This document shows, piece after piece, positions 1-64,000 of a stretch of DNA of 64,000 nt. The translations under genes and the position numbers were made by a program. Source of the stretch: a virus (Duplodnaviria; Caudoviricetes); IMG/VR virus record IMGVR_UViG_3300029705_000009; one strand, written 5' to 3'. Positions within the stretch are counted from its first letter, which is position 1. The number at the start of each line of letters is the position of its first letter. Below the pieces are notes generated by a model that saw only the letters and a list, made by a program, of their open reading frames with translations, was not told the DNA's origin and made no database searches.

Positions 1-122
1 GCCTTGTCAATCTCAATTAACTCCTTACGGCAAGCTACTGCTTCTACAAGTGAATTGCATTCACATACGATTTCCTTTGTGTCTGCAACAATTACGTTAT
101 ACCTTATATCTCTCATACTCAT
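1..122 (-). CDS. Hypothetical early protein, runs off the left edge (MSMRDIRYNVIVADTKEIVCECNSLVEAVACRKELIEIDK...)
   Basis: Open frame from ATG at 122 with AAGGAG RBS. Not in the ORF track because it is truncated. Confidence 0.65.
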   Translation of the reverse strand, partial: MSMRDIRYNVIVADTKEIVCECNSLVEAVACRKELIEIDK

Positions 123-152
123 TTCCCTTTCTCCTTTCCCTTGCAGTTTCTC

Positions 153-422
153 TTACAGAAAAGCTGCACACATTAATCCGACTGCAACCATTGAAACAAC
201 CAATGAGATTCCAGAGATTACACACATAAGGTCATCTTTCATTTCCCTTATAGCACGACATCTCCGTGCATGTTTCTCTTCTTCATATTCGATTTCCATT
301 CTCTGGAGTTCGCTTTCCATTCTCTTGTTTTCCTTGTATGTGTCATTCACAAAAGGCACAACTTTTACTCCGTTTGCCTTTTTAACTTCCATTGCATTCA
401 TATATAATGCTCTTGCTTCCAT
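153..422 (-). CDS. Small protein with a C-terminal transmembrane helix (MEARALY...)
   Basis: ORF-track 153..503 re-started at ATG 422, which has a GGAAAGGA RBS. Hydrophobic C-terminus. Confidence 0.7.
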   Translation of the reverse strand: MEARALYMNAMEVKKANGVKVVPFVNDTYKENKRMESELQRMEIEYEEEKHARRCRAIREMKDDLMCVISGISLVVSMVAVGLMCAAFL

Positions 423-439
423 TTCAATTTCCTTTCCAT

Positions 440-483
440 TAAAAAGCACAACCCCAAGTTGACTTTCGCTTGGAGCTGTGCTA
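440..483 (-). terminator. Intrinsic terminator
   Basis: Long stem AGCACAGCTCCAAG/CTTGGGGTTGTGCT followed by a T-run on the minus strand. Confidence 0.65.
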
Positions 484-506
484 GACTTAAGACAGTGTCG
501 CAAGCA

Positions 507-650
507 CTATCTACCTAATAATTCGTTGACGGTTGCTCGGTAATCCTCATCACTGTTATCGCAAGTAACACTGACATTACCGAGCGTCAACACCATATGA
601 ACTTCTCCATTTTCAACCTTATAGGTCTTAATGATGTCGCATTCACTCAT
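507..650 (-). CDS. 47-aa hypothetical early protein (MSECDIIKTYKVENGEVHMVLTLGNVSVTCDNSDEDYRATVNELLGR)
   Basis: Strong GGAGGTG RBS. Below the ORF-track size cut-off. Confidence 0.7.
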   Translation of the reverse strand: MSECDIIKTYKVENGEVHMVLTLGNVSVTCDNSDEDYRATVNELLGR

Positions 651-701
651 GTTTTCACCTCCCATCAATTAGAATATCTATGTGAACTGGTCTAGTGGGA
701 T

Positions 702-1244
702 TTAGACCAGATTGAATGTTGCTTTCACATCAAAATCTGTGAAGTCTCTCCATACTCTTCCACCATCTTCAATAGGTTCTACTTCAACCAATCCGAAGCA
801 TCGTGCCGGATCTTTGTGCATGAAGTCACCTCTGAAATATCTGTAACTACCATCGTTACAGTCACCGTAGATGTTAAATGCATCATCACCAAGCTTGATG
901 TCTTTGGTGTTCTCAACACCTAACCGTGCAAGCCACTGCATTACCTCATTGATTGCTCTGAGAGTTCCACCTAATGTGAGAGAACCATTAAAACAGGTAA
1001 GACTAATCTGTGCTTCATGCTCAACTACTTCTTCCTCTACGTAGTCATCTATGAACTCCAACTCTTCACATTCCTCAACTTCGACTTCCTCAAGTTCAAT
1101 CTCTTCTTCATGCTTAGGTGCATTTTTTCTGCGACTCTTAGGCATCTCTACATCATACTTCGGTGCTTCTACTCCAACGGGAAGAACTCTAATCAATACG
1201 TTGTTGCACTCTGTGTTGTTTAACATGTTTACTCCTTGTACCAT
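702..1244 (-). CDS. Hypothetical early protein with an acidic Glu-rich linker
   Basis: ORF-track 702..1265. ATG at 1244 has a GGAGG RBS. Confidence 0.75.
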   Translation of the reverse strand: MVQGVNMLNNTECNNVLIRVLPVGVEAPKYDVEMPKSRRKNAPKHEEEIELEEVEVEECEELEFIDDYVEEEVVEHEAQISLTCFNGSLTLGGTLRAINEVMQWLARLGVENTKDIKLGDDAFNIYGDCNDGSYRYFRGDFMHKDPARCFGLVEVEPIEDGGRVWRDFTDFDVKATFNLV

Positions 1245-1296
1245 CGTAACCTCCGTGGTGGGCAACTTGGTTATTATTGTTGCTATCCAACATTGC

Positions 1297-1827
1297 TTAT
1301 CTGTCAGACTTCTTCACATACTTGAACTTCTTCTCAAACTCTTCTTTCGCCTTGAAGTATACAGAACCTTCAGAGTAATCAATTCGGACACCAGCATTGT
1401 AAGCTTTCTGAGCATCGAGATACTCACCATTGGTAGCTTTGTATACACAGTAAGCTTTTCTCATACCCATGTAAGACTTCTGGTTGAAACCATCACTCTT
1501 CATTCCCCAACGATAGAAACCGTCATACTTCTTAGGTTCGAAATCTGCAAGCTTCATGTCCTTCAGAGACTTTGTCTCTTTCAGAGGTTTTGTCTCTTTC
1601 TTAGCCTCAACAGGTGCATTCTTCTTCGCAGATGTCTTCTTGGATACACTCTTAGTGGCAGCCTTTGTACCATTCTTAGGGGCAGACTTCTTAGAAGTCT
1701 CAACCTCAGTACCCTTTAATGCATCAATGTCCATACGAATGGACTTCTGCTCAGTTACGATGCTCTCAAGCATCTTGCTCATTGTTGCCATCTGTGCCAT
1801 AATTTCGTGATTGCTGATTCTTGCCAT
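1297..1827 (-). CDS. Lys/Thr/Ser-rich basic early protein, paralogue of 2575..2991
   Basis: Shared N-terminus M(A/S)RISN and C-terminus KKSDR, internal FEPKK.DG motif, GGAGG RBS. Confidence 0.8.
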   Translation of the reverse strand: MARISNHEIMAQMATMSKMLESIVTEQKSIRMDIDALKGTEVETSKKSAPKNGTKAATKSVSKKTSAKKNAPVEAKKETKPLKETKSLKDMKLADFEPKKYDGFYRWGMKSDGFNQKSYMGMRKAYCVYKATNGEYLDAQKAYNAGVRIDYSEGSVYFKAKEEFEKKFKYVKKSDR

Positions 1828-2003
1828 AATTCCTCCATAGTCCTAGCCGTCGTTGCTTTATACCCATTTTGGGAACTAGGAACTAATCGCAGTTCTTGTT
1901 TAAGGTCTAACACTTCACGAAGTGTCTTTTTTCGTTGACTGCGTGACCATATTTCATGGAATATGGACGGCTCGTATTGACACCGTCCACACTTTGGGTT
2001 AAA

Positions 2004-2159
2004 CTAGAGTTGAGCTAGATAGCGATCCAACTCTTCCTCTAGTTGCTGAATGGTCTCATTGTATTCGTCGGCCTCACACCAAGATACACTAAGACCGTTG
2101 GTTATACACCAAGCGTTCTTAGATTGATACCATTCGGCTACTATGCGGAGATACTGCAT
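2004..2159 (-). CDS. 51-aa hypothetical early protein (MQYLRIVAEWYQSKNAWCITNGLSVSWCEADEYNETIQQLEEELDRYLAQL)
   Basis: AGGAGG RBS and open frame. Confidence 0.7.
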   Translation of the reverse strand: MQYLRIVAEWYQSKNAWCITNGLSVSWCEADEYNETIQQLEEELDRYLAQL

Positions 2160-2194
2160 AGCATATCCTCCTTCCATGAAGATCTGACTGCATA

Positions 2195-2242
2195 GATGTT
2201 TCGCTACTGCTCATCAGCTACGGACTTTCACCGTAGGACACC
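2195..2242 (-). ncRNA. Type III hammerhead ribozyme
   Basis: Minus strand reads GGUGUC^CUACGG-UGAAAGU-CCGUAG-CUGAUGA-GC-AGUA-GC-GAAA-CAUC. Full core (CUGAUGA, GAAA, GUC triplet), 6-bp stem I, 2-bp stem II, 5-bp stem III. Confidence 0.85.
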
Positions 2243-2276
2243 AAGGTAGTTTATAGTCGTGCCTAGGACTTAAATG

Positions 2277-2486
2277 CTAACGTCTTCCCCTAATGAGATC
2301 TCTGCATTTGTATATATCCTTCTTATAGCCTTCTTGAGCCTTATTCAAAGCATGGGCATATCTAGTCTCTCCATCTGCCAAAGCCTTGGCAATCTCTCCC
2401 TCAAGTTCTTTGTAACGTTTAGCACATGCTCTTGCATGGGCAATAATCTGCTCGTAACTCCAATCCTTAACCTCAATAGCGTACAT
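2277..2486 (-). CDS. Small helical hypothetical early protein (MYAIEVKDWSYEQ...)
   Basis: ORF-track 2277..2504. ATG at 2486 has an AGGAGG RBS. Confidence 0.75.
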   Translation of the reverse strand: MYAIEVKDWSYEQIIAHARACAKRYKELEGEIAKALADGETRYAHALNKAQEGYKKDIYKCRDLIRGRR

Positions 2487-2504
2487 AGTTGTTCCTCCTT
2501 GCAT

Positions 2505-2580
2505 AAAATGAGGGCATCCGAAGATGCCCTATCAATAGTTCCATATTCAGTTTTCAGATGCCGTTAATCGAAGATTAACG
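2505..2580 (-). promoter_or_regulatory. Hairpin plus boxA-like element, followed by a terminator-like hairpin
   Basis: Minus strand: hairpin CGTTAATC-TTC-GATTAACG, then GCATCTGAAAACTGAAT, then AGGGCATC-TTCG-GATGCCCT-CATTTT. Confidence 0.5.
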
Positions 2581-2991
2581 ATCAGACTTCTTGGTGTAAG
2601 GGAATCGTGCATCGAAAGGCTTCGCAATCTTGCAGAACTCATCGTAAGCAACCCAAGCATCCTTTTTGCCAGTTACACTGGCAACGTACTTCGCTCTACA
2701 AGTCTTCCAAGACTTGTAGTTGTAGTTACCGTCGGCATCTTTCTTTGGCTCAAACTGAGCCAAAGTGTCAACCTTGGTGGAAGACTTCTTCGAAGTCTTA
2801 GGGGTTGTGGTAGGTGCAGACTGCTTCTTAGAAGACGTAGTCTTCTTAGAAGAGGTTTTCTCCACCGATACGGCTTTCTGCAAAGCAGAAATGTCTGCTC
2901 TCTGGTTCTTCTGCTCCTCAATGATGCTCTGCATCATTGTACCCATAGCGGTTAACTGTTCCATAATCTGTGCGTTACTAATTCTTGACAT
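2575..2991 (-). CDS. Lys/Thr/Ser-rich basic early protein, first gene of the leftward operon
   Basis: AGGAGG RBS. Paralogue of 1297..1827. Confidence 0.8.
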   Translation of the reverse strand: MSRISNAQIMEQLTAMGTMMQSIIEEQKNQRADISALQKAVSVEKTSSKKTTSSKKQSAPTTTPKTSKKSSTKVDTLAQFEPKKDADGNYNYKSWKTCRAKYVASVTGKKDAWVAYDEFCKIAKPFDARFPYTKKSDR

Positions 2992-3053
2992 ATAATTGTC
3001 CTCCTATAAAATAAATTTGAATTACGAAAGCACTATTGCTTTTCGTTGAGATG

Positions 3054-3081
3054 AACATAACATCGATCCAGAAAAATGCAA
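3054..3081 (-). promoter_or_regulatory. Sigma-A-type promoter for the leftward operon
   Basis: TTGCAT-N16-TATGTT with extended TG on the minus strand, ~60 nt upstream of ORF 2575..2991. Confidence 0.5.
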
Positions 3082-3289
3082 ATTTCGAAAAATAAGCATT
3101 TTACGAAAGTTGAACCCACCCTGGGGTGGTAAAAACCTAGGAAACAAGCCATTTTCATGGGTTTTGCTATAGCTAGTTCATCTACACACCACCAATTTTT
3201 TCACCATCGCATCCCAAATCGTCACTTCCTCAATAAAGCTATCAGAAAACTTTACTCAAATCATTACAAATTCACATAACTCATCCAAC

Positions 3290-3366
3290 TTATCCACAGT
3301 CTATCCACACTTAAAAACTCCACTAAATTCAACCAGATTTACCGATTACCCATAAAACTATCCACA
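3290..3366 (+). promoter_or_regulatory. Cluster of three DnaA-box-like sites
   Basis: TTATCCACA (3290-3298, perfect), CTATCCACA (3301-3309) and CTATCCACA (3358-3366). Confidence 0.6.
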
Positions 3367-3522
3367 ACTGATTATTTTATGTTGAATATTTACAATTTTT
3401 ATGTTATAAACATCTTAAGTTAAAAGCATCTAAAGTCAGACATATTTTAGGTTATATCCATTTAAACAACACATTTTCCTGTTAACATCTATTAACTTAC
3501 ATGCCAAATAAACCAGAATAAC

Positions 3523-3660
3523 ATGAAACATAAAGCCATCCAAATTTTAATCGTATTAATCCTGATCATCACAGCCTATATGTTAGGAAGACTTTCTATG
3601 CAAGAAGACCTTGCTGCACTTACAGAACGTATCTATCAGTTAGAGACAGAGATAATGTAG
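3523..3660 (+). CDS. 45-aa peptide with one transmembrane or signal-like segment (MKHKAIQILIVLILIITAYMLGRLSMQEDLAALTERIYQLETEIM)
   Basis: Open frame with a hydrophobic N-half, but no clear RBS. Confidence 0.45.
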   Translation: MKHKAIQILIVLILIITAYMLGRLSMQEDLAALTERIYQLETEIM

Positions 3661-3891
3661 ATAATGCATGAAATGCAGATTGTGCATGAAATGCATTTAA
3701 AAAAATAAATCCATTAAATGCAAAATCTATCCGAAATAAATAATATTCAACTTCACTTCTTCTATTCTTATGTAACATTAAGTTATTCCAGTAGAGTTTA
3801 CGAAACAGAAATAAATAACCGGTTTTCCTTTAAAAAGAAAATGAAGTATAAAATGAATAATTTGCCATTAGATAAATAAAATTATATATAG

Positions 3892-3920
3892 TTGACAAAA
3901 TAAGGAATATATGATAGAAT
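3892..3920 (+). promoter_or_regulatory. Near-consensus sigma-A promoter
   Basis: TTGACA-N17-TAGAAT with extended TG and an AT-rich upstream element. Confidence 0.8.
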
Positions 3921-4007
3921 ACATAATGAAATGTATAGGTTTATAAGCCTATGCCATTATTTTGGGTATTAGGTAAATAAAATTACATATGCTTTTTTAC
4001 AAAATAA

Positions 4008-4225
4008 TTTTATTGCCTTTTATATACCTTTTCTTTAAAAGGGGTACATCAAAAATTCCCAGTAAATAAAGCAAAAAATTTTCATTTTATTGCTTTTGGG
4101 TGTCAAAATTTTTAGACTCAAAAAAGAGTCCAAATTCAAAAAATCCAGTAAAAATAAGGAATTCAAAAAATATTTAATTGCTTTTTTACTTAAATGTGGC
4201 AATAAGCCAGTAAATACAAGGAGAA
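4008..4225 (+). repeat. Iteron-like degenerate repeats upstream of the helicase-like gene
   Basis: Three alternating units of TTT(T/A)ATTGC(C/T)TTT (~4008, ~4085, ~4173) and CCAGTAAA (~4059, ~4145, ~4207). Confidence 0.55.
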
Positions 4226-4229
4226 AATA

Positions 4230-5480
4230 GTGATGGAGATTAATATTGTAGATGCCATAATGGGATCTGGAAAAACGGCAGCAGCAATCAACTATATAAA
4301 TTCATCCGATGATAATAAAAGGTTTATTTATATAACACCATATATAGATGAAGTAAATAGAATAATAAAGCATTGTTCCTCTAAAAAATTCAAGCAACCG
4401 GAAAAATATAATGAAAAAGCTCCAAAGATTATTAGTTTAAAGGATTTATTAAATAAAGGAACAAATATAGCAACCACTCATTCTCTCTTCCATTTATTTG
4501 ATGATGAGATAATTGATTTATGTTATTCGCAAGGATATACATTAATCATGGATGAAGTAACCGAAGTAATTGAGCAGTACTTCATTGAGAAGACTGATTT
4601 AGATTTATTATTGGAGAATTTAGTAACCATAAATGATAATAATCTATTAAAATGGCGTGAAGACCAGCAAGATTATACTGGAGATAAATTCATTCAGGAG
4701 AAACGACTATGTGATATGGACTGTTTAGCTTTATATGGAAATTCAGTTATGCTATGGATGTTTCCTGTAAAGATATTTAGGGCATTTAGGGAAAGTTACA
4801 TACTTACATATATGTTCCAGGCACAGATGCAAAAATACTATTATGATTTTTATGGGTTAAAATATAAATATTTATATGTAACCGGTAATTCATTGGACAC
4901 ATATCAGTTTACAGAAAGCATACAGACATATGTGCATAAATATGATTATAGAAAGCTAATTACAATTTATGATGATGAGAAATTAAATATGATTGGAGAC
5001 TTAGATTATTCATTATCTAAAGGCTGGTATGAAAGAAATAGGAATAATGTTTTAATGAAGCAATTAAGAAACAATGCCTTAAATTTCTTTAATAATAAAT
5101 TAACTGTATTTAATGGCGAATCCTGGGAGAAATCCAAAAGTGAGAATAACTTATGGACAACCTTTAAAGATTATAAAGTTATAGTATCCGGAAAAGGATA
5201 TGCAAAGGGATTTTTACCTTCCAACATGCGGTCCACAAATGAATACAGAAATAGATCTACTATTGCTTATTTAGTAAATAAATATTTCAATCCATTAATA
5301 AAGAATTTTTTTGAGAAGAATGGAATCAATGTATATGAAGATGATTATGCTTTATCAGAAATGCTGCAGTGGATTTGGAGATCAGCCATAAGAGATGGAA
5401 AACATATAACCGTTTATATACCAAGTAAGCGTATGAGAAATCTTTTAACTAAATGGATATATGAACAAAAATACCGTTAG
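4230..5480 (+). CDS. SF2 (DEAD/DEAH-like) helicase-fold protein, candidate replication initiator or origin-binding protein
   Basis: Walker A DAIMGSGKT, motif Ia FIYITP, Walker B LIMDEV, C-terminal QWIWRSAIR (motif VI-like). Next to repeats and DnaA boxes. Confidence 0.7.
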   Translation: MMEINIVDAIMGSGKTAAAINYINSSDDNKRFIYITPYIDEVNRIIKHCSSKKFKQPEKYNEKAPKIISLKDLLNKGTNIATTHSLFHLFDDEIIDLCYSQGYTLIMDEVTEVIEQYFIEKTDLDLLLENLVTINDNNLLKWREDQQDYTGDKFIQEKRLCDMDCLALYGNSVMLWMFPVKIFRAFRESYILTYMFQAQMQKYYYDFYGLKYKYLYVTGNSLDTYQFTESIQTYVHKYDYRKLITIYDDEKLNMIGDLDYSLSKGWYERNRNNVLMKQLRNNALNFFNNKLTVFNGESWEKSKSENNLWTTFKDYKVIVSGKGYAKGFLPSNMRSTNEYRNRSTIAYLVNKYFNPLIKNFFEKNGINVYEDDYALSEMLQWIWRSAIRDGKHITVYIPSKRMRNLLTKWIYEQKYR

Positions 5481-5522
5481 GTAAATAAAATTAAATTATT
5501 GTAAAATATTCGCAACACCATA

Positions 5523-5551
5523 TTGACTATTTTTACTGGCTATGATAAATT
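5523..5551 (+). promoter_or_regulatory. Sigma-A-type promoter for the accessory-gene operon
   Basis: TTGACT-N17-TAAATT with TG. The spacer contains the inverted CCAGTAAA repeat (TTTACTGG). Confidence 0.5.
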
Positions 5552-5604
5552 CATAACATAGATTTAGGTAAATATAATTACACAAGCACGTAAAAGGAGA
5601 AAAA

Positions 5605-8600
5605 ATGAGAAAATATCCAGTATACTATGGAACAAACGCATATGAAGTTCGTTGGACAACTGTTGAAACAATGTATTCGTTTGAAGATTGTTTAGAAGTA
5701 TATCAAGTGAAAGAAAACAAGCTTTTCGGTATTAAGTTTAAATTGTATAAGTATTTATGTACTTATGTGGAAGACGATGTAGAGGATAGTCTTCTAAAAT
5801 CCGGGGTAGATAAAAGCTATGATGATTGGTATATTCGCCAGGCAAGTTTAGTGGTAAAAAAAGCATCGGGAATTTTACATAGTATAAATTTAAAAGATAT
5901 TCAAAAGGAAAAATTGAAATCCTGGGATGGAATAATCCCAGAGTGATGGAATAATATTATAGCGAAAGGTAAATAAAATTAAATATGAGCAAATCGGTAT
6001 TAATATTAAACACACCAACCAGCTGCAATAATTGTCCTTGTTGTAAACATTATGATCACGGTGTTTTTTGCGGAGTAACTGGAGGACTTATTATCTATGA
6101 CATGTATGACTTTAAGAAAAAATATGTGTTTCCAGACTGTCCATTATCTCCTCTTCCGGAACCAAAGGATCTCACTCAGTACACTACCGGTTCTACAAAC
6201 TTGGATAATATAATTCAATACGCACACGATCAAGGTTATAACGATTGTCTTTATGAATTGAATGGAGGAGACTTATAATCACAGCACAAGAAGCAAAACA
6301 AGAAGTTTTATAGGTGGTGATTAATATGACAGCTCAAACAAGAGATGTCAATTTGTGGGGAACTAAAAGTAGTAAAAGAATAAAAAGATTTTTTTAAAGG
6401 AGGTTTATAGGACAAAATGTTAAACGTAAAACCAAAATATTTATTAATCACAGCATATTTGCTCAATATTTTTGATGCAATTGTCAGCGTATTTCTATTT
6501 AAAACAATTGGCGTTGAAATAGAACTCAATCCATGGGGAATTTATTTATATAACAATGGAATTTTATGTTTATATAAAATGAGTGTGACGGCAATTGCTA
6601 TGTTGATAATTAATAAATTTGTTAAAAAATACCCAAAATTAATTTGGGCTTGCTGGGTTGTGTTTGTTGTATATGCAGTGTTAACAGTTTGGCATGTTTG
6701 GGGTGTAACAGCATTATGGTCTGCTGGTGCATTTAGAAATTAAGTATAAGAACAAAATGAAGGGATAAACAATGAGTAAATCAATATTAGTACTAGACAC
6801 ACCGGAATCCTGCAGAAAATGCAAATTAAGGTATGATTCTTATGGACAATGTGAAGTTTGTATTTTAGCAGATGATGTAGTTGATGAATTTTATGAAACA
6901 AATACAAAACCAGACTGGTGTCCTCTCTCACCGCTACCAAGTTTATCTCACTCACAGTTATTGAAGCCAGATAAAGAAGCCATAGAAAAAAGAGATACTT
7001 TAGAGGAAGGTAAAACAGATTTTACTGATGCTTTTAATCAAATTTTCGGAGGAATATTTAAATAGGTATGAACAGAGAAATACTTTTTAAAGGAAAAAGA
7101 CTTGATAACGGTCAGTGGGTAGAAGGAAATTATGGGTTTTTCAAATCTGTAAACGGAAACGAAAAAATGCATCATATCACAACAGAAGACGGTAAGGCTA
7201 TTAGAATCGACTCTTCTACCCTCTGCCAGTTCACCGGCATGACAGATAAGAATGGAACAAAGATCTGGGAGCATGACATCATTACTTTAAACGAAGATGT
7301 CAAGAAGACTTTTGATGTAGATGATGGAGAAGTCAGATATGGGTGGGGCGGATTTTATATTAAAGAATTCTCAACACTTAATAGTTTAAATACTCTTGCA
7401 TCTTATGATTGTATACTTCGTGGCGAAGTAATCGGAAACGTATTTGATAATCCGGAGTTATTAACTTAGGAGGGTAAAAGCATGAGCAATATTCAAACCG
7501 GCCAAGTAAACAATTTTGGTCAAGTAAACAATATTAATAACTCTGTTGTTTCATCAAATACCAGCATTGTTGTTGTAGGGAACGAAGTTACAATAGACGG
7601 CGTAAAAATACCACCCTGTCCTGGCAAAGGACATAGCTCAACCATTATTAATAATAAGGTGTATTTAAATGGCTATGAACTGATCAATGGAAAATGGAAA
7701 AAGACATTAAGAGCCTTATGGCACAAATGGTTCTAACTATAAAATTAGCATTTAGGAGATAAATATGATTCACTATTCCTGTGACTTATGCGGAAAAGAA
7801 TGTAACGACAAAACATTCACATTACCAATAGCAGCTACTTTTATTGATGGAGAGCCTTGTGATCTAATGCCAATTAATATGAATTTATGTAAAAAATGTA
7901 GAAGCGAAATTTATAAGGTAATAGAAAAGAAACTTTCAAAAGAAAAACTTAAGAAACTAAATACTTTAGCTCTTGATATAAAGATGAAAAAAATATTTTA
8001 AGGAGGAGACACAATGAACAAACACGCTTATTGGGCATGGGCAATAACAAACACTTTATGTATAACATCTTGGATTGCCCTAGCTATGGCATTTGACAAA
8101 TGGTGGATTGCTCTTTTCGCATTACTATTTGTTAGTGATTTAAGAACACCTACCCAGTGCTACTTCAGAGTATGTGACACCTGCGGAGAACATAGTCCAT
8201 GTGCAGAAACACCTGAAGAAGCATTAAAGAAAGCAAAAGAAGCTGGATGGACTCATTACGACGGAGCTAATACAGATTATTGTCCGAAATGCAAAAATAA
8301 ATGCGAAAAGGAAACATTATGAGTATAAAGAAACGTTATGAAACAGTAACTCACGAAGTTACGGAAGCAGTATTAGTTGAAGAAACAATGTATTGTGATG
8401 TTTGCAATAAAGTAATTCAAGACAAAGATGTTTATTGGGAAGTTACTACCGGTCATAACGATTGGGGTAATGATAGCATTGATAGTATGGAATGTTTTGA
8501 TGTATGTTCAGAAACTTGCTTAACGAATAAGTTCAGTGAATACATAAAAGAAAGTAGAAAAAATAAATGGAATACAATGTACTTTGATGTACGAAGAGCA

Positions 8601-10893
8601 TAAGGAGACAATATGAATACAACATATCACAAAAAAGAAATAGAAATTGCCGGAGAGAAAATCACAGCAGAATATTTTGAGAGCGGCCTCAATTTCTCTC
8701 CTACTAAACGCAGCAAACTCTCAGAATTATGGGACACCATTACTCTCCCATTCTACAGACTCAGATGGAAAATCAGAGATATTCGTAGAAAAATTCGTTA
8801 CGGAATTCAAAGAATGCAGAAAGATTATGATGACACAGATATCTTTGCACCGTGCGACAAATTTATTGAACGCTATACAAAAATCCTAAAGGAATTCAAG
8901 GAAAACCTTAATAGTCATCCTTGTCATATGACAAGTGAAGAATGGATCGCAATCATTGATCAGATGCTCTTCCACTTGTACTACATGGACGAGAATAACG
9001 TAGATAAGGAACTTAGTAAAGATGTGCCGGAATCATGGATTCCCTGCGGTAAAGCTTCCGATCAGATTATGCTGAAGCACAAAGATGAATTCTTCAAGCT
9101 GTTTTCGGAACACTTTTATGATTTATGGGATTGATTTAGGAGATATGGGTATGAAATATAAAGCCACAGATGCAACTACAAATGAATACAAAACTGCTTA
9201 TAGAAACATAGATGATTATGTTAAAGAAATGAGAGAATCAACACCAGAAGAAAGAAAAAGTATTCAAGAATATATAGACAAGATATCTGTTCCAACAGGA
9301 GTTAATTTCTATGATTTTATTGGTGTAGAATCTTCGCCATGTGATAACTGCACAAATAATCCTAAGAATGGAGGCAGTGGAATTTGTCATTGTACATTGG
9401 GAGCACCAGTGATTTATTAGGTAATAAAAATAAAATTTGCGAGGTAGTAGCTATGGATGATTATAATAAAAATCTTGAATACATTGAATCATTGAAAACA
9501 TTTATGGGTGGGAATAATGAAGATGTTCCGCTACATGGCGTGACTTTAGATGACATGAAGCATATTGTAGAAAGATGCAGAGAGTTTAATCTTCCACAAC
9601 CAGAGATCTTTCCGTGGGTTGGTGGTAATGGTGTTCAAGCTGAATGGGAATATGATTGGTATTTAGAAATTGATAGCTGCGACAAAGGAATAAGTGTTTT
9701 GTTTGTAAAAGGCAAAGACTATGACAATGCCATAAGTTGTAGATTATATGATATTGAGGATGCTTTTATGATGGTAAAAACATTTATTAATAATGTTGTA
9801 GATATTAAAGGCACAAGAAAAGAATAAGATTTTAAGAGGAAAAACATGATTTTATTAAAAGTAATTGGAATAGCGATATTTTCAAGTTTGGTAGTTGCAT
9901 TGTCGGTAATTATATTTCCTGATTTTGTTTATAATCATATAAAAAATAAAAAGGTAGAAAATTTTTTAGAACATGATTTGGTCAAGGCATATTGGATATT
10001 GCTGACTATAGTTGTTGATACATTATTAATACTGGGATTTATTAATCTTATTTGTTAACTAGGAGGCAATATGTTAATTAGAAGCCAAGATAGAAAGAAA
10101 ATTTACAATACTGATACAATGAGCAGTATTTGGATTAATCGAAATTGTATTTACATATCAGCATGTGGAGATGATACAGATTTGCTTGGATCATACTCCA
10201 CAGAAGAAAAAGCACTCAAAGTATTAGACATGATCGAAGAAAGAACCAACGAACCTATTTACATTAATGATGAAGGCGGCGGCGAATATGCGAAGTACTT
10301 CCACTCTTCTTTCCATATGCCGCAGGATGATGAGGTGGAATTAAAATGACAATGAAGCAGACAAGAGAACAATTTTTGTTAGCTTTAAATTCTAATGCTT
10401 ATATTGGCATGTGTACTACAGAAGACATGAAAAATGTTATCAAAGCATTAGACAAACAGATTCCAAAGAAACCGAAAGTTCAAGTAAGAGGAGTTTATAA
10501 TGATGATTCGGGCGACTGGGTGTGTGATGAAGAATGGTATATGTGTCCATCTTGCCAGATGCGGAATGAAGTATATCCAACATGGAAATTATGTCATCAT
10601 TGTGGGCAGATGTTAGACTGGCTTGAAATGAGAACATTAAAATATTGAGAGGATAAAAAATGAGTATTTTTACATTTTTGATGACTATTATTATAAGCAC
10701 TGGTGTAACGGCAATATTGGGTGATATGACAAAATCTGAAGGATTGGAATTTCTTAATCCAATATGGTTGTACGAAAAATATAAAGTCAATTGGTTTGGA
10801 GCCGGATTTCTTGGCATTTTACTTACTATATTAACACTGCCATATTCGATTTTCTATTGGATCTATAAACTTTGTACAGTCGGAAGAAAATAA
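5605..10893 (+). other. Run of small accessory ORFs, many Cys-rich or membrane: 5605..5946, 5985..6278, 6417..6743 (multi-TM), 6772..7065, 7482..7736, 7765..8001, 8014..8322, 8319..8603, 8613..9134, 9151..9420, 9453..9827, 9846..10058, 10071..10349, 10346..10648, 10660..10893
   Basis: Tightly packed + strand ORFs, most with their own RBS. CxxC motifs or TM segments in many. Confidence 0.8.
7068..7469 (+). CDS. YopX-family protein
   Basis: MNREILFKGKRLDNGQWVEG...CQFTGMTDKNGTKIWEHDII...EVIGNVFDNPELL matches the YopX signature. Confidence 0.9.
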   Translation: MNREILFKGKRLDNGQWVEGNYGFFKSVNGNEKMHHITTEDGKAIRIDSSTLCQFTGMTDKNGTKIWEHDIITLNEDVKKTFDVDDGEVRYGWGGFYIKEFSTLNSLNTLASYDCILRGEVIGNVFDNPELLT

Positions 10894-13800
10894 TATGTTT
10901 TAAGAGGTGTGGTAATGAATAAATGTGACTTTTGTACAAAATCATCTCCAGATGGAAAATGTTATTGGGTTTCACAAGGAAGCCGTGAAGATGATTGTGA
11001 AAAAGCCATTCAGAGAATGATTGAAGTTTTGAAAAATATAGGTTGTAATCAAATGAAATTTAAGGAGTAAAGTATGAAACCAGTATATAAATGTGACTAC
11101 TGTTCTAAGATGGGAACAGAGGAAGAAATTAGAGAACACGAGCTTACCTGTATGGATAACTATGATAGAAAAAGTTGTTATACTTGCCAACATAGGGGCA
11201 AGATAAATATGGTAAACAAGCTTGTAAAATATGAGTGTGCTAAAGAAATTGATATTCCGGAAGGAAAGATTTTTGAATTTTGCCAATCGTATGAAAGAAA
11301 AGACAAATCCAATGGTCTGTATGATGATCTTATGACTGGTCTTTTTGGAAGATTTTAAGAGGTGAGATATGGGTGTGGATATTTATGGTAAGCATTTTAT
11401 TTGCAAAAATCAAATGAAATTTGAAGATTTAAAGAACGGACAAGTATTTTGTTTTGTAGATGATATCTCTGAAGATTCTAGTGAGATTAAAATTTATATG
11501 CGTGGTGGTCATACAACCACAGATGGTACAGCTATGGATCTTGAAACTGGAATTATGTATTCATTTGATGAAAAAAGTTATGTAAAGATTTTAGACGTAA
11601 CACTTAATATTAGAAGCGTGATATGTTGAAAATAAAATTTTAAGAGGTAAACATATGGAAGATTTAATAAGAGAACTTGATTTGTTATTGAAGAAATATG
11701 GAATCTCGTTCAATGAAGCAATGAGAATTTATGAAAGAAATAAAATATGTACAAAACGATTAACTCAATGTTACGAGGATGATGAAAAAGTATGGCAGTA
11801 CTATGACAAAGAGAACAATCCTTGTGGATGTGGTAGCAATTGTTTTCACTTTGAATATGACAGAATTGACAATGTTATATATGGAGTATGCAATTGTTGT
11901 AATACAGATATTTATATAATTAAAGATGAGTATGTTGAAGAGAAATTACATACTGGAAAATGGTTGAGTGAATGCTACTTTTAAGAGGTTGATTGTTATG
12001 AAAGTTGAAGACTTAATTGTATCAGCAGAAGAAGTTGCTACTGGTAAAAGATTAATTGGATATGTATGTGGTTGTAAATCATGTCAGACAGCATGGGAAA
12101 GCGAAAAGTACGATAAGACAAGACCTCTTGGATTATTGACTTCTCCAGATGGTCAGTTTGGAAATGTAAGAGTGTATACGGATAATATGGAGTTTGTGAA
12201 CAGATAAAACGTATTTTAAGAGGTGATTATATGGCAAAAGGCAAGCCAAGATGGTATCCGGACAAACCTCAAAACAAAAGGGGTGCATACTGTCCAAGAT
12301 ACGAAGAACATAAAAATGGAATTAGCTATTGTGAACAAGGTAATGCCAGAGATGCTTATGTGTGCAAAGGTAATCCACATAATTGTGTAAAAACAAAATA
12401 TCATAGGGCGGCAAGTAGAAGTAATAAACAGATAAACAATGATGTGTAAAAATAAACTTTTAAGAGGTAATAAAATGATCATTATCAAACCGATTGTTAG
12501 TATTATATTGTTGATTCCATATATTTTATTCTTTGGTGCGTTTAGTTTGGGTGTTGATTTCCCAGATAATACAAGTATTTATTACAATGGTTGGCTTATA
12601 TAACATAAAAATTAAATTTAAGAGGTAATAAATGGGTAGATATATTGAAATAGATGGTCGCAGCTACTACTCTCCTTGCAGTGATTGTAAAGATAGATGG
12701 TGTTATTCATGTGTGATCAATAAATATAAAGAGGATTTGGAATCAGAACGAGATAAACGCGGCCATGCTGAATGGCGTATTGAACAAGAACTTGAACCTC
12801 GTATCAAAGCAGAGAAAGCCAGTTATGATAGATGGGTATCTACAGATACCGGTGCCGAAGCATGCTACTGCTTCTCTTCTTTACTTGATGAACTGATTGA
12901 TTTTGTTGAAAATCCAGATAATGAAAAATATATGGACTGGGAAGATGCAGCTGGTGACTTGGAGCAGAAAATTCTTTATCTGATTAAGAATAAAGTTGAT
13001 GATGACTTGTATTGTATAGCAGATAAGAGTTAGGAGGTGGATATATATGGAATATAGAAGTGGCCAATTGTTGTATGTGTGCAAAACAGATAGCGATTTG
13101 AGAGATGGGCTTTTCGTTCTTTACAGAGATAAATATGAGGGAGATGTGGATTTGAGTTATCACGGAAGTCCTTGGTATGAAACCTTTATTGTTTGTGAAT
13201 ATCTCGATAGTCGTGACAGAGTTGAATTTGGTGATCAGACATGGTGTTGGCGTCCTGCTAATGAGTATATTAAGACTATGCAAAACAAATTAAGAGAGAT
13301 TAAGAATATAGCTAATATATAAAATGCTAATTATATATGCCGAAAAAGGGTTAACAGTAGGCGCTATCCAAACCAGTAACCCTGCGACCATAAATGGGCA
13401 ACACCCAGTGCTGTAAGAGCATGTACGCTGTTAGGGATAGCATATGAAAACACACTTTCTGGAGGTGCTTTATGAAAGACAAAGAAACAATAATGAAAGC
13501 TTTATCAGCGTGTAGTGAGTTTTATTGCTGTGAGTGTCCTTATCAGTATCTTGATGATAAAGAATATAGTTTGAGATGTATTCATACTCTTATTGAAGAT
13601 GTAAATGAAATGTTAAAAGAAAGCAAATAAAAATAAATTATAAGTGATGGTGATTAATATAAAAATAAAGAAATTATTGTGTAGATTTGCAAATTGGATA
13701 TTAAGACAATGCGTAGAGCCTACAATAGCGTTTGAAGAAGATTTATATATCAATGGTAAAACTTATAAATTAGTTCAAGCAACCACAGAAATGTCACCTT

Positions 13801-16275
13801 ATTCTCATGTGACTATTCATTTTGAAGTTATTAGTGGCAAATACAAATAGAGTTTTAAGGGGTAAATTATGAAATACAGATACGAATTTGAAGGAGACGA
13901 ATATATTGTCAAAGGTTTTTGTAGTGATTGTCCACTTAGTTATGTAGATTATGACGGATATGGTGGTCACGAAATTTGTTGTGTCTTACATGCAAGATAT
14001 GATGAATGCCCATTGGTAGAAGTAACAGATTAAAAATAGAGTTTTTAAGGTGGGGTTAAAAATGCATATTTCAAGCAATAAACATATTGGATCTTACGCT
14101 GGTGGTACATACGAATATCTTGAAATCAAAGAATATAAAGAATGTTGCTGCTGTAGGCACTTTTCTGATAATTGGCATGAAGAACGCTTTGAGTGTTTGA
14201 ATGTTAATAGAAAAGACGATGGCGATTGTTATGAAGATTTTTAAGAGGTGATATTGTGGATGTATTAGGTAGAAAAATTGTATTAACACGCAAACCACAT
14301 ATATGTTTTGGGTGTGGTAGAGAATTTTCAAAGGGTACAAATATGGAGAGGTCTTGTGTTGTTGATGGTGGAGATATGTGGACTTGTTATCTGTGTCCGA
14401 CATGTATTGATATCGTTAGTGCAATGAGATATGATGACGAATTTGGTTACGGAGATTTAAGAGAAGAAGCATTAGAAAGAGAAAATAATAGCGAATAAAA
14501 CAAACTTTTAAGAGGTGAAAAATGGAAGTATCTAAGATTTATTCAATGATTTATGATAGTAAAAAATATGGCAACGATGGTTACGGTGATTACTTGGGCG
14601 AATTTAAAATAGTTAAGCAACTCAGAGAAGATGCTTATGTAGATGATTTCATTGGTGTTAATACTGAAACTGATGAAGTGTGTTTTGTGCTTTCAAGAGA
14701 GGTATGCGGATATGGTGGCGGTATTGCTTATCAGGTTATTCCCATTCCAGAGTTAACATTGAAGCAATAAAAACAAAATTGTTAGTGGTGAGGTAAATTA
14801 TGAGTAGAGGTGTACTTAGAGACGGATCTAGCGTATATAAAGAAATAAGAGAAAAACGTGTTGAGGATGTAATAATTAGAGCATCTAATAAAGCAGGTAT
14901 TACTAAGAGCGATTTATCTGATGCCTTTAAAGAAAAAGGATTTTTAGGTGTTTACAATCTTGGCATGATGCATATGTATGAGTATTTGAAAGGGGAAAAA
15001 GTGTAATGAATATTATTGAAAAACACATAATTGGAGAACTTTATAACAACATACTAACCAAAGGAGAATATCCTAAATTTGGTTCACCGGAATGTAATTG
15101 TAATAAATGTATGTTTTACAATGTTACATGTCCTCCATCTCCACATCGTGCTGGATGTTTTCACGGATGGAAAAAAGAAGAAAGTTAAGAGGTTGAAAAT
15201 GCGAGAACCAATTTATAGTAAGCAAGGTGAAGAGTTAAAAAGCACTATTTCAAATTTAATTTCTAGCCATAACACTTTATGTTCTATTGAAGAAGCATTT
15301 CAGGAAAACAAATATGCCAAACAATATTTTGAAGATGCAAGGCAAAAAGTTTTAGAGTCTGGTAATCAAAGTTTGGCAGCTATGTATGCTATTGCAATAG
15401 AAAATATGTCTAAATTTATTGAAGACAGTCAAGAGGTGGATTATGAAGTGTCCGAATTGTGGCAGTAATAAAATATTTAATTGTATCAATAGTCTTGCAT
15501 ATGCTCGTCTAAGATATTTCGAATGTGTAGAATGTGGCCATCAAAGTAGAAAAATAAAGATTGAAAAATTTACATGTGTCAATCATAAATCTGAATGGGA
15601 AATTGAATTAGAAGAATTAGAAAAAGAATGGGAATGGAGTTAAGAGATAAAATATGGCAAAAGTTACATTAAAAGATATTAAAATCCCAAATACTTGCGG
15701 AGAATGTAATTTTATTGGACGTTATGAAACTGGTCTATACGCTCGTAATCCACATTGTTGTTGTGAGTTGATGTGGGGTTTAAAAGAGGAAGACTATAAA
15801 GTTGATAAGAATTCACTTGATGAAAATTGTCCTCTAAAGGTTTTATTAGGTGCGAATAAATCCTGGTACGAAAAGACAGACTTATCTTCTATTGTTCGCA
15901 TTTCATTAAGCGATGATTTCATAGTTGACTACGACAAATCCAGAGGAATGTACAGAGTAAGCGTCTTTGATGACGGTCACTTCTGGGACGAGTTCTGGTT
16001 TGATGCTTATGAGGAGAAGGAAGTAGAAAATATATATCTAGTCTATGGCAATATAGAAGAAAGTGGAGATACTGATTCTTGGGTTGAAGCTATTTTCGAC
16101 AATAAAGAACAGGCGTTGTCTTGTGCAGAATATCTTAATTTAATAAAAAATCAAGAGAATGTAAGCTACTATGCATCTGGTTACGATTGGCATATGAACA
16201 AGATGGATTATGTAGAAGAACTGAAGAAGTTAAAAGATGGTAAATAAAAATTATATTTAAAGTTGAGGTTACATA
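9820..16275 (+). repeat. Dispersed gene-junction repeat (A)AAAA-N5/6-TTTTAAGAGGT
   Basis: Exact TTTTAAGAGG at 9830, 10898, 11353, 11638, 11979, 12214, 12458, 14239, 14506. Variants at 12617, 13853, 14043, 15185, ~16256. Confidence 0.85.
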
Positions 16276-16676
16276 TGCAGATATTAGCAGAAACAGAATA
16301 CCAGGATCTATACAGAGTAACAGATGGAGTACTTCTTGTAGTAAATAAATTCACTCCTATCTTCTATCCTCATATGGATAGACCTATATATTTATATTCT
16401 AATAAAGTAAAGACCGGCAAATATCATAAAGAATGCCAAGATGGATTAAGGGTATTAAAGGGTCAATGTGAGTATTCATATGCAGGAACAACAATAACAA
16501 TTCCTAAAGGAACCGTTACATATCACACTGTGCCGGTAGAACCAACAACTAACAAACCAGACTGGCAATATCAGATAAAGACAACCGGTGAATTATTTAG
16601 TGGAGATGCTGATCTAATGGATCGTTGGCTGAGTGATATCCTTTATAGGATTAGACAAGATGGTTGTAGAAAGTAA
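10915..16676 (+). other. Cassette-like run of small ORFs: 10915..11070, 11074..11358, 11369..11629, 11655..11984, 11998..12207, 12231..12449, 12475..12603, 12632..13033, 13047..13322, 13472..13630, 13644..13850, 13869..14033, 14062..14244, 14256..14498, 14522..14770, 14800..15006, 15006..15188, 15199..15468, 15443..15643, 15654..16247, 16275..16676
   Basis: ORF track plus four sub-60-aa ORFs read by hand. Mostly Cys-rich Zn-binding-type hypotheticals, most preceded by a GAGGT RBS. Confidence 0.8.
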
Positions 16677-16690
16677 AGAGGAAATAGAAA

Positions 16691-17080
16691 ATGCTTATTA
16701 AATTGATTATTTTAGCAGCAATGCTCTTCTGTCATGTTGTAGATGATTACTATTTGCAAGGAATACTTGCATCTATGAAACAAAAGAACTGGTGGTCTAA
16801 AAATGCACCGGATCCGTTATATAAAAAAGATTACATAATGGCACTATTTATGCATAGCTTTAGTTGGGCATTTATGATTATGCTACCGATTTTAGCATAT
16901 GATTTCTACTCTTCTACTTTATGGAAGTTTTATCCTGATTTTTTGATTGTGAACTGTATAATCCATATGGCAGTGGATAATCTAAAGGCAAACATGCTAA
17001 AGATTAATTTAATACAGGATCAGAGCATACACATGCTTCAGATATTCGTAACTTGGTTGATTTGGTGTTGTAAGGCTTGA
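16691..17080 (+). CDS. DUF3307-like membrane protein
   Basis: H(V)VDDYYLQ...HS...IHMAVDNLK...DQSIH His-rich TM pattern. Confidence 0.75.
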   Translation: MLIKLIILAAMLFCHVVDDYYLQGILASMKQKNWWSKNAPDPLYKKDYIMALFMHSFSWAFMIMLPILAYDFYSSTLWKFYPDFLIVNCIIHMAVDNLKANMLKINLIQDQSIHMLQIFVTWLIWCCKA

Positions 17081-17088
17081 GGAGTTCT

Positions 17089-17511
17089 ATGACTAAATTA
17101 GAAAAGATAGATTTATTCCTACAAAAAGAAATTCAAAAGCAGCCTAAGACTTCTTTATTAAGAGAATTGTACGATCGAAAGAATTTTAAAAATGAAGAAC
17201 TGCTTTATTTATTTCCAAATAACAAACTGAAACGTAATGGATTGCCAATGAAGAAAGGTGGTTCAAAAAAGAAGAAAAAAATTAGACGAATGCTCCGTGA
17301 TCAACGTCTTTTCAATATTTTTGAAGATATTGTTGATGATGTTTTAACAAGCAAAATGAAATCTAATAAGTTCTTTACTGAGTTTGTTGATATAAAAAAC
17401 ATACATATAGGACAACAAAATGAGTGGCGTCCTAAATGCGATTTTGAGAGAATCACTAGATGGAGAACATTCGATGGAAATTGGAGGACATTAAATGAGA
17501 ACACTAATTAA
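17089..17511 (+). CDS. Basic protein containing a segment homologous to the major capsid protein
   Basis: LFNIFEDIVDDVLTSKMKSNKFFTEFVDIKNIHIGQQNEW aligns with capsid FFDVIEEITDWTVSTGLKENEWFNVLVNYRNLADGDENLF. Confidence 0.65.
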   Translation: MTKLEKIDLFLQKEIQKQPKTSLLRELYDRKNFKNEELLYLFPNNKLKRNGLPMKKGGSKKKKKIRRMLRDQRLFNIFEDIVDDVLTSKMKSNKFFTEFVDIKNIHIGQQNEWRPKCDFERITRWRTFDGNWRTLNENTN

Positions 17512-17707
17512 TTACATACGTTCCTGCTTCTGTAAGCATGAGTGGCAATGTCTAATAGAAAAATGTCCTGTATATGCTTCTGAACATGAAAATCCAATTA
17601 GATACATATGGGTCTACAGATGTGTGAAATGTGGATGTGAAGGAAAAGTAACAGTGATTAAAGGAGGATACAACAATGAGAATGGCATTAACAGGTCATC
17701 GACCTGA
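17495..17707 (+). CDS. Small Zn-ribbon protein
   Basis: FCKHEW...YRCVKCG motif. Confidence 0.7.
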   Translation: MRTLINYIRSCFCKHEWQCLIEKCPVYASEHENPIRYIWVYRCVKCGCEGKVTVIKGGYNNENGINRSST

Positions 17708-18176
17708 AAGATTGGGATATCCGGAATTAGACTTTTGCACTACTTCTGAGTGGAGAAAAATTATTGATTGGTTAAAAGAAAAAATATTAGAGATTGGTAT
17801 AACGGACGCTTATTGTGGTATGGCAAGCGGATGTGATATTGCGTATGGTATTGCTGTATTAGAACTTAATGATGAAGCATCTTTATACAAAATTAACAGA
17901 CCAAAAATTAAATTACATTGTATCTTGCCTTGTAAAAATTATAATAGCAAGATTAAATGGCATAGAATCCTAAAAGCTTGTGCTGATGAATGGAATGAGT
18001 TATCTGAAGAATTTTATAAGGGTTGTGACAATGTTCGTGATCAATATATGGTGGATCATAGTGATAAAATATTTGCAATTTGGGATGGTAATAAATCTGG
18101 TGGAGTTTGGTCTACTATAAGGAAAGCTCAAAAAAGAGGTTTTGATGTTGTGTATTATCCCAAAGAAAAATTATAA
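17676..18176 (+). CDS. SLOG-superfamily (YspA/DUF1273-like) protein
   Basis: ALTGHRP...GMASGCD...RDQYMVDHSD...WDG...GG..STI motifs. Confidence 0.8.
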   Translation: MRMALTGHRPERLGYPELDFCTTSEWRKIIDWLKEKILEIGITDAYCGMASGCDIAYGIAVLELNDEASLYKINRPKIKLHCILPCKNYNSKIKWHRILKACADEWNELSEEFYKGCDNVRDQYMVDHSDKIFAIWDGNKSGGVWSTIRKAQKRGFDVVYYPKEKL

Positions 18177-18191
18177 TAGGAGAATTTCTGT

Positions 18192-18959
18192 ATGAGTATT
18201 TATGTAACCGGCGACACACATGGAAATCTTACTCGCTTCTCTATAGATAGTTTCTATGAGCAAAAAGAAATGACTAACCAGGAAGATAATTATATGATTG
18301 TCCTCGGAGACTTTGGTAGAGTTTGGGATCAAGAAGAAAGTAAAGACGAAAAATGGTGGATTAATTGGCTGGAAAACAAACCTTTTTATACTCTTTTCGT
18401 TGATGGAAACCACGAGAACTTTGATAGACTGTATCAATATCCTGTAAAGGAATGGCATGGCGGTCTAGTCCACGAGATTCGTCCACATGTGCTGCACTTA
18501 ATGAGAGGACAAGTCTTTAATATTGAAGAACTTCTCTTCTTCACCTTCGGTGGGGCATCTTCTCATGATATTCATGATGGCATTTTAGATTGCGAAGATC
18601 CTAACTGGAAAGAAAAAGCAAAAGCTTTGGATAAGCAAGGCAAATATATGTACCGTATTAAAGGTTTATCATGGTGGCCTCAGGAGTTACCTACCGAGGA
18701 AGAGATGCAAACCGGTATTGATAACCTGACAAAGCATAATAACAAAGTAGACTTTATACTCTCCCACTCGCCTTCCACTTCTGAATTGTATTTAATGGGC
18801 GGCAAAGGATTGTATGAACCAGATATGCTTACAAATTACCTGGAAGAGATCAAAGCAACAACTGAATATAAGAGACACTTGTTCGCGCATATGCATGTGA
18901 ACAAAGCAATCAATGACAGAGATATTTGCTTGTATGAGCAGATTATTAGGATTAATTAA
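18192..18959 (+). CDS. Calcineurin-like metallophosphoesterase
   Basis: GDTHG, GDFG, DGNHEN, ILSH and AHMH motifs. Confidence 0.9.
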   Translation: MSIYVTGDTHGNLTRFSIDSFYEQKEMTNQEDNYMIVLGDFGRVWDQEESKDEKWWINWLENKPFYTLFVDGNHENFDRLYQYPVKEWHGGLVHEIRPHVLHLMRGQVFNIEELLFFTFGGASSHDIHDGILDCEDPNWKEKAKALDKQGKYMYRIKGLSWWPQELPTEEEMQTGIDNLTKHNNKVDFILSHSPSTSELYLMGGKGLYEPDMLTNYLEEIKATTEYKRHLFAHMHVNKAINDRDICLYEQIIRIN

Positions 18960-18969
18960 GGAGAAAACA

Positions 18970-21248
18970 ATGAACGAAAATTACATAATGTTAAATGGTA
19001 AACGTGTTGATCTGACCGAGGAGCAACTTGAGAAGCTTGGGATAAAGGTTGAGGTTGAGGTTGAGAAAGACTGTTTTAAAAGGGTAAATGCCACTAAATG
19101 TTATTATTTTACAAATGCAATAGGGGATTTAAGTAGTATGCCAGATTATGGCACCCTACTTGATGACCAACTTTACAAAGTAGCCAACTACTGCACTGAC
19201 AAATCCCTCATGCAGCAACGCACACTTCACGAAACTCTTGACCGTCTGCTCTGGAGATTCAGTATGCAGAATGATGGAGATAAGATTGATTGGAGTAATC
19301 AGTCAATAAAAAAATATTTTATAGCTTATGATTACCGTACAAAAAAATTTGAACCAGATTATATATATTCTTCATATGGTAGTAGTATAAAATATTATGT
19401 AGAATACTTTTACTCAGCCGAAGTAACCCAAAGAGCCATTTATGAAATCGTTCTTCCATTTATGAAAGAACATCCGGAGTTTGTGTGGTAAGGAGAATAT
19501 TATGATAGAAGGAATTGAAATTTTAGCACAGAGTGAGATTATGACGGATTCTAGCTGGACTGCATGGATTTTAGTATTGTTAGCATTTGGATTCGTTGTA
19601 TTTACAGGTGGATTAAGCAACAACATTGATTTCTTAGTTTTTATAGGTTGTATTGCACTGTCCATTAGTATAGTTGGAAGTTTGTTAATGGTAATTATAA
19701 ATCCAAAAGAACCAACCGGCAAATATGAATATCAAGTAACCATAGATGAAAATGTATCTTTTACTGAACTATACGAAAAGTATGAAGTGGTTGATCAGAA
19801 CGGAAAGATATGGGTTATAAGAGATAAAGATGTGGAAGATGTTAAAGAGGTGAAATAACATGGCACTGATGATTTCAGATGACAAGAAAAATTTTTATGT
19901 AACATGTAAATGTGGATGCGAAGGAATTCTTTTTAAAGTAGACGATTCCGATAAAGATTATGGGTGTTATGCATTATGCATGTGTTATAGCAATAATTAT
20001 TACAAGGATCAAGATGATACTGTTCTAAAAGTGATCAAAAGAAAGTTTAAGAAAATATGGGCAATTCTTAGAAATAAGGATTACTACTATTCTGAATTGA
20101 TTATGACTAAAGAAGATTTTGATAAGTTCAAAGAACATATCAATCAGTTTTAATCATGAATAAGAGTAAATAAAATAATATATTGAGGTGATAACATTGA
20201 AAACATATACTATGGAAAACATAAAAATTTCACAGCATGCCAAAGCTCGTTATAGCGAACGTATAATGGATAAGGATGATAAATCAGATGTTGCAGTGTT
20301 TATTGCACAGCATGAACAGAAAATAAAAGAAGATATTTTTAAGATGATTCAGTATGGCACACTGCTCTACTCCGGCAAGTCTACATGTGAGTTTAATAAG
20401 CAGCCTGTAGATATCTTCTTGAACGGGACCTGGGTCGTTATTGTAGATATTGCAAAGGCAAATGTAATTACTTTATATAGCATTGATCTTGGTTTGGGCA
20501 ATGAGTTCAATAATGAATACATAAAGAGATTGCTTGATAAGTTGAATGTTGCAAAAGAGGAATATGATACTGTTGTTACTGGAATCATGACTCAGAAAGA
20601 AACTTACTCTTCTATTATTAAGGAAAACACGGATCAAATTAATGAACTGAAGCAGATGGTCAAGAATCTGGAAAAACAGAATCAGGCTTACACAGATGTG
20701 ATTGAAAGTTTGGAAACGGACAAGGTAATTGCAGAAAAGGAAGTTAGAGATATTATTGCTACCATGATTGGTAAGAAAGTGTTTTAGGAGGATATATGGT
20801 AAAAGGTGACAAAATTAAATTAATAAAGCCAATTGGTATTTTCTCAAGTGTTGGTGAAATCTGTGAAGTAATTAATGTAACAGATACTGGCGTAATCAGT
20901 TTTGTGTTTAACGGTGGTCGTTCTTCTGGATGTATGTCATATGATGAATATTTAAAGCATTTTGAGTTGGTTCAGCCAGCAGAAAAGAAGCCAAGTGTTT
21001 GGACTGACTGGAAACTTGCAAATATTACATATTACGATTTGGGTAATGAATATTGTGGAAGTGAGATTTATTACAAGCATAATGGCAAAAGAGTTAAAGT
21101 GAAATGTCCTATTTGGGGTGTAAAGACAGAAGCCTGTTGCCATCATGAGGACGAGTTTGATCTTGCAAAAGGATTGAATTTGGCAAAATTTAGACTCATT
21201 GTAAAGATTTTAGATAGACAAGTTCAAGAAATTGCGGAGGGTATGTAA
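18970..21248 (+). other. Hypothetical ORFs 18970..19491, 19502..19858 (2 TM), 19860..20153, 20188..20787 (coiled-coil C-terminus), 20796..21248
   Basis: Contiguous + strand ORFs with RBSs. Confidence 0.75.
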
Positions 21249-21344
21249 TGTCAGTACATGATGATTTAGGAGCCAGGATGAGTGTTGCTATGAGTGAAAG
21301 GCTCTGCACTACCAGCTTAATTATGAGCAGAAGGAGGTCTATGA

Positions 21345-21608
21345 ATGATTGCATATGTTTATAATGAAAGACGAAGAGGATTATCTGTTCCTTTTGGAAT
21401 TAAAGTAGAAGAACATAACAGGAATAATTCTATCAAAGCATGTAGTATTAGAGTTAAGTGTTTAAATGATAATAAAGAATTTCGGTCTATGATGGATGCA
21501 GCAAAATTTTATAATATTTCTAAAACATCAATTTATAATAGTATTCAATACAATAAACCCGTTCTTTGTAGAAAACAAAATCAGAAATATCAATTCGTAA
21601 GATTATAA
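21345..21608 (+). CDS. NUMOD1-type helix-turn-helix protein (homing-endonuclease DNA-binding domain only)
   Basis: VKCLNDNKEFRSMMDAAKFYNISKTSI pattern. No nuclease domain. Confidence 0.6.
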   Translation: MIAYVYNERRRGLSVPFGIKVEEHNRNNSIKACSIRVKCLNDNKEFRSMMDAAKFYNISKTSIYNSIQYNKPVLCRKQNQKYQFVRL

Positions 21609-21623
21609 AGGAGAAAATAAGAA

Positions 21624-22073
21624 GTGACATTAGAAAAATTACAGGCAGAAATGGTGGCTGCTATGAAAGATAAAAATAAGGCACGTAAGGATACAATCTC
21701 CTCTCTCATCGGTGCAGTTAAGAAGACTGCCATTGATAAGAAGTGTAAGGATAACATTACTGAAGTTCTGGTGGACGAGGTAATCCTTAAGGAAAAGAAA
21801 ACTGTTCAGGAGATGATTGATACCTGTCCAGGAGAAAGAACAGAATTGTTACAGGAATACAAAGACAGAATGAATGTGATCAATGAGTTTGCTCCTAAGT
21901 TGATGACAGATGCATCAAAGATTCATACTGCTATCATGGATCTTCTAGCAAATGCACAGCTTGAACCGGTAAAAGTAAATAAGGGTTTGATTATGAAGGT
22001 TGTTATGCCGGCTATGAAAGGTAAAGCTGATATGAAGATTGTAAACAAAGTAATGGAAGAAATTTTGGAGTAA
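21624..22073 (+). CDS. GatB/YqeY-domain protein
   Basis: LQAEMVAAMKDKNK...INEFAPKLM...KGLIMKVVMPAMKGKADMKIVNKV. Confidence 0.85.
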   Translation: MTLEKLQAEMVAAMKDKNKARKDTISSLIGAVKKTAIDKKCKDNITEVLVDEVILKEKKTVQEMIDTCPGERTELLQEYKDRMNVINEFAPKLMTDASKIHTAIMDLLANAQLEPVKVNKGLIMKVVMPAMKGKADMKIVNKVMEEILE

Positions 22074-22076
22074 ATA

Positions 22077-22292
22077 ATGAGAAGACCAGAGAGATTATAC
22101 GATTTTTATAGAGAATTAACCAGAGTACATGTTACGCATTTTCCAGATTTGAGATTTGGGCAATTTTGTATAGCTTTTATGCATTGGATTACCACTACAA
22201 AGGAAAGAGATCCTTTCTTTATTGAAGAACCGACAATGATTGATTTGTTACATGAGTATGTAGAGGAGAGACATGGCGAATTATTATATTAG
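22077..22292 (+). CDS. Small conserved phage protein
   Basis: MRRPERL...PDLRFGQF...DPFFIE pattern. Confidence 0.7.
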   Translation: MRRPERLYDFYRELTRVHVTHFPDLRFGQFCIAFMHWITTTKERDPFFIEEPTMIDLLHEYVEERHGELLY

Positions 22293-22875
22293 CGATTTAC
22301 ATTTAAACCATAAAAATGTAACTGCAGAAGGAAAGAATTTTGATAATAGACCTTTTCAGACATTGGATGAGATGCATGAGGCTATAAAAAGAAATTGGAA
22401 TGCTAGAGTAACAAATTCTGATACTGTTTATCTCCTTGGTGATAGTATTTGGAATCTGACAGACGAGATGATTGCTTTAATGGCACAGCTTAAAGGCAAA
22501 AAGGTTGCAATCAAAGGAAATCATGACAAATTCAACGACATTCGTTATAAGCAGTTATTTTCTGAGATTTGTGATTATAAGGAAGTGTCAGATAATGTTC
22601 ATGGTATGAATTATATGCTTGTACTCTCCCATTTTCCTATCCTTATGTGGAATGGACAGCATAGAGGCTGGATTCACCTGTATGGACACGTACATAATTC
22701 TAATGATTATGCTTTTTATAAAGATTCTCTGAAAAGATTGAACGAGTATTATAAAGACCGAGATGGAGAAAATTTCAAACCGTTTTATGCTTATAACGTT
22801 GGATGTATGTTGGATTATATGGGATTTGTTCCAAGAACATTGGCAGAAATTGTAAGTGCAAATGAAAGTAAATAA
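22273..22875 (+). CDS. Calcineurin-like phosphoesterase
   Basis: SDLH, LGD, GNHD, SHFP, LYGHVH and NVG motifs. Confidence 0.9.
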   Translation: MANYYISDLHLNHKNVTAEGKNFDNRPFQTLDEMHEAIKRNWNARVTNSDTVYLLGDSIWNLTDEMIALMAQLKGKKVAIKGNHDKFNDIRYKQLFSEICDYKEVSDNVHGMNYMLVLSHFPILMWNGQHRGWIHLYGHVHNSNDYAFYKDSLKRLNEYYKDRDGENFKPFYAYNVGCMLDYMGFVPRTLAEIVSANESK

Positions 22876-22894
22876 AATAATGAGGTGAGTAACT

Positions 22895-23158
22895 ATGTAT
22901 AGATTAATTAAGTATACAGGAAAAGATGGTACAGACAAATTATGCGAAGTCGCCGCTCTCCATCCTTTAGAAGGAGATTTTTATTGGCCATTAATGGTTG
23001 GAAATTCTATCGCTTTTGCATATAACGATGCTAGTGGAAAAATGTTGCGTAGCTCTGCTATTGAAGCAATGGATAAGGTAAATGGTCAGCTTGTTATTGT
23101 GACAAGAAACAGCGTATTTGTGTTTGAGGAAGTTGAGGAAAATTATGATTTATTTTGA
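22895..23158 (+). CDS. Hypothetical protein
   Basis: ORF with GAGGTG RBS. Confidence 0.7.
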   Translation: MYRLIKYTGKDGTDKLCEVAALHPLEGDFYWPLMVGNSIAFAYNDASGKMLRSSAIEAMDKVNGQLVIVTRNSVFVFEEVEENYDLF

Positions 23159-24305
23159 TAATGCTGCCACTACAAAAGTTGACGAAGAAGTAATTGCTGA
23201 TATAGTTGAAGCTTTGAAGAATGATTGGGCAAATCCATCTTCTATTTCCAGTCAAGGAATTGTAGGCAGACAAAAAGTTGAACATGCAAGGAAACAAATT
23301 GCAGATTATATTAATGCTGATCCAGAGGAAATTATATTTGTAGCTTCTGGATCTGAGGCAAATAATTTAGCAATCAGAGGTTTTTTAGATGCCAATCCAG
23401 AATATAGCGTTGTTCCTCATTCAATGATAGAACATCCTAGTGTGGTAAATACTTGTAATTTGATTGCCGAATTAAGTCTTAAAACCAAGAAGTATCTTCT
23501 CCCGTTTGTTGATGTTGACATGCAAGGTTTGATTAATATGGATACTTTGAAATATTGGTTATCAGAATACAAATCAAAGTGTCTTGTAAGTATTATGATG
23601 GGGAACAACGAAATCGGCACGGTTCAAGACATAAAACGTATTTCTCAGCTTGTGCACAACTACAATGGCGTTTTTCACACTGATGCTGTTCAAGCTTTTG
23701 GTCAGATTCCTATAGATGTAAAAGAAATGGGAATTGACATGATGAGTGTAAGTGGTCACAAATTTGGTTGTCCCAAGGGAGTTGGATTTTTATATAAGAG
23801 AAAAGATATAGAAATCTACCCTCTTATCAATGGTGGTAGTCAGGAAATGAATCTTAGAGCTGGAACAGAAAATGTTCCTTATATAATTGCTATGGGAAAC
23901 CAGGTTGAGAGAATGAGTAAACGAGAATATCCAAATAGTATATTGGCAAATTATTTATATGAAAAGATTTGTTATGAGATTGGATATGATTTTGATGTTT
24001 GGTTGAATGGTTCCATTAAAAATAGATTGCCAAACAATCTCTCTCTCACTTTTCCTGGCGTTAACGCAGAAGCTCTTATCACTTTATTGGATATGAAAGG
24101 TGTTCAGGTATCTGCAGGATCGGCATGTTGTGCTGGTGATAAGGAGCCTAGTCGAGTTTTAAAAGCCATTGGATTGAGTGATGAAGAGGCTTTCAGTACT
24201 ATTAGGATTAGTCTTGGTAAAGACACTACTAAGGAAGAATGTGATGAGTTTGTTAGAATCCTTGGAGAATGTTTAGAAAGTTTAAAAATGGTTGGTGGTG
24301 AATAA
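23145..24305 (+). CDS. iscS: Cysteine desulfurase, IscS/NifS class-V PLP enzyme
   Basis: IYFDNAATT, HTDAVQ, PLP lysine in SGHKFG, RAGTEN, catalytic Cys in SAGSAC. Confidence 0.93.
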   Translation: MIYFDNAATTKVDEEVIADIVEALKNDWANPSSISSQGIVGRQKVEHARKQIADYINADPEEIIFVASGSEANNLAIRGFLDANPEYSVVPHSMIEHPSVVNTCNLIAELSLKTKKYLLPFVDVDMQGLINMDTLKYWLSEYKSKCLVSIMMGNNEIGTVQDIKRISQLVHNYNGVFHTDAVQAFGQIPIDVKEMGIDMMSVSGHKFGCPKGVGFLYKRKDIEIYPLINGGSQEMNLRAGTENVPYIIAMGNQVERMSKREYPNSILANYLYEKICYEIGYDFDVWLNGSIKNRLPNNLSLTFPGVNAEALITLLDMKGVQVSAGSACCAGDKEPSRVLKAIGLSDEEAFSTIRISLGKDTTKEECDEFVRILGECLESLKMVGGE

Positions 24306-26888
24306 ATGTCAGAATACGGACTTAAGATAAAGAACTTTGAAGCCGGTTCTTTATATGGATACAACTTGGGTATTAGAGATAGGCTTGATAGTACAGATGC
24401 AATGCTTTCCAATAGTTTATTTAGTGATTTCCTGAAGGAAAACGGACTTAATGTTTGGAGAGGTGAATCCACTAGAGATGTTATCTGTATAGAGTTTAAT
24501 TATGGCACTCGTTCATACGAAGACGAAATTAAAAATTTTGACAAAATAATAAAAGATATTCAAAAGGACGAAATGTTGTCTGATGACATTAAAGAGGAAC
24601 GTGTCCAAAAGATAGAATTCTTAAAAGAACGTGCAACAATAAATATAGATAAATATCATAAAATATCTCATCAGGAAATAAGAATGCTTTTTTACACTCA
24701 GGGTGTTGATATAAACTATCAGACTTATAACAAAAAAGGAGAAGTAATTAAGGAAGAGAAAATCCACTATAAAATGCTATATAGGACTCCCGGTAAAGCA
24801 AAAAAAGGATCTTGTATGTTTATTAACGAAGATTTATATGATAAAGCCATAGAATTTTTGTATATGGGGATTCAATTACCAAAAGACAATTCTCCTATTG
24901 TTGAAATGGGTGCATACTCCTCTCTTATTACTTCTTCTATCGTTGGAAAAGTTCAGATTTTACCGGAACAGATTTTAGTATTACAAGATGTGGATTCTTT
25001 TTTTCAAACTAATGTTGTTAGCGTGGAAACTGATGAAGATAAACATTGTAAAGCAGTTCCTATAGATAATTATCAAGTAAAAAACACTTTATTTGATGGA
25101 CAGGCTTTGATAGACACATCTATTTTCCCAGACTGGGGAGAAGGTTATATTCTCCTTAGACATCATTTATGTAAGATGGCAGCGTTTCATTCTGATATTC
25201 AAAAATTTATGAAAGATTATTTCGGAGATAAGTATGAAACTGCAACTGTAAAAGATATGTTTGGAAGAGATGTCCGAGTAAAAGACATAAGGCTTATTAC
25301 AACAGACAATGCGATGAAGTGGCTTAAGTTTAATGTTACTTTTGAATATTGGAGTGATTATGTTAGAGCAAACAATAGTATGTTTGGCATTGTAAAAACA
25401 GCTCATGAAAGTAAACTTGGTGAAGTTCAGAGAATGAGTTATCAGATGATTAACGCTCTTGATATGAATATTATGCCACAGGTTGTTCAGTGTAGTATGG
25501 ATTATATAGAGAAGTTAAAAACAAATGACGATGTGTTTTTGAATTATCTTAGAGATAATACTAATTTTTCAAATGACTATGAAGTATTGGTAGCTTTGGT
25601 TGAGCAAAATAGAGATTTTCTAAGAAGTGAATATTTTAGACATCGCAAGGAATGGATTGTTAAATCTTATGTGATGAATTTTAAGAATGGAAAAATCATT
25701 CAAAACGCAGATAATTTGGTTATTATAGGTTCTCCATACGCTATGTTGCTTCATTCTGTTGGTGTTGATGTTAATACTGATCCTACGTTCACTATAGAGC
25801 AAGACACTATACAGTGTTGGACAGAAAGATTTGGCGATGGCGAATACTTAGCAGAGTTTCGCTCTCCATTTAATAGTAAAAACAATATGGGCTATGTACA
25901 TAATGTGCATCATGAATACTTTGATAAGTATTTTAAATTTGGGAAACAGATTATTGCTGTAAATATGATTGGTACTGATTTCCAGGATCGCAATAATGGA
26001 TCTGACATGGATAGTGATTCTATATATACAACAAATCATCCTGATATCGTTCAGTATGCAAAATATTGTTATCTTAACTATCCTACCATTGTAAATAATA
26101 TACCTAAAGAAAAAAATAGCTATTCTTTAAGTTTGGAAAATTATGCTAACATTGATAACAACTTAGCTGCGGCACAATTAGCAATTGGAGAATCAAGTAA
26201 TTTAGCACAGGTATGTTTAACATATACATATAATTTTGATGATCAGAAGTATAAAGATTATGTATGTATTCTTTCTGTGCTTGCTCAAGTAGCCATAGAT
26301 AATGCAAAGCGTAGGTTTGATATTGATTTGACAGAAGAAATTAGTCGCATAAAAAAAGATATGAATATCAAAACTAATGGTTATCCAGCCTTTTGGAGTG
26401 TTATTAGAAGAGATTTCAATAGGAGACGTATAAATAAAAATTTAGTGTGCCCTATGAATTATATATTTGATATTGAGGTTGGAAAATATCGAAGTAGTGC
26501 TTCTACTCTACCTATGAATGAGTTTTTCGTCAAACACAATGTTGACTTAGACAGAAGAAAATCCAAGAAGGTTGAAGATTTAATTCAAAAATATTCCTTG
26601 TCATTATACGAAAACAATGTTGATGGGGAAGATGAAAATGAAAATTATCTTTTACTTAGGACTGATTTTGATGCATTAATTAACGATATTCAGCAGATTT
26701 ACATATCTAAAAATTATTTAGGAATGATGTCTTGGTTAATAAATAGAGCATTTTCAATTGGTTCTGGTGTTAGAAGAAATTCTGAAAATATTATTTCAAC
26801 AATTAACACAAACAAATCTTTATTATTAAAGGTGTTATATAATGTTAACAAAGATGCATTTTTACAGTGTTTTTATAGAAAAGAATAG
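24306..26888 (+). CDS. Single-subunit double-psi-beta-barrel RNA polymerase, SPbeta YonO-like
   Basis: 860 aa with FDG, R-S-P (EFRSPFN), metal-binding DxDxD (NGSDMDSD) and AIDNAK motifs. Lies just upstream of HU and the late operon, as yonO does. Confidence 0.8.
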   Translation: MSEYGLKIKNFEAGSLYGYNLGIRDRLDSTDAMLSNSLFSDFLKENGLNVWRGESTRDVICIEFNYGTRSYEDEIKNFDKIIKDIQKDEMLSDDIKEERVQKIEFLKERATINIDKYHKISHQEIRMLFYTQGVDINYQTYNKKGEVIKEEKIHYKMLYRTPGKAKKGSCMFINEDLYDKAIEFLYMGIQLPKDNSPIVEMGAYSSLITSSIVGKVQILPEQILVLQDVDSFFQTNVVSVETDEDKHCKAVPIDNYQVKNTLFDGQALIDTSIFPDWGEGYILLRHHLCKMAAFHSDIQKFMKDYFGDKYETATVKDMFGRDVRVKDIRLITTDNAMKWLKFNVTFEYWSDYVRANNSMFGIVKTAHESKLGEVQRMSYQMINALDMNIMPQVVQCSMDYIEKLKTNDDVFLNYLRDNTNFSNDYEVLVALVEQNRDFLRSEYFRHRKEWIVKSYVMNFKNGKIIQNADNLVIIGSPYAMLLHSVGVDVNTDPTFTIEQDTIQCWTERFGDGEYLAEFRSPFNSKNNMGYVHNVHHEYFDKYFKFGKQIIAVNMIGTDFQDRNNGSDMDSDSIYTTNHPDIVQYAKYCYLNYPTIVNNIPKEKNSYSLSLENYANIDNNLAAAQLAIGESSNLAQVCLTYTYNFDDQKYKDYVCILSVLAQVAIDNAKRRFDIDLTEEISRIKKDMNIKTNGYPAFWSVIRRDFNRRRINKNLVCPMNYIFDIEVGKYRSSASTLPMNEFFVKHNVDLDRRKSKKVEDLIQKYSLSLYENNVDGEDENENYLLLRTDFDALINDIQQIYISKNYLGMMSWLINRAFSIGSGVRRNSENIISTINTNKSLLLKVLYNVNKDAFLQCFYRKE

Positions 26889-27116
26889 AATATATGTGTA
26901 CACTTAATTGTTTTAAACATTTAAAAAACCCAATAAAACTAATCAAAATTAAATGTCGAATTAACCAAGCTTATGAAGAGAAAGTGCGTATTGCACAAGT
27001 ACTTCAACCGCTATTACCGACGCGGGTATAAATATGGAATTCGAATGCATAATGCCAGTGACCCCAGGCTTTATATGGGGTCTGATCAGAATAACTATAT
27101 ATAGGAGAAAAAGGAT

Positions 27117-27464
27117 ATGAAAGCTTTTAGAATGGGACGCAACACTATTGAGCACTACTCTTCTTTTGAGGAAATGGGAAAGGCATGGGGTTGTAAGCCT
27201 GTAACTAAGAAAACTAAAGATGAGGAAAAATTAAAGAAGCAGCGCGAGAATTTTTGCGCAAGACATCGTTGTGAAGCATGTGGTGAGCCGATGCAGTGGA
27301 TTACCGGTTCCGTAATGGCTTGTGTAAACGAAAAGTGTAAAGGTAAAAAGGTTGAGCGTACAGATTCTGAGGGTAATAAGATTGTGTCTTATATTACTTC
27401 ATATGATTTACTGGACGATCTTGGCTCTGAAATCGCAAACAATATTTTTTCCGTAAGTGAATAA
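27117..27464 (+). CDS. Zn-finger hypothetical protein
   Basis: CEACG...CVNEKC motifs and AAGGA RBS. Confidence 0.75.
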   Translation: MKAFRMGRNTIEHYSSFEEMGKAWGCKPVTKKTKDEEKLKKQRENFCARHRCEACGEPMQWITGSVMACVNEKCKGKKVERTDSEGNKIVSYITSYDLLDDLGSEIANNIFSVSE

Positions 27465-27536
27465 AATAATACATCGTATAATTTCCCGAAACGGGACTAA
27501 AATAAAATTTAAATGACAAAAAGGAGATTTTTTAAA

Positions 27537-27809
27537 ATGAACAAGACTGAATTAATTAGTGCAATTGCAGAAAAGACTGGTATGACCAAGAAGAATGTAA
27601 AGGAAGTGCTTGAAGCTACTCAGGAGGTAGTGTTTGCTACTATCAAGGATGAGGAAGTTAAGCTGATGGACGGTGTTACTCTTAGTGCAAAGGTTGTTCC
27701 TGAGAGAACTGCTAGAAATCCTCAGACTGGCGAAGAGATTGTAGTAGCTGAACATATGGCTCCCAAGTGTAAATTCGGCGCAGCAATTAAGAATGCCGTT
27801 AATGCTTAA
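27537..27809 (+). CDS. hup: HU-like DNA-binding protein (YonN-like)
   Basis: MNKTELISAIAEKTG...RTARNPQTGEEI...PKCKFG. Confidence 0.92.
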   Translation: MNKTELISAIAEKTGMTKKNVKEVLEATQEVVFATIKDEEVKLMDGVTLSAKVVPERTARNPQTGEEIVVAEHMAPKCKFGAAIKNAVNA

Positions 27810-27883
27810 TTTTTTGCATAACTAAATAAAATAATACAACAACTTAATATTGATATAAATGTGGAGTGTCTTGCTCCACAAAT

Positions 27884-27954
27884 TGGGGATTCGCCAAGTG
27901 GTTTGGCAATCGGCTGTTAACCGATCTACGGGGGTTCAATTCCCTCATCCCCAG
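27884..27954 (+). tRNA. tRNA-Asn(GTT)
   Basis: Acceptor TGGGGAT/ATCCCCA, anticodon arm ATCGG-CTGTTAA-CCGAT, GGTTCAATTCC T-arm. No encoded CCA. Confidence 0.9.
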
Positions 27955-27959
27955 GTTAC

Positions 27960-28033
27960 TGGGGCATAGTCCAGCTCGGAAGGATACTTGATTTGGGATC
28001 AAGTGGTCGTGGGTTCAAATCCCACTGCTCCAT
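27960..28033 (+). tRNA. tRNA-Pro(TGG)
   Basis: Acceptor TGGGGCA/TGCTCCA, anticodon arm CTTGA-TTTGGGA-TCAAG, T-arm GTGGG-TTCAAAT-CCCAC. Confidence 0.9.
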
Positions 28034-28040
28034 TTATTAT

Positions 28041-28113
28041 AGCTGGCGGCAGGTAGGAATCTGACCTAGCCTCATAAGCTAGGGAAACCCGGCTCAATTC
28101 CGGGGCGTAGCAA
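28041..28113 (+). tRNA. tRNA-Met(CAT)-like, degenerate
   Basis: Anticodon arm CTAGC-CTCATAA-GCTAG and T-arm CCCGG-CTCAATT-CCGGG. The acceptor stem pairs only partly and the T-loop has CTC instead of TTC. Confidence 0.6.
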
Positions 28114-28129
28114 TTAAAAGGAAAATAAA

Positions 28130-29165
28130 TAATCCCACTACTCTTCCACCTGTGAGGAATAAACCAGGAACGCATGTCAAAGGAAGACCTTCTCTAAATG
28201 CCTGAGACACGTTGGTGGTTAACTGCTTACCACCTTTATAAATAATATGGCGAACTTTAAAAGACGAGTGGGCATAGCTAAAATTGCTGGAGAGCCGAAA
28301 ATAGCACATTAACCAGATTCATCAAACGGCGTGTTCCAAACGAGTTAGTAATCTTGTGGTGAGACGAAAGCTGCTGAGAAAGTCTCAGGTTTATTTACTC
28401 TTCTATCCTAGTGTAGACAGAGCTGAGATTTCGTCATTATGACGTTTTCGTTATAGGTGATTCACTACCTTAAACGTGAGACGATAAAGAAGGGTATAGA
28501 CTCCCAACAAAGAACAGCGCCTATAGGGCATTAATAGTGTGAAGGCTTTGGTTGTCGTTAGTATGGGCTTACCAAAGCAGTATACGTCCGACGGGACTGA
28601 CACCCAGGAAAGACTGGGCAAATTTGAAAGTGTTCCGCTACTTAAGGCGAATTATGATAACAGAAGTTCCTACACCTCTCAACGATGTGTCACATAGGAA
28701 CACATATACATAGGCTTACAAGATACGCTGCAACGCCTTGTGTAAAAACTTGGGTAAGGTTCTTATTGTTTGCAGACAGTAAGAAATAGTCAGGGGTAAA
28801 ACATCGCCAAAGTTTAGCCTTTTTGTCACCCTGATATATTTGGCAGTTTGTAGAACTGCCCTCTGCTTACCAGAGCAACTAAACTGGAGGGATTGTAGCG
28901 TGTCCCAGAATAGAGAAATCTACGCTACTTTTATTTTGCCGAAGAGGCCACTTGCAGAACGTAGAACCGTTAAGGTAGAACGTAAACTGGATATCCGGAA
29001 ATCCGATGTTTTCAGCTAGTTGACTGCTTCACGCTGACAAATTTATGAACAAAAACCGTTAGAGGTTTTTATCAGAGACGGTGCATGCACTGAAACTGAA
29101 TTTGAGCTTTTGAATTGAGAACTTCGGTTCTGTAGAGAGTTGCACATAATGTCCAGCTCTTGATT
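28130..29165 (+). ncRNA. Large structured non-coding RNA region (one large RNA or several small ones) inside the tRNA cluster
   Basis: About 1 kb with no credible ORF, higher GC than the flanks, and many hairpins and long-range stems. Confidence 0.6.
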
Positions 29166-29169
29166 CTTT

Positions 29170-29241
29170 GGGAGGTTCGTATAGTGGTAAGTACACGAGA
29201 TTTTCATTCTCGTAAGAGGGGTTCAATTCCCCTACCTTCTG
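29170..29241 (+). tRNA. tRNA-Glu(TTC)
   Basis: Acceptor GGGAGGT/ACCTTCT, anticodon arm CGAGA-TTTTCAT-TCTCG, T-arm AGGGG-TTCAATT-CCCCT. Confidence 0.85.
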
Positions 29242-29357
29242 TGGTTTGGCAGTTGGTTATGCTTACGTTTATTTGGGTGGAGTAATTACCATTCTGGGTA
29301 TCCAGTGAGAAACCTATCGGGTGCACACGAGTTCCTTCGGGGGCTGCCTTTTTATAT

Positions 29358-29430
29358 GCATTTGTGATGTAATTGGCTAACATACCTGCCTTCCAAGCAG
29401 GTTATGCCGGATCGTTCCCGGTCAAATGCT
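29358..29430 (+). tRNA. tRNA-Gly(TCC)
   Basis: Acceptor GCATTTG/CAAATGC, anticodon arm CCTGC-CTTCCAA-GCAGG, atypical T-loop ATCGTTC. Confidence 0.85.
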
Positions 29431-29519
29431 CTCAACCGAATTCACAACGCCTCTGATTCAAGCGCAACCCTGTGAATCTTTGTATTAGAAGGAGTCAGGT
29501 ACGTAACTGATTTCTTATT

Positions 29520-29591
29520 GGCTCTATGGTCTAGTGGTTATGACGCTACCCTGTCACGGTAGAAGTGCGAGTTCAATTCTCGCTAGGGTCG
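29520..29591 (+). tRNA. tRNA-Asp(GTC)
   Basis: Acceptor GGCTCTA/TAGGGTC, anticodon arm CTACC-CTGTCAC-GGTAG. Confidence 0.9.
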
Positions 29592-29597
29592 TTATTT

Positions 29598-29670
29598 GGG
29601 GCATTAGCTCAGTTGGGAGAGCACCTGCCTTGCACGCAGGGGGTCATCGGTTCAAGTCCGATATGCTCCA
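29598..29670 (+). tRNA. tRNA-Ala(TGC)
   Basis: Canonical GGGGCATTAGCTCAGTTGGGAGAGCACCTGCCTTGCACGCAGG..., with the G3:U70 pair. Confidence 0.95.
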
Positions 29671-29674
29671 TTTT

Positions 29675-29761
29675 GCCTGTTTACTCTAATTGGTAAGAGG
29701 GCAGTCTTGAAAACTGCTGTAGCTGTGAAAGGCGATTGGGGTTCGAGTCCCTAAGCAGGCG
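29675..29761 (+). tRNA. tRNA-Ser(TGA)
   Basis: Acceptor GCCTGTT/AGCAGGC, anticodon arm GCAGT-CTTGAAA-ACTGC, long variable arm, G73. Confidence 0.9.
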
Positions 29762-29812
29762 TGATTATTATCCCATTAAGGGAAATTTATAAATAATAAA
29801 AGGATGAAATAA

Positions 29813-29986
29813 ATGATTAATATCACTAAACAGGAAGCATTTAAGATGAGAGAATTGGGATTTTCTGACAAAGTACATAAAACATACACTAAACACCCTA
29901 CCTATTTTTTGACTGAAGATGTAAAATGTTTAAAAGCATTAAATGATTACAAAAGAGGGCTCATAAAGAATGGGGATCGGAATTAA
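29813..29986 (+). CDS. 57-aa hypothetical protein (MINITKQEAFKMRELGFSDKVHKTYTKHPTYFLTED...)
   Basis: AAGGA RBS and open frame overlapping the next start. Confidence 0.65.
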   Translation: MINITKQEAFKMRELGFSDKVHKTYTKHPTYFLTEDVKCLKALNDYKRGLIKNGDRN

Positions 29987-31115
29987 TAAAAATTTATCTC
30001 AAGAAGATAAGACAAAATTATATAAAAGCAAATTAGAAAAAATCAATAAAGATATTGAAGTAATAGGTGATTATGTAGATACGAAAACCAAAATTAGACT
30101 TAGGTGTAAAAATTTGCATGAATGGGATACTAAGCCTATGAATCCGTTAGAAGGTAAAGGTTGTCCTATATGTTCTGGAAAATATACAAATACAATAAGC
30201 TTTGTTGAAAAAATGGAAAAAATAAATAATAACATAGAAATTTTATCAGAGTATATTAACGCAAAGACTAAAATTAAATGTAGATGCTTACTTGATAATT
30301 ATGAATGGAATGCAACCCCTAATCAATTACTAAGCGGTAAAGGCTGCCCTAAATGTTCAAAAAGAATACGTTATACGCATGATGATTTTGTGTCTATCAT
30401 TGAGGATAAGTTTGATGGAAAAATAAAAATAAAATCAAAATATAATGGGCAATTAAATAGTTTAAACTGTGAATGTCTTGTATGTGGCAATGAATGGACA
30501 TCAAAACATGCAAGATTAGTATTTGTCGCTAAAACAACACCTTGTATAAATTGTGCCGCAAAAATAAGAGGTGAAAAATCAAGAGATACTGAAGCTGATT
30601 TTATTAGTAAGTTGAGTAAGATTACTGATAACATAACATTGGTTGGGAAATATGAATTATCTAGTGTAAAGACCGAATTTTATTGTAATATATGTGAATC
30701 ATATTTTAAAGAGTATCCGGCAAAAATTCTAGTTAGAAACGGAAAGTGCCCGTGTTGCGGTTTAAGTAAAGGTGAAAAGAAAATATTTGAATATTTAAAA
30801 AAGCATAATATTGAATTCGAAAGAGAGTATTCTTTTCATGATTTGTTTAGTGATAACGGAACTTTGTTACGTTACGATTTTGCAATAATAAAAAACAATT
30901 CTGTAAATAAAATTATAGAATTCGATGGCGTGTTTCACTATGAAAAGGTTTATCCGGATCACGACCTTGAAAAGCAACAACGTTATGATGAAATCAAAAA
31001 TAATTATTGTTCTAATCATAACATTGAAATACTTCGTATTCCTTATTGGAATTATGAAAATATCGAAAAGATATTGGATGACTTTTTAAATAATAAAAAT
31101 TTTTGGAAACACTAA
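29970..31115 (+). CDS. Putative homing endonuclease: repeated Zn-ribbons plus a C-terminal PD-(D/E)xK/Vsr-like nuclease domain
   Basis: Four C..HEW/GCPxC-type repeats, then SKGEKKI...LRYDF...IIEFDG.FH...D..KN.YC....I.ILRIPYW. Confidence 0.8.
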   Translation: MGIGINKNLSQEDKTKLYKSKLEKINKDIEVIGDYVDTKTKIRLRCKNLHEWDTKPMNPLEGKGCPICSGKYTNTISFVEKMEKINNNIEILSEYINAKTKIKCRCLLDNYEWNATPNQLLSGKGCPKCSKRIRYTHDDFVSIIEDKFDGKIKIKSKYNGQLNSLNCECLVCGNEWTSKHARLVFVAKTTPCINCAAKIRGEKSRDTEADFISKLSKITDNITLVGKYELSSVKTEFYCNICESYFKEYPAKILVRNGKCPCCGLSKGEKKIFEYLKKHNIEFEREYSFHDLFSDNGTLLRYDFAIIKNNSVNKIIEFDGVFHYEKVYPDHDLEKQQRYDEIKNNYCSNHNIEILRIPYWNYENIEKILDDFLNNKNFWKH

Positions 31116-31125
31116 AAAACTGAAA

Positions 31126-32577
31126 GTGGTGATAAATATCGCTAAGAAAAAGAGTAAGGAAGGGATCAGAGTATCTTTTGTAGATGAACCAGCATCAGAG
31201 GACGTAACTGGAAGCGGGGTCTTAATTGAGACACCAAACCATAAAATATTGTTGGATTATGGTCTGGCTCAAAGTAATGACAGGTATGAGGATTTTTTAG
31301 TTAACAATAGGAAGACACGAGAATTTAAAGCACGAGATATTGATTTAATATTCATCTCACATTTACACGCAGACCACTCATTATTGTGTCCTAAGCTATT
31401 TAAAGATGGATGTAATGGTGGAGTTATTATTTCCAAAGGTAATATGGGAGTATTAAAAACAATGGCTACAGATAGTGCATTAATCTCAGAAAGAGATGTG
31501 CTATTGATAAATTCACAGCATGATAAAAAGTACTCTCCTATTTATTCAATTGATGATGTTAATAAAATGATTGAACATACTTTTGAAATGAATACAAATG
31601 AAAAAATCTATCTAGACGATGAAATATCTTTTAAATTAATTCCTAGTGGACATTTATTGGGCGGTGTTCAAATTGTATTGTACATAACTATTAATGGAGT
31701 CACAAAGGTTGTTGGATATACCGGTGATATAGGCAATAGAGAAATTAACAACTATTTCGTAGGAAAGTTTCAACCAATAGATTGTTTCTGTGATATTTTT
31801 ATCGGAGAGTCTACATATGGTGATAGACCGGATTTAAAAACCGGTATCAAAGAAAGAAAAAATGACCTAGATAAGTTAAAGTCTATTATTGATATGCAAA
31901 TAAAAGAAATGAAAGGCCGAGTTCTTATTCCGTCATTTGCTCAAAGTAGAGTTCAGCAATTGGCTTTAATGATTTATCAGTTATATAAGAACGAAGAATG
32001 GCAACCAAAAGTTTATATTGATTCTCCTCTTGCTATTTCTATTTTTAAAGATTATGAAGAAATTCTTGAAGGAGAAGAAAAAGAGCTGTTTGATGAGTTA
32101 TTAAGATGGGACAAACTTATATTTGTCAAGGAATCCGAAGAAAGTAAAAGTTTAGTTTCCTCTAAAGAACCCTGTTTGATAATTTCAACTAGCGGAATGT
32201 GCCAAGTTGGAAGGGTTAGACATCACTTAAAGGAATTAATTCCAAATCCTAATGCAACTGTTTTGTTTGTAGGATTCTCATCTGAAGGTAGTTTGGCAAG
32301 CTTGTTGCGAGACATTAAAACTAAGTCTGTAACGATTGATCAGAAAGAATATAAATGTAGGTGTGCATCATATTCTTTAAAAAGTATGAGTGGACACGCT
32401 CCTTTTGCACAGCTTTTAAGCTACTACTCTTCTATTAATTGTAATAAAATCATTTTACATCATGGAAGTAATGGTGCAAAAGAAACTTTAGCAAAAGAAT
32501 TAAAAAAGGAATTAGAAAAACAATGCAAAACAACTAGGGTTATCATTGCAAATTCTAGTTTGAAATTTGGACTATAA
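31126..32577 (+). CDS. Metallo-beta-lactamase / beta-CASP ribonuclease (YSH1/CPSF73-like)
   Basis: VTGS, LLDYG, SHLHADH, SGHLLG, YTGDIG, ESTYG, SGM, MSGHA and LHHG motifs. Confidence 0.88.
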   Translation: MVINIAKKKSKEGIRVSFVDEPASEDVTGSGVLIETPNHKILLDYGLAQSNDRYEDFLVNNRKTREFKARDIDLIFISHLHADHSLLCPKLFKDGCNGGVIISKGNMGVLKTMATDSALISERDVLLINSQHDKKYSPIYSIDDVNKMIEHTFEMNTNEKIYLDDEISFKLIPSGHLLGGVQIVLYITINGVTKVVGYTGDIGNREINNYFVGKFQPIDCFCDIFIGESTYGDRPDLKTGIKERKNDLDKLKSIIDMQIKEMKGRVLIPSFAQSRVQQLALMIYQLYKNEEWQPKVYIDSPLAISIFKDYEEILEGEEKELFDELLRWDKLIFVKESEESKSLVSSKEPCLIISTSGMCQVGRVRHHLKELIPNPNATVLFVGFSSEGSLASLLRDIKTKSVTIDQKEYKCRCASYSLKSMSGHAPFAQLLSYYSSINCNKIILHHGSNGAKETLAKELKKELEKQCKTTRVIIANSSLKFGL

Positions 32578-32688
32578 ATGGTGACAGCCATATTGATTAT
32601 GGTTTAAAGGCACTCATGCGTTAATTCGTGTGGGTGTCTTTTAATATATACCGAAAGGTAAATAAGGATTATAAGGAGAACAACAAAA

Positions 32689-33309
32689 ATGGAAATTTTG
32701 TTACCAGGCATTTTAGAAAATGCTCAAAATGATAAATATTTATCTCCAGAAGAATATACTTACTGGAAAGCAAGAGAAAATAGAACTTTCTATATTGATT
32801 ATGAAATTGATGATATGTATAACCTAGTAGAATTAGGAAAGATCATCGTTCAGTTGAATATGGAAGAAAAAGATATTCCAAAAGAGGATTTGAAGCCTAT
32901 TTATTTATGGGTGCATTCTTACGGTGGAGATATAGAACAGGCAAATTGGTTCTGTGATTTGTGTATTAGTTCCAGAATTCCTATTATTACAATTGCAATG
33001 GGTGCTGCAATGTCTGCAGGATTTTTGATTGTTTTATCTGGACATAAGCGTTTTGCATTTAAACATAGTCAGCTTCTCGTTCACACTGGCAGTGGAACTT
33101 TAACCGGTACTGCAGAACAAATTGAAGAAGCACAGAAAAATTACAAAAAGCAAATCAATGAAATGAAAGAATATATTCTATCTCGCACTTCTATTGATGA
33201 AAAAGTATTTAATAAGAACAAAACAAAAGATTGGTATTTAACAGCCGAGGAATTGATTAAATATAATGTTGTTGACAAATTAATTGATAGTTTGGATGAT
33301 ATTTTTTAA
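32689..33309 (+). CDS. ClpP-like serine protease
   Basis: SYGGD, catalytic Ser in AAMSAG, His in LLVHT, Asp in KDWYLTAEELIKY. Confidence 0.85.
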   Translation: MEILLPGILENAQNDKYLSPEEYTYWKARENRTFYIDYEIDDMYNLVELGKIIVQLNMEEKDIPKEDLKPIYLWVHSYGGDIEQANWFCDLCISSRIPIITIAMGAAMSAGFLIVLSGHKRFAFKHSQLLVHTGSGTLTGTAEQIEEAQKNYKKQINEMKEYILSRTSIDEKVFNKNKTKDWYLTAEELIKYNVVDKLIDSLDDIF

Positions 33310-33416
33310 ATTGCCGAGTGCGTATATTTCCACATATATCATACTACCATACTGTCTATAACGTGTCAACAAAAATGATGAAATAAAATTTTTAGGATTA
33401 AAAGGAGAAAAATAAA

Positions 33417-33656
33417 ATGATGGAAGTAAAGAAAACAACTAAGTATGACGGAAAACTTAAAGGTGTACGTATTGTAAATAATAACATTGTCGATGCTGAC
33501 GGAGAAATTATTGATTTAGTATCTGTGTTGTCTAAGGTGTACGGAGATAATGTTTTTGATTTAAGTACTACCTGCAAGGAAGAGGAAATCATTGACGTTG
33601 ATGATGCTGAAGAAGCTATTATTGGCGAAGATGGAGATATTATTTACGAAGACTAA
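33417..33656 (+). CDS. YonK-like small protein
   Basis: Size, KG...DL..L pattern and position directly before the YonJ-like gene. Confidence 0.5.
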   Translation: MMEVKKTTKYDGKLKGVRIVNNNIVDADGEIIDLVSVLSKVYGDNVFDLSTTCKEEEIIDVDDAEEAIIGEDGDIIYED

Positions 33657-33707
33657 TAAGTAGAGAGTGCTTTTGCACTCTCTTTTCTATTAAGGAGAAT
33701 AAGGATA

Positions 33708-34928
33708 ATGTTTGATATAGAAAATACCCTTGCCGAGTATGGTCTTACACCGGAAAGGTACGAGGATTTATTAAAAGACTGCTCTGACAAGGTGCATCGT
33801 ATAATTGATATGGATTGGTCAGAGATTGCAGAAAAATACGGAATTGATTTTAATCCAGACACATTAAGAAAAGGAAGTCAACCTCCTCTTATAGGCGGTG
33901 CTTTTATAAAAGAATATTATCAGCAGAAGTTTGAAAAAGAAAAACATAAAAATGATGATTGTTATTCTGGCGAAATAATGGCTATGAAACGTGAATTAGA
34001 ACGTGCAAAAATTCAGTTCAGAGATGAAAGAACTGCATGGCAGAAACAGAATTATCTTGCCGCTAGAGCTGAAAATAAATTGGACTTACTTGAAGATAGA
34101 TTGTCTGAAATCGGTAAAATTAATTTTTCTAGTCACGAAGAAGTAAACGTTGTTGGCGATACTGACTTACTTGTTATTTTGTCTGATTTACATATTGGTC
34201 AATGCTTCTCTTCTATTTGGGGAGAATATAATTCTACAATTGCCGAAAAGAGATTAAATCAGCTTTTACATGAAGTAGTAAAGATTGGTCGTAGACATAA
34301 TTCTGAGAAGGTCTATGTGTCTATTCAAGGTGATCTTATTTCGGGATCCATTCACAAAGCTTTAGCAATTACCAATAGGGAAAATGTAATTGAGCAAATT
34401 AAGCTCGCCTCAGAATTAATTACTTCATTTTGTTATGAACTTAGTAAATATTTTAATAAGGTTTTAATAAGTAATGTATCTGGTAACCATTCTAGAATTG
34501 ATAAGAAAGAAGATGCACTGCATGATGAGAGACTTGATGATCTTATCTCATGGATTGTAGAAAGTTCATTAAAACATATTGATAACGTTACAGTGTTGCA
34601 CAGAAATTTAGACAATGGTATTTCTGATATGAATATTCGTGGAAAATCGTATGTGGCGGTGCATGGTGATTACGATACGTTTACAAAGTCCGGTGTTGCT
34701 AATTTAGTACTCATGCTAGGATTTGCGCCGTATGCAGTGACGTTTGGCCACATGCACACTTGTGCCGTTGATGAATGTAATGGAATTAAAATGATTCGTG
34801 GTGGATCACTTGCTGGTTCTGGAGATTCTTATACCATTGAAAAAAGATTAAGTGGCAAGCCAAGTCAGATGGTGTGCGTATGTTCAGATAATGGTGTAGA
34901 AGCTTATTATACGGTTGAGTTAAATTGA
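33708..34928 (+). CDS. YonJ-like metallophosphoesterase with an N-terminal HTH/coiled coil
   Basis: SDLHIG, GDLISG, GNHSR, VHGD and GHMH motifs. SPbeta-like synteny. Confidence 0.8.
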   Translation: MFDIENTLAEYGLTPERYEDLLKDCSDKVHRIIDMDWSEIAEKYGIDFNPDTLRKGSQPPLIGGAFIKEYYQQKFEKEKHKNDDCYSGEIMAMKRELERAKIQFRDERTAWQKQNYLAARAENKLDLLEDRLSEIGKINFSSHEEVNVVGDTDLLVILSDLHIGQCFSSIWGEYNSTIAEKRLNQLLHEVVKIGRRHNSEKVYVSIQGDLISGSIHKALAITNRENVIEQIKLASELITSFCYELSKYFNKVLISNVSGNHSRIDKKEDALHDERLDDLISWIVESSLKHIDNVTVLHRNLDNGISDMNIRGKSYVAVHGDYDTFTKSGVANLVLMLGFAPYAVTFGHMHTCAVDECNGIKMIRGGSLAGSGDSYTIEKRLSGKPSQMVCVCSDNGVEAYYTVELN

Positions 34929-35016
34929 TAACAAATACGTACATTGACGGGTGCGATGTACATTGCATATCAGGAGAGGTTTCTGTCCTCTCCTACTTCT
35001 TTGGAGGAAAAGGATA

Positions 35017-35679
35017 GTGAAGAGATTATATATTGATGATTATACAGATATTGTAGAACTGATGTATGAGAAGGTTTGTGGAAGTTGTGAAGAAGCAACT
35101 TTTATTGGTCTTTATGAAGATGCAGTAGAGATTCTTAAACAGCTTGTTATATTAGACGAAACAGACATTCATCAGGTGTCTATTGTACCAGAAGATTGGG
35201 ACGGATATGACAAAGAATATATTGTTACATTGGATAATTCATTTGATATCTGGTGTGAAAAATTATACAGATGTGAAACTGAATCTTATATTAGAGGTTT
35301 AGCAGGTTGCGTTATTATTGCAGATGATTGCAATAGAGATGCTATTCGTGAACCGGAGACTGATGATATTTACATTGCTTCTTTTGGTGATGTTGATGCG
35401 TTATTTGAAGAAGATGAATGTGAATGTAATGGAAACTGCGAATGTTGTGCACATTATGGTATGACCGAGTCTAATGAAGAAGACGAGGAACTTTTGACTG
35501 ATTCAAGAAGTGAGTCTTTTAATGTATCTCGCACAAAAGACGGTAGAATTGCTGGATTTACTAAAAGTTGGAGTGATACTGCAGCTGATGGAACCATTTC
35601 TTATAGTAGTTACAGTTATTATGGAAGTAACGAAGATATTGTAAAGAAGCTTGCAAAAGAGTTTAGAATTGATATTTAA
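35017..35679 (+). CDS. Acidic hypothetical protein with a Cys cluster
   Basis: GTG start after an AAGGA RBS. CECNGNCECC motif. Confidence 0.75.
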   Translation: MKRLYIDDYTDIVELMYEKVCGSCEEATFIGLYEDAVEILKQLVILDETDIHQVSIVPEDWDGYDKEYIVTLDNSFDIWCEKLYRCETESYIRGLAGCVIIADDCNRDAIREPETDDIYIASFGDVDALFEEDECECNGNCECCAHYGMTESNEEDEELLTDSRSESFNVSRTKDGRIAGFTKSWSDTAADGTISYSSYSYYGSNEDIVKKLAKEFRIDI

Positions 35680-35742
35680 AGGACTCTTGCTGTCACAAGA
35701 GCCCCGTAATTAAAGGAGAAAAAGGACAAATGACTGGATTTT

Positions 35743-35886
35743 TTATCTGAATTTCATGTTGAGTTCAAATTTGATGATGCCTAATTTGACTGAGAATTCA
35801 GATAAATTAATTTTGCCCGTTGCCATACTGGCAAGCTCGGCGGTCAGCGCAAAAGCGCAAAATACTAAAAACTCATAATCCATCAT
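35743..35886 (-). CDS. 47-aa hydrophobic antisense protein, type I toxin-like (MMDYEFLVFCAFALTAELASMATGKINLSEFSVKLGIIKFELNMKFR)
   Basis: Own promoter TTTACA-N16-TATAAT (35961-35934), AAAGGAG RBS and terminator at 35681-35705. The 3' UTR is complementary to its own RBS. Confidence 0.7.
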   Translation of the reverse strand: MMDYEFLVFCAFALTAELASMATGKINLSEFSVKLGIIKFELNMKFR

Positions 35887-35999
35887 TTTCTCCTTTCGTA
35901 TTTTACACATGTGCGTGCCCATGTGTTGGTTATATTATAACAAAATATTGAAAATTGTAAAGATATGGAGAGTGGATAACTACTCTCCTATTATTATGT

Positions 36000-36082
36000 G
36001 CTGGTGTCGCATAGTGGCCGAGTGCACCGGATTTGTAACCCGGTTTCGAAAGAACGCGTGAGTCCGAATCTCACCACCAGCT
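36000..36082 (+). tRNA. tRNA-Thr(TGT) with an extended variable arm
   Basis: Acceptor GCTGGTG/CACCAGC, anticodon loop TTTGTAA, variable region TTTCGAAAGAACGC, T-arm GTGAG-TCCGAAT-CTCAC. Confidence 0.75.
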
Positions 36083-36192
36083 TAAAATGCAGTAGACAAA
36101 TCGGAGTAGCTACCGATTTGATGTGGTGCTAACCTCCCACTTCTACTGCTATTTTTATATGTTTTTGAGGTTAGAGGAACGAGGTTAGAAAT

Positions 36193-36726
36193 ATGAAAAT
36201 GGGAAAATATTTATGCGAATACGCTCCCGATCATCCAAGAAGCACAAAAGAAGGATATGTTTACTCTCATGTGCTTGTTGCAGAAAGAATGTTGGGAAGA
36301 AATTTAAAATCAACAGAATGTGTTCACCACATAGATGAAAATAAAAATAACAACTCGCCAGAAAATATAATGGTTTTTAAAACAAAAGCGGATCATTCTG
36401 CTTTTCATCATGGATGTGACATAAAAAAAGAAGGAGATGTTTATATCTCTCTTCCTCATAAAGACTCTATATGCCCTTTATGTGGAAAGCGTAAAGATTT
36501 TAAAGCAAACGTGTGTAAAGAATGTCATATAAAAAATACATATACGGCAGAAAGACCGGATAGAACAATTTTAAAAAACATGATATATAATATACCATTT
36601 TTAAGAATTGGAGAAATGTTTGGTGTATCTGATAACGCAGTTCGTAAATGGTGCAATGCATACAACTTGCCTAATAAGAAATCAATTATAAGTTCTTATT
36701 CTGAAGAAGAATGGGAACTTATTTAA
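36193..36726 (+). CDS. HNH homing endonuclease with a C-terminal Zn-ribbon/HTH
   Basis: YVYSHVLVAE...VHHIDENKNNNSPENI...HSAFH and IGEMFGVSDNAVRKW. Confidence 0.88.
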   Translation: MKMGKYLCEYAPDHPRSTKEGYVYSHVLVAERMLGRNLKSTECVHHIDENKNNNSPENIMVFKTKADHSAFHHGCDIKKEGDVYISLPHKDSICPLCGKRKDFKANVCKECHIKNTYTAERPDRTILKNMIYNIPFLRIGEMFGVSDNAVRKWCNAYNLPNKKSIISSYSEEEWELI

Positions 36727-36771
36727 TTTGTATAAAAGTATATAAAATGATTAAAAGGAGGAAGCTTATAG

Positions 36772-37821
36772 ATGGCTTATTTGAAACAAGCTCGCTCTGA
36801 GACTGAAATTAAATCAGCCACCGTGAGCAAAGTAAAACAATATTATAACGAGTTGGCTCGTGATTACACAAAAATAATCGAACAGGATTATATTCTTTGT
36901 CCGAAATGCGGAGAATTTGTAAGTAGGGATAATTTTTATTCATCAAATGAATATGCTATTGGAGTTTTTCCAGAATGTAAAAAATGTATACTTGCAGAGG
37001 TTGAGCAGCGTGACAAGAAGAATGATAAACCAAACGAAACAAAAGAGTCTGTTAAACGCATGTTGCAGAAAATGAATCTTCCATATATTGATGATTTGTA
37101 TGAATCAGCGTGTAAAACTGTGGCAGATGAAGTGAATGAGAAAAATAGAAAAGCTCCTTTCTTGGCATATTTGGTGCCTTTAAAATCACTTCCTCAATAT
37201 AAAAACAGAACATGGGCTGATTCTGAATTTGAATTGGGCGTTGTTACTGAGGAAGAAGAAACCAAAATTAACGCTAAAACTATTAAAAATGGTAAAAAGC
37301 GTTTTGGCAATTACGCTCCAGAAGATTTGATGTTTCTTGAAAATGAATATCAAGATTGGATTACTAGATATGAATGTAATACTAAGGCACAAGAATCTAT
37401 TTTTGAGCGATTAAGTTTTAAGAAGTGGGAAATTAATAAAGCAACCAAGAGTGGCTTACCAACAAAAGATTTGGATAAAACTTATCAAGAATTGCTTGCT
37501 ACTGCGAATATTCAGCCACGTCAGTCTGGAATGGATTCTATGGCAGAAGCTCAAACGCTAGGAACTTTAATTCAAAAATATGAAGAAACAAGACCTTTGC
37601 CAGAAATAGATCCTGAATTAGAGGATGTCGATAGAATTGGTTTATATATTGATAGCTTTTATAGGGGTCATGCATGTAAAATGTTGGGCATTAAAAATAC
37701 ATTTACAAATTTATATGAAAAGGTCATGTCAAAATACACTGTTAAGCCTCCAGAGTATGATGACGAATCTGACAGTGAAATATTATTTGATAAAATATTT
37801 GGTTCTGTGGAAGACGCATAG
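36772..37821 (+). CDS. Probable terminase small subunit (YonG-like)
   Basis: N-terminal CxxC...CKKC motif. Lies immediately upstream of the large terminase. Confidence 0.55.
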   Translation: MAYLKQARSETEIKSATVSKVKQYYNELARDYTKIIEQDYILCPKCGEFVSRDNFYSSNEYAIGVFPECKKCILAEVEQRDKKNDKPNETKESVKRMLQKMNLPYIDDLYESACKTVADEVNEKNRKAPFLAYLVPLKSLPQYKNRTWADSEFELGVVTEEEETKINAKTIKNGKKRFGNYAPEDLMFLENEYQDWITRYECNTKAQESIFERLSFKKWEINKATKSGLPTKDLDKTYQELLATANIQPRQSGMDSMAEAQTLGTLIQKYEETRPLPEIDPELEDVDRIGLYIDSFYRGHACKMLGIKNTFTNLYEKVMSKYTVKPPEYDDESDSEILFDKIFGSVEDA

Positions 37822-37829
37822 GTGTAATT

Positions 37830-39602
37830 ATGGCTTCTACAAAGAAAAAAACAGTTCAAGAGGTTTATAAAGAAAAATCAGAACGATTAATGGACGGTGT
37901 CGCTTATTGGGCATCTTTTTATCGTAAGAATCCGCAACGTTTTGTAAAAGAGTATTTAAATATTAGATTAAAATTATTCCAAAAGATTTTAATTTATATG
38001 ATGATGGTCAGTACAAACTTTATGTACATAGCGTCAAGAGGTTCCGGAAAAACTTGGTTAACTAGTTTATATTGTGTGGTACGATGTATTCTCTATCCGG
38101 GAAGTAAGATTTGTATAGCATCATCTGTAAAGGAACAAAGTTTGGAATGTATTACTAAAATCGTCGAAGATTTTATGAAAAATTATGGATGGGGATCAAG
38201 TAATCTTCGTGCAGAGATTGATAGCTATTCGACTAGTATTAATGGTGCATATGTAACTTTTAGAAATGGTAGCTGGATTAAGTGTGTTGTTGCTGGAGAT
38301 TCGGCACGTCACAACCGAGCTAACATTATAGTTGTGGACGAATTTAGAATGGTTAATCTTAATGTTATTAATACAGTATTAAGAAAATTCTTAACCGCTC
38401 CACGCACTCCTGGATATTTAGATAATCCAGAATATGCACATTTAGCAGAAAGAAACTGTGAAATGTATATGTCATCTGCTTGGTTTAAAAGCCATTGGAG
38501 TTATGACAAGTTAAAAGCTTATTTTGCTAATATGCTTGATGATACTAAGAGATACTTCTGCTGTGGTCTCCCATATCAGCTTGCAATCAAAGAGGGACTT
38601 CTTTCTAGAGAACAGGTTGAAGATGAAATGTCTGAAGCAGATTTCGATCCTACTTCTTTTAAAATGGAGATGGGTGCTGAATGGTATGGAGATACTGATG
38701 GTGCCTTCTTTAAATATGATGATATTTCTACTCGCAGAAAAATTAAGACTGCATTTTATCCTTTATCGGTATATAGGAATCATAATATAAGAATACCGGA
38801 ATTGGCAACCAATGAAAAGAGAATTCTTTCTGTTGACGTTGCTTTATTAGCTTCGAAAAAACATAACAATGACGCTGCATGTTTGATTATAAATTCTGCT
38901 ATTCCAACTGAAACAAATGAATATCTTAGTAATATCGTTTATGTTGAAACACATGAAGGATTGACTACTGATGAACTTGGAATAATTGTTATGCGATTAT
39001 TTTATCAATACAACTGCACTCATTTAGCGCTTGATACAAATGGTCAAGGTATTGGTGTGTATGACTTTATTATAAAAGATCAATATGATCCTGAATACGG
39101 TGTTACATATGATGCGTTGACATGTATGAATGATCAGAACATGGCAGATAGATGTAAGGTGAAAAATGCAAATAAAGTTGTGTGGTCAATTAAGGCAAAT
39201 GCAGATTTTAATACCAAAGCTGCTTTGGCGTTAAGAGCAGGTTTTCAAAATGGCAAGATTAATCTATTAATAACTGAATTTGACGCAGAAGAACTGATTA
39301 AAAAAATACGTGGTTTTTCTAAAATGTCCGGTGTTGAACAAGCAAAATTAAAAGTGCCTTATCTGCAAACATCGTTTATGGTAAATGAATTAATTAATTT
39401 AGACCATGAAGTTAAGGGTACAAATATAAAAATTAAAGAACGACCTGGAATGAGAAAGGATAGATTTTCAGCATTAGAATACAATTACATGCTTTGCCAA
39501 GAACTTATAATTAAAGAAAGACCCAAATCTCAAGTTAACAATCTTGCCTATATACTACCAATCAAACAAGCTAAGCGCAAATCATCTTTTTCCAAGATAT
39601 AA
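37830..39602 (+). CDS. terL: Terminase large subunit
   Basis: Walker A ASRGSGKT, Walker B IVVDEF, RNase H-like SVDVA...LDTNG.G.G and KDRFSA. Confidence 0.92.
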   Translation: MASTKKKTVQEVYKEKSERLMDGVAYWASFYRKNPQRFVKEYLNIRLKLFQKILIYMMMVSTNFMYIASRGSGKTWLTSLYCVVRCILYPGSKICIASSVKEQSLECITKIVEDFMKNYGWGSSNLRAEIDSYSTSINGAYVTFRNGSWIKCVVAGDSARHNRANIIVVDEFRMVNLNVINTVLRKFLTAPRTPGYLDNPEYAHLAERNCEMYMSSAWFKSHWSYDKLKAYFANMLDDTKRYFCCGLPYQLAIKEGLLSREQVEDEMSEADFDPTSFKMEMGAEWYGDTDGAFFKYDDISTRRKIKTAFYPLSVYRNHNIRIPELATNEKRILSVDVALLASKKHNNDAACLIINSAIPTETNEYLSNIVYVETHEGLTTDELGIIVMRLFYQYNCTHLALDTNGQGIGVYDFIIKDQYDPEYGVTYDALTCMNDQNMADRCKVKNANKVVWSIKANADFNTKAALALRAGFQNGKINLLITEFDAEELIKKIRGFSKMSGVEQAKLKVPYLQTSFMVNELINLDHEVKGTNIKIKERPGMRKDRFSALEYNYMLCQELIIKERPKSQVNNLAYILPIKQAKRKSSFSKI

Positions 39603-39658
39603 ATCAAATAAATTCAAAATAAGTAAAGATATAAAACATAATAAATTAAAAAGGAGGT

Positions 39659-41224
39659 GTGCCGATGGGAAGACCTAAAGGCAGTAAAAACAAACCAAAG
39701 GTGACAGAAAGCGCACCTTCTACTACGAACACAAGTTCAAATACAGTTGGACAACATACTGCTATTGAAATGAAAGAATGGTATGAAAAAAACAAAGAAG
39801 AAACTCAGAATGCGTTCAAGCAAATTAGGGATGTTTCAAAAACAGCTCGACAGACAACGTTAAATTCTTATAGTAAGGATAATGTGGTTTCTTACTTGCA
39901 AAATATTTCTTCTAATGAAAACAATCTTAGAAATTTGTCAAGGTATTTGTTTTATAGATCACAAGTTTATTTTAGACTGGTTATGTATAATGCAACAATG
40001 TTTGATTTAAACGCTCGTACTGTTATACCGCAATATGATCCAACTAAAAACAACAATGCCAAATCCACATTGAAGTCATATTACGAAACATTGCAATGGT
40101 TGGAAAGAATGAATCATCAACATGAATTCTTACCAGTTTTAATCAACAATTTTATTGAAGATGCATTTTTCGGATGTTGTTGGATTGATGAGACTGGAAT
40201 GTTTATATTACAGTTACCACCGGAATATTGCAAAATCAGTGGAAAGTATTTTACTGGTGATTTCTCATATTCTGTAGACATGTCATATTATAAGAAATAT
40301 GAGTATTTAATTGATTATTTAGGAGAGCCTTTGTCTTCTATGTATAAAGCATATGGTGGAGATAATGCAAAGAAATGGCAACCGATGCCAGATGAATATG
40401 CTTTATGTACAAAATATAGATTAGAGTCATGGGAAACAGTTTGTCCACCTTACAGCGGATTGTTTATAGATTTAATAGGATTATTAAATTTAGCAGATGT
40501 TCAGGCTGTTGCAGACGAGCAGCAAATTTATAAAATTATAACTGCTGAAATCCCTAGATTGGATGGTTCTAAGACTCCTGATGACTGGGCAGTAGATGTT
40601 AGTACAGCATTAGCATATTATAAGAGATTGGAAGAATCATTGCCTGATTATGTTGGCAGTGTTATTACTCCTATTCCATTGGACGTATTATCGTTTTCAG
40701 ATGATCAAACAACTGATACAACTAAAATTCAAAAGGCAACTAACGAGGTATTAAATACATCTGGTGGTGCACAAATTTTAAATTCTAGTACTATCTCTGG
40801 AGCAGAGGCATTTAGATCAGCAACTCGTGCAGACACAGAATTGGCAATATCTAGTTTGCTAGGACAAATAAATGGTTGGACAAATCGTATGTTATCTTAT
40901 TTAGTGTCTGCTCCTGCAAAAGTAAAATTCTTTGAAGTGTCTGCATATACCAAAGATGCTTTTAAGGAGTCATTGCAAAAAGATTTGAATTATGGTTTCG
41001 TCAGCGTATTGGCAATTAATTCATTGAATGGATTTAGCGAGCTTGACACGTTAGCATTGAATTTCTTAGAAAAAGATGTGTTACAGCTCAATGAAAAGTT
41101 TGTTCCATTAAAAACTGCATCAACTCAATCTGGTGAAACTACTGAAAATGGAGCACCAAAGAAATCTGACACAGAGATTAGTGACGAAGGTTCTGAGACA
41201 AAAGACAAAGAAAAGAATATTTGA
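39659..41224 (+). CDS. Portal protein (YonE-like)
   Basis: About 520 aa directly after terL. LRNLSRYLF pattern and C-terminal GAPKK tail. Confidence 0.8.
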   Translation: MPMGRPKGSKNKPKVTESAPSTTNTSSNTVGQHTAIEMKEWYEKNKEETQNAFKQIRDVSKTARQTTLNSYSKDNVVSYLQNISSNENNLRNLSRYLFYRSQVYFRLVMYNATMFDLNARTVIPQYDPTKNNNAKSTLKSYYETLQWLERMNHQHEFLPVLINNFIEDAFFGCCWIDETGMFILQLPPEYCKISGKYFTGDFSYSVDMSYYKKYEYLIDYLGEPLSSMYKAYGGDNAKKWQPMPDEYALCTKYRLESWETVCPPYSGLFIDLIGLLNLADVQAVADEQQIYKIITAEIPRLDGSKTPDDWAVDVSTALAYYKRLEESLPDYVGSVITPIPLDVLSFSDDQTTDTTKIQKATNEVLNTSGGAQILNSSTISGAEAFRSATRADTELAISSLLGQINGWTNRMLSYLVSAPAKVKFFEVSAYTKDAFKESLQKDLNYGFVSVLAINSLNGFSELDTLALNFLEKDVLQLNEKFVPLKTASTQSGETTENGAPKKSDTEISDEGSETKDKEKNI

Positions 41225-41291
41225 TAACATATTGCACAAGGGAGATTGTACTACTCTCTTTTTTTATTGGAATAAAAAGGATGAAAAGGAT

Positions 41292-41486
41292 ATGAAAAAA
41301 ATAAATAGTAACAATCAAGCTATGTTTATTAAGACACAAGATATAAACACTTGTGAAGAATTAAAACGTGCTGGATTTGATTTAATTGATTATACAGATA
41401 ATACATGGACATTCATGAACAAACCGGACTGTACTTTAGTATTTGAAGATAACAAAATAGTGTATAGTAACAAGTTGTGTATCTAA
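41292..41486 (+). CDS. Small hypothetical protein
   Basis: FIKTQD..T.EELK..GF pattern and AAGGA RBS. Confidence 0.65.
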   Translation: MKKINSNNQAMFIKTQDINTCEELKRAGFDLIDYTDNTWTFMNKPDCTLVFEDNKIVYSNKLCI

Positions 41487-41509
41487 ATGTAAAAATTATG
41501 AGGTGAAAT

Positions 41510-42418
41510 ATGTTTAGTATAACCAAAGCGGGAAACGACATAACCACCAGAAAAATTCGGGAATTTATAGCCGATGAAATTACTGATTTAGATAAATTGC
41601 CACGGAAAAATTTTCGAGGAACACAAAATACAAATGAGAGTTATTTAAATGACCCAGTTTCTGCAGGATCAACCTGTTTTATTCTTTCTACATCTGAAAC
41701 ATACATGTTGGGAAATGATGATATGTGGTATTTAGTTAAAACAACAGGAGGTTCTAGCGGAATGAATGGAAAGAATTGCACTATACAAAGCATTGTAGAA
41801 ACTGAAGAAGGTAATTTGGTTACTTTTGAATGGACGAATAATGATGGTACGGTTGAGACTGCCACAATGATTGTTGAAGACGGTGTTGATGGCAAAGATG
41901 GTTCTACGGGAAATCCTGGCACAGCAGCCGGTTTTGGTACACCAACTGTAACAATTGATTCCAATGTTGGAACTCCTAGTGTTACTATTACCTCGTCTGG
42001 AAGTAATACTTCGAAAGTATTTAATTTTGCATTTAAGAATTTGAAGGGCGAACCTGGACAGACTGGTGCTAAGGGCGATACTGGACCGCAAGGTATTCAA
42101 GGTGTAAAGGGTGATGCTTTTACATATACAGATTTTACAGAGGCGCAATTGTTAGCTCTTAAAGGCGAAAAAGGTGACCAAGGCATACAAGGTGTCAAAG
42201 GAGACACTGGTGCGAAAGGTGATAAAGGTGATACCGGAGAAACCGGTTCAGCTGGAAAAGATGGGGTCAACGGAACCAATGGAAAAAATGGTGTTGATGG
42301 TAAGTCCATTACTGCTATTGAATTTGTAAAAGATTCGACCGGTGCAATTATAAGTGGAACTGCTACATTAAGTGATGATAGCACGTTACCAATTACTATT
42401 ACAATTGCAAGTACATAA
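41510..42418 (+). CDS. Collagen-like (Gly-X-Y) repeat protein, putative head fibre or decoration
   Basis: GEPGQTGAKGDTGPQGIQGVKGD and GEKGDQGIQGVKGDTGAKGDKGDTGETG... runs. Confidence 0.8.
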   Translation: MFSITKAGNDITTRKIREFIADEITDLDKLPRKNFRGTQNTNESYLNDPVSAGSTCFILSTSETYMLGNDDMWYLVKTTGGSSGMNGKNCTIQSIVETEEGNLVTFEWTNNDGTVETATMIVEDGVDGKDGSTGNPGTAAGFGTPTVTIDSNVGTPSVTITSSGSNTSKVFNFAFKNLKGEPGQTGAKGDTGPQGIQGVKGDAFTYTDFTEAQLLALKGEKGDQGIQGVKGDTGAKGDKGDTGETGSAGKDGVNGTNGKNGVDGKSITAIEFVKDSTGAIISGTATLSDDSTLPITITIAST

Positions 42419-42515
42419 CACGTTAAATGATATAAACTCTCCTCTTCTATCGAGGGGAGTTTTATTATATACAAATTTGTTTTGAATCATGGGGGAAAGG
42501 AGGAAAAACGGATAA

Positions 42516-44192
42516 ATGGTAAAACGTAAACTTATGACGATTGATGATTTGGTTAAATTTTGTAGAGAACAAAACTTTACTAAATTTAGTTCCAAAGAAT
42601 CTGGATATAAATTGGCCGTACAAGTGCCTACTACATTTGAAATTGATGAAAATGTAGATGATGCCCATCGCGGTATGCTCAAATTAAAATTTAGAATATT
42701 TCATACTGGTCTTAATAGGAATGGAAGTTTTGTTTCTGAAATTGCTGCTAAAGATGCAATGCCCACAATAAAGAATCGACCAATCCTAGCTGCAATTCAT
42801 CAATTGGATAATGGCGAGTGGGATTTTGAATCTCATAATTTTGAAATAGTAAAAAATGAAGAAACTGGCGAAGAGGAAATCGTTTATATTGAAAAGCAAG
42901 TTGGCTCATTTGATGAATCTGAACCTTTCTTTGAATATGATGAAAAATTAGATAAAACATATGTATGTGGATATGGATATATTTCAGAGGACTATACAAA
43001 AGCAGCTGATATTATTCGACGCAAGAATGGAACAAAGAATTCTTGTGAGTTAAGTATCGAAGAACTTTCATTTAATGCAAAAGAATCCTATCTTTCTTTA
43101 GACAAGTTCTATGTTGCAGCTTCAACTTTGTTGGGTTCCAAAAAAGATGGCACAGAAATAGGTGAAGGAATGCTTGGTAGCCGTGCAGATATAGCTGATT
43201 TTAGCGAACAAAATAATAGCATGTTATCTAGAGATGACAAACTTGTTGAAGTATTGGAAAAGTTAAATACTACTCTTTCCAATTTTCATATAGATAATAA
43301 CCAAGGAAAGGAGGAAACTGAAGTGGACAAAGAAATTTTCGAACAAGTTACAGAGGAAGTTACTGAGACAACAGAAGAAGTTGTTGAAACTACCGAAGAA
43401 GTTTTTGAGGAAGTTGCAGAAGTTGTAGAATCTACAGAAGAAGTTGTAGAAGAAACAACAGAAGAATCCACAGAGGAAGTTATTGTGACCGAAGAAGAAT
43501 CTGAGGAAACTACAGAAGAGACTCCTGAAGTGGTTGTTGAAGAAGAAGTTGTAGAGTCTGAAAGCGAACAGTTTGCAGAGAAAATGATTAAATCATATGA
43601 AATTTCTCACGATGACATTCGTTGGGCACTTTATAATTTATTGTCTGTTTATGAAGATGCTGATAATGAGTGGTATTACATTTGTGCAGTATATGACACT
43701 TATTTTGTATATGAAAACTGGAATGGTGATAAAATTTACGGCCAGACATATACAAAAGATGGTGACAATGTAGCATTCGATGGCGATAGATACAATTTAC
43801 ATAGAGAACTTTTAACAGATTCTGAGTATGCTGAATTATGTTCTATGAGATCCAACTATGAAGCGTTAGTACAGTTTAAAGAAGATACTGAAAATGCTCA
43901 ACTTCATGCACAGAGAGAAGCTATTCTTTATGATGCAAAATATTCTGTTCTTGCAGAAAAAGATGAGAACAATGAATACAAAAATGTTTCATTCGTAAAA
44001 TTAGTATCCGAAATGGACAACTACTCTCTCACTGATTTAGAGAAAGAGTTAAAATCTGTATTCGCAGATTATATCACCAATGGTGGGCAGTTTGCTCATG
44101 TAGATGAAATTAAGCCTACCGTTAGTAAAAAGACTTTTGCTACTTCTACTAGCAAGAAAACAAGTAGATACGGCAATTTATTCAACAAATAG
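42516..44192 (+). CDS. Prohead protease/scaffold fusion (YonD-like)
   Basis: HTGLNRNGS and NSCEL motifs, Glu/Thr/Val low-complexity linker, helical C-terminus. Located between portal and capsid. Confidence 0.75.
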   Translation: MVKRKLMTIDDLVKFCREQNFTKFSSKESGYKLAVQVPTTFEIDENVDDAHRGMLKLKFRIFHTGLNRNGSFVSEIAAKDAMPTIKNRPILAAIHQLDNGEWDFESHNFEIVKNEETGEEEIVYIEKQVGSFDESEPFFEYDEKLDKTYVCGYGYISEDYTKAADIIRRKNGTKNSCELSIEELSFNAKESYLSLDKFYVAASTLLGSKKDGTEIGEGMLGSRADIADFSEQNNSMLSRDDKLVEVLEKLNTTLSNFHIDNNQGKEETEVDKEIFEQVTEEVTETTEEVVETTEEVFEEVAEVVESTEEVVEETTEESTEEVIVTEEESEETTEETPEVVVEEEVVESESEQFAEKMIKSYEISHDDIRWALYNLLSVYEDADNEWYYICAVYDTYFVYENWNGDKIYGQTYTKDGDNVAFDGDRYNLHRELLTDSEYAELCSMRSNYEALVQFKEDTENAQLHAQREAILYDAKYSVLAEKDENNEYKNVSFVKLVSEMDNYSLTDLEKELKSVFADYITNGGQFAHVDEIKPTVSKKTFATSTSKKTSRYGNLFNK

Positions 44193-44207
44193 GAACAAAT
44201 GTTATCG

Positions 44208-44237
44208 GAAGAACATCATGCCAGATGTTCTTTTTTA
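44208..44237 (+). terminator. Intrinsic terminator after the protease/scaffold gene
   Basis: AGAACATC-ATGCCA-GATGTTCT followed by a T-run. Confidence 0.7.
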
Positions 44238-44267
44238 ATGTAAAAAATGAAAATGGAGGAAAAAATA

Positions 44268-44753
44268 ATGGCTATTAGATTTAATATTGAAAAGCATCAT
44301 GTTTGTTTCCCTACAAAAGTTCTTTCTGGACAGGTAGGTAGAACATTAAACATGGTAATCAAAGAAGATACTGACAATGGTACTGTTGTAGGTAAAGGCG
44401 CATATGTAAGCTTTGATCAGTACGAGACAGCAGAAGTTCCCGCAACATTTGAGGGCGAAATTCTGGAACAGGCTGCTAACGGCAATTGGTATGTAGAGGT
44501 TAAGAAGGTTGACGTTAATGAGCCTGCAATTCTGATTTATGAAGTTCCCGTAATTGCTGAACAGAATTATGATTCTAGATTTAAGGCAATTTCTAACTTC
44601 TTCAATGAGGCTAGTGCTACAAGAACAAGAACTGTTAGAGGTTATGTTCTGAATGTAACTGATGTTTATGAATTAAGCGAAGACGCTTTTGAAGGCACAC
44701 CTGAAGCTGGTAAGAAAGTTACCATTTCTGGTCAGATGCACGTAGTTGCGTAA
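44268..44753 (+). CDS. Capsid decoration/cement protein (YonC-like)
   Basis: Size, DNGTVVG motif and position before the capsid gene. Confidence 0.6.
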   Translation: MAIRFNIEKHHVCFPTKVLSGQVGRTLNMVIKEDTDNGTVVGKGAYVSFDQYETAEVPATFEGEILEQAANGNWYVEVKKVDVNEPAILIYEVPVIAEQNYDSRFKAISNFFNEASATRTRTVRGYVLNVTDVYELSEDAFEGTPEAGKKVTISGQMHVVA

Positions 44754-44777
44754 TATTAAAGAAGGAGGAAAGTTATA

Positions 44778-45887
44778 ATGGGAAAGATGCATTTTAGTAA
44801 TAGAGTAATGGATGTATTCTCTGCTATGGGAACATCTTATGATGAAGTTAAGAATCTCATGTTCGACCTTTATAAGGGTGAACTGAGCGATGGCATTACA
44901 AAGGCTGAAGCTGAAAACAAAATTAGAGAAGTATCCTTAAAGATTTTTGGTTTAACCAAAGATTCTTCTAAGAGAGATCGTAAAAGAGCATATGAGGAGC
45001 ACGGTCGTCAGTTCTTTGATGTAATCGAGGAGATTACTGATTGGACAGTATCTACTGGTCTGAAGGAAAATGAGTGGTTTAACGTACTTGTAAATTATAG
45101 AAATCTGGCTGATGGTGATGAGAATCTGTTCTACAATGAGCATGAAGAAGTTATCCTTTCTGTAGCTAGAATGGGTAAGAGACATCATGATACCATGCTG
45201 CAGAGATTGCCTGAGGGTTCAACCTATTCTGTTGAGACCGATCTGTATGGTGCTGCTGTAGGTGCTGACATCGACAGATATCTGCTTGGTCACGAGGATT
45301 GGACAAAGCTGATCGATGCAATTACCAAGGCGTTTATTGTTAAGGTACAGGATCTGATTTTTGCAGAAATTCTTGCTGCTCCTGCAAAGCTGCCCGTTCA
45401 GACTGGTTTCGTTGAGGCAGGTGCTCTGGCAGAAGTAACCAGAAAGAAATTCAATAAGGTTCTTCAGAACGTATCTGTAGCAAATGATAATGCAGATGTT
45501 ATTATCATGGGTACCATGGTAGGTCTTCAGGAACTTGAAAATCTGGTTAAGGTAGATTGGATTGCAGCTTCTCAGAAGGAATCTGTGGCATCTATGGGTA
45601 GACTTGGTAACTACGGTCGTTATCAGCTTGTTGAAATCCCTCAGAGATTTGCAAAGAATGACGTTACCAAGGATATGTACGATGATAACGTTCTTTGGAT
45701 TTTTGCTGCTGGAGATGACAAGCTTGTTGACATGATCGACGTTGGTGAAACTCTGATTGATGAAATTACCGAGCGTGGCGAAGCTAATGGTCGTATTGAT
45801 GACATCATGAAGTATGAAGTTCAGAGAGAACTTGGTGTAGCTACTCGTATCGGACGTTACTTCGGCATGTGGACTATTACTGCGTAA
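44778..45887 (+). CDS. Major capsid protein (YonB-like)
   Basis: 369 aa, high-expression codon bias, GGAGG RBS, downstream terminator and synteny. Confidence 0.8.
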   Translation: MGKMHFSNRVMDVFSAMGTSYDEVKNLMFDLYKGELSDGITKAEAENKIREVSLKIFGLTKDSSKRDRKRAYEEHGRQFFDVIEEITDWTVSTGLKENEWFNVLVNYRNLADGDENLFYNEHEEVILSVARMGKRHHDTMLQRLPEGSTYSVETDLYGAAVGADIDRYLLGHEDWTKLIDAITKAFIVKVQDLIFAEILAAPAKLPVQTGFVEAGALAEVTRKKFNKVLQNVSVANDNADVIIMGTMVGLQELENLVKVDWIAASQKESVASMGRLGNYGRYQLVEIPQRFAKNDVTKDMYDDNVLWIFAAGDDKLVDMIDVGETLIDEITERGEANGRIDDIMKYEVQRELGVATRIGRYFGMWTITA

Positions 45888-45968
45888 TTTATAGAAACAA
45901 ATATATAAACATAACAAGGAGAGCATGAATGTGCTCTCCTGTTATTTATTGAGCAAAAGGAGAATTGT

Positions 45969-48900
45969 ATGGCAACAACTACTACAAAAAAGACTACAAC
46001 TGCACCTAAAAAGGTAGAAGTAGCAACTGAAGAAATTGTTGAAAAAGATATTGTAATGGAAGAAAAAGTTACTCCAGTAAAAGAAAAGAAGGTATTTACA
46101 GATTCTGATTATATTTTGTGTCGGTCTGTATGGTCTGGTGGTTTAAATGTAATTTCTCAGTCTGGTAATTTATACGAATTTGCAGATTATGGTTCAGAGT
46201 GTGAAATCAATCATAGAGATTTAATCACAATGATTAGACGAGGCTCAGAACATGTTTTTATGCCTAGATTTGTAATTCTTGATGAAGACTTTTTACAGGA
46301 TTTCCCGACAGTTCAGAGAGTATATGGAACGATGTATACCATGAATGATTTAAATGAAATTCTTGAATTGCCTGTATCTAGAATGAAGACCGAGATTATG
46401 AAACTGCCGAAATCTACTAAAGATAGTATGCGTAACTTGATTGCAACACAGATTGCAAATGGAAAGATTGATAGTATTTCTAAAGTTAGAGCACTTACAG
46501 AACTTTTTGATTCTGATTTTAATCTTCTTAGTGATTTATTTGTTAAGTAGTTCGGAGGTGTATTATGACCTACGAAGAAATATATTCTCAGTTTTATACT
46601 AAAATTGCAGACCCTACTTTTTTTAATAAATACACACAAGATGAAGCTTATGAATTGATGAGGGATTGGTTACATAGTATTGTTGGAATTCCCTATGTTC
46701 GTAAATGTTTCTCTTCTATTGCACTTGATGATGAAATATTAGAACTGACTTATAGTTTAGTAAATTCGATTGATGAAAATTCTGATGATTATTTTGTAAA
46801 AGATGTCTTTTCTCAGGGTCTTGTGATTTGTTGGATGCAACAGCAAGTTGACAAAATTGTAAATCTTGCTACCGTTATTGGAGGCAAAGACGAGAAAACA
46901 CTTCTTAATAATTATAAAAATAATATGGCTAGATTAGAAGAATTAAAAACTCAATTTAGAAAAACAATTCGTGATCATGGCTATATTTATAATGACTATG
47001 TAGGTGAATAATTATGAAGCATCTATATGGAGAATTTTCAGAAAATCAAATTGCACAAACTGCACAATCATTAAGGCGTTCTATTTTTTTCTTATTATTA
47101 TGCGTCGATCCAAAGACATCCTGGGAATATCCGGATGTTAATGTAAACAAATGTTTTAATGGTTTGTTATATAGGATTGGCGGTTTAAATAAGCTCTTAC
47201 TTGAAAGAATAGAGGTTGTTACAACTATGAGTCTTCTGCAAGCTGCATTAACGGAATTCAATAAACCTAATTTTGATTTTGGAGTTTATAGAAAGTTAAT
47301 TCTTGATGCGGGAGCAGAAATTGAAAAACTTCGAGAGGAGGAATAATTATGCCTACTTTTGAAGCTATGAAAAGAAAATACTCTCCTACTACAGTTGGAG
47401 AGCAAATAAAAGATATGGCTAATATGGTTATGGATGAGACTTTTTCAAATACAACAACCTATCGTAATGGTATGATTTATGATTGTAATATGAACGAAAT
47501 TAAAAATATGGAGTTCAGATTTATCAAAACAAAAACGTATACCATTGAAAAGGATCAGGTTGAGTATTGGGTACAGTTTAGACCAGGTGTGAATCCAGAA
47601 ATAGAATTTGACACTTCTAAGGATCAAAAACATAGACTTGGATATTACATTGACATATTAGATGATAATACAAAACTTTATGAGAAATGGCTTATTATTG
47701 GAAAAGACGTAAGCGAATTTGACAGATATAATGTTTTGAAATGTAATTGGTTGTTTGAGTGGCTTGATGAGAATCGAGTTTATAGAAAATGTTTAGGATG
47801 TGTAAGAGATCGTAATTCTTACAACAGTGGCGTATGGTCAGATGGATTCACTACTAGTGTAGAAAATCAGACTGCATTTATTGTTCCTACGAATGATATA
47901 ACAATGGCTATTGATTATGGCCAGAGGTTTATGATTACTGACAACACTATACATCCAAAAACATATGAAGTAACAAAAATGATGGACACCTTCCCGTTAG
48001 GTGTTACAAAAGTTATACTTAAACAATGTCATTACAATGAACATATTGATTTATGTGGTCCGGATGAAAATTTCTTTGGAGATGAAAATATTCATATGAT
48101 TTGTAATTATTTTCAGTCTAGTATTAGACCTTCTCCAAATAAACTTATCTCTCCTATTTCATGGACTTTATCAGAAGTTAATGACAAACTTTATGTTCAT
48201 GGACAGCCTCAAGTTATAAATGCTATTCCAAACGAGTATATAGAAACTGCAGAGCATTGTGAGTGGCACCTTTTTATTGATAATGAGGACTACACTAATA
48301 AGCTTGAGGAATTGGTTAATTACTTGGATCTTTCTCTTGATCAAGAAAACAACACTCTTACTATTGCTGCAATTAATAAGGATTTGGCAAATTATATTAT
48401 CTCAATTAAGATATATGATGAAGCTAGGTCTTATTTTGATTTTGTTGAAATGGAGGTATGTATTTAATGGCAATTATAGCAAAACAAAAAGAGCCTAAAT
48501 TGTCTCAAAACATGCAGGACGTTATCAACAAGAGTCACAGAGATGGTAATGGTGATTGTTACGATGACAATGAAAGATATAAGTATAAAATCATGAAAAT
48601 GTTAACTGAGAATCAGGATGTTTTATGGGCTTTACATAATGCTGAATTGGAAGAAAAATTCGCATTCAAAGATGACGAAGGTAATACAAAGTTAAATGGA
48701 GACGCTTACAGAAATGTAAGTGTTTTTAATTTTCTGAAGATTCCAGATATTCAAAGTAGGGTTAGAAACTATATTTGTTTTGAAGTTAATGACATTGAGC
48801 AACCACGCTATAATGATGCTTTAATTATAAAAAACATTATTTTTAGAACTGTTTCTCATGATGATGATTATAAAACTGATTGGGGAATGTCAAGACAAGA

Positions 48901-49904
48901 TTTGCTTGCATTGATTATTCAATCAGAATTTGACTGGACTAATGCTTTTGGAATGCATATTGAAAAGATATCTGACAAAGGCAGAATTGCAGAAAATGGT
49001 TATTATTACAGAGAATTCGTTTATGAAACAACTGTAGCAAATAACTTAGTAAATAAAATAAAAAATGGTGGAATGAGGGAAGATTATGGAGCATTTAGAA
49101 AATAATGTGAAAATAGAAAATCCCAATCAAATCCACAAAGAAAAATATGAATTCGATAGATTAAAAATGTATTTTGGCGAACCATATACTGTTAAATGTG
49201 ACATAGGAGAAATTCGAATTTTACAGCCAACCATTGGAGATATTTTAATGTTTGGAGAAAAGGAATTTTATTCTATGCTTAATATTTTCGTAGCAAATCC
49301 TACATCATATAGATTGCAGTTATGGGATATGGGTGTTGATTGGAACAAAATTTCTGATTATGAACTTTTTTGTATGCTCATTAGAGGTTTGAATAAACAG
49401 TCTACTGTTCTTCTGTTTGGAGATTTAGATTTTCAAACTTTTGGTTTATACAATAAAAAAATAGGAGAATCAGAATCAATAACATTATATAGCCAAGAAT
49501 ACGATATTGAATTATCAGAAGACACATACAAATGTATTGCAGAATATTTGCGTATGATGTTTAACATATATCCCAAAGTTGAAAAGGCTAAGGGAAAAGC
49601 TACTAAAGAAGCCATAATTGATGAAGATCGCATGAATCTAGAAATAGAAATGAGAAAAAATAAAAAAGGATCTAAATCAATGTTATTGCCTTTGGTGTCA
49701 TCATGTATCAATCATCCGGGATTTAAATACAAATTGAATGAACTTAGAGAAATGGGTGTTGTTCAATTTATGGATAGTGTTCAGAGATTGCAAGTATATG
49801 AAAGTACTGTTGCTCTGAATTCTGGAATGTATTCTGGGATGTGTGATTTATCTAAAGTAGACAAGAAATTGTTTAACTTTATGAGAGATATAGATGAAAG
49901 TTAA
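45969..49904 (+). other. Head-completion/neck/tail-completion genes: 45969..46550, 46565..47011 (adaptor-like), 47014..47346, 47349..48467 (head-closure-like), 48467..49105 (tail-terminator-like), 49086..49904
   Basis: Contiguous ORFs between capsid and tail tube. Assignments are by synteny only. Confidence 0.6.
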
Positions 49905-49983
49905 AAAGTTAATAAACACATTAATCAAGAAGAGTGAAAAACCACTCTTCTATTTTTATGTAATTTGAAAGGAGAATAAACAA

Positions 49984-50763
49984 ATGGCATTTAAATTAGA
50001 TGACATTATTATTGACAGAATTCAGTACGGTGTTGCTGAAACTTTTGATGGCGAACTGCTTTACACACTGACTCAGTTATCTGAGGGAACTATTGATATT
50101 ACTGCTGAATCTAAGGATGCAGTAGACGCTACCGGTACTCTGATTAAGAGATTTTATCAGGGTAAGTCTGGTGAATTTACCGCACAGAACGCAATGCTTA
50201 ACCTGAACATTCTGGGTGCTGCTTCTGGCGAAGGTAAGCTGACTGCAAGCGAGAGCGCAGCTATTGCTATGCCTAAGATCATCACTGTAAAGGCTGGTGA
50301 AACCGTAACTCTGGCTAACTTTGTAGAAGGTTCTGTAACTGTTAATGCACTTGGTACAAACGGCGCAATGGGCAAGTCTTATGTTAAGGCTGCGCAGGCT
50401 TCTGCAACTGAGTTCGGTCTTACCACTGCAGGTATCCTTACTCCTCCTACCGACGACGAAGAGGGTCAGTTCATTGTTAAGTATACTAGAAACGTAACTT
50501 CTGGAGTTGCAATTAAGAATAAGGCTGATAAGTTCCCCGGAACTGTTAAGCTGACTCTGAAAGCTCTGGCTGTAGATCCTTGTTCTGCTGATACTCTGAG
50601 AGCAGTATATATTGTACTTCCTTCTTTCCAGGTATCTCCCGAAGTATCTATTAGTCTTCAGACTGATTCTACTCTGGAGTACAAGGGAACTTTGCAGGTA
50701 GACTATTGTTCTGCTGATAAGAGCTTGTACGAAATCTACTTCGCTGAAGAAGACGAAGAGTAA
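49984..50763 (+). CDS. Major tail tube protein
   Basis: High-expression codon bias like the capsid gene, beta-rich composition and position. Confidence 0.7.
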   Translation: MAFKLDDIIIDRIQYGVAETFDGELLYTLTQLSEGTIDITAESKDAVDATGTLIKRFYQGKSGEFTAQNAMLNLNILGAASGEGKLTASESAAIAMPKIITVKAGETVTLANFVEGSVTVNALGTNGAMGKSYVKAAQASATEFGLTTAGILTPPTDDEEGQFIVKYTRNVTSGVAIKNKADKFPGTVKLTLKALAVDPCSADTLRAVYIVLPSFQVSPEVSISLQTDSTLEYKGTLQVDYCSADKSLYEIYFAEEDEE

Positions 50764-50862
50764 TTTTAATACGAAGATAAACAGGACTGATAGGTGTCAA
50801 AGCCTATCAGTCTTTTACGAGTCATATTATATGACTCATTTATTATAAAAGGAGAATGTAGT

Positions 50863-51814
50863 ATGGCAAAGAAAAATAACAGAAAATGCATTTGCTGTTC
50901 TGAAGAATATAGATATTGCAACAGCTGTGCAGAGGACAGAATGAAACCAGTTTGGTATACTTTGTACCACAATGAAAATTGTAAAAATGTTTTCAACACT
51001 GCTTCAGACTATTTAGCAAATGCAATTACTAAAGAAGAAGCGAAAGAAAAATTCGATAAATGCGACTTGTCTTATAAAGATAAAATGCATCACAAAATTG
51101 TAGAAGCAATTAATGATGTATACGGCATTGTGAATCCAGCTGTTAAAGAAGTGGTTGAAGCACCTATTGTCGAAGAGAAGGCTGTCGAAGTAGAAGAAAA
51201 AGAAGTTAAGAAATTTAACAAAAAGAAAGTAGTATTTGAATAGTGATTGATTTTATAGGGGGTATAACCGGATATAACACTATTCGAGTTATACCCCTTT
51301 TTTTTATTTTAAGGAGAACAAGGATATGAGAGATGAAATTGAAACACATTTACATCCGAGAAATTATACACGTAACGAAGTATATCGGATAATAAATCCA
51401 AAACAAATTCGTTTGTATATTAAGAATAATGTATATCCAATTGATATGTATGCCAGTTATGATGACAAAGGCAATGATGTTACGGTTTATGTATTTTTAA
51501 GAGAAGAAACTAAGGAATTGTATCAAGCTTGGTTGGCACATGAATTGGAGTAAAATATGAAAAAATACTTAGAGAAGAAAATTAGAAAATATGTGATTGC
51601 TACGCTGGATAATCCAACTTTGTACTTGAAGAAGACACCTGGGAAAGTAGATTATTGTTTTGTAGAAGATATTGAAATTGCTACAAAGGCATTGTCTTTG
51701 AAGGTAATGAAACAAAACCTTCAATATTTTTATTTGGATACAGGATTAGACACGGAACTAGTGGTTGTTCCGGTAGATATTACATATGAGATTATAGATG
51801 AAGAGCAGAACTAA
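50863..51814 (+). other. Small ORFs 50863..51243 (Zn finger CICC...YCNSC), 51326..51553 and 51557..51814
   Basis: ORF track plus RBSs. Confidence 0.7.
51257..51306 (+). terminator. Intrinsic terminator
   Basis: GGGGTATAAC...GTTATACCCC followed by a long T-run. Confidence 0.7.
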
Positions 51815-51853
51815 CTGCTCTATTTTTATGGACAAATATGAGTAAAAGGGAAA

Positions 51854-52306
51854 TTGAATATGGAGCAAAAGGAAAATAGTTCTCGCTCTCCTATCATCTA
51901 CACTAGAGAGAACATAAAGTCATTAAAAGAATTATCAGTTTTAGAGGATGGTCAAATTTATGTATATGTAATGTTAAATTCTGCAGGAAATGTAAAAATT
52001 GGCAAAACAACAAATATACAGCAAAGATTGATATCTTTGTCAGGTAGTAATGGTGGAGGATCTAAAATTACTGCTTTATACTGCTCTCCTGCTACATGGA
52101 TTCAGAGTATAGAAGATACATGTCATAACCATTATCATTTTGCACGAATACAAGGCACTGAATGGTTTGATGGTGGAAAAATTTCTTTCAAAGACGTAGT
52201 TAGGTATGTAGATGGATTATTTCATACAAAAGGGTATGAAATATGTAATGAGCTGAGAAGAGAATTGGCTATTAAAGGTAAAAAATATGACAACAAAGGA
52301 AATTGA
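51854..52306 (+). CDS. GIY-YIG / T5orf172-like nuclease-domain protein
   Basis: GQIYVYVM...VKIGKTTNIQQRL...IE...H...GTEWF. Confidence 0.75.
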   Translation: MNMEQKENSSRSPIIYTRENIKSLKELSVLEDGQIYVYVMLNSAGNVKIGKTTNIQQRLISLSGSNGGGSKITALYCSPATWIQSIEDTCHNHYHFARIQGTEWFDGGKISFKDVVRYVDGLFHTKGYEICNELRRELAIKGKKYDNKGN

Positions 52307-52739
52307 ACATATAGCCTATAAGCATTTGTGGAAGAAAGCCACATATCTTGTATTCGAGTGTGCTGCACCTAAGACAAAAAAGAGACAAACTCGTCACAGA
52401 GAACGTGTTGATCTTCTATGCTTTGAATTACCTGGAACGTGGAAGTGCTTCGAGATAAAGAACAGTGTGACGGATTTCTATAGTTCGGCAAAGCTTTCAT
52501 TTTGGGGCGACTACAATTCTTATATTTTAAATGCAGAAATCTACGACAAAGTAAAGGATGATATTCCAAAAGAAATAGGTGTTTGGCTGGTATATAAAGA
52601 TAAAAGTATGGCGTGTGTCAGAAGACCTAAGAAGCAGGAACGAAAGTATACTCATGAGCAGCTATTATTTGCTATGACCCAGGCTTTATCTAGGGAATAT
52701 AAGAAGTATAGAAAGATATTGGAGAAAAAGGATAAATGA
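52287..52739 (+). CDS. PD-(D/E)xK nuclease, MmcB-like
   Basis: FEC...RVDLL...CFEIKNSVTDFYS...IPKEIGV. Confidence 0.65.
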   Translation: MTTKEIEHIAYKHLWKKATYLVFECAAPKTKKRQTRHRERVDLLCFELPGTWKCFEIKNSVTDFYSSAKLSFWGDYNSYILNAEIYDKVKDDIPKEIGVWLVYKDKSMACVRRPKKQERKYTHEQLLFAMTQALSREYKKYRKILEKKDK

Positions 52740-53296
52740 ATAAAGTGTTAAAGTTGACCTCTCCTATTCCTCCGTCGCAAAATCATTATACGGGGATCCG
52801 CATTATTAAAAGCGGTGGTAAGAATATTCCTATGGTTTACAAAACTAAAGAAGCGAAGGAATATGAAGAAGTATTTGAGAAAATTGTACGAGATTCAGTA
52901 AAAAATCAAGCTTATAAAACAAACCTAGACAGTGAACAGCATTTTTATGTAGATGCTGTTTTTTATTTTGATCGAAAACACAAAGATAGTTCAAACTCGG
53001 ATAAGGTACTATTGGATGTTATTACAAGAACACAATTGGTATGGAAGGATGATAGTATTGCTCTCTTTCGACCACAAAGGATTTTTTATGATGCAAGTAA
53101 TCCTAGAATAGAACTTTTTGTATATCCCGTTGATTACGTTGGCATCTTTGATAATCAAGACCAGTTAAATCAATTCGAAAAAAAATGCAAAACATGCAAA
53201 CGTTACTCTCGTAACTGCTCTATCCTTAGCAAAGCAAAAGAAGGACGTATCCAAGAAGAGATACAAGATTTGACATGTAGTAAATATAAGGAGTGA
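52736..53296 (+). CDS. rusA: RusA-family Holliday junction resolvase
   Basis: IPPSQNH...DSSNSDKVLLD....VWKDDS...PRIEL. Confidence 0.8.
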   Translation: MNKVLKLTSPIPPSQNHYTGIRIIKSGGKNIPMVYKTKEAKEYEEVFEKIVRDSVKNQAYKTNLDSEQHFYVDAVFYFDRKHKDSSNSDKVLLDVITRTQLVWKDDSIALFRPQRIFYDASNPRIELFVYPVDYVGIFDNQDQLNQFEKKCKTCKRYSRNCSILSKAKEGRIQEEIQDLTCSKYKE

Positions 53297-55267
53297 TTCT
53301 AATATATTCATGGGAAATTGATCAATATTTGCGGACAAGGAAATGGCTTTTAAATAGAGAAGAATACATATATGTTTCAAATGTTAATGCCAGTCCACAG
53401 ATTCAAAAGATAAAATACAATCCATATGATACAAGTTTTTATATGGAAACAAATGATGGATATAACTGGATATTTAGAATAAAGGAGTAAAAGGATGAAA
53501 ATAAAAGTTGATAATTGCTATGATTGTGGCAAGCCATGTATGCTCTTCTGTCCGGTTCGGGACGACTCATATGAATGGCATTGTGACGAATGTGATAGCG
53601 AGACACAATTGTATGAATTTGAAGGCAGAGAGTTGTGTGCGGAATGTATACTTCAATCTCTTGACAAAGTTAATTAGGAATAAAAGGAGAAAAATATGAG
53701 TGACAATAAAATTAGTGTAAGTAACTATTTGGAAAATGTGGAATTATTAGAAATAGATTATACTCCTTATGATGTAAAGGTTGATATAGTAGATGTAATT
53801 TTATCTCAGGTAATTATAGATGATGAAATGGAAAAAATCGATTCTGCATTATTGAAAAGAATAAGTACTCAGATTTTTATTGAATCCATCACAAATATAG
53901 ATATGTCTATTAAGTCAGATAATGGTTTAGATGGATATGATGAATTATGTTTGTTAAATGAATTAGATGATTTGCTAAATCTTATTTTTGATGAATACAG
54001 TAGATTTGAAAATATTCTCGAATTAAAAGTGGCTGATTTTTATAGGTATAAAAATAGCACAAGTTCTACTCTTCTATCTTTAAAAAATAAATTATCAAAG
54101 TTTGTAAAAGAAAAATCAGACGAGATAAATAATTTAATTGAGAATATAGATACACAGGCTTTGTCGAATAAGTTAAAAGTATTGATTGATGAGAATATCA
54201 AAAAATATAGAGGAAAATAATTATGGAATGTATTCAATTGGTATCTGTATATAATCAAAAAACAAAGAACAAGCCGGATTTATCAGACGAAGAAAGAATA
54301 AAAATAATTAAAGATTTAATACATCCTAAAAAATACATGTCTTTTAAAAGAAAACAAGAAATAATTTTGGGAGTGTTGCAAAGTGTTGTAAATATTTCAG
54401 ATAATAAAATTTTTTATAATAGCTGTAATAAGTATATTTCTTTTATTAATACTATTCTTTCTGTATATACTGATTTAGATATTGATGAAACAAGTTATGA
54501 TATTTTATGTTCTAATAATATATTGAATTATACAATAGGTTCATTAGGTTCCGAATATGATATTTGTTTGGGAATTATGGAAATGTATATGGATGATTTA
54601 GAACATAACCGTATTGAATTATAAAGGTTGTGATATTGTGGACAAATCATATAGAAAGCAATTAAATGATATAAGAACAGAAATAGGAAACATTGGCACA
54701 TCTTTTGCAAAAGGATTGGCCGAACAAGCTCATGAAGATTTGAAAACGGCACATCGACAAATAATAGACAATTTTTATGCTGCTCATGACCCAAATTCAT
54801 ACAACAGAAAAGAAGGATTGTATGACAGTATTATACCTCAAGGAGTAAATCATAGTTCCAACAAAAAACTTACTTATCAAGCAAGTATTGTTGTAGGTAG
54901 TTTTAGAATGGACGATCATTACAGGGGCGATGTTACTCCGGATAATATATTCGATTTAATGTGGAATAAAGGCGTTCGTGGATTGCCAAAAATTGGTATG
55001 GATACATTGGATCATAATTATACATGGTTGGGAACTTTTTATGATTATGGAGACAACCCTAGACGCTGGGAAAATCCATATTGGAGTGGTCAAGAAAATC
55101 CCTATCATAATATTTTCTTAACAAAAATAACAATGGGCGAATATACGACAAAGAAAGCAAGTGTGCCGAACATAGCAATGATTGATTTTGTTAATCATTG
55201 GAAACAAGCCAACGGAAAGAAAGCTTGTGATAAGTTATACAAAGAAATAAAGAACAAATATAGTTAA
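53293..55267 (+). other. ORFs 53293..53490, 53495..53677 (Zn ribbon), 53696..54220 and 54223..54624 (tail-assembly-chaperone-like pair), 54614..55267
   Basis: Position immediately upstream of the tape measure. The two chaperone-like ORFs share a Y.P/S...K..I....L..V pattern. Confidence 0.55.
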
Positions 55268-55292
55268 GAGGCATAGTAATATGTCTCTTTTT
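55265..55292 (+). terminator. Intrinsic terminator upstream of the tape-measure gene
   Basis: AAGAGGCAT-AGTAAT-ATGTCTCTT-TTT. Confidence 0.6.
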
Positions 55293-55313
55293 GAATTAAG
55301 GAGGCATATTATT

Positions 55314-58300
55314 ATGGCGAATTATGATGTGATTAAAACATATGGAATAGAAATTACTGCTGTAACAGATAAGGCAACTGATCAGATTAATCAGTTGGAA
55401 AAAGAATTAGACGAATTATCTAAGAAAAAGGGGTTGTCTGCTGGATTACAGTCTCAAATAGATAAAATTGGAGAATCATTAAACGGTTTAAAAGGAGAAA
55501 TTGTTTCAAGCACCAAATCAATTAATGATAATCTTTCAAAAATTAATACTGATAAAATGTCTCAAGAATTTAAAGACATGCAAAATTCCATTGCGTCTTC
55601 TGTTAATGAATTACAAGAAGAAATGAAAAATTTAAAAAATTCTATGGATTTTTTAAAGACTGGTGATTTTAGTGGTTTTACATCAGGTATTGGTAAGTCG
55701 TTTGATACTTTATCAGATAACATTTCTGATATTGTTGGTAAATTTTCTGAGTTATCAAATTTTATTAACGACATTAGAGTTGGAGCTATCGACACATCTG
55801 GTCTTCAAAAAAGTGAAAAAGGCGTTAAAACTGCTACTTCTCATATAACAAATGATTTAACAAAAACAAAGACAAAAGTCGAAGAATTATTAAGACAGAT
55901 GCGTGACGCTATGGATGATTTTACTTTAGACGATCTTATGTCTGATGGTAAAAATAGCGGTTTAGGAACTGAAGAAGCTAGAACCTTAAGTGAGAACATT
56001 GATATTATCTTGCAATTAATTGATGAGTTAAAGAAGGCACAAGTTGACGTCAATGATATTTTCAATAAAGACGGAATTAAATTAAGCGAAAAAGCATTAA
56101 AAGGTTATAGAACAGAATTAAATAAAATAGTTAAAGAAAGAACTGCTGATGCTGCAAAAGAAAGAAAAAAATCTACAAATCCTACAGAGGTTCGTTTTAG
56201 ATATGTTATTGAAGATCCTAATAGTTCTACCATTGATAGCATTGTTGAAAAGGTAAAAACTGATGTTATAGAAAAAGTTCAGAAACGCATAGATGGTTCT
56301 CCTATTCGAATTCCTATAGGATATACTTATGATAAAGCTGGTATTACTAGCGCTAAAGAGTTAGATAAAATTGAGAACCAAAATGTTGATAAAACAATTT
56401 TTGAACATATCAAACTTGATGTTAAAGCAGATACAAGTAATTTGGTTGATTATGTAAAAGATCAAGTTGATGAAATTAACAAGCAATTAAAAGATACCAA
56501 AAGGCAAATTGAAGTTGAAGTTGTAGGTAAGGTTAATAACGATACAGTAGATGAATCTCTTAACGATTTACAAGAAGAAATATTGCACAGACAATATAAT
56601 GGTTCTGGTTTCACAACAATTAGTGGTGCAAATATTAATATTGGTGGAGACAATATAGCAACAGAAACAACCTTGTCAAACATCAGAGATATTTTATTAG
56701 ATTGGAATCATGCTAAGTCTAGTTCTTCTTTGTCAGTTGAAACGTTATCTAAAGAGGATGAAAACGCTTTATTTGATTATGAAAATGCTTTAAAAATAAG
56801 AAAAAGAAGTTCTGTTTTATTAAGTCAAACCGAAGGTCAATTGGACGTTGTTGAATATGCCAGGGCTAAAATTGCATTGTTAAGTAAACAAAAATCTGAT
56901 TTGACATCTATTAATAATAATGTAAAAAAGGGAAATATAGACGCATTACAGGGAACGGATTATTACTCTGCTTATTATGTCAAAGATGATGTAAAATATG
57001 CTAAATATGGTAGTAGTGGCGAAACTTTAGATAAATGGCAAGAAAAATTGAATTCAGAATTTGAAGAAACACATAAAAAAATTGTAGATGCAACTGCAAG
57101 TTTAAATGATGAATTTGATGGTTATTTGCGTGGTGAAAAAGATTGGAAAGAACTTCTTATTGAAGATTTAAAAAAACAATGGGCAAAAGATACAACTGAT
57201 TCTGCATTAGAAAAAGCCAAATTAGAAAGAGCTGATTCTGTTAAATTGTTAATGGATAGACATAATTCTAATTTAAAACCTGGTCAAGAAAGGATGACTT
57301 CTGACCAAGCTGTACTGCAGTTGATTAATAGTGAATATTCTGAGAGAATCAAGGAAATACAAGATTCAAATGAATTAACAGAAAAATATGAATCTCAAAT
57401 TACTTCTATTAAACGTAAAGCATTAAATCAAATAATTAAAGATTTAACAAAAGGTTATCATGATGCTATTTTATTAACTCAGAATATGATAAAAGCACAA
57501 GAACGAAATATTGCTTTAAACAGTGATGGGTCGGAGCAAAATTCTTCTCTACGTATTGGAACAAAAGCAAATCGTCAAGGGCAAGCGAATAATCCTGATG
57601 AAGCGATAAATGCATTAAATTCAGAATTGGATCAAATTGATCAAGAAGCAATTTCAAAGCATAAAGCACAACAAGAAATTACTAACGACTTGAAATTGCA
57701 AAAAAATATAATGTCAGAAATAGTTGACTTAATCGAAAAACAAAAAACAGCATCTTTATCAGACAAAGAAGTAATAAATGAACGATTGAATGCTTTAATA
57801 CAAAATTTGACTTTGACAAAACAAGAGTTGCAAGCTCAAGAAAATATTGAAGATGTGATAAAATCTATTACTGATTTAGAAGAAAAAAGAAGCACTGCTA
57901 TTAAAAATCTAGAATCTGCTAAAACAAAATTAGAAGAAGATAAAAAATCCGGAGCTTCAACAAAAGTTTTAAACCAAAGCAAGAATGAAATTATTAAACA
58001 GAATGGAATAATTGCTCAATTAGATTTAGAAATTGATAACTATACAAATCAATTAGATGAAACTATTAGAAATTCTTTTTCTGAAAATGTCGATAACTTG
58101 GAAACTTTTATTAAAACTAAGTTATCTTCTATTGATAAATTAATTTTAAATTCTACAAACAAAGAAAATGCAATAATTGGTCAGGCTAAACGTGCAAAAT
58201 ATGATATTGCGTCTCAATATACATTGCGTGATCATTCAAAGTCGGGATATATTTCTAGAGATAATAAGATTTCTGCAATATCGGAAGAGCAATCACGTTT

Positions 58301-61300
58301 ATCAAAAATGGTTAGATATAATAGAGATGGCTCATATGATACATCTGCTATGACAAAGCTTGAAGAAAAAAGATATTTTAATAATATAAAAATATTAAAA
58401 GATTTAAAATTACAACAAGTAGTGTATGAAGCTATATATGGTAAACGTGCAGAAATTTTAGGCATAGAAGAAAAGGAAACAGAAACAATTAAAGAGACTT
58501 CTATTGCATTAAAAAACCTTCCATTATCTAAAAAAGGTGCTGATGCTTATCTTAATACACCAACCATTTTTACATCAGATGGAACAGGTGAAAAATTAAA
58601 AGGTTCTATTTTTGAAAATTCTAATTCTAGAATACCGGAAAATTTAAAAGGATTATCTCTTGAATCAGCAGAGCAAATTAAAAATAATCTCTCTTTAGTA
58701 ATTTCTGAATTAACAGATTATGTCGGAAAAGAAATATTAAAAGATAGTGAAAAAGTTGAAGCCAAAATGCGTGATGCTGCGCGAAAAATGGTTCAAAAAG
58801 ACATTGATATTTTACAGCGAGAGTTAACTGATAATAACGAATATATTAAACAGTTAAAACAAAACGGTGCAGATAGCGGTGTCATTAAAAGTGCTCAAAA
58901 ACGTTCCAATGAATTATCTGCTACTATTAATCAGTTAAAATATTCAGAAGTTGATAATACGGCTTTAAAAGAGGAAATTCAAAATCTTGAAAGAATAAAA
59001 AAGCTTCAAGAAGAAATTTCTAATAGTGGCGATCAAAATAAAATTATGGATTTAGCAGAACAACGTGCTAAGTCGGAAGAACGCATAGCTTATTTGCAAG
59101 AAAATTTCGATAAAGCCTCTTCTGTTAGAGAATCAAGGATTCAATTATATGTTGATTTACAAAAAAAGGAATTTGAACTTGTCAAGTCTATTTTAGAGAA
59201 AAAAGAAAGAGAACTCAATATTGTTAATGAATTAGTATCATTAAAACAAAAAGAAAGAGAAGAATCCGAAAAGATTAGACAAGAAGAAGAAATTGCTTTA
59301 GCAGAAAAAGAAAAAAGGGAATCTCTTACTGAAGAAGAGCAAAAATCGAATATCAATAAAAAATATAATTCTCAAATTGCAGAACAAGAAGAAGTTATTC
59401 AAAAAGAAAAAGAAGCAATAAGTCCGTTAAAGCAAAAATCAGAGGAATTAGAATATCAATTAAAATTAATCAAAGAACAGGCCGCCTTACATTATAAGGA
59501 TCTTATTATAAGAGAAAAGACATTAAATAGTCTTATATCTAATCCTAAAACAAGTATAGATAAAAAAGAAGACTATAAAAAAGAGCTAGAAAAAATACCC
59601 CAACTTAAGGAAGTCGCTGCGAAGCAAACTCTTCCCTCTAATTGGAATTCATTAGCTAAAAGTACAAGAACAAAATATAAATCAAGATATTTGGCTGATT
59701 CTGAAAAATATCAATCTCAATTTATGTCTATTTCTAAAGAATATAATGATGCCAAATATAACTATGGAGATAATGCAGAAGAAACATTAGCTATATATAA
59801 TGAACTTGTTTCTGTTAGTGAAAAATTATTAGATTCCTCCTTAAAATATATTGCCACCGGTGGAGAAGAGTCTAAAGTTGCAGAAAAGATATTATCTGCT
59901 TCTAAGATAAAATACGAGCATGATTCATCAAGTATTAAGACACAAAAAAGCAGAAATGATTTGTTATTACAAGAACATGAAATTGCTTTAAAAACAGCAG
60001 AGGCTAACAAGAGTACTTTAGAGGTCAAAAAACAAGAAGAATTAGATGCTATTCAAACTAGAAAAGAAGAAGCTAATCTATTAAAAGAAAAACAACAGTA
60101 TATTAATGCGTTAGAACAAGAAGCTAAACTTAAGCGTAAAACTGGATTTTATCAAGGTATGAGTGATGAGCAGTACTTAGCGGCTTATAAAGTAGATGCT
60201 ATGTTAAAACTCATTAATGATGATCAAAAAGTATTGAATTCACTTGCTGACAATACTTCCGATGAGTATATTGAGATAGCTAATAGAATTGAAAAGGCTA
60301 AATCTCTCTTAAAAGAATTTAGACATGAAGCATTGCAAATAGATGGTTTGAAATTGTCTGAAGAAACTGGAAGAACATATTATAAAAAAGATACAAAAAT
60401 AAAAGGTGTGTCTTATAGCGGTTTAGGTTCTACTACGGCTAAAGATATGTCTGAAATAAGAGAAAACGCTAAAGCTGTTACAAATTCTATCCTAGAAGAA
60501 CACAAAGCTCAAACTAGAGTTACTAGCGAAGTTAAAGAAACTAAGAAAGAATATTCTGAATTAGGACATTTGAGAAAATTTGCTGGCTATTCTGATGAAC
60601 AAGTTGGATTAGTTGAAGAAATATTTAAAGTTAATCAACAACTTCAATCAAATGCAAAGTTATCTAAAGAAGAAACTGAAGAATTAAAGAAGCAGTTAAA
60701 AGTTTTACATGAACAAGCAAAATTAAAAGATATTAAGATAAATAGAAAGGGATATGCAAGATATTTATCTGGAAGAAATGATTTTTTAGACAATCCTTCT
60801 AAATATGATACCAATAGTTTAATTCATAGTTATTTACACCCTCAAATTCAAAGCGATAATATTGTTGATAATATTAATTCTAATGGTTCGGAACAATTTG
60901 CTTTAGAAAATACTCTTCAGAACATTAAGAAAATTCTTCAATCTGGTTTAAAAGTTAAGGTTGTTGATAAGCTAGATTCTTATGAAACGCCTAGTGATGA
61001 TGCAAGCAAGATTGGTTATGCTTCGAGAGCCAAAAAAGTTGGGGCAACATCTGAATACGGAAAGAACGAAAAAGGTAGTTTCAATACTAAAGGATATCAA
61101 GAAGTTGCAAAAGAATTAGGTTTGTTGCAAAAATCTAAAAATGGCAACCTTTTCGTAAGTAAAAAAGACCGTAATAAAGTTTATTCAGAAATGGATAAGC
61201 GTGGTATTGCTAGGTATTTAGAAGAAGATACTAATGCTACTAAGAAAAATATTGAAGCGAAAAAAGAAAGCAAAAAGGTAGTCGATAAAGATACTGATGC

Positions 61301-64000
61301 AACCAAACAAAATAGTCAAGCTAAAAAATCTAATGCGGAACGTGAACGTGGAAAAGATTTTGGTGACGGTGCAAAGTATATTAATAGTGACATTTCAGTT
61401 GCCAGAAAGCAATTAGCCAGAAAAAATCTTGGTGATGATACAAGAAATAAATGGCAATCTATATTTGATTCTGCTACTGCCGAAGCTGAAAAACGTGGAT
61501 ATCAGAAGAATGCACAAGGTTTCTACGAGGATCAAAAAAAGAAACAAGAAGTTGCAAAAAAAACAACGAAAGTCGTTGAACAAGAATCAAAGAAGCAAGA
61601 AATAGCTAAAGATGCCAGTGCTGAAGCGATTAAAGGTGCATTAACACAAGCAGAACAACTTCTTACTTTTTATAAGTCAAAAGATACTTTAAACGAAAAA
61701 GAATTAGCAGATGTTTCACAGTTAGAGGAATTTATTCGTGTAAACAAGGCGGGTTTGGCAGAAATTGAAACTGAAACCAAAGAATCCTCTTCTACCACTG
61801 TTCAATCTGAAGAAAAGAAACAGGAAGCTATTAAAGAAACTCGTAAGGAAATTGATTACGAGAAAGCTAGTGTTGAAGAATTAATTAATGCATATAAGAA
61901 ATCTGAAAAAGCATTAAAAACTTCTAAAAGGCAAGAAACTATTGATTATCATAATAATGTTCTTACTAACTCTGGTAAATCCTTGCAAGATAAAGGATAT
62001 TCTCTTGCAGATGGAAAATGGAAACAGACAAATAGTTTAGATAAACTTTTTAAAGATCCAAGCTTAATGTCTGAGCGTGAATTAGGTGTTGCTCTTGGTA
62101 GTTATTCTAATGAATGGATAAAGTTATATTTAGATGGAGTTAAAGCTTCCACTCCAGAGATGGAGCAAGCATTTAAAGTAATGGCTGAAATTCCAGAAGA
62201 AATTCTTAGAGAAGTTCTTGAAATTAATTCACCATCTAAAGTAATGGAAAAGCTTGGTTATTGGACAAATGCAGGTTTTGCAAAAGGTATAAGAGATAAT
62301 TCTGATGACATTAAAAACGCTTTAATTCAAGCATTTACTGATGCAAAAATCACTCAAGGTGAACTAGAAAAATGGTTAGGATTAGATGATACAAAATCTT
62401 TAATTGGCAAACAAGGTAATAATACCATTTATAAAGCAATTAAAGATATTGTTTCAAATAATTCATTGTCAAATTCTTATAAATCCGATAACATTATTGG
62501 TCTTTCTAAAGCAAAAGAAATGGTAAAATCATCTGGATTAAAAGTTAATGATGATGATTTAAAATCTTTAGGTAAAAAGGTTGGACGTCAATGGCAAATA
62601 GCTGAAGATGCCGTCAATGAATATATTATTAAGAAAAAAGAAGCTTTATCAAAAGAAAAAGAAGCACAAAATGAAGCAATTAAATATCTTGATAGGCAAA
62701 GTGATAAATACAAAGCAGTCATTGACTTAGCAGAAAAACTTGGACTTGTTCTTGGTAACAACGTCAATATTACTGAAAAGGTCAAGGATGGTATACCGTC
62801 TTATAGTTTAAAAGGAGAACTTGCCAGTGCAAATATTAGTCTTGGTGAAGACGGTTCTTGGAAAGTTTCTAGCGTTAAAGAAATTAATGATGGTTATTCC
62901 AAATTAAAAAAGACTTTAAGTGAGATTTCTAAGCTAAAAGGTTATAAGATTGATTTGCTCGATGAAAGCGATCCTGCTATGTTCGGAACATATGCGGATA
63001 AGGTTAAAGAAGCCAAAGACGCACTTGTCGCATTGAGACTTGTTGAAGAAAATGGGTACAATGGAGAGCCAATTGAGGATTTGGTTCAGAAACTTGAACT
63101 TGTAAAACGGGTAAGCTCTGAATTAAAAGGAAGTTTACAAGTTGGTGAATCTGAAAGCATTGGAAAGATAGATACTTCTAGATTAAATCAGGTTCGTCAG
63201 CAATTAGAAGCATTGGCTTTTTCTACTTCTAAAGGTTCCGTAGAAATTAAGAAGATGTCCAAAAATAACACAGAACTCACATATACTGTGAGAACTGCGG
63301 ATAATATGCTTCAGACTTATACTATTACAATGAATAAGTATACCGGAGCATTGACAAAAACTTTAGTTTCTGAGGAAAAACATTTATCAGGTTTCCAGAA
63401 AGCACTCAAAGGTATAGGTGCGAAATTCCAGGAAATTTTCAGATATACCATTGCAAGCGTAAGTATTTATGAAGTATTCAATTTTATAAAACAAGGTGTT
63501 AATGTGGTTAAAGAAATGGATGCTGCAATGACCGAACTTCGAAAAGTTTCTAATGACACAGAAGCAGCATTGCAATCCTTTAGAAAAGAAGCTTTTGAAA
63601 TTGCAAATACTATTGGTAGCACCGGTAAGGAAATTGTAAATTCCGCGGCAGATTGGGAACGTCTTGGTTATAGTATACATGAAGCTTCTGAATTAGCAAG
63701 AAACTCTGCGTTGTATGCAAATGTTGGTGACATGGAAATTGATGTTGCTACTGAGCATATGGTTTCAACTTTAAAGGCATTTAATATTGAAGCTAAAGAT
63801 TCAATTAGAATCGTTGATAAGTTTAATGAAATAGGTAACAGTTATGCAATCACATCGTCAGGAATTGGTGAGGCATTAGAACGAAGTGCTTCTTCCTTGG
63901 TTGCAGCAGGAAATGACATTGATAAATCAATTGCTTTGATTACGGCTGGTAATATAGTTTCTCAGGATCCTGAAAGCGTAGGTAATGCTATTAAGGTGCT
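55314..64000 (+). CDS. Giant tail tape-measure protein, incomplete at the window edge (>2,890 aa)
   Basis: ATG 55314 after AAGGAGG. The TP901-type TMP core (EMDAAMTELRKVS...ADWERLGYS...IVDKFNEIGNSYAITSSGIGEALERSAS) at ~63500-64000 is in the same frame. The ORF track shows no + strand fragments here, consistent with no internal stop. Confidence 0.88.
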   Translation, partial: MANYDVIKTYGIEITAVTDKATDQINQLEKELDELSKKKGLSAGLQSQIDKIGESLNGLKGEIVSSTKSINDNLSKINTDKMSQEFKDMQNSIASSVNELQEEMKNLKNSMDFLKTGDFSGFTSGIGKSFDTLSDNISDIVGKFSELSNFINDIRVGAIDTSGLQKSEKGVKTATSHITNDLTKTKTKVEELLRQMRDAMDDFTLDDLMSDGKNSGLGTEEARTLSENIDIILQLIDELKKAQVDVNDIFNKDGIKLSEKALKGYRTELNKIVKERTADAAKERKKSTNPTEVRFRYVIEDPNSSTIDSIVEKVKTDVIEKVQKRIDGSPIRIPIGYTYDKAGITSAKELDKIENQNVDKTIFEHIKLDVKADTSNLVDYVKDQVDEINKQLKDTKRQIEVEVVGKVNNDTVDESLNDLQEEILHRQYNGSGFTTISGANINIGGDNIATETTLSNIRDILLDWNHAKSSSSLSVETLSKEDENALFDYENALKIRKRSSVLLSQTEGQLDVVEYARAKIALLSKQKSDLTSINNNVKKGNIDALQGTDYYSAYYVKDDVKYAKYGSSGETLDKWQEKLNSEFEETHKKIVDATASLNDEFDGYLRGEKDWKELLIEDLKKQWAKDTTDSALEKAKLERADSVKLLMDRHNSNLKPGQERMTSDQAVLQLINSEYSERIKEIQDSNELTEKYESQITSIKRKALNQIIKDLTKGYHDAILLTQNMIKAQERNIALNSDGSEQNSSLRIGTKANRQGQANNPDEAINALNSELDQIDQEAISKHKAQQEITNDLKLQKNIMSEIVDLIEKQKTASLSDKEVINERLNALIQNLTLTKQELQAQENIEDVIKSITDLEEKRSTAIKNLESAKTKLEEDKKSGASTKVLNQSKNEIIKQNGIIAQLDLEIDNYTNQLDETIRNSFSENVDNLETFIKTKLSSIDKLILNSTNKENAIIGQAKRAKYDIASQYTLRDHSKSGYISRDNKISAISEEQSRLSKMVRYNRDGSYDTSAMTKLEEKRYFNNIKILKDLKLQQVVYEAIYGKRAEILGIEEKETETIKETSIALKNLPLSKKGADAYLNTPTIFTSDGTGEKLKGSIFENSNSRIPENLKGLSLESAEQIKNNLSLVISELTDYVGKEILKDSEKVEAKMRDAARKMVQKDIDILQRELTDNNEYIKQLKQNGADSGVIKSAQKRSNELSATINQLKYSEVDNTALKEEIQNLERIKKLQEEISNSGDQNKIMDLAEQRAKSEERIAYLQENFDKASSVRESRIQLYVDLQKKEFELVKSILEKKERELNIVNELVSLKQKEREESEKIRQEEEIALAEKEKRESLTEEEQKSNINKKYNSQIAEQEEVIQKEKEAISPLKQKSEELEYQLKLIKEQAALHYKDLIIREKTLNSLISNPKTSIDKKEDYKKELEKIPQLKEVAAKQTLPSNWNSLAKSTRTKYKSRYLADSEKYQSQFMSISKEYNDAKYNYGDNAEETLAIYNELVSVSEKLLDSSLKYIATGGEESKVAEKILSASKIKYEHDSSSIKTQKSRNDLLLQEHEIALKTAEANKSTLEVKKQEELDAIQTRKEEANLLKEKQQYINALEQEAKLKRKTGFYQGMSDEQYLAAYKVDAMLKLINDDQKVLNSLADNTSDEYIEIANRIEKAKSLLKEFRHEALQIDGLKLSEETGRTYYKKDTKIKGVSYSGLGSTTAKDMSEIRENAKAVTNSILEEHKAQTRVTSEVKETKKEYSELGHLRKFAGYSDEQVGLVEEIFKVNQQLQSNAKLSKEETEELKKQLKVLHEQAKLKDIKINRKGYARYLSGRNDFLDNPSKYDTNSLIHSYLHPQIQSDNIVDNINSNGSEQFALENTLQNIKKILQSGLKVKVVDKLDSYETPSDDASKIGYASRAKKVGATSEYGKNEKGSFNTKGYQEVAKELGLLQKSKNGNLFVSKKDRNKVYSEMDKRGIARYLEEDTNATKKNIEAKKESKKVVDKDTDATKQNSQAKKSNAERERGKDFGDGAKYINSDISVARKQLARKNLGDDTRNKWQSIFDSATAEAEKRGYQKNAQGFYEDQKKKQEVAKKTTKVVEQESKKQEIAKDASAEAIKGALTQAEQLLTFYKSKDTLNEKELADVSQLEEFIRVNKAGLAEIETETKESSSTTVQSEEKKQEAIKETRKEIDYEKASVEELINAYKKSEKALKTSKRQETIDYHNNVLTNSGKSLQDKGYSLADGKWKQTNSLDKLFKDPSLMSERELGVALGSYSNEWIKLYLDGVKASTPEMEQAFKVMAEIPEEILREVLEINSPSKVMEKLGYWTNAGFAKGIRDNSDDIKNALIQAFTDAKITQGELEKWLGLDDTKSLIGKQGNNTIYKAIKDIVSNNSLSNSYKSDNIIGLSKAKEMVKSSGLKVNDDDLKSLGKKVGRQWQIAEDAVNEYIIKKKEALSKEKEAQNEAIKYLDRQSDKYKAVIDLAEKLGLVLGNNVNITEKVKDGIPSYSLKGELASANISLGEDGSWKVSSVKEINDGYSKLKKTLSEISKLKGYKIDLLDESDPAMFGTYADKVKEAKDALVALRLVEENGYNGEPIEDLVQKLELVKRVSSELKGSLQVGESESIGKIDTSRLNQVRQQLEALAFSTSKGSVEIKKMSKNNTELTYTVRTADNMLQTYTITMNKYTGALTKTLVSEEKHLSGFQKALKGIGAKFQEIFRYTIASVSIYEVFNFIKQGVNVVKEMDAAMTELRKVSNDTEAALQSFRKEAFEIANTIGSTGKEIVNSAADWERLGYSIHEASELARNSALYANVGDMEIDVATEHMVSTLKAFNIEAKDSIRIVDKFNEIGNSYAITSSGIGEALERSASSLVAAGNDIDKSIALITAGNIVSQDPESVGNAIKV

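Follow-up and report, generated by a model that had tools for sequence, protein, structure and literature searches.

A strand-polar pyrimidine word in a large gut prophage and its possible relation to chromosome-polarity sequences of the host

A short pyrimidine word, CTCTYCTA, is present in an approximately 10-fold excess on one DNA strand of a prophage from a gut bacterium, and this excess is real. The window that we analyzed, a stretch of 64,000 nucleotides (64 kb; G000:C1:36947-100946) from the 153.8-kb (approximately 154-kb) provirus G000, holds 19 copies on the + strand and 3 on the - strand (2847-2854, 26405, and 40320); over the whole provirus the ratio is 32 forward to 4 reverse, against 6 to 6 for the reversed control word. 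The word is enriched, strand polar, conserved in related phages with turnover of its individual positions, and paralleled in SPbeta. We suggest, tentatively, that TRGRAGAG, the complement of the broader form CTCTYCYA, is a polar architecture word of the host chromosome of the KOPS/SRS type, and we infer both a protein that reads it and its use by the host chromosome.

All 19 of the + strand positions given in a preliminary description of this DNA proved to be exact matches, and the 22 copies in the window were reached in none of 100 dinucleotide-preserving shuffles (mean, 4.2). Under Markov models of orders 1 to 3, the rightward arm of the provirus would be expected to contain 0.95 to 2.3 copies of CTCTTCTA and 0.4 to 1.0 copies of CTCTCCTA; 19 and 11, respectively, were observed. 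The CTCTYCTA family is the strongest over-represented word family of this long arm, ranking above Shine-Dalgarno words, and its complete consensus, CTACTCTYC(T/C)AYT, extends over 13 nt. The element is dispersed, pyrimidine rich, 8 to 13 nt long, present in 40 to 70 copies, and mostly intragenic, and its purine complement is strongly one stranded (85 to 94%), with TRGRAGAG at 39:7 for the rightward arm and at 5:1 for the leftward one. The flanks of the copies carry no information outside positions -3 to +9, and a repeat family or paralogy was therefore rejected as their source; a megablast search against GenBank phages gave no match.

Within ORFs of the window, + strand copies of CTCTTCTA lie at 7211-7218 (ORF 7068-7469, in the frame xxC-TCT-TCT-Axx, encoding D-S-S-T), 16909-16916 (ORF 16691-17080, Y-S-S-T; a perfect 13-mer, CTACTCTTCTACT), 20607-20614 (ORF 20188-20787, Y-S-S-I), 32427-32434 (a beta-CASP/RMMBL gene, 31126-32577, Y-S-S-I; a perfect 13-mer), 34208-34215 (a yonJ-like exonuclease gene, 33708-34928, F-S-S-I), 46711-46718 (ORF 46565-47011, F-S-S-I), 54069-54076 (ORF 53696-54220; a perfect 13-mer read in another frame, T-L-L), and 61787-61794 (a giant tape-measure-like ORF starting at 55281, S-S-S-T). 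Those of CTCTCCTA are found at 8696-8703 (ORF 8613-9134, F-S-P-T), 31533-31540 (the same beta-CASP/RMMBL gene, Y-S-P-I), 47381-47388 and 48149-48156 (both in ORF 47349-48467, Y-S-P-T and I-S-P-I), 51886-51893 (ORF 51854-52306, R-S-P-I), and 52759-52766 (ORF 52736-53296, T-S-P-I). The same strand carries the variant CTCTCCCA at 8743-8750, 18759-18766, and 22624-22631, each with an 11/13 match to the 13-mer consensus, and the variant CTCTTCCA (CTACTCTTCCACC) at 28141-28148.

Eight copies with identical flanks are noncoding. On the + strand of the window, CTCTTCTA occupies 28398-28405, in a 1.1-kb noncoding stretch running from tRNA-Pro to tRNA-Glu, where it is kept with its flanks in the relatives L010 and L011; 42442-42449, in a terminator hairpin (CTCTCCTC..GAGGGGAG plus a T-run) between 41510-42418 and 42516-44192; and 49945-49952, in the 3' arm of a terminator-like hairpin (AGAAGAGTG..CACTCTTCT plus ATTTTT) before the gene at 49984-50763. 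Copies of CTCTCCTA form the 3' arm of a hairpin (AGGAGAG..CTCTCCT) past the stop of 33708-34928 (34988-34995), 7 nt ahead of a GGAGG ribosome site, and the 3' arm of another, as a perfect 13-mer, 9 nt upstream of tRNA-Thr at 36000-36082 (35983-35990). Terminator-like stems, a possible explanation of the excess in the preliminary description, hold only 5 to 7 of 30 copies, and the mean pairing probability of the word is 0.54, against 0.52 at random positions; a general hairpin or intrinsic terminator element was rejected on these grounds. Across the genome, the same strand contains no complementary 13-mer that might represent a partner RNA, and Rfam hits in the window were limited to tRNAs, with none at the two copies just past its end. 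No support emerged for a link between the word and a group I intron, and a resemblance to a Tetrahymena-like CUCUCU 5' exon led nowhere.

Codon-aware null models and peptide counts also rejected a codon, dicodon, or peptide artifact. Genes of the + strand contain 24 copies, against 1.8 expected by codon permutation and 3.0 by synonymous shuffling (maximum of 7 in 300), and a first-order codon (dicodon) chain in the main frame predicted 3.0 copies of the 8-mer and 1.2 of the 10-mer, where 20 and 18 were observed; the excess persists under all three kinds of model. The x-Ser-Ser/Pro-Ile/Thr frame described earlier holds for 20 of the 24 genic copies and fails for the other 4; by a rough hand estimate from codon frequencies, the frames would be split about 76:20:4, about equal to the observed bias. 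A C precedes TCT in 11% of cases generally but in 56% at TCT-YCT-AYY sites, synonymous codons are biased about 20-fold at word sites, and x-S-[SP]-[IT] peptides number 60 against 34.7 expected, with about 25 Ser-Ser/Pro-Ile/Thr peptides added to the proteins; the surplus equals the number of word copies, and it is therefore the word that drives the peptides. That the word might arise from codon usage, codon pairing, or a Ser-Ser/Ser-Pro-Ile/Thr peptide preference, with no function as nucleic acid, is consequently scarcely credible: the predominance of one frame and the status of TCT, CCT, ATT, and ACT as preferred codons are in its favor, but the synonymous, codon-permutation, and dicodon nulls all fall short by 7- to 20-fold, the skew toward C before TCT and the 8 noncoding copies with the same flanks speak against it, and SPbeta copies use all three frames.

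Polarity was scored as matches of at least 11/13 to the 13-mer consensus. By this measure the provirus has 56:5 in its rightward arm and 16:0 in its leftward arm (72:5 in total), and a narrower consensus gives 48:0 and 6:0; the totals are 61:3 for its relative G001 and 15:3 for G004. In G000, G001, and SPbeta alike, the two arms carry the word on the same DNA strand, and its polarity is independent of gene orientation. At the divergence region of the window (2991-4230), gene orientation and GC skew switch and the strand of the word is unchanged; the flip in polarity that had been envisaged at a putative origin (about 3.3 to 4.2 kb) does not occur, which argues against a primase start or other fork-linked site. 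The excess is present only in the arm whose genes oppose the inferred direction of host replication and whose sense strand disfavors the purine word: CTCTYCYA was counted 39 times against 3.1 expected in the rightward arm and 5 times against 9.3 in the leftward arm, where the sense strand has 1 copy against 0.3 expected. Its density in the head-on arm is 0.36/kb, about three times that in the leftward arm. In co-directional arms, the permissive word does not rise above codon-aware expectation (3 versus 6.5 in G000 and 12 versus 10.8 in G001). The wrong orientation is mildly depleted in head-on arms (9 versus about 17, pooled), but the same depletion is seen on the sense strand of the co-directional arm of G000 and thus provides no evidence of polar purging; it was set aside as support for polarity.

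Related phages share both the enrichment and the strand, among them G001, whose RNA polymerase is 66% identical to that of G000. The word is perfectly kept at 5 of 5 orthologous places that can be aligned as DNA; in more diverged orthologues it is found at different places, single sites decaying synonymously and new copies replacing them, and copies in G004 align with remnants bearing 1 to 3 mismatches in G002 and G003. The copy at 20607 is kept in G001, has its first C changed to T in L009 and L014, and is lost in L013; that at 34208 is kept in G001 and lost in L009 and L013; those at 49945 and 35983 are kept in G001, the latter also in L009; and that at 31533 is absent at the orthologous place in G001. 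Synonymous decay, which the preliminary description had regarded as adverse to its proposal, does take place at individual diverged sites, but density is held by the replacement copies; since positions turn over, it is density and polarity, not location, that are selected. The central proposal of that description, a dispersed DNA-level signal under selection, is upheld by an excess that outlasts dicodon and terminator models and by enrichment of the same strand in relatives. The motif is present in L012 and L015 and absent from L016, L018, and L019, all of them members of one 100/100 RNA polymerase clade, and G000 and G001 have the word in common although their terminases are nonorthologous (24% identity). 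Because of this uncoupling from the polymerase tree and from the terminases, the reader of the word is probably host encoded, and the sharing of the word despite nonorthologous terminases makes the packaging signal suggested earlier unlikely. Co-occurrence also suggested, as a candidate reader, a protein of the GP88 family that is 87% identical in G000 and G001 and missing from G002; it was rejected as a CX3CX2C radical-SAM-like TIM-barrel enzyme, not an obvious reader of sequence.

SPbeta, in which the comparison can be made with independently defined words of the host, shows the same pattern, which is apparently undescribed. On the sense strand of its late arm, CTCCCYT/CTCTCCC/CCTCCCC number 31 against 3.8 under synonymous shuffling, in all three frames, compared with 1 against 0.6 in the early arm. 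Read on the other strand, these late-arm words belong to the family of the B. subtilis SpoIIIE recognition sequence (SRS): the exact SRS, GAGAAGGG, occurs 4 times in the late arm (0.4 expected) and 7:0 overall, AGAAGGG is distributed 24:2, and the most enriched words (AGGGGAG type) overlap the exact SRS without being identical to it. The B. subtilis Chi sequence, AGCGG, stands at 50:6, its wrong orientation being purged from the late arm (2 versus 15.2 expected). The SPbeta-type word does not contain CTA. Textbook positions of ori and ter in B. subtilis, together with a coordinate anchor, identify the enriched strand as the leading one in the left replichore. This anchor was taken from PMC8270828. 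In the literature searched, we found no account of this parallel in SPbeta, with its SRS at 7:0, its Chi at 50:6, and its excess in the late arm, and nothing on YonO promoters or late-arm motifs.

The prophage adjoins gap-pgk-tpiA, and 17 of the 20 host genes around the site lie on the tpiA strand, which corresponds to the - strand of the window; this bias in the strand of flanking genes points to the - strand as the leading strand of the host. The host is probably an uncultured gut Firmicute of a Lachnospiraceae-like family. A Coprobacillaceae genome with a related polymerase has no excess of the word and does not represent the host family, having been rejected because its triosephosphate isomerase is only 50 to 54% identical. 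In G680, which belongs to the same family as the host (triosephosphate isomerase 92% identical) and is not itself the host, TRGRAGAG is distributed 69:6 between the leading and lagging strands in 400 kb, where 54.6:10.3 would follow from composition by itself. Other words stand out far more strongly in that genome, and those with the greatest over-representation and skew are of another type (TGGATGAG and CTGGTGGA).

The explanation that we tentatively prefer is that the functional form may be double-stranded DNA, 5'-TRGRAGAG-3' (extended form, ARTRGRAGAGTAG) on the - strand of the window, where the purine-strand copies would read TAGAAGAG/TAGGAGAG. Its most likely reader is predicted to be the gamma domain of a host DNA translocase of the FtsK/SpoIIIE type, and the word would act as a KOPS/SRS-like signal that tells this motor where the terminus lies. 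The 110-kb arm with the RNA polymerase and structural genes would be transcribed against that direction; with its genes head-on, its antisense strand is purine poor and would therefore contain almost no purine words by chance. Within genes, selection may have placed the words at Ser-Ser/Ser-Pro-Ile/Thr positions, the places at which TCT/CCT/AYY codons carry the lowest cost; it may also have used spacers and terminator stems, and the result would be a restored one-way polarity that matches what the other arm has for free. In favor of this explanation we count the polarity that goes with the DNA strand and not the genes, the excess limited to the arm that disfavors the purine word, the upkeep of density while positions shift, the probable host origin of the reader, the orientation of the flanking host genes, the SPbeta data, and the precedent of polarized KOPS in lambdoid prophages. 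Several observations count against the KOPS/SRS reading: TRGRAGAG is unexceptional in the same-family G680 (69:6 versus 54.6:10.3), the Coprobacillaceae genome, though of another family, has no excess, the permissive word is not in excess in co-directional arms, the most enriched SPbeta words are not the exact SRS itself, the 13-nt consensus is longer than the classical 8-bp KOPS, copies in the head-on arm are about three times as dense as KOPS in E. coli (about 0.1/kb), and the leading strand of G000 is assigned from the strand bias of genes. Should the reading be correct, the sequence of a prophage alone would reveal a probable chromosome-polarity word of an uncultured gut Firmicute, from a Lachnospiraceae-like group in which we know of no KOPS, SRS, or Chi word, and would show the strength of the pressure that host chromosome architecture exerts on a large prophage, the polarity signal being the strongest oligonucleotide feature of the arm that opposes replication; polar words could then help to assign host and integration orientation to metagenomic phages.

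The window also contains a probable YonO-type single-chain RNA polymerase gene (24306-26888, + strand; phrog_8308, with a DMDSD motif and SPbeta-like synteny), and the word could instead be a cotranscriptional or RNA-level element of the lytic arm transcribed by this enzyme, in which the pyrimidine word is read on the nontemplate strand or nascent RNA and acts by density as a pause, processivity, antitermination, processing, or stability signal. We consider this possible but doubtful. In its favor, the word is specific to the sense strand and in excess only in the arm with the polymerase and late genes, and the enriched arm of SPbeta is the late arm shown experimentally to require YonO (PMC5467207); moreover, 5 to 7 noncoding copies lie in terminator-like hairpin arms, the copy 9 nt before tRNA-Thr is conserved in three genomes, and the phage is rich in RNA functions (tRNAs, beta-CASP nuclease). 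Yet the presence of the motif does not follow polymerase phylogeny, the 20 kb preceding the polymerase gene have the same word density as the sequence that follows it, copies in SPbeta are already found before the mapped start site, the word pairs no more than random positions do and has no complementary partner RNA on the same strand, and both the match of the SPbeta word to the SRS and the like polarity of host Chi are left unexplained. The SPbeta YonO start site (2225998; x=60451 in SPBc2) has its nearest SPbeta-type copy 55 to 62 nt upstream. With no copy at this sole mapped YonO promoter, and with most prophage copies deep inside ORFs, a YonO-type promoter was rejected, and the earlier suggestion of an element read by the YonO-like polymerase fared poorly, the motif not tracking the polymerase tree. 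Were the word and its SPbeta counterpart nevertheless a previously unknown cis-element specific to the very long operons of minimal YonO-type RNA polymerases, which we think rather unlikely, the resemblance to host words would be coincidental; it is similarly doubtful that the word is needed, by its density on the nontemplate strand or nascent RNA, for pausing, processivity, or transcript fate. A Chi-type word is quite improbable; under this reading the host AddAB/RecBCD-type helicase-nuclease would recognize the purine complement on the leading strand, and the word would shield the prophage region and replicating phage DNA from degradation and promote repair. Chi sites, too, are short, over-represented, leading-strand-skewed, and host-specific words; the arguments from polarity, density (about 1 per 3 to 4 kb), turnover, and host specificity are the same as for KOPS/SRS, temperate phages are known to be enriched in Chi, and SPbeta is clearly polarized for B. 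subtilis Chi. Known Firmicute Chi sites, however, have a GCG core (AGCGG, GAAGCGG, GCGCGTG) and are unlike TAGRAGAG, the SPbeta word family resembles the SRS and not Chi, and the top skewed words of G680 are of another type. Of the candidates listed in the preliminary description, the Chi-like site falls within the class of host polar architecture words and the others outside it; the KOPS/SRS type, which fits best, was not listed.

A signal of phage DNA metabolism, whether a primase start, a T5-like site-specific nick, or a packaging or ejection site, would accord with the bias to one strand only, with the NAD-dependent ligase that the phage encodes, and with the CTA in the word, the trinucleotide preferred by Firmicute DnaG primases. 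It is very unlikely nonetheless, given the lack of a flip at the divergence region and of an excess in the other arm, the unrelated terminases of G000 and G001, which share the word, the SPbeta-type word without CTA, and the absence of replisome genes among the large ORFs scanned in this 88%-complete contig. Binding sites of a tyrosine-recombinase-fold lysogeny protein (the YopP/YopQ/MrpR-like trio), candidate one-way roadblocks that would silence the lytic arm, are a highly improbable explanation. MrpR-like and YopQ-like genes occur in G000, G001, G004, and SPbeta and are absent from the complete, motif-less G002, and a 13-nt asymmetric site has the size of a recombinase half-site; but the same distribution would arise equally well if host polarity mattered only to phages that integrate, and the trio is only 30 to 41% identical between G000 and G001, whereas the word is identical. 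SPBRE, the SPbeta MrpR/SroF operator, is AT rich, 15 to 24 bp long, and present in about 10 copies at early promoters (PMC10516654; bioRxiv 10.1101/2025.11.27.690993), and ChAP-seq gave no late-arm peaks (PMC10516654). SPBRE and the word described here are both asymmetric elements repeated at scattered places in a genome of the SPbeta type, and our prophage also has an MrpR-like gene, but the word differs in its pyrimidine-rich composition, shorter length, higher copy number, and mostly intragenic location. The element at SPbeta promoters is TTATACATATTTTTTGT-like and unrelated to the word, and an SPBRE/MrpR operator was rejected.

Among known systems, the KOPS/SRS words comprise GGGNAGGG in E. 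coli, GAGAAGGG in B. subtilis, GAAGAAG in L. lactis, and the candidate GTAGAAG in S. pyogenes (PMC3384302, PMC5869595, PMC3936747), those of Firmicutes being divergent purine words (PMC3384302). The complement of our word is likewise a one-stranded purine word of 7 to 8 bp that would work by density and orientation, not position, and be species specific within Firmicutes; TAGAAGAG has TAGAAG in common with the S. pyogenes candidate, and the SPbeta counterpart contains the exact SRS. It differs in reaching 13 nt, in its approximately threefold-higher density than typical KOPS in the head-on arm, and in being unexceptional in the one same-family genome examined. Architecture imparting sequences (AIMS) are skewed octamers that constrain resident foreign DNA by orientation (Hendrickson et al., PMC5993296). 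The word would resemble them in both of these properties, but AIMS are recognized from host chromosomes, along which they form a gradient in the direction of the terminus, whereas the present word is known from a phage. The uptake sequences of Neisseria and Haemophilus (DUS/USS) are selected DNA words that occupy the cheapest reading frames, inflate particular peptides, and often lie in terminator stems. The word does the same, in stems only in part, but uptake sequences are not strand polar and serve competence, of which we saw no sign here. For lambdoid prophages from E. coli and Salmonella, Bobay, Rocha, and Touchon (2013) described KOPS that are polarized and over-represented and interpreted them as selection to match chromosome organization (PMC3603311). 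There, and on our reading here as well, a temperate phage has a polar word of its host, oriented along replication, at a density that equals or exceeds the host's; those phages, however, infect enterobacteria with known KOPS and approximate the host density, whereas here the host is a probable Firmicute, the word is deduced from the phage, and the effect is concentrated in the 110-kb head-on arm, whose protein sequences it visibly reshapes.

The octamer CTCTYCTA occurs 19 times on the + strand of the window and 3 times on the - strand by exact search, and all 19 + strand coordinates listed by eye in the preliminary description are exact matches; the total of 22 copies was never approached in 100 shuffles (mean, 4.2). 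The window represents bases 36947 to 100946 of a 153,849-bp provirus (IMG/VR; 88% complete), which contains 32 forward and 4 reverse copies, compared to 6 and 6 for the reversed control word. The provirus is organized as two arms, one of 40 kb with - strand genes and one of ~110 kb with + strand genes that begins at about window position 4.2 kb. The most over-represented word family of the long arm (Markov orders 1 to 3) is CTCTTCTA/CTCTCCTA, which outranks ribosome-binding words. The consensus C-T-A-CTCTYCTA-Y-T was derived from 52 sites in two genomes; bases beyond it are not conserved, and C is also tolerated at position 7 (CTCTYCCA).

Codon usage was ruled out as the cause of this excess. 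With genes called by a simple longest-ORF routine, crude but adequate for assigning frames, 24 copies lie within + strand genes, against 1.8 expected from codon permutation and 3.0 from within-gene synonymous shuffling; in the main frame, a first-order codon chain predicts 3.0 copies of the 8-mer (20 observed) and 1.2 of the 10-mer (18 observed), so that the enrichment claimed in the preliminary description survives all three codon-aware nulls. The frame xxC-TCT-YCT-AYY accounts for 20 of the 24 genic copies, but a rough codon-frequency estimate assigns this same frame to about three quarters of the copies that would arise by chance, and the bias therefore marks where the word is cheapest rather than reading by the ribosome. 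The base preceding TCT-YCT-AYY is C in 56% of cases (general rate, 11%), and the peptide x-S-[SP]-[IT] is found 60 times against 34.7 expected, a surplus equal to the number of copies, which means that the proteins have been shaped by the DNA word. Eight copies are noncoding and have the same flanks as the genic ones. In several intergenic hairpins, built as AGRAGAG(N)-loop-(N)CTCTYCT with A and a T-run after it, the polar word also supplies the descending arm of a terminator-like stem (window 34960-35000, 35955-35995, and 49920-49960; genome 101610-101645 and 127795-127835).

The preliminary description suggested checking for a reversal of polarity at the putative origin; none was seen, and in both arms the word sits on one and the same DNA strand. 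Matches to the consensus at 11 or more of the 13 positions are distributed 56:5 in the rightward arm and 16:0 in the leftward arm; equivalent figures for related phages are 61:3 in total (G001), 15:3 (G004), and 16:27 (G002). The excess is limited to the arm with the purine-poor antisense strand (39 versus 3.1 expected), with 5 versus 9.3 in the other arm and 1 copy on the leftward arm's sense strand versus 0.2 to 0.3, the short-arm counts being small numbers. Within the long arm, the 20 kb preceding the polymerase gene is as dense in the word as the DNA downstream of it. Depletion of copies in the wrong orientation, when set against codon-aware expectation, was not discriminating as evidence of purging.

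Relatives were sought with the 860-amino-acid protein encoded at window 24306-26888, a probable YonO-type polymerase on the basis of a phrog_8308 family match, a DMDSD motif, and synteny, with HU-like, yonJ-like, terminase, and portal genes in SPbeta-like order around it; 11 viral contigs were obtained. In G001 (137 kb; polymerase 66% identical), CTCTYCTA also tops the codon-aware ranking, and copies favor the polymerase strand 27:1. Where the provirus and G001 can be aligned as DNA, the word is perfectly kept at 5/5 places amid 75 to 82% identity; in diverged orthologous proteins (29 to 61% identity), each genome carries copies at different places. Single copies are lost or altered in closer relatives, and those of G004 align with remnants bearing one to three mismatches in G002 and G003. 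This pattern reads as positional turnover with maintained density, the signature of a signal acting by number and direction. The word is present in L012 and L015 and absent from L016, L018, and G002, although the five polymerases form one tight clade (support 100/100), and it is common to the provirus and G001, whose terminases are unrelated; the polymerase and the packaging motor are thus unlikely readers, and a host factor would fit better. Phage G002 (IMG/VR 3300021399_000109, loci L027-L034; complete, 158.7 kb), which lacks CTCTYCTA, has AAGACCCT as its top codon-aware word (14 versus 1.8); 16 of 17 rightward-arm copies of AGACCCT lie downstream of the polymerase gene and mostly read x-Asp-Pro. 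The complement, AGGGTCTT, may represent another host's polar word, or something else.

The SPBc2 sequence of SPbeta served as a control with known biology. In its late arm, which depends on YonO, the sense strand has 31 copies of CTCCCYT/CTCTCCC/CCTCCCC, spread over all three frames, where synonymous shuffling predicts 3.8; the early arm has 1, with 0.6 expected. The YonO start site, given as 168 coordinate 2225998 (PMC5467207), was placed at SPBc2 x=60451 through the yomD-bhlB coordinates (PMC8270828), a position bracketed by the primer-extension primers; the closest copy lies 55 to 62 nt upstream and others are farther upstream, which rules out the word as the YonO promoter. On the opposite strand, these words belong to the SpoIIIE recognition sequence (SRS) family (PMC5869595, PMC3936747). 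The late arm has 4 copies of exact GAGAAGGG, with 0.4 expected (7:0 overall), and AGAAGGG is distributed 24:2. AGCGG, the B. subtilis Chi, is biased 50:6 to the same strand, and its wrong orientation is purged from the late arm (2 versus 15.2 expected). The coordinate anchor and the textbook positions of origin and terminus make the SRS/Chi-rich strand the leading one in the left replichore, in which SPbeta resides. SPbeta is adapted to host polar words whatever its gene orientation, the excess being visible only in the head-on arm, whose genes run against host replication, and the window shares this pattern.

At its right end, the prophage carries a tyrosine integrase adjoining host gap-pgk-tpiA, with the integration point directly downstream of tpiA (genome 151574-153849; loci L055 and L079). 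Of 20 genes surrounding the site on two host contigs, 17 share the strand of tpiA, the window - strand, which is therefore likely to be the leading strand and bears the reverse complement TRGRAGAG. Judged by triosephosphate isomerase, the host belongs to the family of the bacterial genome G309 (up to 92% identity), and Coprobacillaceae were dismissed on this comparison. The GC content is 47 to 49% in the host flank and 34% in the phage, a difference that is unusually wide for a resident prophage.

We tentatively favor the view, short of an even chance in our estimation, that CTCTYCTA is a polar word of host chromosome architecture, for which lambdoid prophages provide a precedent (PMC3603311). 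Such a word would most likely be of the KOPS/SRS type that orients FtsK/SpoIIIE translocases, given that it reads as a purine word and resembles the Firmicute KOPS GAAGAAG, the candidate GTAGAAG, and GAGAAGGG (PMC3384302); a Chi-type word, a close rival of that assignment, is improbable in absolute terms. An element acting cotranscriptionally in the polymerase arm would account for the copies in terminator-like hairpins and before tRNA-Thr, but we consider it unlikely, if less so than Chi, as it leaves unexplained the SRS match, the uncoupling of word and polymerase, and the copies lying beyond the YonO transcript. What most weakens the case for a host polar word is that TRGRAGAG is unexceptional in G680, a genome of the same family and not the host itself: over 400 kb of one replichore, it is distributed 69:6 between leading and lagging strands versus 54.6:10.3 by composition, and other words stand out above it. 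The most over-represented leading-strand words there (G680:C2:1-400000; L059-L078) are TGGATGAG (54:6; 16.6 expected), GGTGCTGG, and CTGGTGGA, candidates for that genome's own Chi or KOPS.

Several further features were observed. In SPBc2 (L042; 60590-60440, - strand), ATAGTCATTTATGAGGGTG follows the A at x=60451 to which the YonO start was mapped, and a near-repeat, TGTTCATTTATGAAGGT, lies ~140 nt upstream; together with TCATTTA-type words, over-represented in the late arm, these offer a lead toward the as yet undefined YonO promoter. Between tRNA-Pro and tRNA-Glu, a 1.1-kb stretch (window 28034-29168), with no ORF and no Rfam match, occupies the place of SPbeta's unannotated noncoding RNA, downstream of the YonO promoter, and is conserved in part in three viral contigs (L010, L011, and L013). 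Outside the window, a GP88-family protein (PF17338; L035:11237-11995, - strand; genome 11237-11995) is the most conserved protein between the provirus and G001 (87%), and G004 has it whereas G002 lacks it; with an invariant CX3CX2C motif, a C-terminal Cys cluster, and a confident model (pLDDT 86) whose TIM-barrel-like matches are weak, it is probably a radical-SAM-type enzyme. Where the late region starts, the phage encodes a metallo-beta-lactamase/beta-CASP/RMMBL protein (RNase J/CPSF-like; window 31126-32577) adjoining an HNH/treble-clef homing-endonuclease-like gene (29970-31115), and the nuclease is only 35% identical in G001.

Follow-up and report, generated by a model that had tools for sequence, protein, structure and literature searches.

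A worn 16-base junction in an SPbeta-like prophage and its likely role as a spacer-matched recombination site in related phages

The palindromic junction that separates small genes in this DNA is a degraded version of a 16-base joint that occurs throughout the SPbeta-like phages. We consider it likely, with a probability of roughly 0.7, that this joint, TRAAA-N6-TTTYA, forms the core of a site for site-specific recombination, most likely of the tyrosine-recombinase type, in which spacers must match and the sites serve as ordered addresses. The genome concerned is a 153.8-kb SPbeta-like prophage, 88% complete, of which the window is the whole stretch of 64,000 nucleotides analysed here. The window is a decayed example and the strong evidence lies in relatives; beyond the anatomy of the site, it comes entirely from those related phages, in which breakpoints fall on sites, spacers match, their order is kept and one inversion is exact.

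Anatomy and decay of the site

An earlier note on this DNA had counted nine copies of a 10-mer in 4.7 kb and found none before the late genes. Both observations hold, with nine exact copies of TTTTAAGAGG (at 9830, 10898, 11353, 11638, 11979, 12214, 12458, 14239 and 14506), all confined to 9830-14515, and no further copy on either strand of the rest of the 153.8-kb genome. The five junctions it quoted, and three gene ends in Phe-stop (11358, 11984 and 14244), also read as written. The actual site is TRAAA-N6-TTTYA, 16 bases in which two symmetric arms of 5-6 bp surround a 6-nt spacer and an A/G change is permitted in both arms, in mirror image. Of the conserved palindromic junction claimed earlier, the repeat is real but the palindrome is poorly conserved in the window: only two of 12 junctions examined (11627 and 12447) are perfect 5-6-5 sites, the left arm is largely gone at 11353, 11979 and 14239, and the genome holds 15 perfect sites, barely above the 7-14 found in shuffles. 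The spacer, previously given as 5 or 6 nt, is strictly 6 nt in the family, where a scan of lengths from 2 to 12 returned 84 perfect N6 sites and 2-9 at each other length; SPbeta has 17 perfect N6 sites in 50 kb and 0-5 for other spacer lengths. A 5-nt class was rejected on this basis, and the 4-, 5- and 7-nt forms in the window look like decay of the 6-nt site. Similarly, the AGAGGT after the right arm is a ribosome-binding site, a variable Shine-Dalgarno outside TRAAA-N6-TTTYA, and was rejected as the site component it had been taken for.

Junction gaps are mostly 10-30 nt, each holding the 16-bp dyad; the left arm is often the stop codon of the upstream gene, and the ribosome-binding site comes after the right arm (Table 1). 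A site with at most one mismatch lies upstream of 10 of the 27 gene starts between 9.4 and 16.3 kb, compared with a mean of 1.2 (maximum 5) in controls that retained the ribosome-binding site and shuffled the remainder, and precedes 1 of 70 late-region genes. This result goes beyond stop codon, Shine-Dalgarno and AT content, which we reject as the origin of the motif. Nor is the site confined to 9820-16275, as first described, with further copies elsewhere in the window (Table 1) and in the opposite arm of the genome (C1:19.7-31.8 kb). An Rfam search of the junctions gave no relevant match, and comparison of the slot genes with Pfam and PHROG returned no informative function. The suggestion that gene units occur in varied contexts was borne out, since homologs of a window gene are site-bounded in unrelated neighbourhoods: those of the 72-aa gene have a site upstream in all cases and downstream as well in two of three groups. 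The 109-aa gene has homologs (63-76% at the amino acid level) in unrelated neighbourhoods of other SPbeta-like phages.

Table 1. Sites and slot genes, in window coordinates
Feature	Position	Strand	Remarks
Perfect site	6381..6396		outside 9820-16275
Perfect site	7985..8000		outside 9820-16275
Decayed site, spacer ATAAAA, right arm 2 mismatches	9425..9440		just 5' of 9820-16275
Decayed site, left arm 2 mismatches, RBS after right arm	9819..9834
Decayed site, left arm 2 mismatches	10887..10902
Right arm only	11342..11357		left arm lost in 3' end of gene 11074-11358 (GRF*)
Perfect site, spacer ATAAAA (family address)	11627..11642		TGA = stop of gene 11369-11629
109-aa slot gene	11655..11984	+	no Pfam or PHROG match
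Decayed site	11968..11983		within 3' end of 109-aa gene (ECYF*)
Site, spacer shortened to 4 nt	12205..12218
72-aa slot gene	12231..12449	+	homologs 78-83% nt, at least 3 unrelated contexts
Perfect site, spacer ATAAAC	12447..12462		TAA = stop of 72-aa gene
Site, 1 mismatch, spacer ATTAAA	12606..12621
Decayed site, 2 mismatches, spacer ATAAAT	13628..13643		TAA = end of gene 13472-13630
Site, 1 mismatch, spacer ATAGAG (family address)	13842..13857
54-aa gene	13869..14033	+	spacer ATAGAG on either side
Site, spacer ATAGAG, extra T in right arm	14031..14047		TAA = end of 54-aa gene
Right arm and spacer GAAGAT	14228..14243		left arm lost in gene 14062-14244 (YEDF*)
80-aa slot gene	14256..14498	+	83%-identical homolog elsewhere begins at site with spacer ATAAAA
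Site, 5-nt spacer, 1 base short of family address ACAAAC	14496..14510		TAA = end of 80-aa gene
Decayed site, 2 mismatches	14768..14783		TAA = end of gene 14522-14770
Site, 1 mismatch, spacer ATTATA (family address)	16245..16260		TAA = end of gene 15654-16247

Breakpoints, spacer matching and order in relatives

In related phages the site acts like a point of recombinational crossover between genes, in keeping with the crossover behaviour first proposed for it. Of 447 distinct block ends in 27 related loci, 28% fall on a site compared with 8.7% at random, with offsets that peak at -2 to +5 for left ends and +14 to +19 for right ends; the other 72% lie away from sites. Breakpoints occur at 62 of 72 site-bearing junctions and at 113 of 219 site-less ones (p=8e-8). 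L117 and L118, for example, are 99.95-100% identical outside the array, most of their array genes differ, and the switches fall at sites. A clean 893-bp insertion lies at a site (n=1), and one insertion joins non-identical spacers. Only one of 17 clean indels is cleanly site-bounded, which, like the 72% of block ends away from sites, weighs against the model.

Among related gut phages the spacer is identical in 87 of 100 comparisons with a shared downstream and a different upstream flank, and in 35 of 44 with a shared upstream and a different downstream flank, these being counts of pairs rather than of independent events; the chance level, taken from unrelated junctions, is 0.9%. At in-register breakpoints the spacer is identical in 100 of 105. 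Judged from these alignments, exchange appears to be almost wholly restricted to joints that share their 6-base centre. An exact rearrangement was also observed: relative to L139, L133 (contig OGKH01000238.1) carries a 139-bp segment inverted between two inverted sites, and when L139 is inverted in silico with the exchange placed in the spacers, both sites of L133 are recovered exactly. The arms have changed partners in the way expected of a crossover within the spacer, although this inversion comes from a single assembly.

These findings bear on the possibility that the site is purely a regulatory element (an operator, roadblock or translational control site), with breakpoints merely tolerated at gene boundaries. 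The site does lie at a fixed distance ahead of start codons, and the phage carries a homolog of the MrpR/SroF repressors, which bind A-tract boxes (bioRxiv 2025.11.27.690993; PMC10516654). However, site junctions are breakpoints more often than other junctions, and an operator would not retain the same spacer while the genes on either side of it vary widely. The region shows no excess of promoter-like sites (36, with 43 expected), and the box bound by SroF spans 24-26 bp and is recognised by a monomer. The translational-control alternative raised earlier leaves spacer matching and the inversion unexplained. Regulation as the sole explanation is very unlikely and largely refuted by the spacer matching and the L133 inversion; a second, regulatory role is possible.

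A different reading is that the palindrome is a conserved protein-binding, regulatory element and that genes are swapped by homology-driven recombination (through RecA or a phage annealing protein), the palindrome being the only sequence common to unrelated genes and therefore the place where homologous exchange occurs. Identical 16-mers, often followed by a similar ribosome-binding site, supply short homology, spacer matching and conserved order would likewise result, and T4 PeSL cassettes shuffle genes in such a manner (PMC2839356). Shared sequence, however, usually stops right at the arm, with the ribosome-binding site excluded; some exchanges join spacers with two mismatches; and in L133 the inversion took place across about 16 bp with mismatched arms and was resolved inside the spacer. 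Furthermore, this 88%-complete genome contains no gene of the Sak4 type (AAA_24), the only annealing family searched. Taken together, we regard homology-driven exchange as unlikely.

Spacer order provides a further line of evidence for spacer-matched recombination. Any two of three phages have 13-23 spacers in common, the order agreeing in 450 of 451 pairs, with a homologous downstream gene at only one spacer per pair of phages. The present genome has 8 of its 18 spacers in common with one of the three (null mean 0.7, maximum 5) and no downstream gene in common. As exchange almost always needs the same spacer and order is conserved, genes would be replaced within fixed slots, such that related phages swap accessory genes slot-wise and the order is left unscrambled. 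Neighbouring addresses, as we call the spacers, show a resemblance that is strongest at spacer position 1 (0.46 compared with 0.25 in shuffles); new addresses may thus originate when an insertion occurs at an existing one that matches in part. Spacers are all distinct within site-rich genomes (41/41, 32/32 and 37/37), which we do not count as evidence as only about one duplicate is expected by chance on a rough estimate.

The earlier picture of half-site units freely shuffled as in an integron, with single-gene circles excised and inserted in any order regardless of spacer, is not supported by these results. Units are indeed single-gene, one insertion joins unlike spacers, and duplicated addresses surround some genes, both at L308 and here, where ATAGAG on either side of the 54-aa gene is the footprint expected from insertion at one address. 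Nevertheless, spacer order is conserved, there is no long palindrome of the attC type, and the enzyme described below scores 45 bits against the IntI model TIGR02249 (cut-off 265), making a true integron-like array the least probable of the readings we considered.

A candidate enzyme and a model of exchange

A tyrosine recombinase had been predicted outside the window, and the genome does encode an intact, extra one. This 336-aa XerC-like protein (C1:8669-9679), beside mrpR in the YopP position, retains the R-K-H-R-H/W-Y catalytic set (R188, K212, H281, R284, H307 and Y316) and falls below the XerC, XerD and XerS cut-offs; the sole other PF00589 gene lies at the prophage end. The PF00589 gene, a 422-aa gene in the yopQ position and a PF22822 gene stand in a row, in a layout identical to that of SPbeta, and constitute the yopP-yopQ-yopR(mrpR)-like module of SPbeta-like phages. 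Given the rest of the model, the chance that this candidate acts on the site is a little short of even. Related phages carry a second tyrosine recombinase besides the likely integrase, with catalytic residues retained. As a point against the model, several viral genomes that carry the closest homologs of the candidate contain few perfect sites (10-13), and the richest whole records (47-61 perfect sites) have a different, 257-aa recombinase or are incomplete.

The presence of this intact recombinase argues against a cut-and-paste process resembling a natural Golden Gate reaction, in which a nuclease makes a staggered break in the spacer and a DNA ligase joins matching overhangs. Such a process would lead equally to matched spacers, conserved order and precise inversion, and in several relatives the arrays adjoin a phage ligase gene; a candidate nuclease was not found, though, and cleaving 15-60 sites of its own genome would be dangerous for a phage. 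We therefore consider it highly improbable.

In searches starting from this genome, exact-protein matches came from the same strain only, a related-locus search with the 109-aa gene or the recombinase as query returned no relatives, a motif scan of genome contigs gave mostly single matches in unrelated genomes, and G003, G007 and G011 are one strain with no breakpoints among them. Perfect sites in direct orientation and with identical spacers survive at a distance of 540 bp in the left arm of this genome, which implies that excision in cis is rare. Further counterpoints to the model come from the prophage itself: most sites in the window are decayed, and every retrieved copy of this phage aligns end to end in one block, with no rearranged variant.

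Under spacer-matched recombination, a protein would bind the two symmetric arms and strands would be exchanged across the 6-bp spacer, such that recombination would require identical or almost identical spacers and each spacer would serve as an address. Two related phage genomes could come together when a lysogen is superinfected or a cell is co-infected; crossovers at two addresses present in both would then replace the intervening genes without disturbing the general gene order or the core genome. One crossover involving a circle, or a genome out of alignment, would give an insertion with a duplicated address, and inverted addresses would give inversions. With the left arm doubling as the upstream stop codon and the ribosome-binding site after the right arm, an incoming gene would arrive expressible. 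The chemistry, the enzyme, exchange between genomes and any remaining activity of this prophage's own, mostly decayed sites are inferred. More tentatively, and with somewhat less than even confidence, SPbeta-like phages may possess a phage-encoded address system of dozens of mutually incompatible, ordered sites, at which one tyrosine recombinase swaps accessory genes slot-wise between genomes and flips small switches such as a DNA methyltransferase gene start.

The gene-boundary mosaicism of phage genomes is a long-standing problem, for which illegitimate recombination combined with selection is the customary explanation. Built-in exchange points with addresses appear to be a property of a large group of phages, the model phage SPbeta among them; if true, the yopP-position recombinase gains a substrate, and the system could provide a natural set of orthogonal recombination sites. 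Addressed exchange could also explain the alternative anti-defence genes gad1/gad2 at one locus of SPbeta-like phages (bioRxiv 2023.05.01.538930), hypothetically a site-bounded one.

Comparison with known systems

The T4 PeSL (PMC2839356) is likewise a repeated intergenic element of hypervariable phage regions, reaching from upstream stop codon to ribosome-binding site, where genes are exchanged. It differs in being a long promoter plus stem-loop, whereas the phage site is a spacer-specific 16-bp dyad; PeSL-type promoter/terminator content was rejected, as neither a Sigma70 promoter nor a hairpin was found. The SPBRE/SroF operators (of MrpR and YopR) share the same phage group, with an mrpR homolog here, and are also AT-rich repeated intergenic DNA, but they are boxes in promoter regions, recognised by a monomer that lacks catalytic activity (PMC10516654; bioRxiv 10.1101/2025.11.27.690993); the present motif differs in shape and position, being dyad-symmetric, located in tight intra-operon gaps and marking crossovers. 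A literature search, with most subscription journals outside its coverage, returned no description of this motif in phages.

Integrons, with IntI, attI and attC, build arrays of small promoterless single-gene units. The phage arrays resemble them in such units and in a tyrosine recombinase within the same replicon, and differ in that no IntI, long folded attC or single insertion point was found and the address order is fixed.

The pdif/dif modules of Acinetobacter plasmids, which use the host XerC/XerD, likewise place accessory genes between short sites with a 6-bp variable spacer (PMC13141974, PMC6449649). There, crossover within the site needs identical or nearly identical spacers, and modules are replaced, excised or inverted; in the relatives examined here, identity of the 6-bp spacer similarly appears to govern recombination. 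A pdif site is 28 bp, with distinct 11-bp XerC and XerD arms that force C/D modules to alternate (PMC13141974, PMC6449649). In contrast, the phage arms are symmetric, 5-6 bp long and of other sequence, without the 28-bp two-arm structure (PMC13141974), and their shortness beside the 11-bp arms of dif sites is a counterpoint to our model. The phage system further differs in having up to about 60 sites per genome in conserved order, sites that often overlap the stop codon of the preceding gene and border directly on the ribosome-binding site, and an enzyme that is probably phage-encoded (the candidate above). On balance, the best reading of this comparison is that the system would work like the pdif modules of Acinetobacter and not like an integron.

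Junction site in the window and its family form

All nine copies of TTTTAAGAGG reported in the earlier note lie in the window and none occurs elsewhere in the genome, and the junctions and Phe-stop gene ends quoted there were correct when the sequence was re-read. A listing of all gene starts gave the general form on both early arms, namely a dyad followed by a ribosome-binding site (RBS). The site, TRAAA-N6-TTTYA, is present with at most one mismatch at 10 of the 27 junctions within about 9.4-16.3 kb, compared with a mean of 1.2 in controls where the RBS was retained and the remainder shuffled, and at 1 of 70 late-region genes. Just two of the junctions in this range match the consensus perfectly; in others the spacer is 4, 5 or 7 nt long or the upstream gene has taken in the left arm. 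Surviving left arms often supply, through their TRA, the stop codon of the preceding gene.

A motif scan found site arrays in many other phage contigs, with the same consensus plus weak additional A/T on either side, and N6 alone was enriched (84, against 2-9 for other spacer lengths). SPbeta has 17 perfect copies in 50 kb, and whole genomes carry 10-61, chiefly intergenic. A literature search found no paper describing the motif. Left-arm G and right-arm C are frequent in the clade of G013 and L129-L147, while the genomes G002, G006 and G011 have almost only the A/T form, a difference that may reflect different enzyme specificity.

Coordinates of features in the window (bare positions), the provirus contig (C1) and related phage loci (L)
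Feature	Position	Observation
Copies of TTTTAAGAGG	9830-14515	
Perfect junctions	11627; 12447	
72-aa slot gene	12231-12449	
54-aa gene	13869	ATAGAG on each side
Non-coding element, ~105 nt	13335-13440	88% identical to L011:6052-6155 of another phage
YonV-like gene, 415 aa	4233-5480	Opens right early arm; weak DEAD-helicase match
Minus-strand gene, 176 aa	1297-1827	N-terminus like that of the 138-aa gene; Lys/Ser/Thr-rich
Minus-strand gene, 138 aa	2575-2991	Lys/Ser/Thr-rich; no match in Pfam search
Window in source	C1:36947-100946	Host triosephosphate isomerase gene adjoins end of provirus
PF00589 recombinase, 336 aa	C1:8669-9679	
Left-arm cluster of well-kept sites (L002)	C1:19670-21045	Outside window; spacer pair GGATAA/TGACGA apparently twice repeated around different genes
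Invertible segment, 139 bp	L133:10730-10884; L129:10404-10558	Inverted TATATT/AATATA sites

Breakpoints, spacers and spacer order

Two contigs with a common homolog of the 109-aa gene, L117 and L118, are 99.95-100% identical outside an array lying between mrpR and the ligase gene; within it most genes differ, and the shared blocks mostly begin or finish at sites. Across 27 related loci, mostly from human-gut strains, 126 of 447 distinct block ends fell on a site (8.7% at random), left ends being most frequent where the left arm begins and right ends where the right arm finishes. A breakpoint was present at 62 of 72 site-bearing junctions versus 113 of 219 site-less ones, and a purely regulatory site appears very improbable. 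Other exchange routes clearly also act, because only 1 of 17 clean indels was cleanly bounded by a site.

Where the downstream flank was shared and the upstream flanks differed, 87 of 100 comparisons showed an identical spacer, as did 35 of 44 in the converse case, against 0.9% for unrelated junctions, the counts sharing ancestry and the comparisons not being independent events. Since the spacer is mostly identical across differing flanks, it is common to both partners, which a dependence of strand exchange on spacer identity would predict; such a dependence is known from Cre and Xer. Two mismatches were tolerated in a few exchanges.

Spacer order is also kept. Shared spacers gave 598 concordant and 11 discordant pairs over the loci, and 450 of 451 spacer pairs kept their order among three genomes whose slot genes, lying between the sites, are almost all unrelated. 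The source genome has 8 of 18 spacers in common with G011 (null mean 0.7, maximum 5), with no homologous downstream gene at these spacers, and the window's run of ATAAAA, ATAGAG and ATTATA matches the order in four related loci (L118, L040, L124 and L218). Neighbouring spacers are more alike than shuffled ones, most of all at position 1, and direct repeats with the same spacer persist on the left arm of the source genome. The series of the GGATAA/TGACGA cluster and the ATAAAA series lie on one arm in G011 and on opposite arms in the source genome, suggesting a large rearrangement. We favour, with a probability of about 0.7, spacer-matched, tyrosine-type recombination at ordered addresses, through which related phages would replace genes slot by slot; a cut-and-ligate route seems highly improbable.

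Slot genes and an inverted segment

At least three unrelated neighbourhoods contain homologs of the 72-aa gene (78-83% nucleotide identity); these have a site at the start in all and also at the end in two of three groups, carrying family spacers. A homolog of the 80-aa gene, with 83% identity, likewise has a site at its start. In another phage group (L289-L297), 72-aa gene homologs neighbour a Tn916-type Xis/Int pair and follow a decayed site whose spacer is TACGAA. The ~105-nt element lies upstream of a gene in both phages and, with predicted stems and no match in an Rfam search, is a candidate structured RNA or leader. No rearranged copy of the source phage was retrieved; every copy obtained aligns as one unbroken block, which lends no support to present activity of its sites.

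The strongest individual indication of site-specific exchange, seen in one assembly only, is L133, whose 139-bp segment, bounded by two inverted sites, runs the opposite way to that in five relatives. When the inversion is made in silico in the relative L139, inside the spacers, the two L133 sites come out exact to the base, swapped arms included, and identity rises from 121/225 to 210/225. Homology-driven exchange at a regulatory repeat is unlikely; the inverted repeat here is hardly longer than 16 bp. The segment contains the start of a C5 DNA methyltransferase gene together with its RBS, and is a possible on/off switch.

Recombinase genes and known systems

In the source provirus (153,849 bp, 88% complete) the PF00589 recombinase gene is followed by a 422-aa gene, an MrpR homolog and then a DNA ligase gene. 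Because the first three resemble the yopP-yopQ-yopR row of SPbeta, the phage is SPbeta-like; the integrase is likely encoded by another PF00589 gene, located at the prophage end. All six catalytic residues are intact in the 336-aa protein, whereas in MrpR they are not all kept (PMC10516654). The 336-aa protein is XerC/XerS-like, yet under every NCBIfam cut-off, IntI included. Its homologs occur in many relatives, among them the site-rich L117, but a different, intact recombinase of 257-260 aa lies within the arrays of some of the genomes richest in sites. An extra recombinase is thus common, and may act on the site.

The earlier note had read the array as integron-like. Membership tests placed the site system outside integrons, and a true integron is the least probable of the readings considered; the same holds of membership for the PeSL cassettes of T4-type phages. 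The system also failed these tests for the pdif modules of Acinetobacter plasmids, where host XerC/XerD act, but it works in a similar way, and for pdif a need of spacer identity in strand exchange has been shown (PMC13141974).
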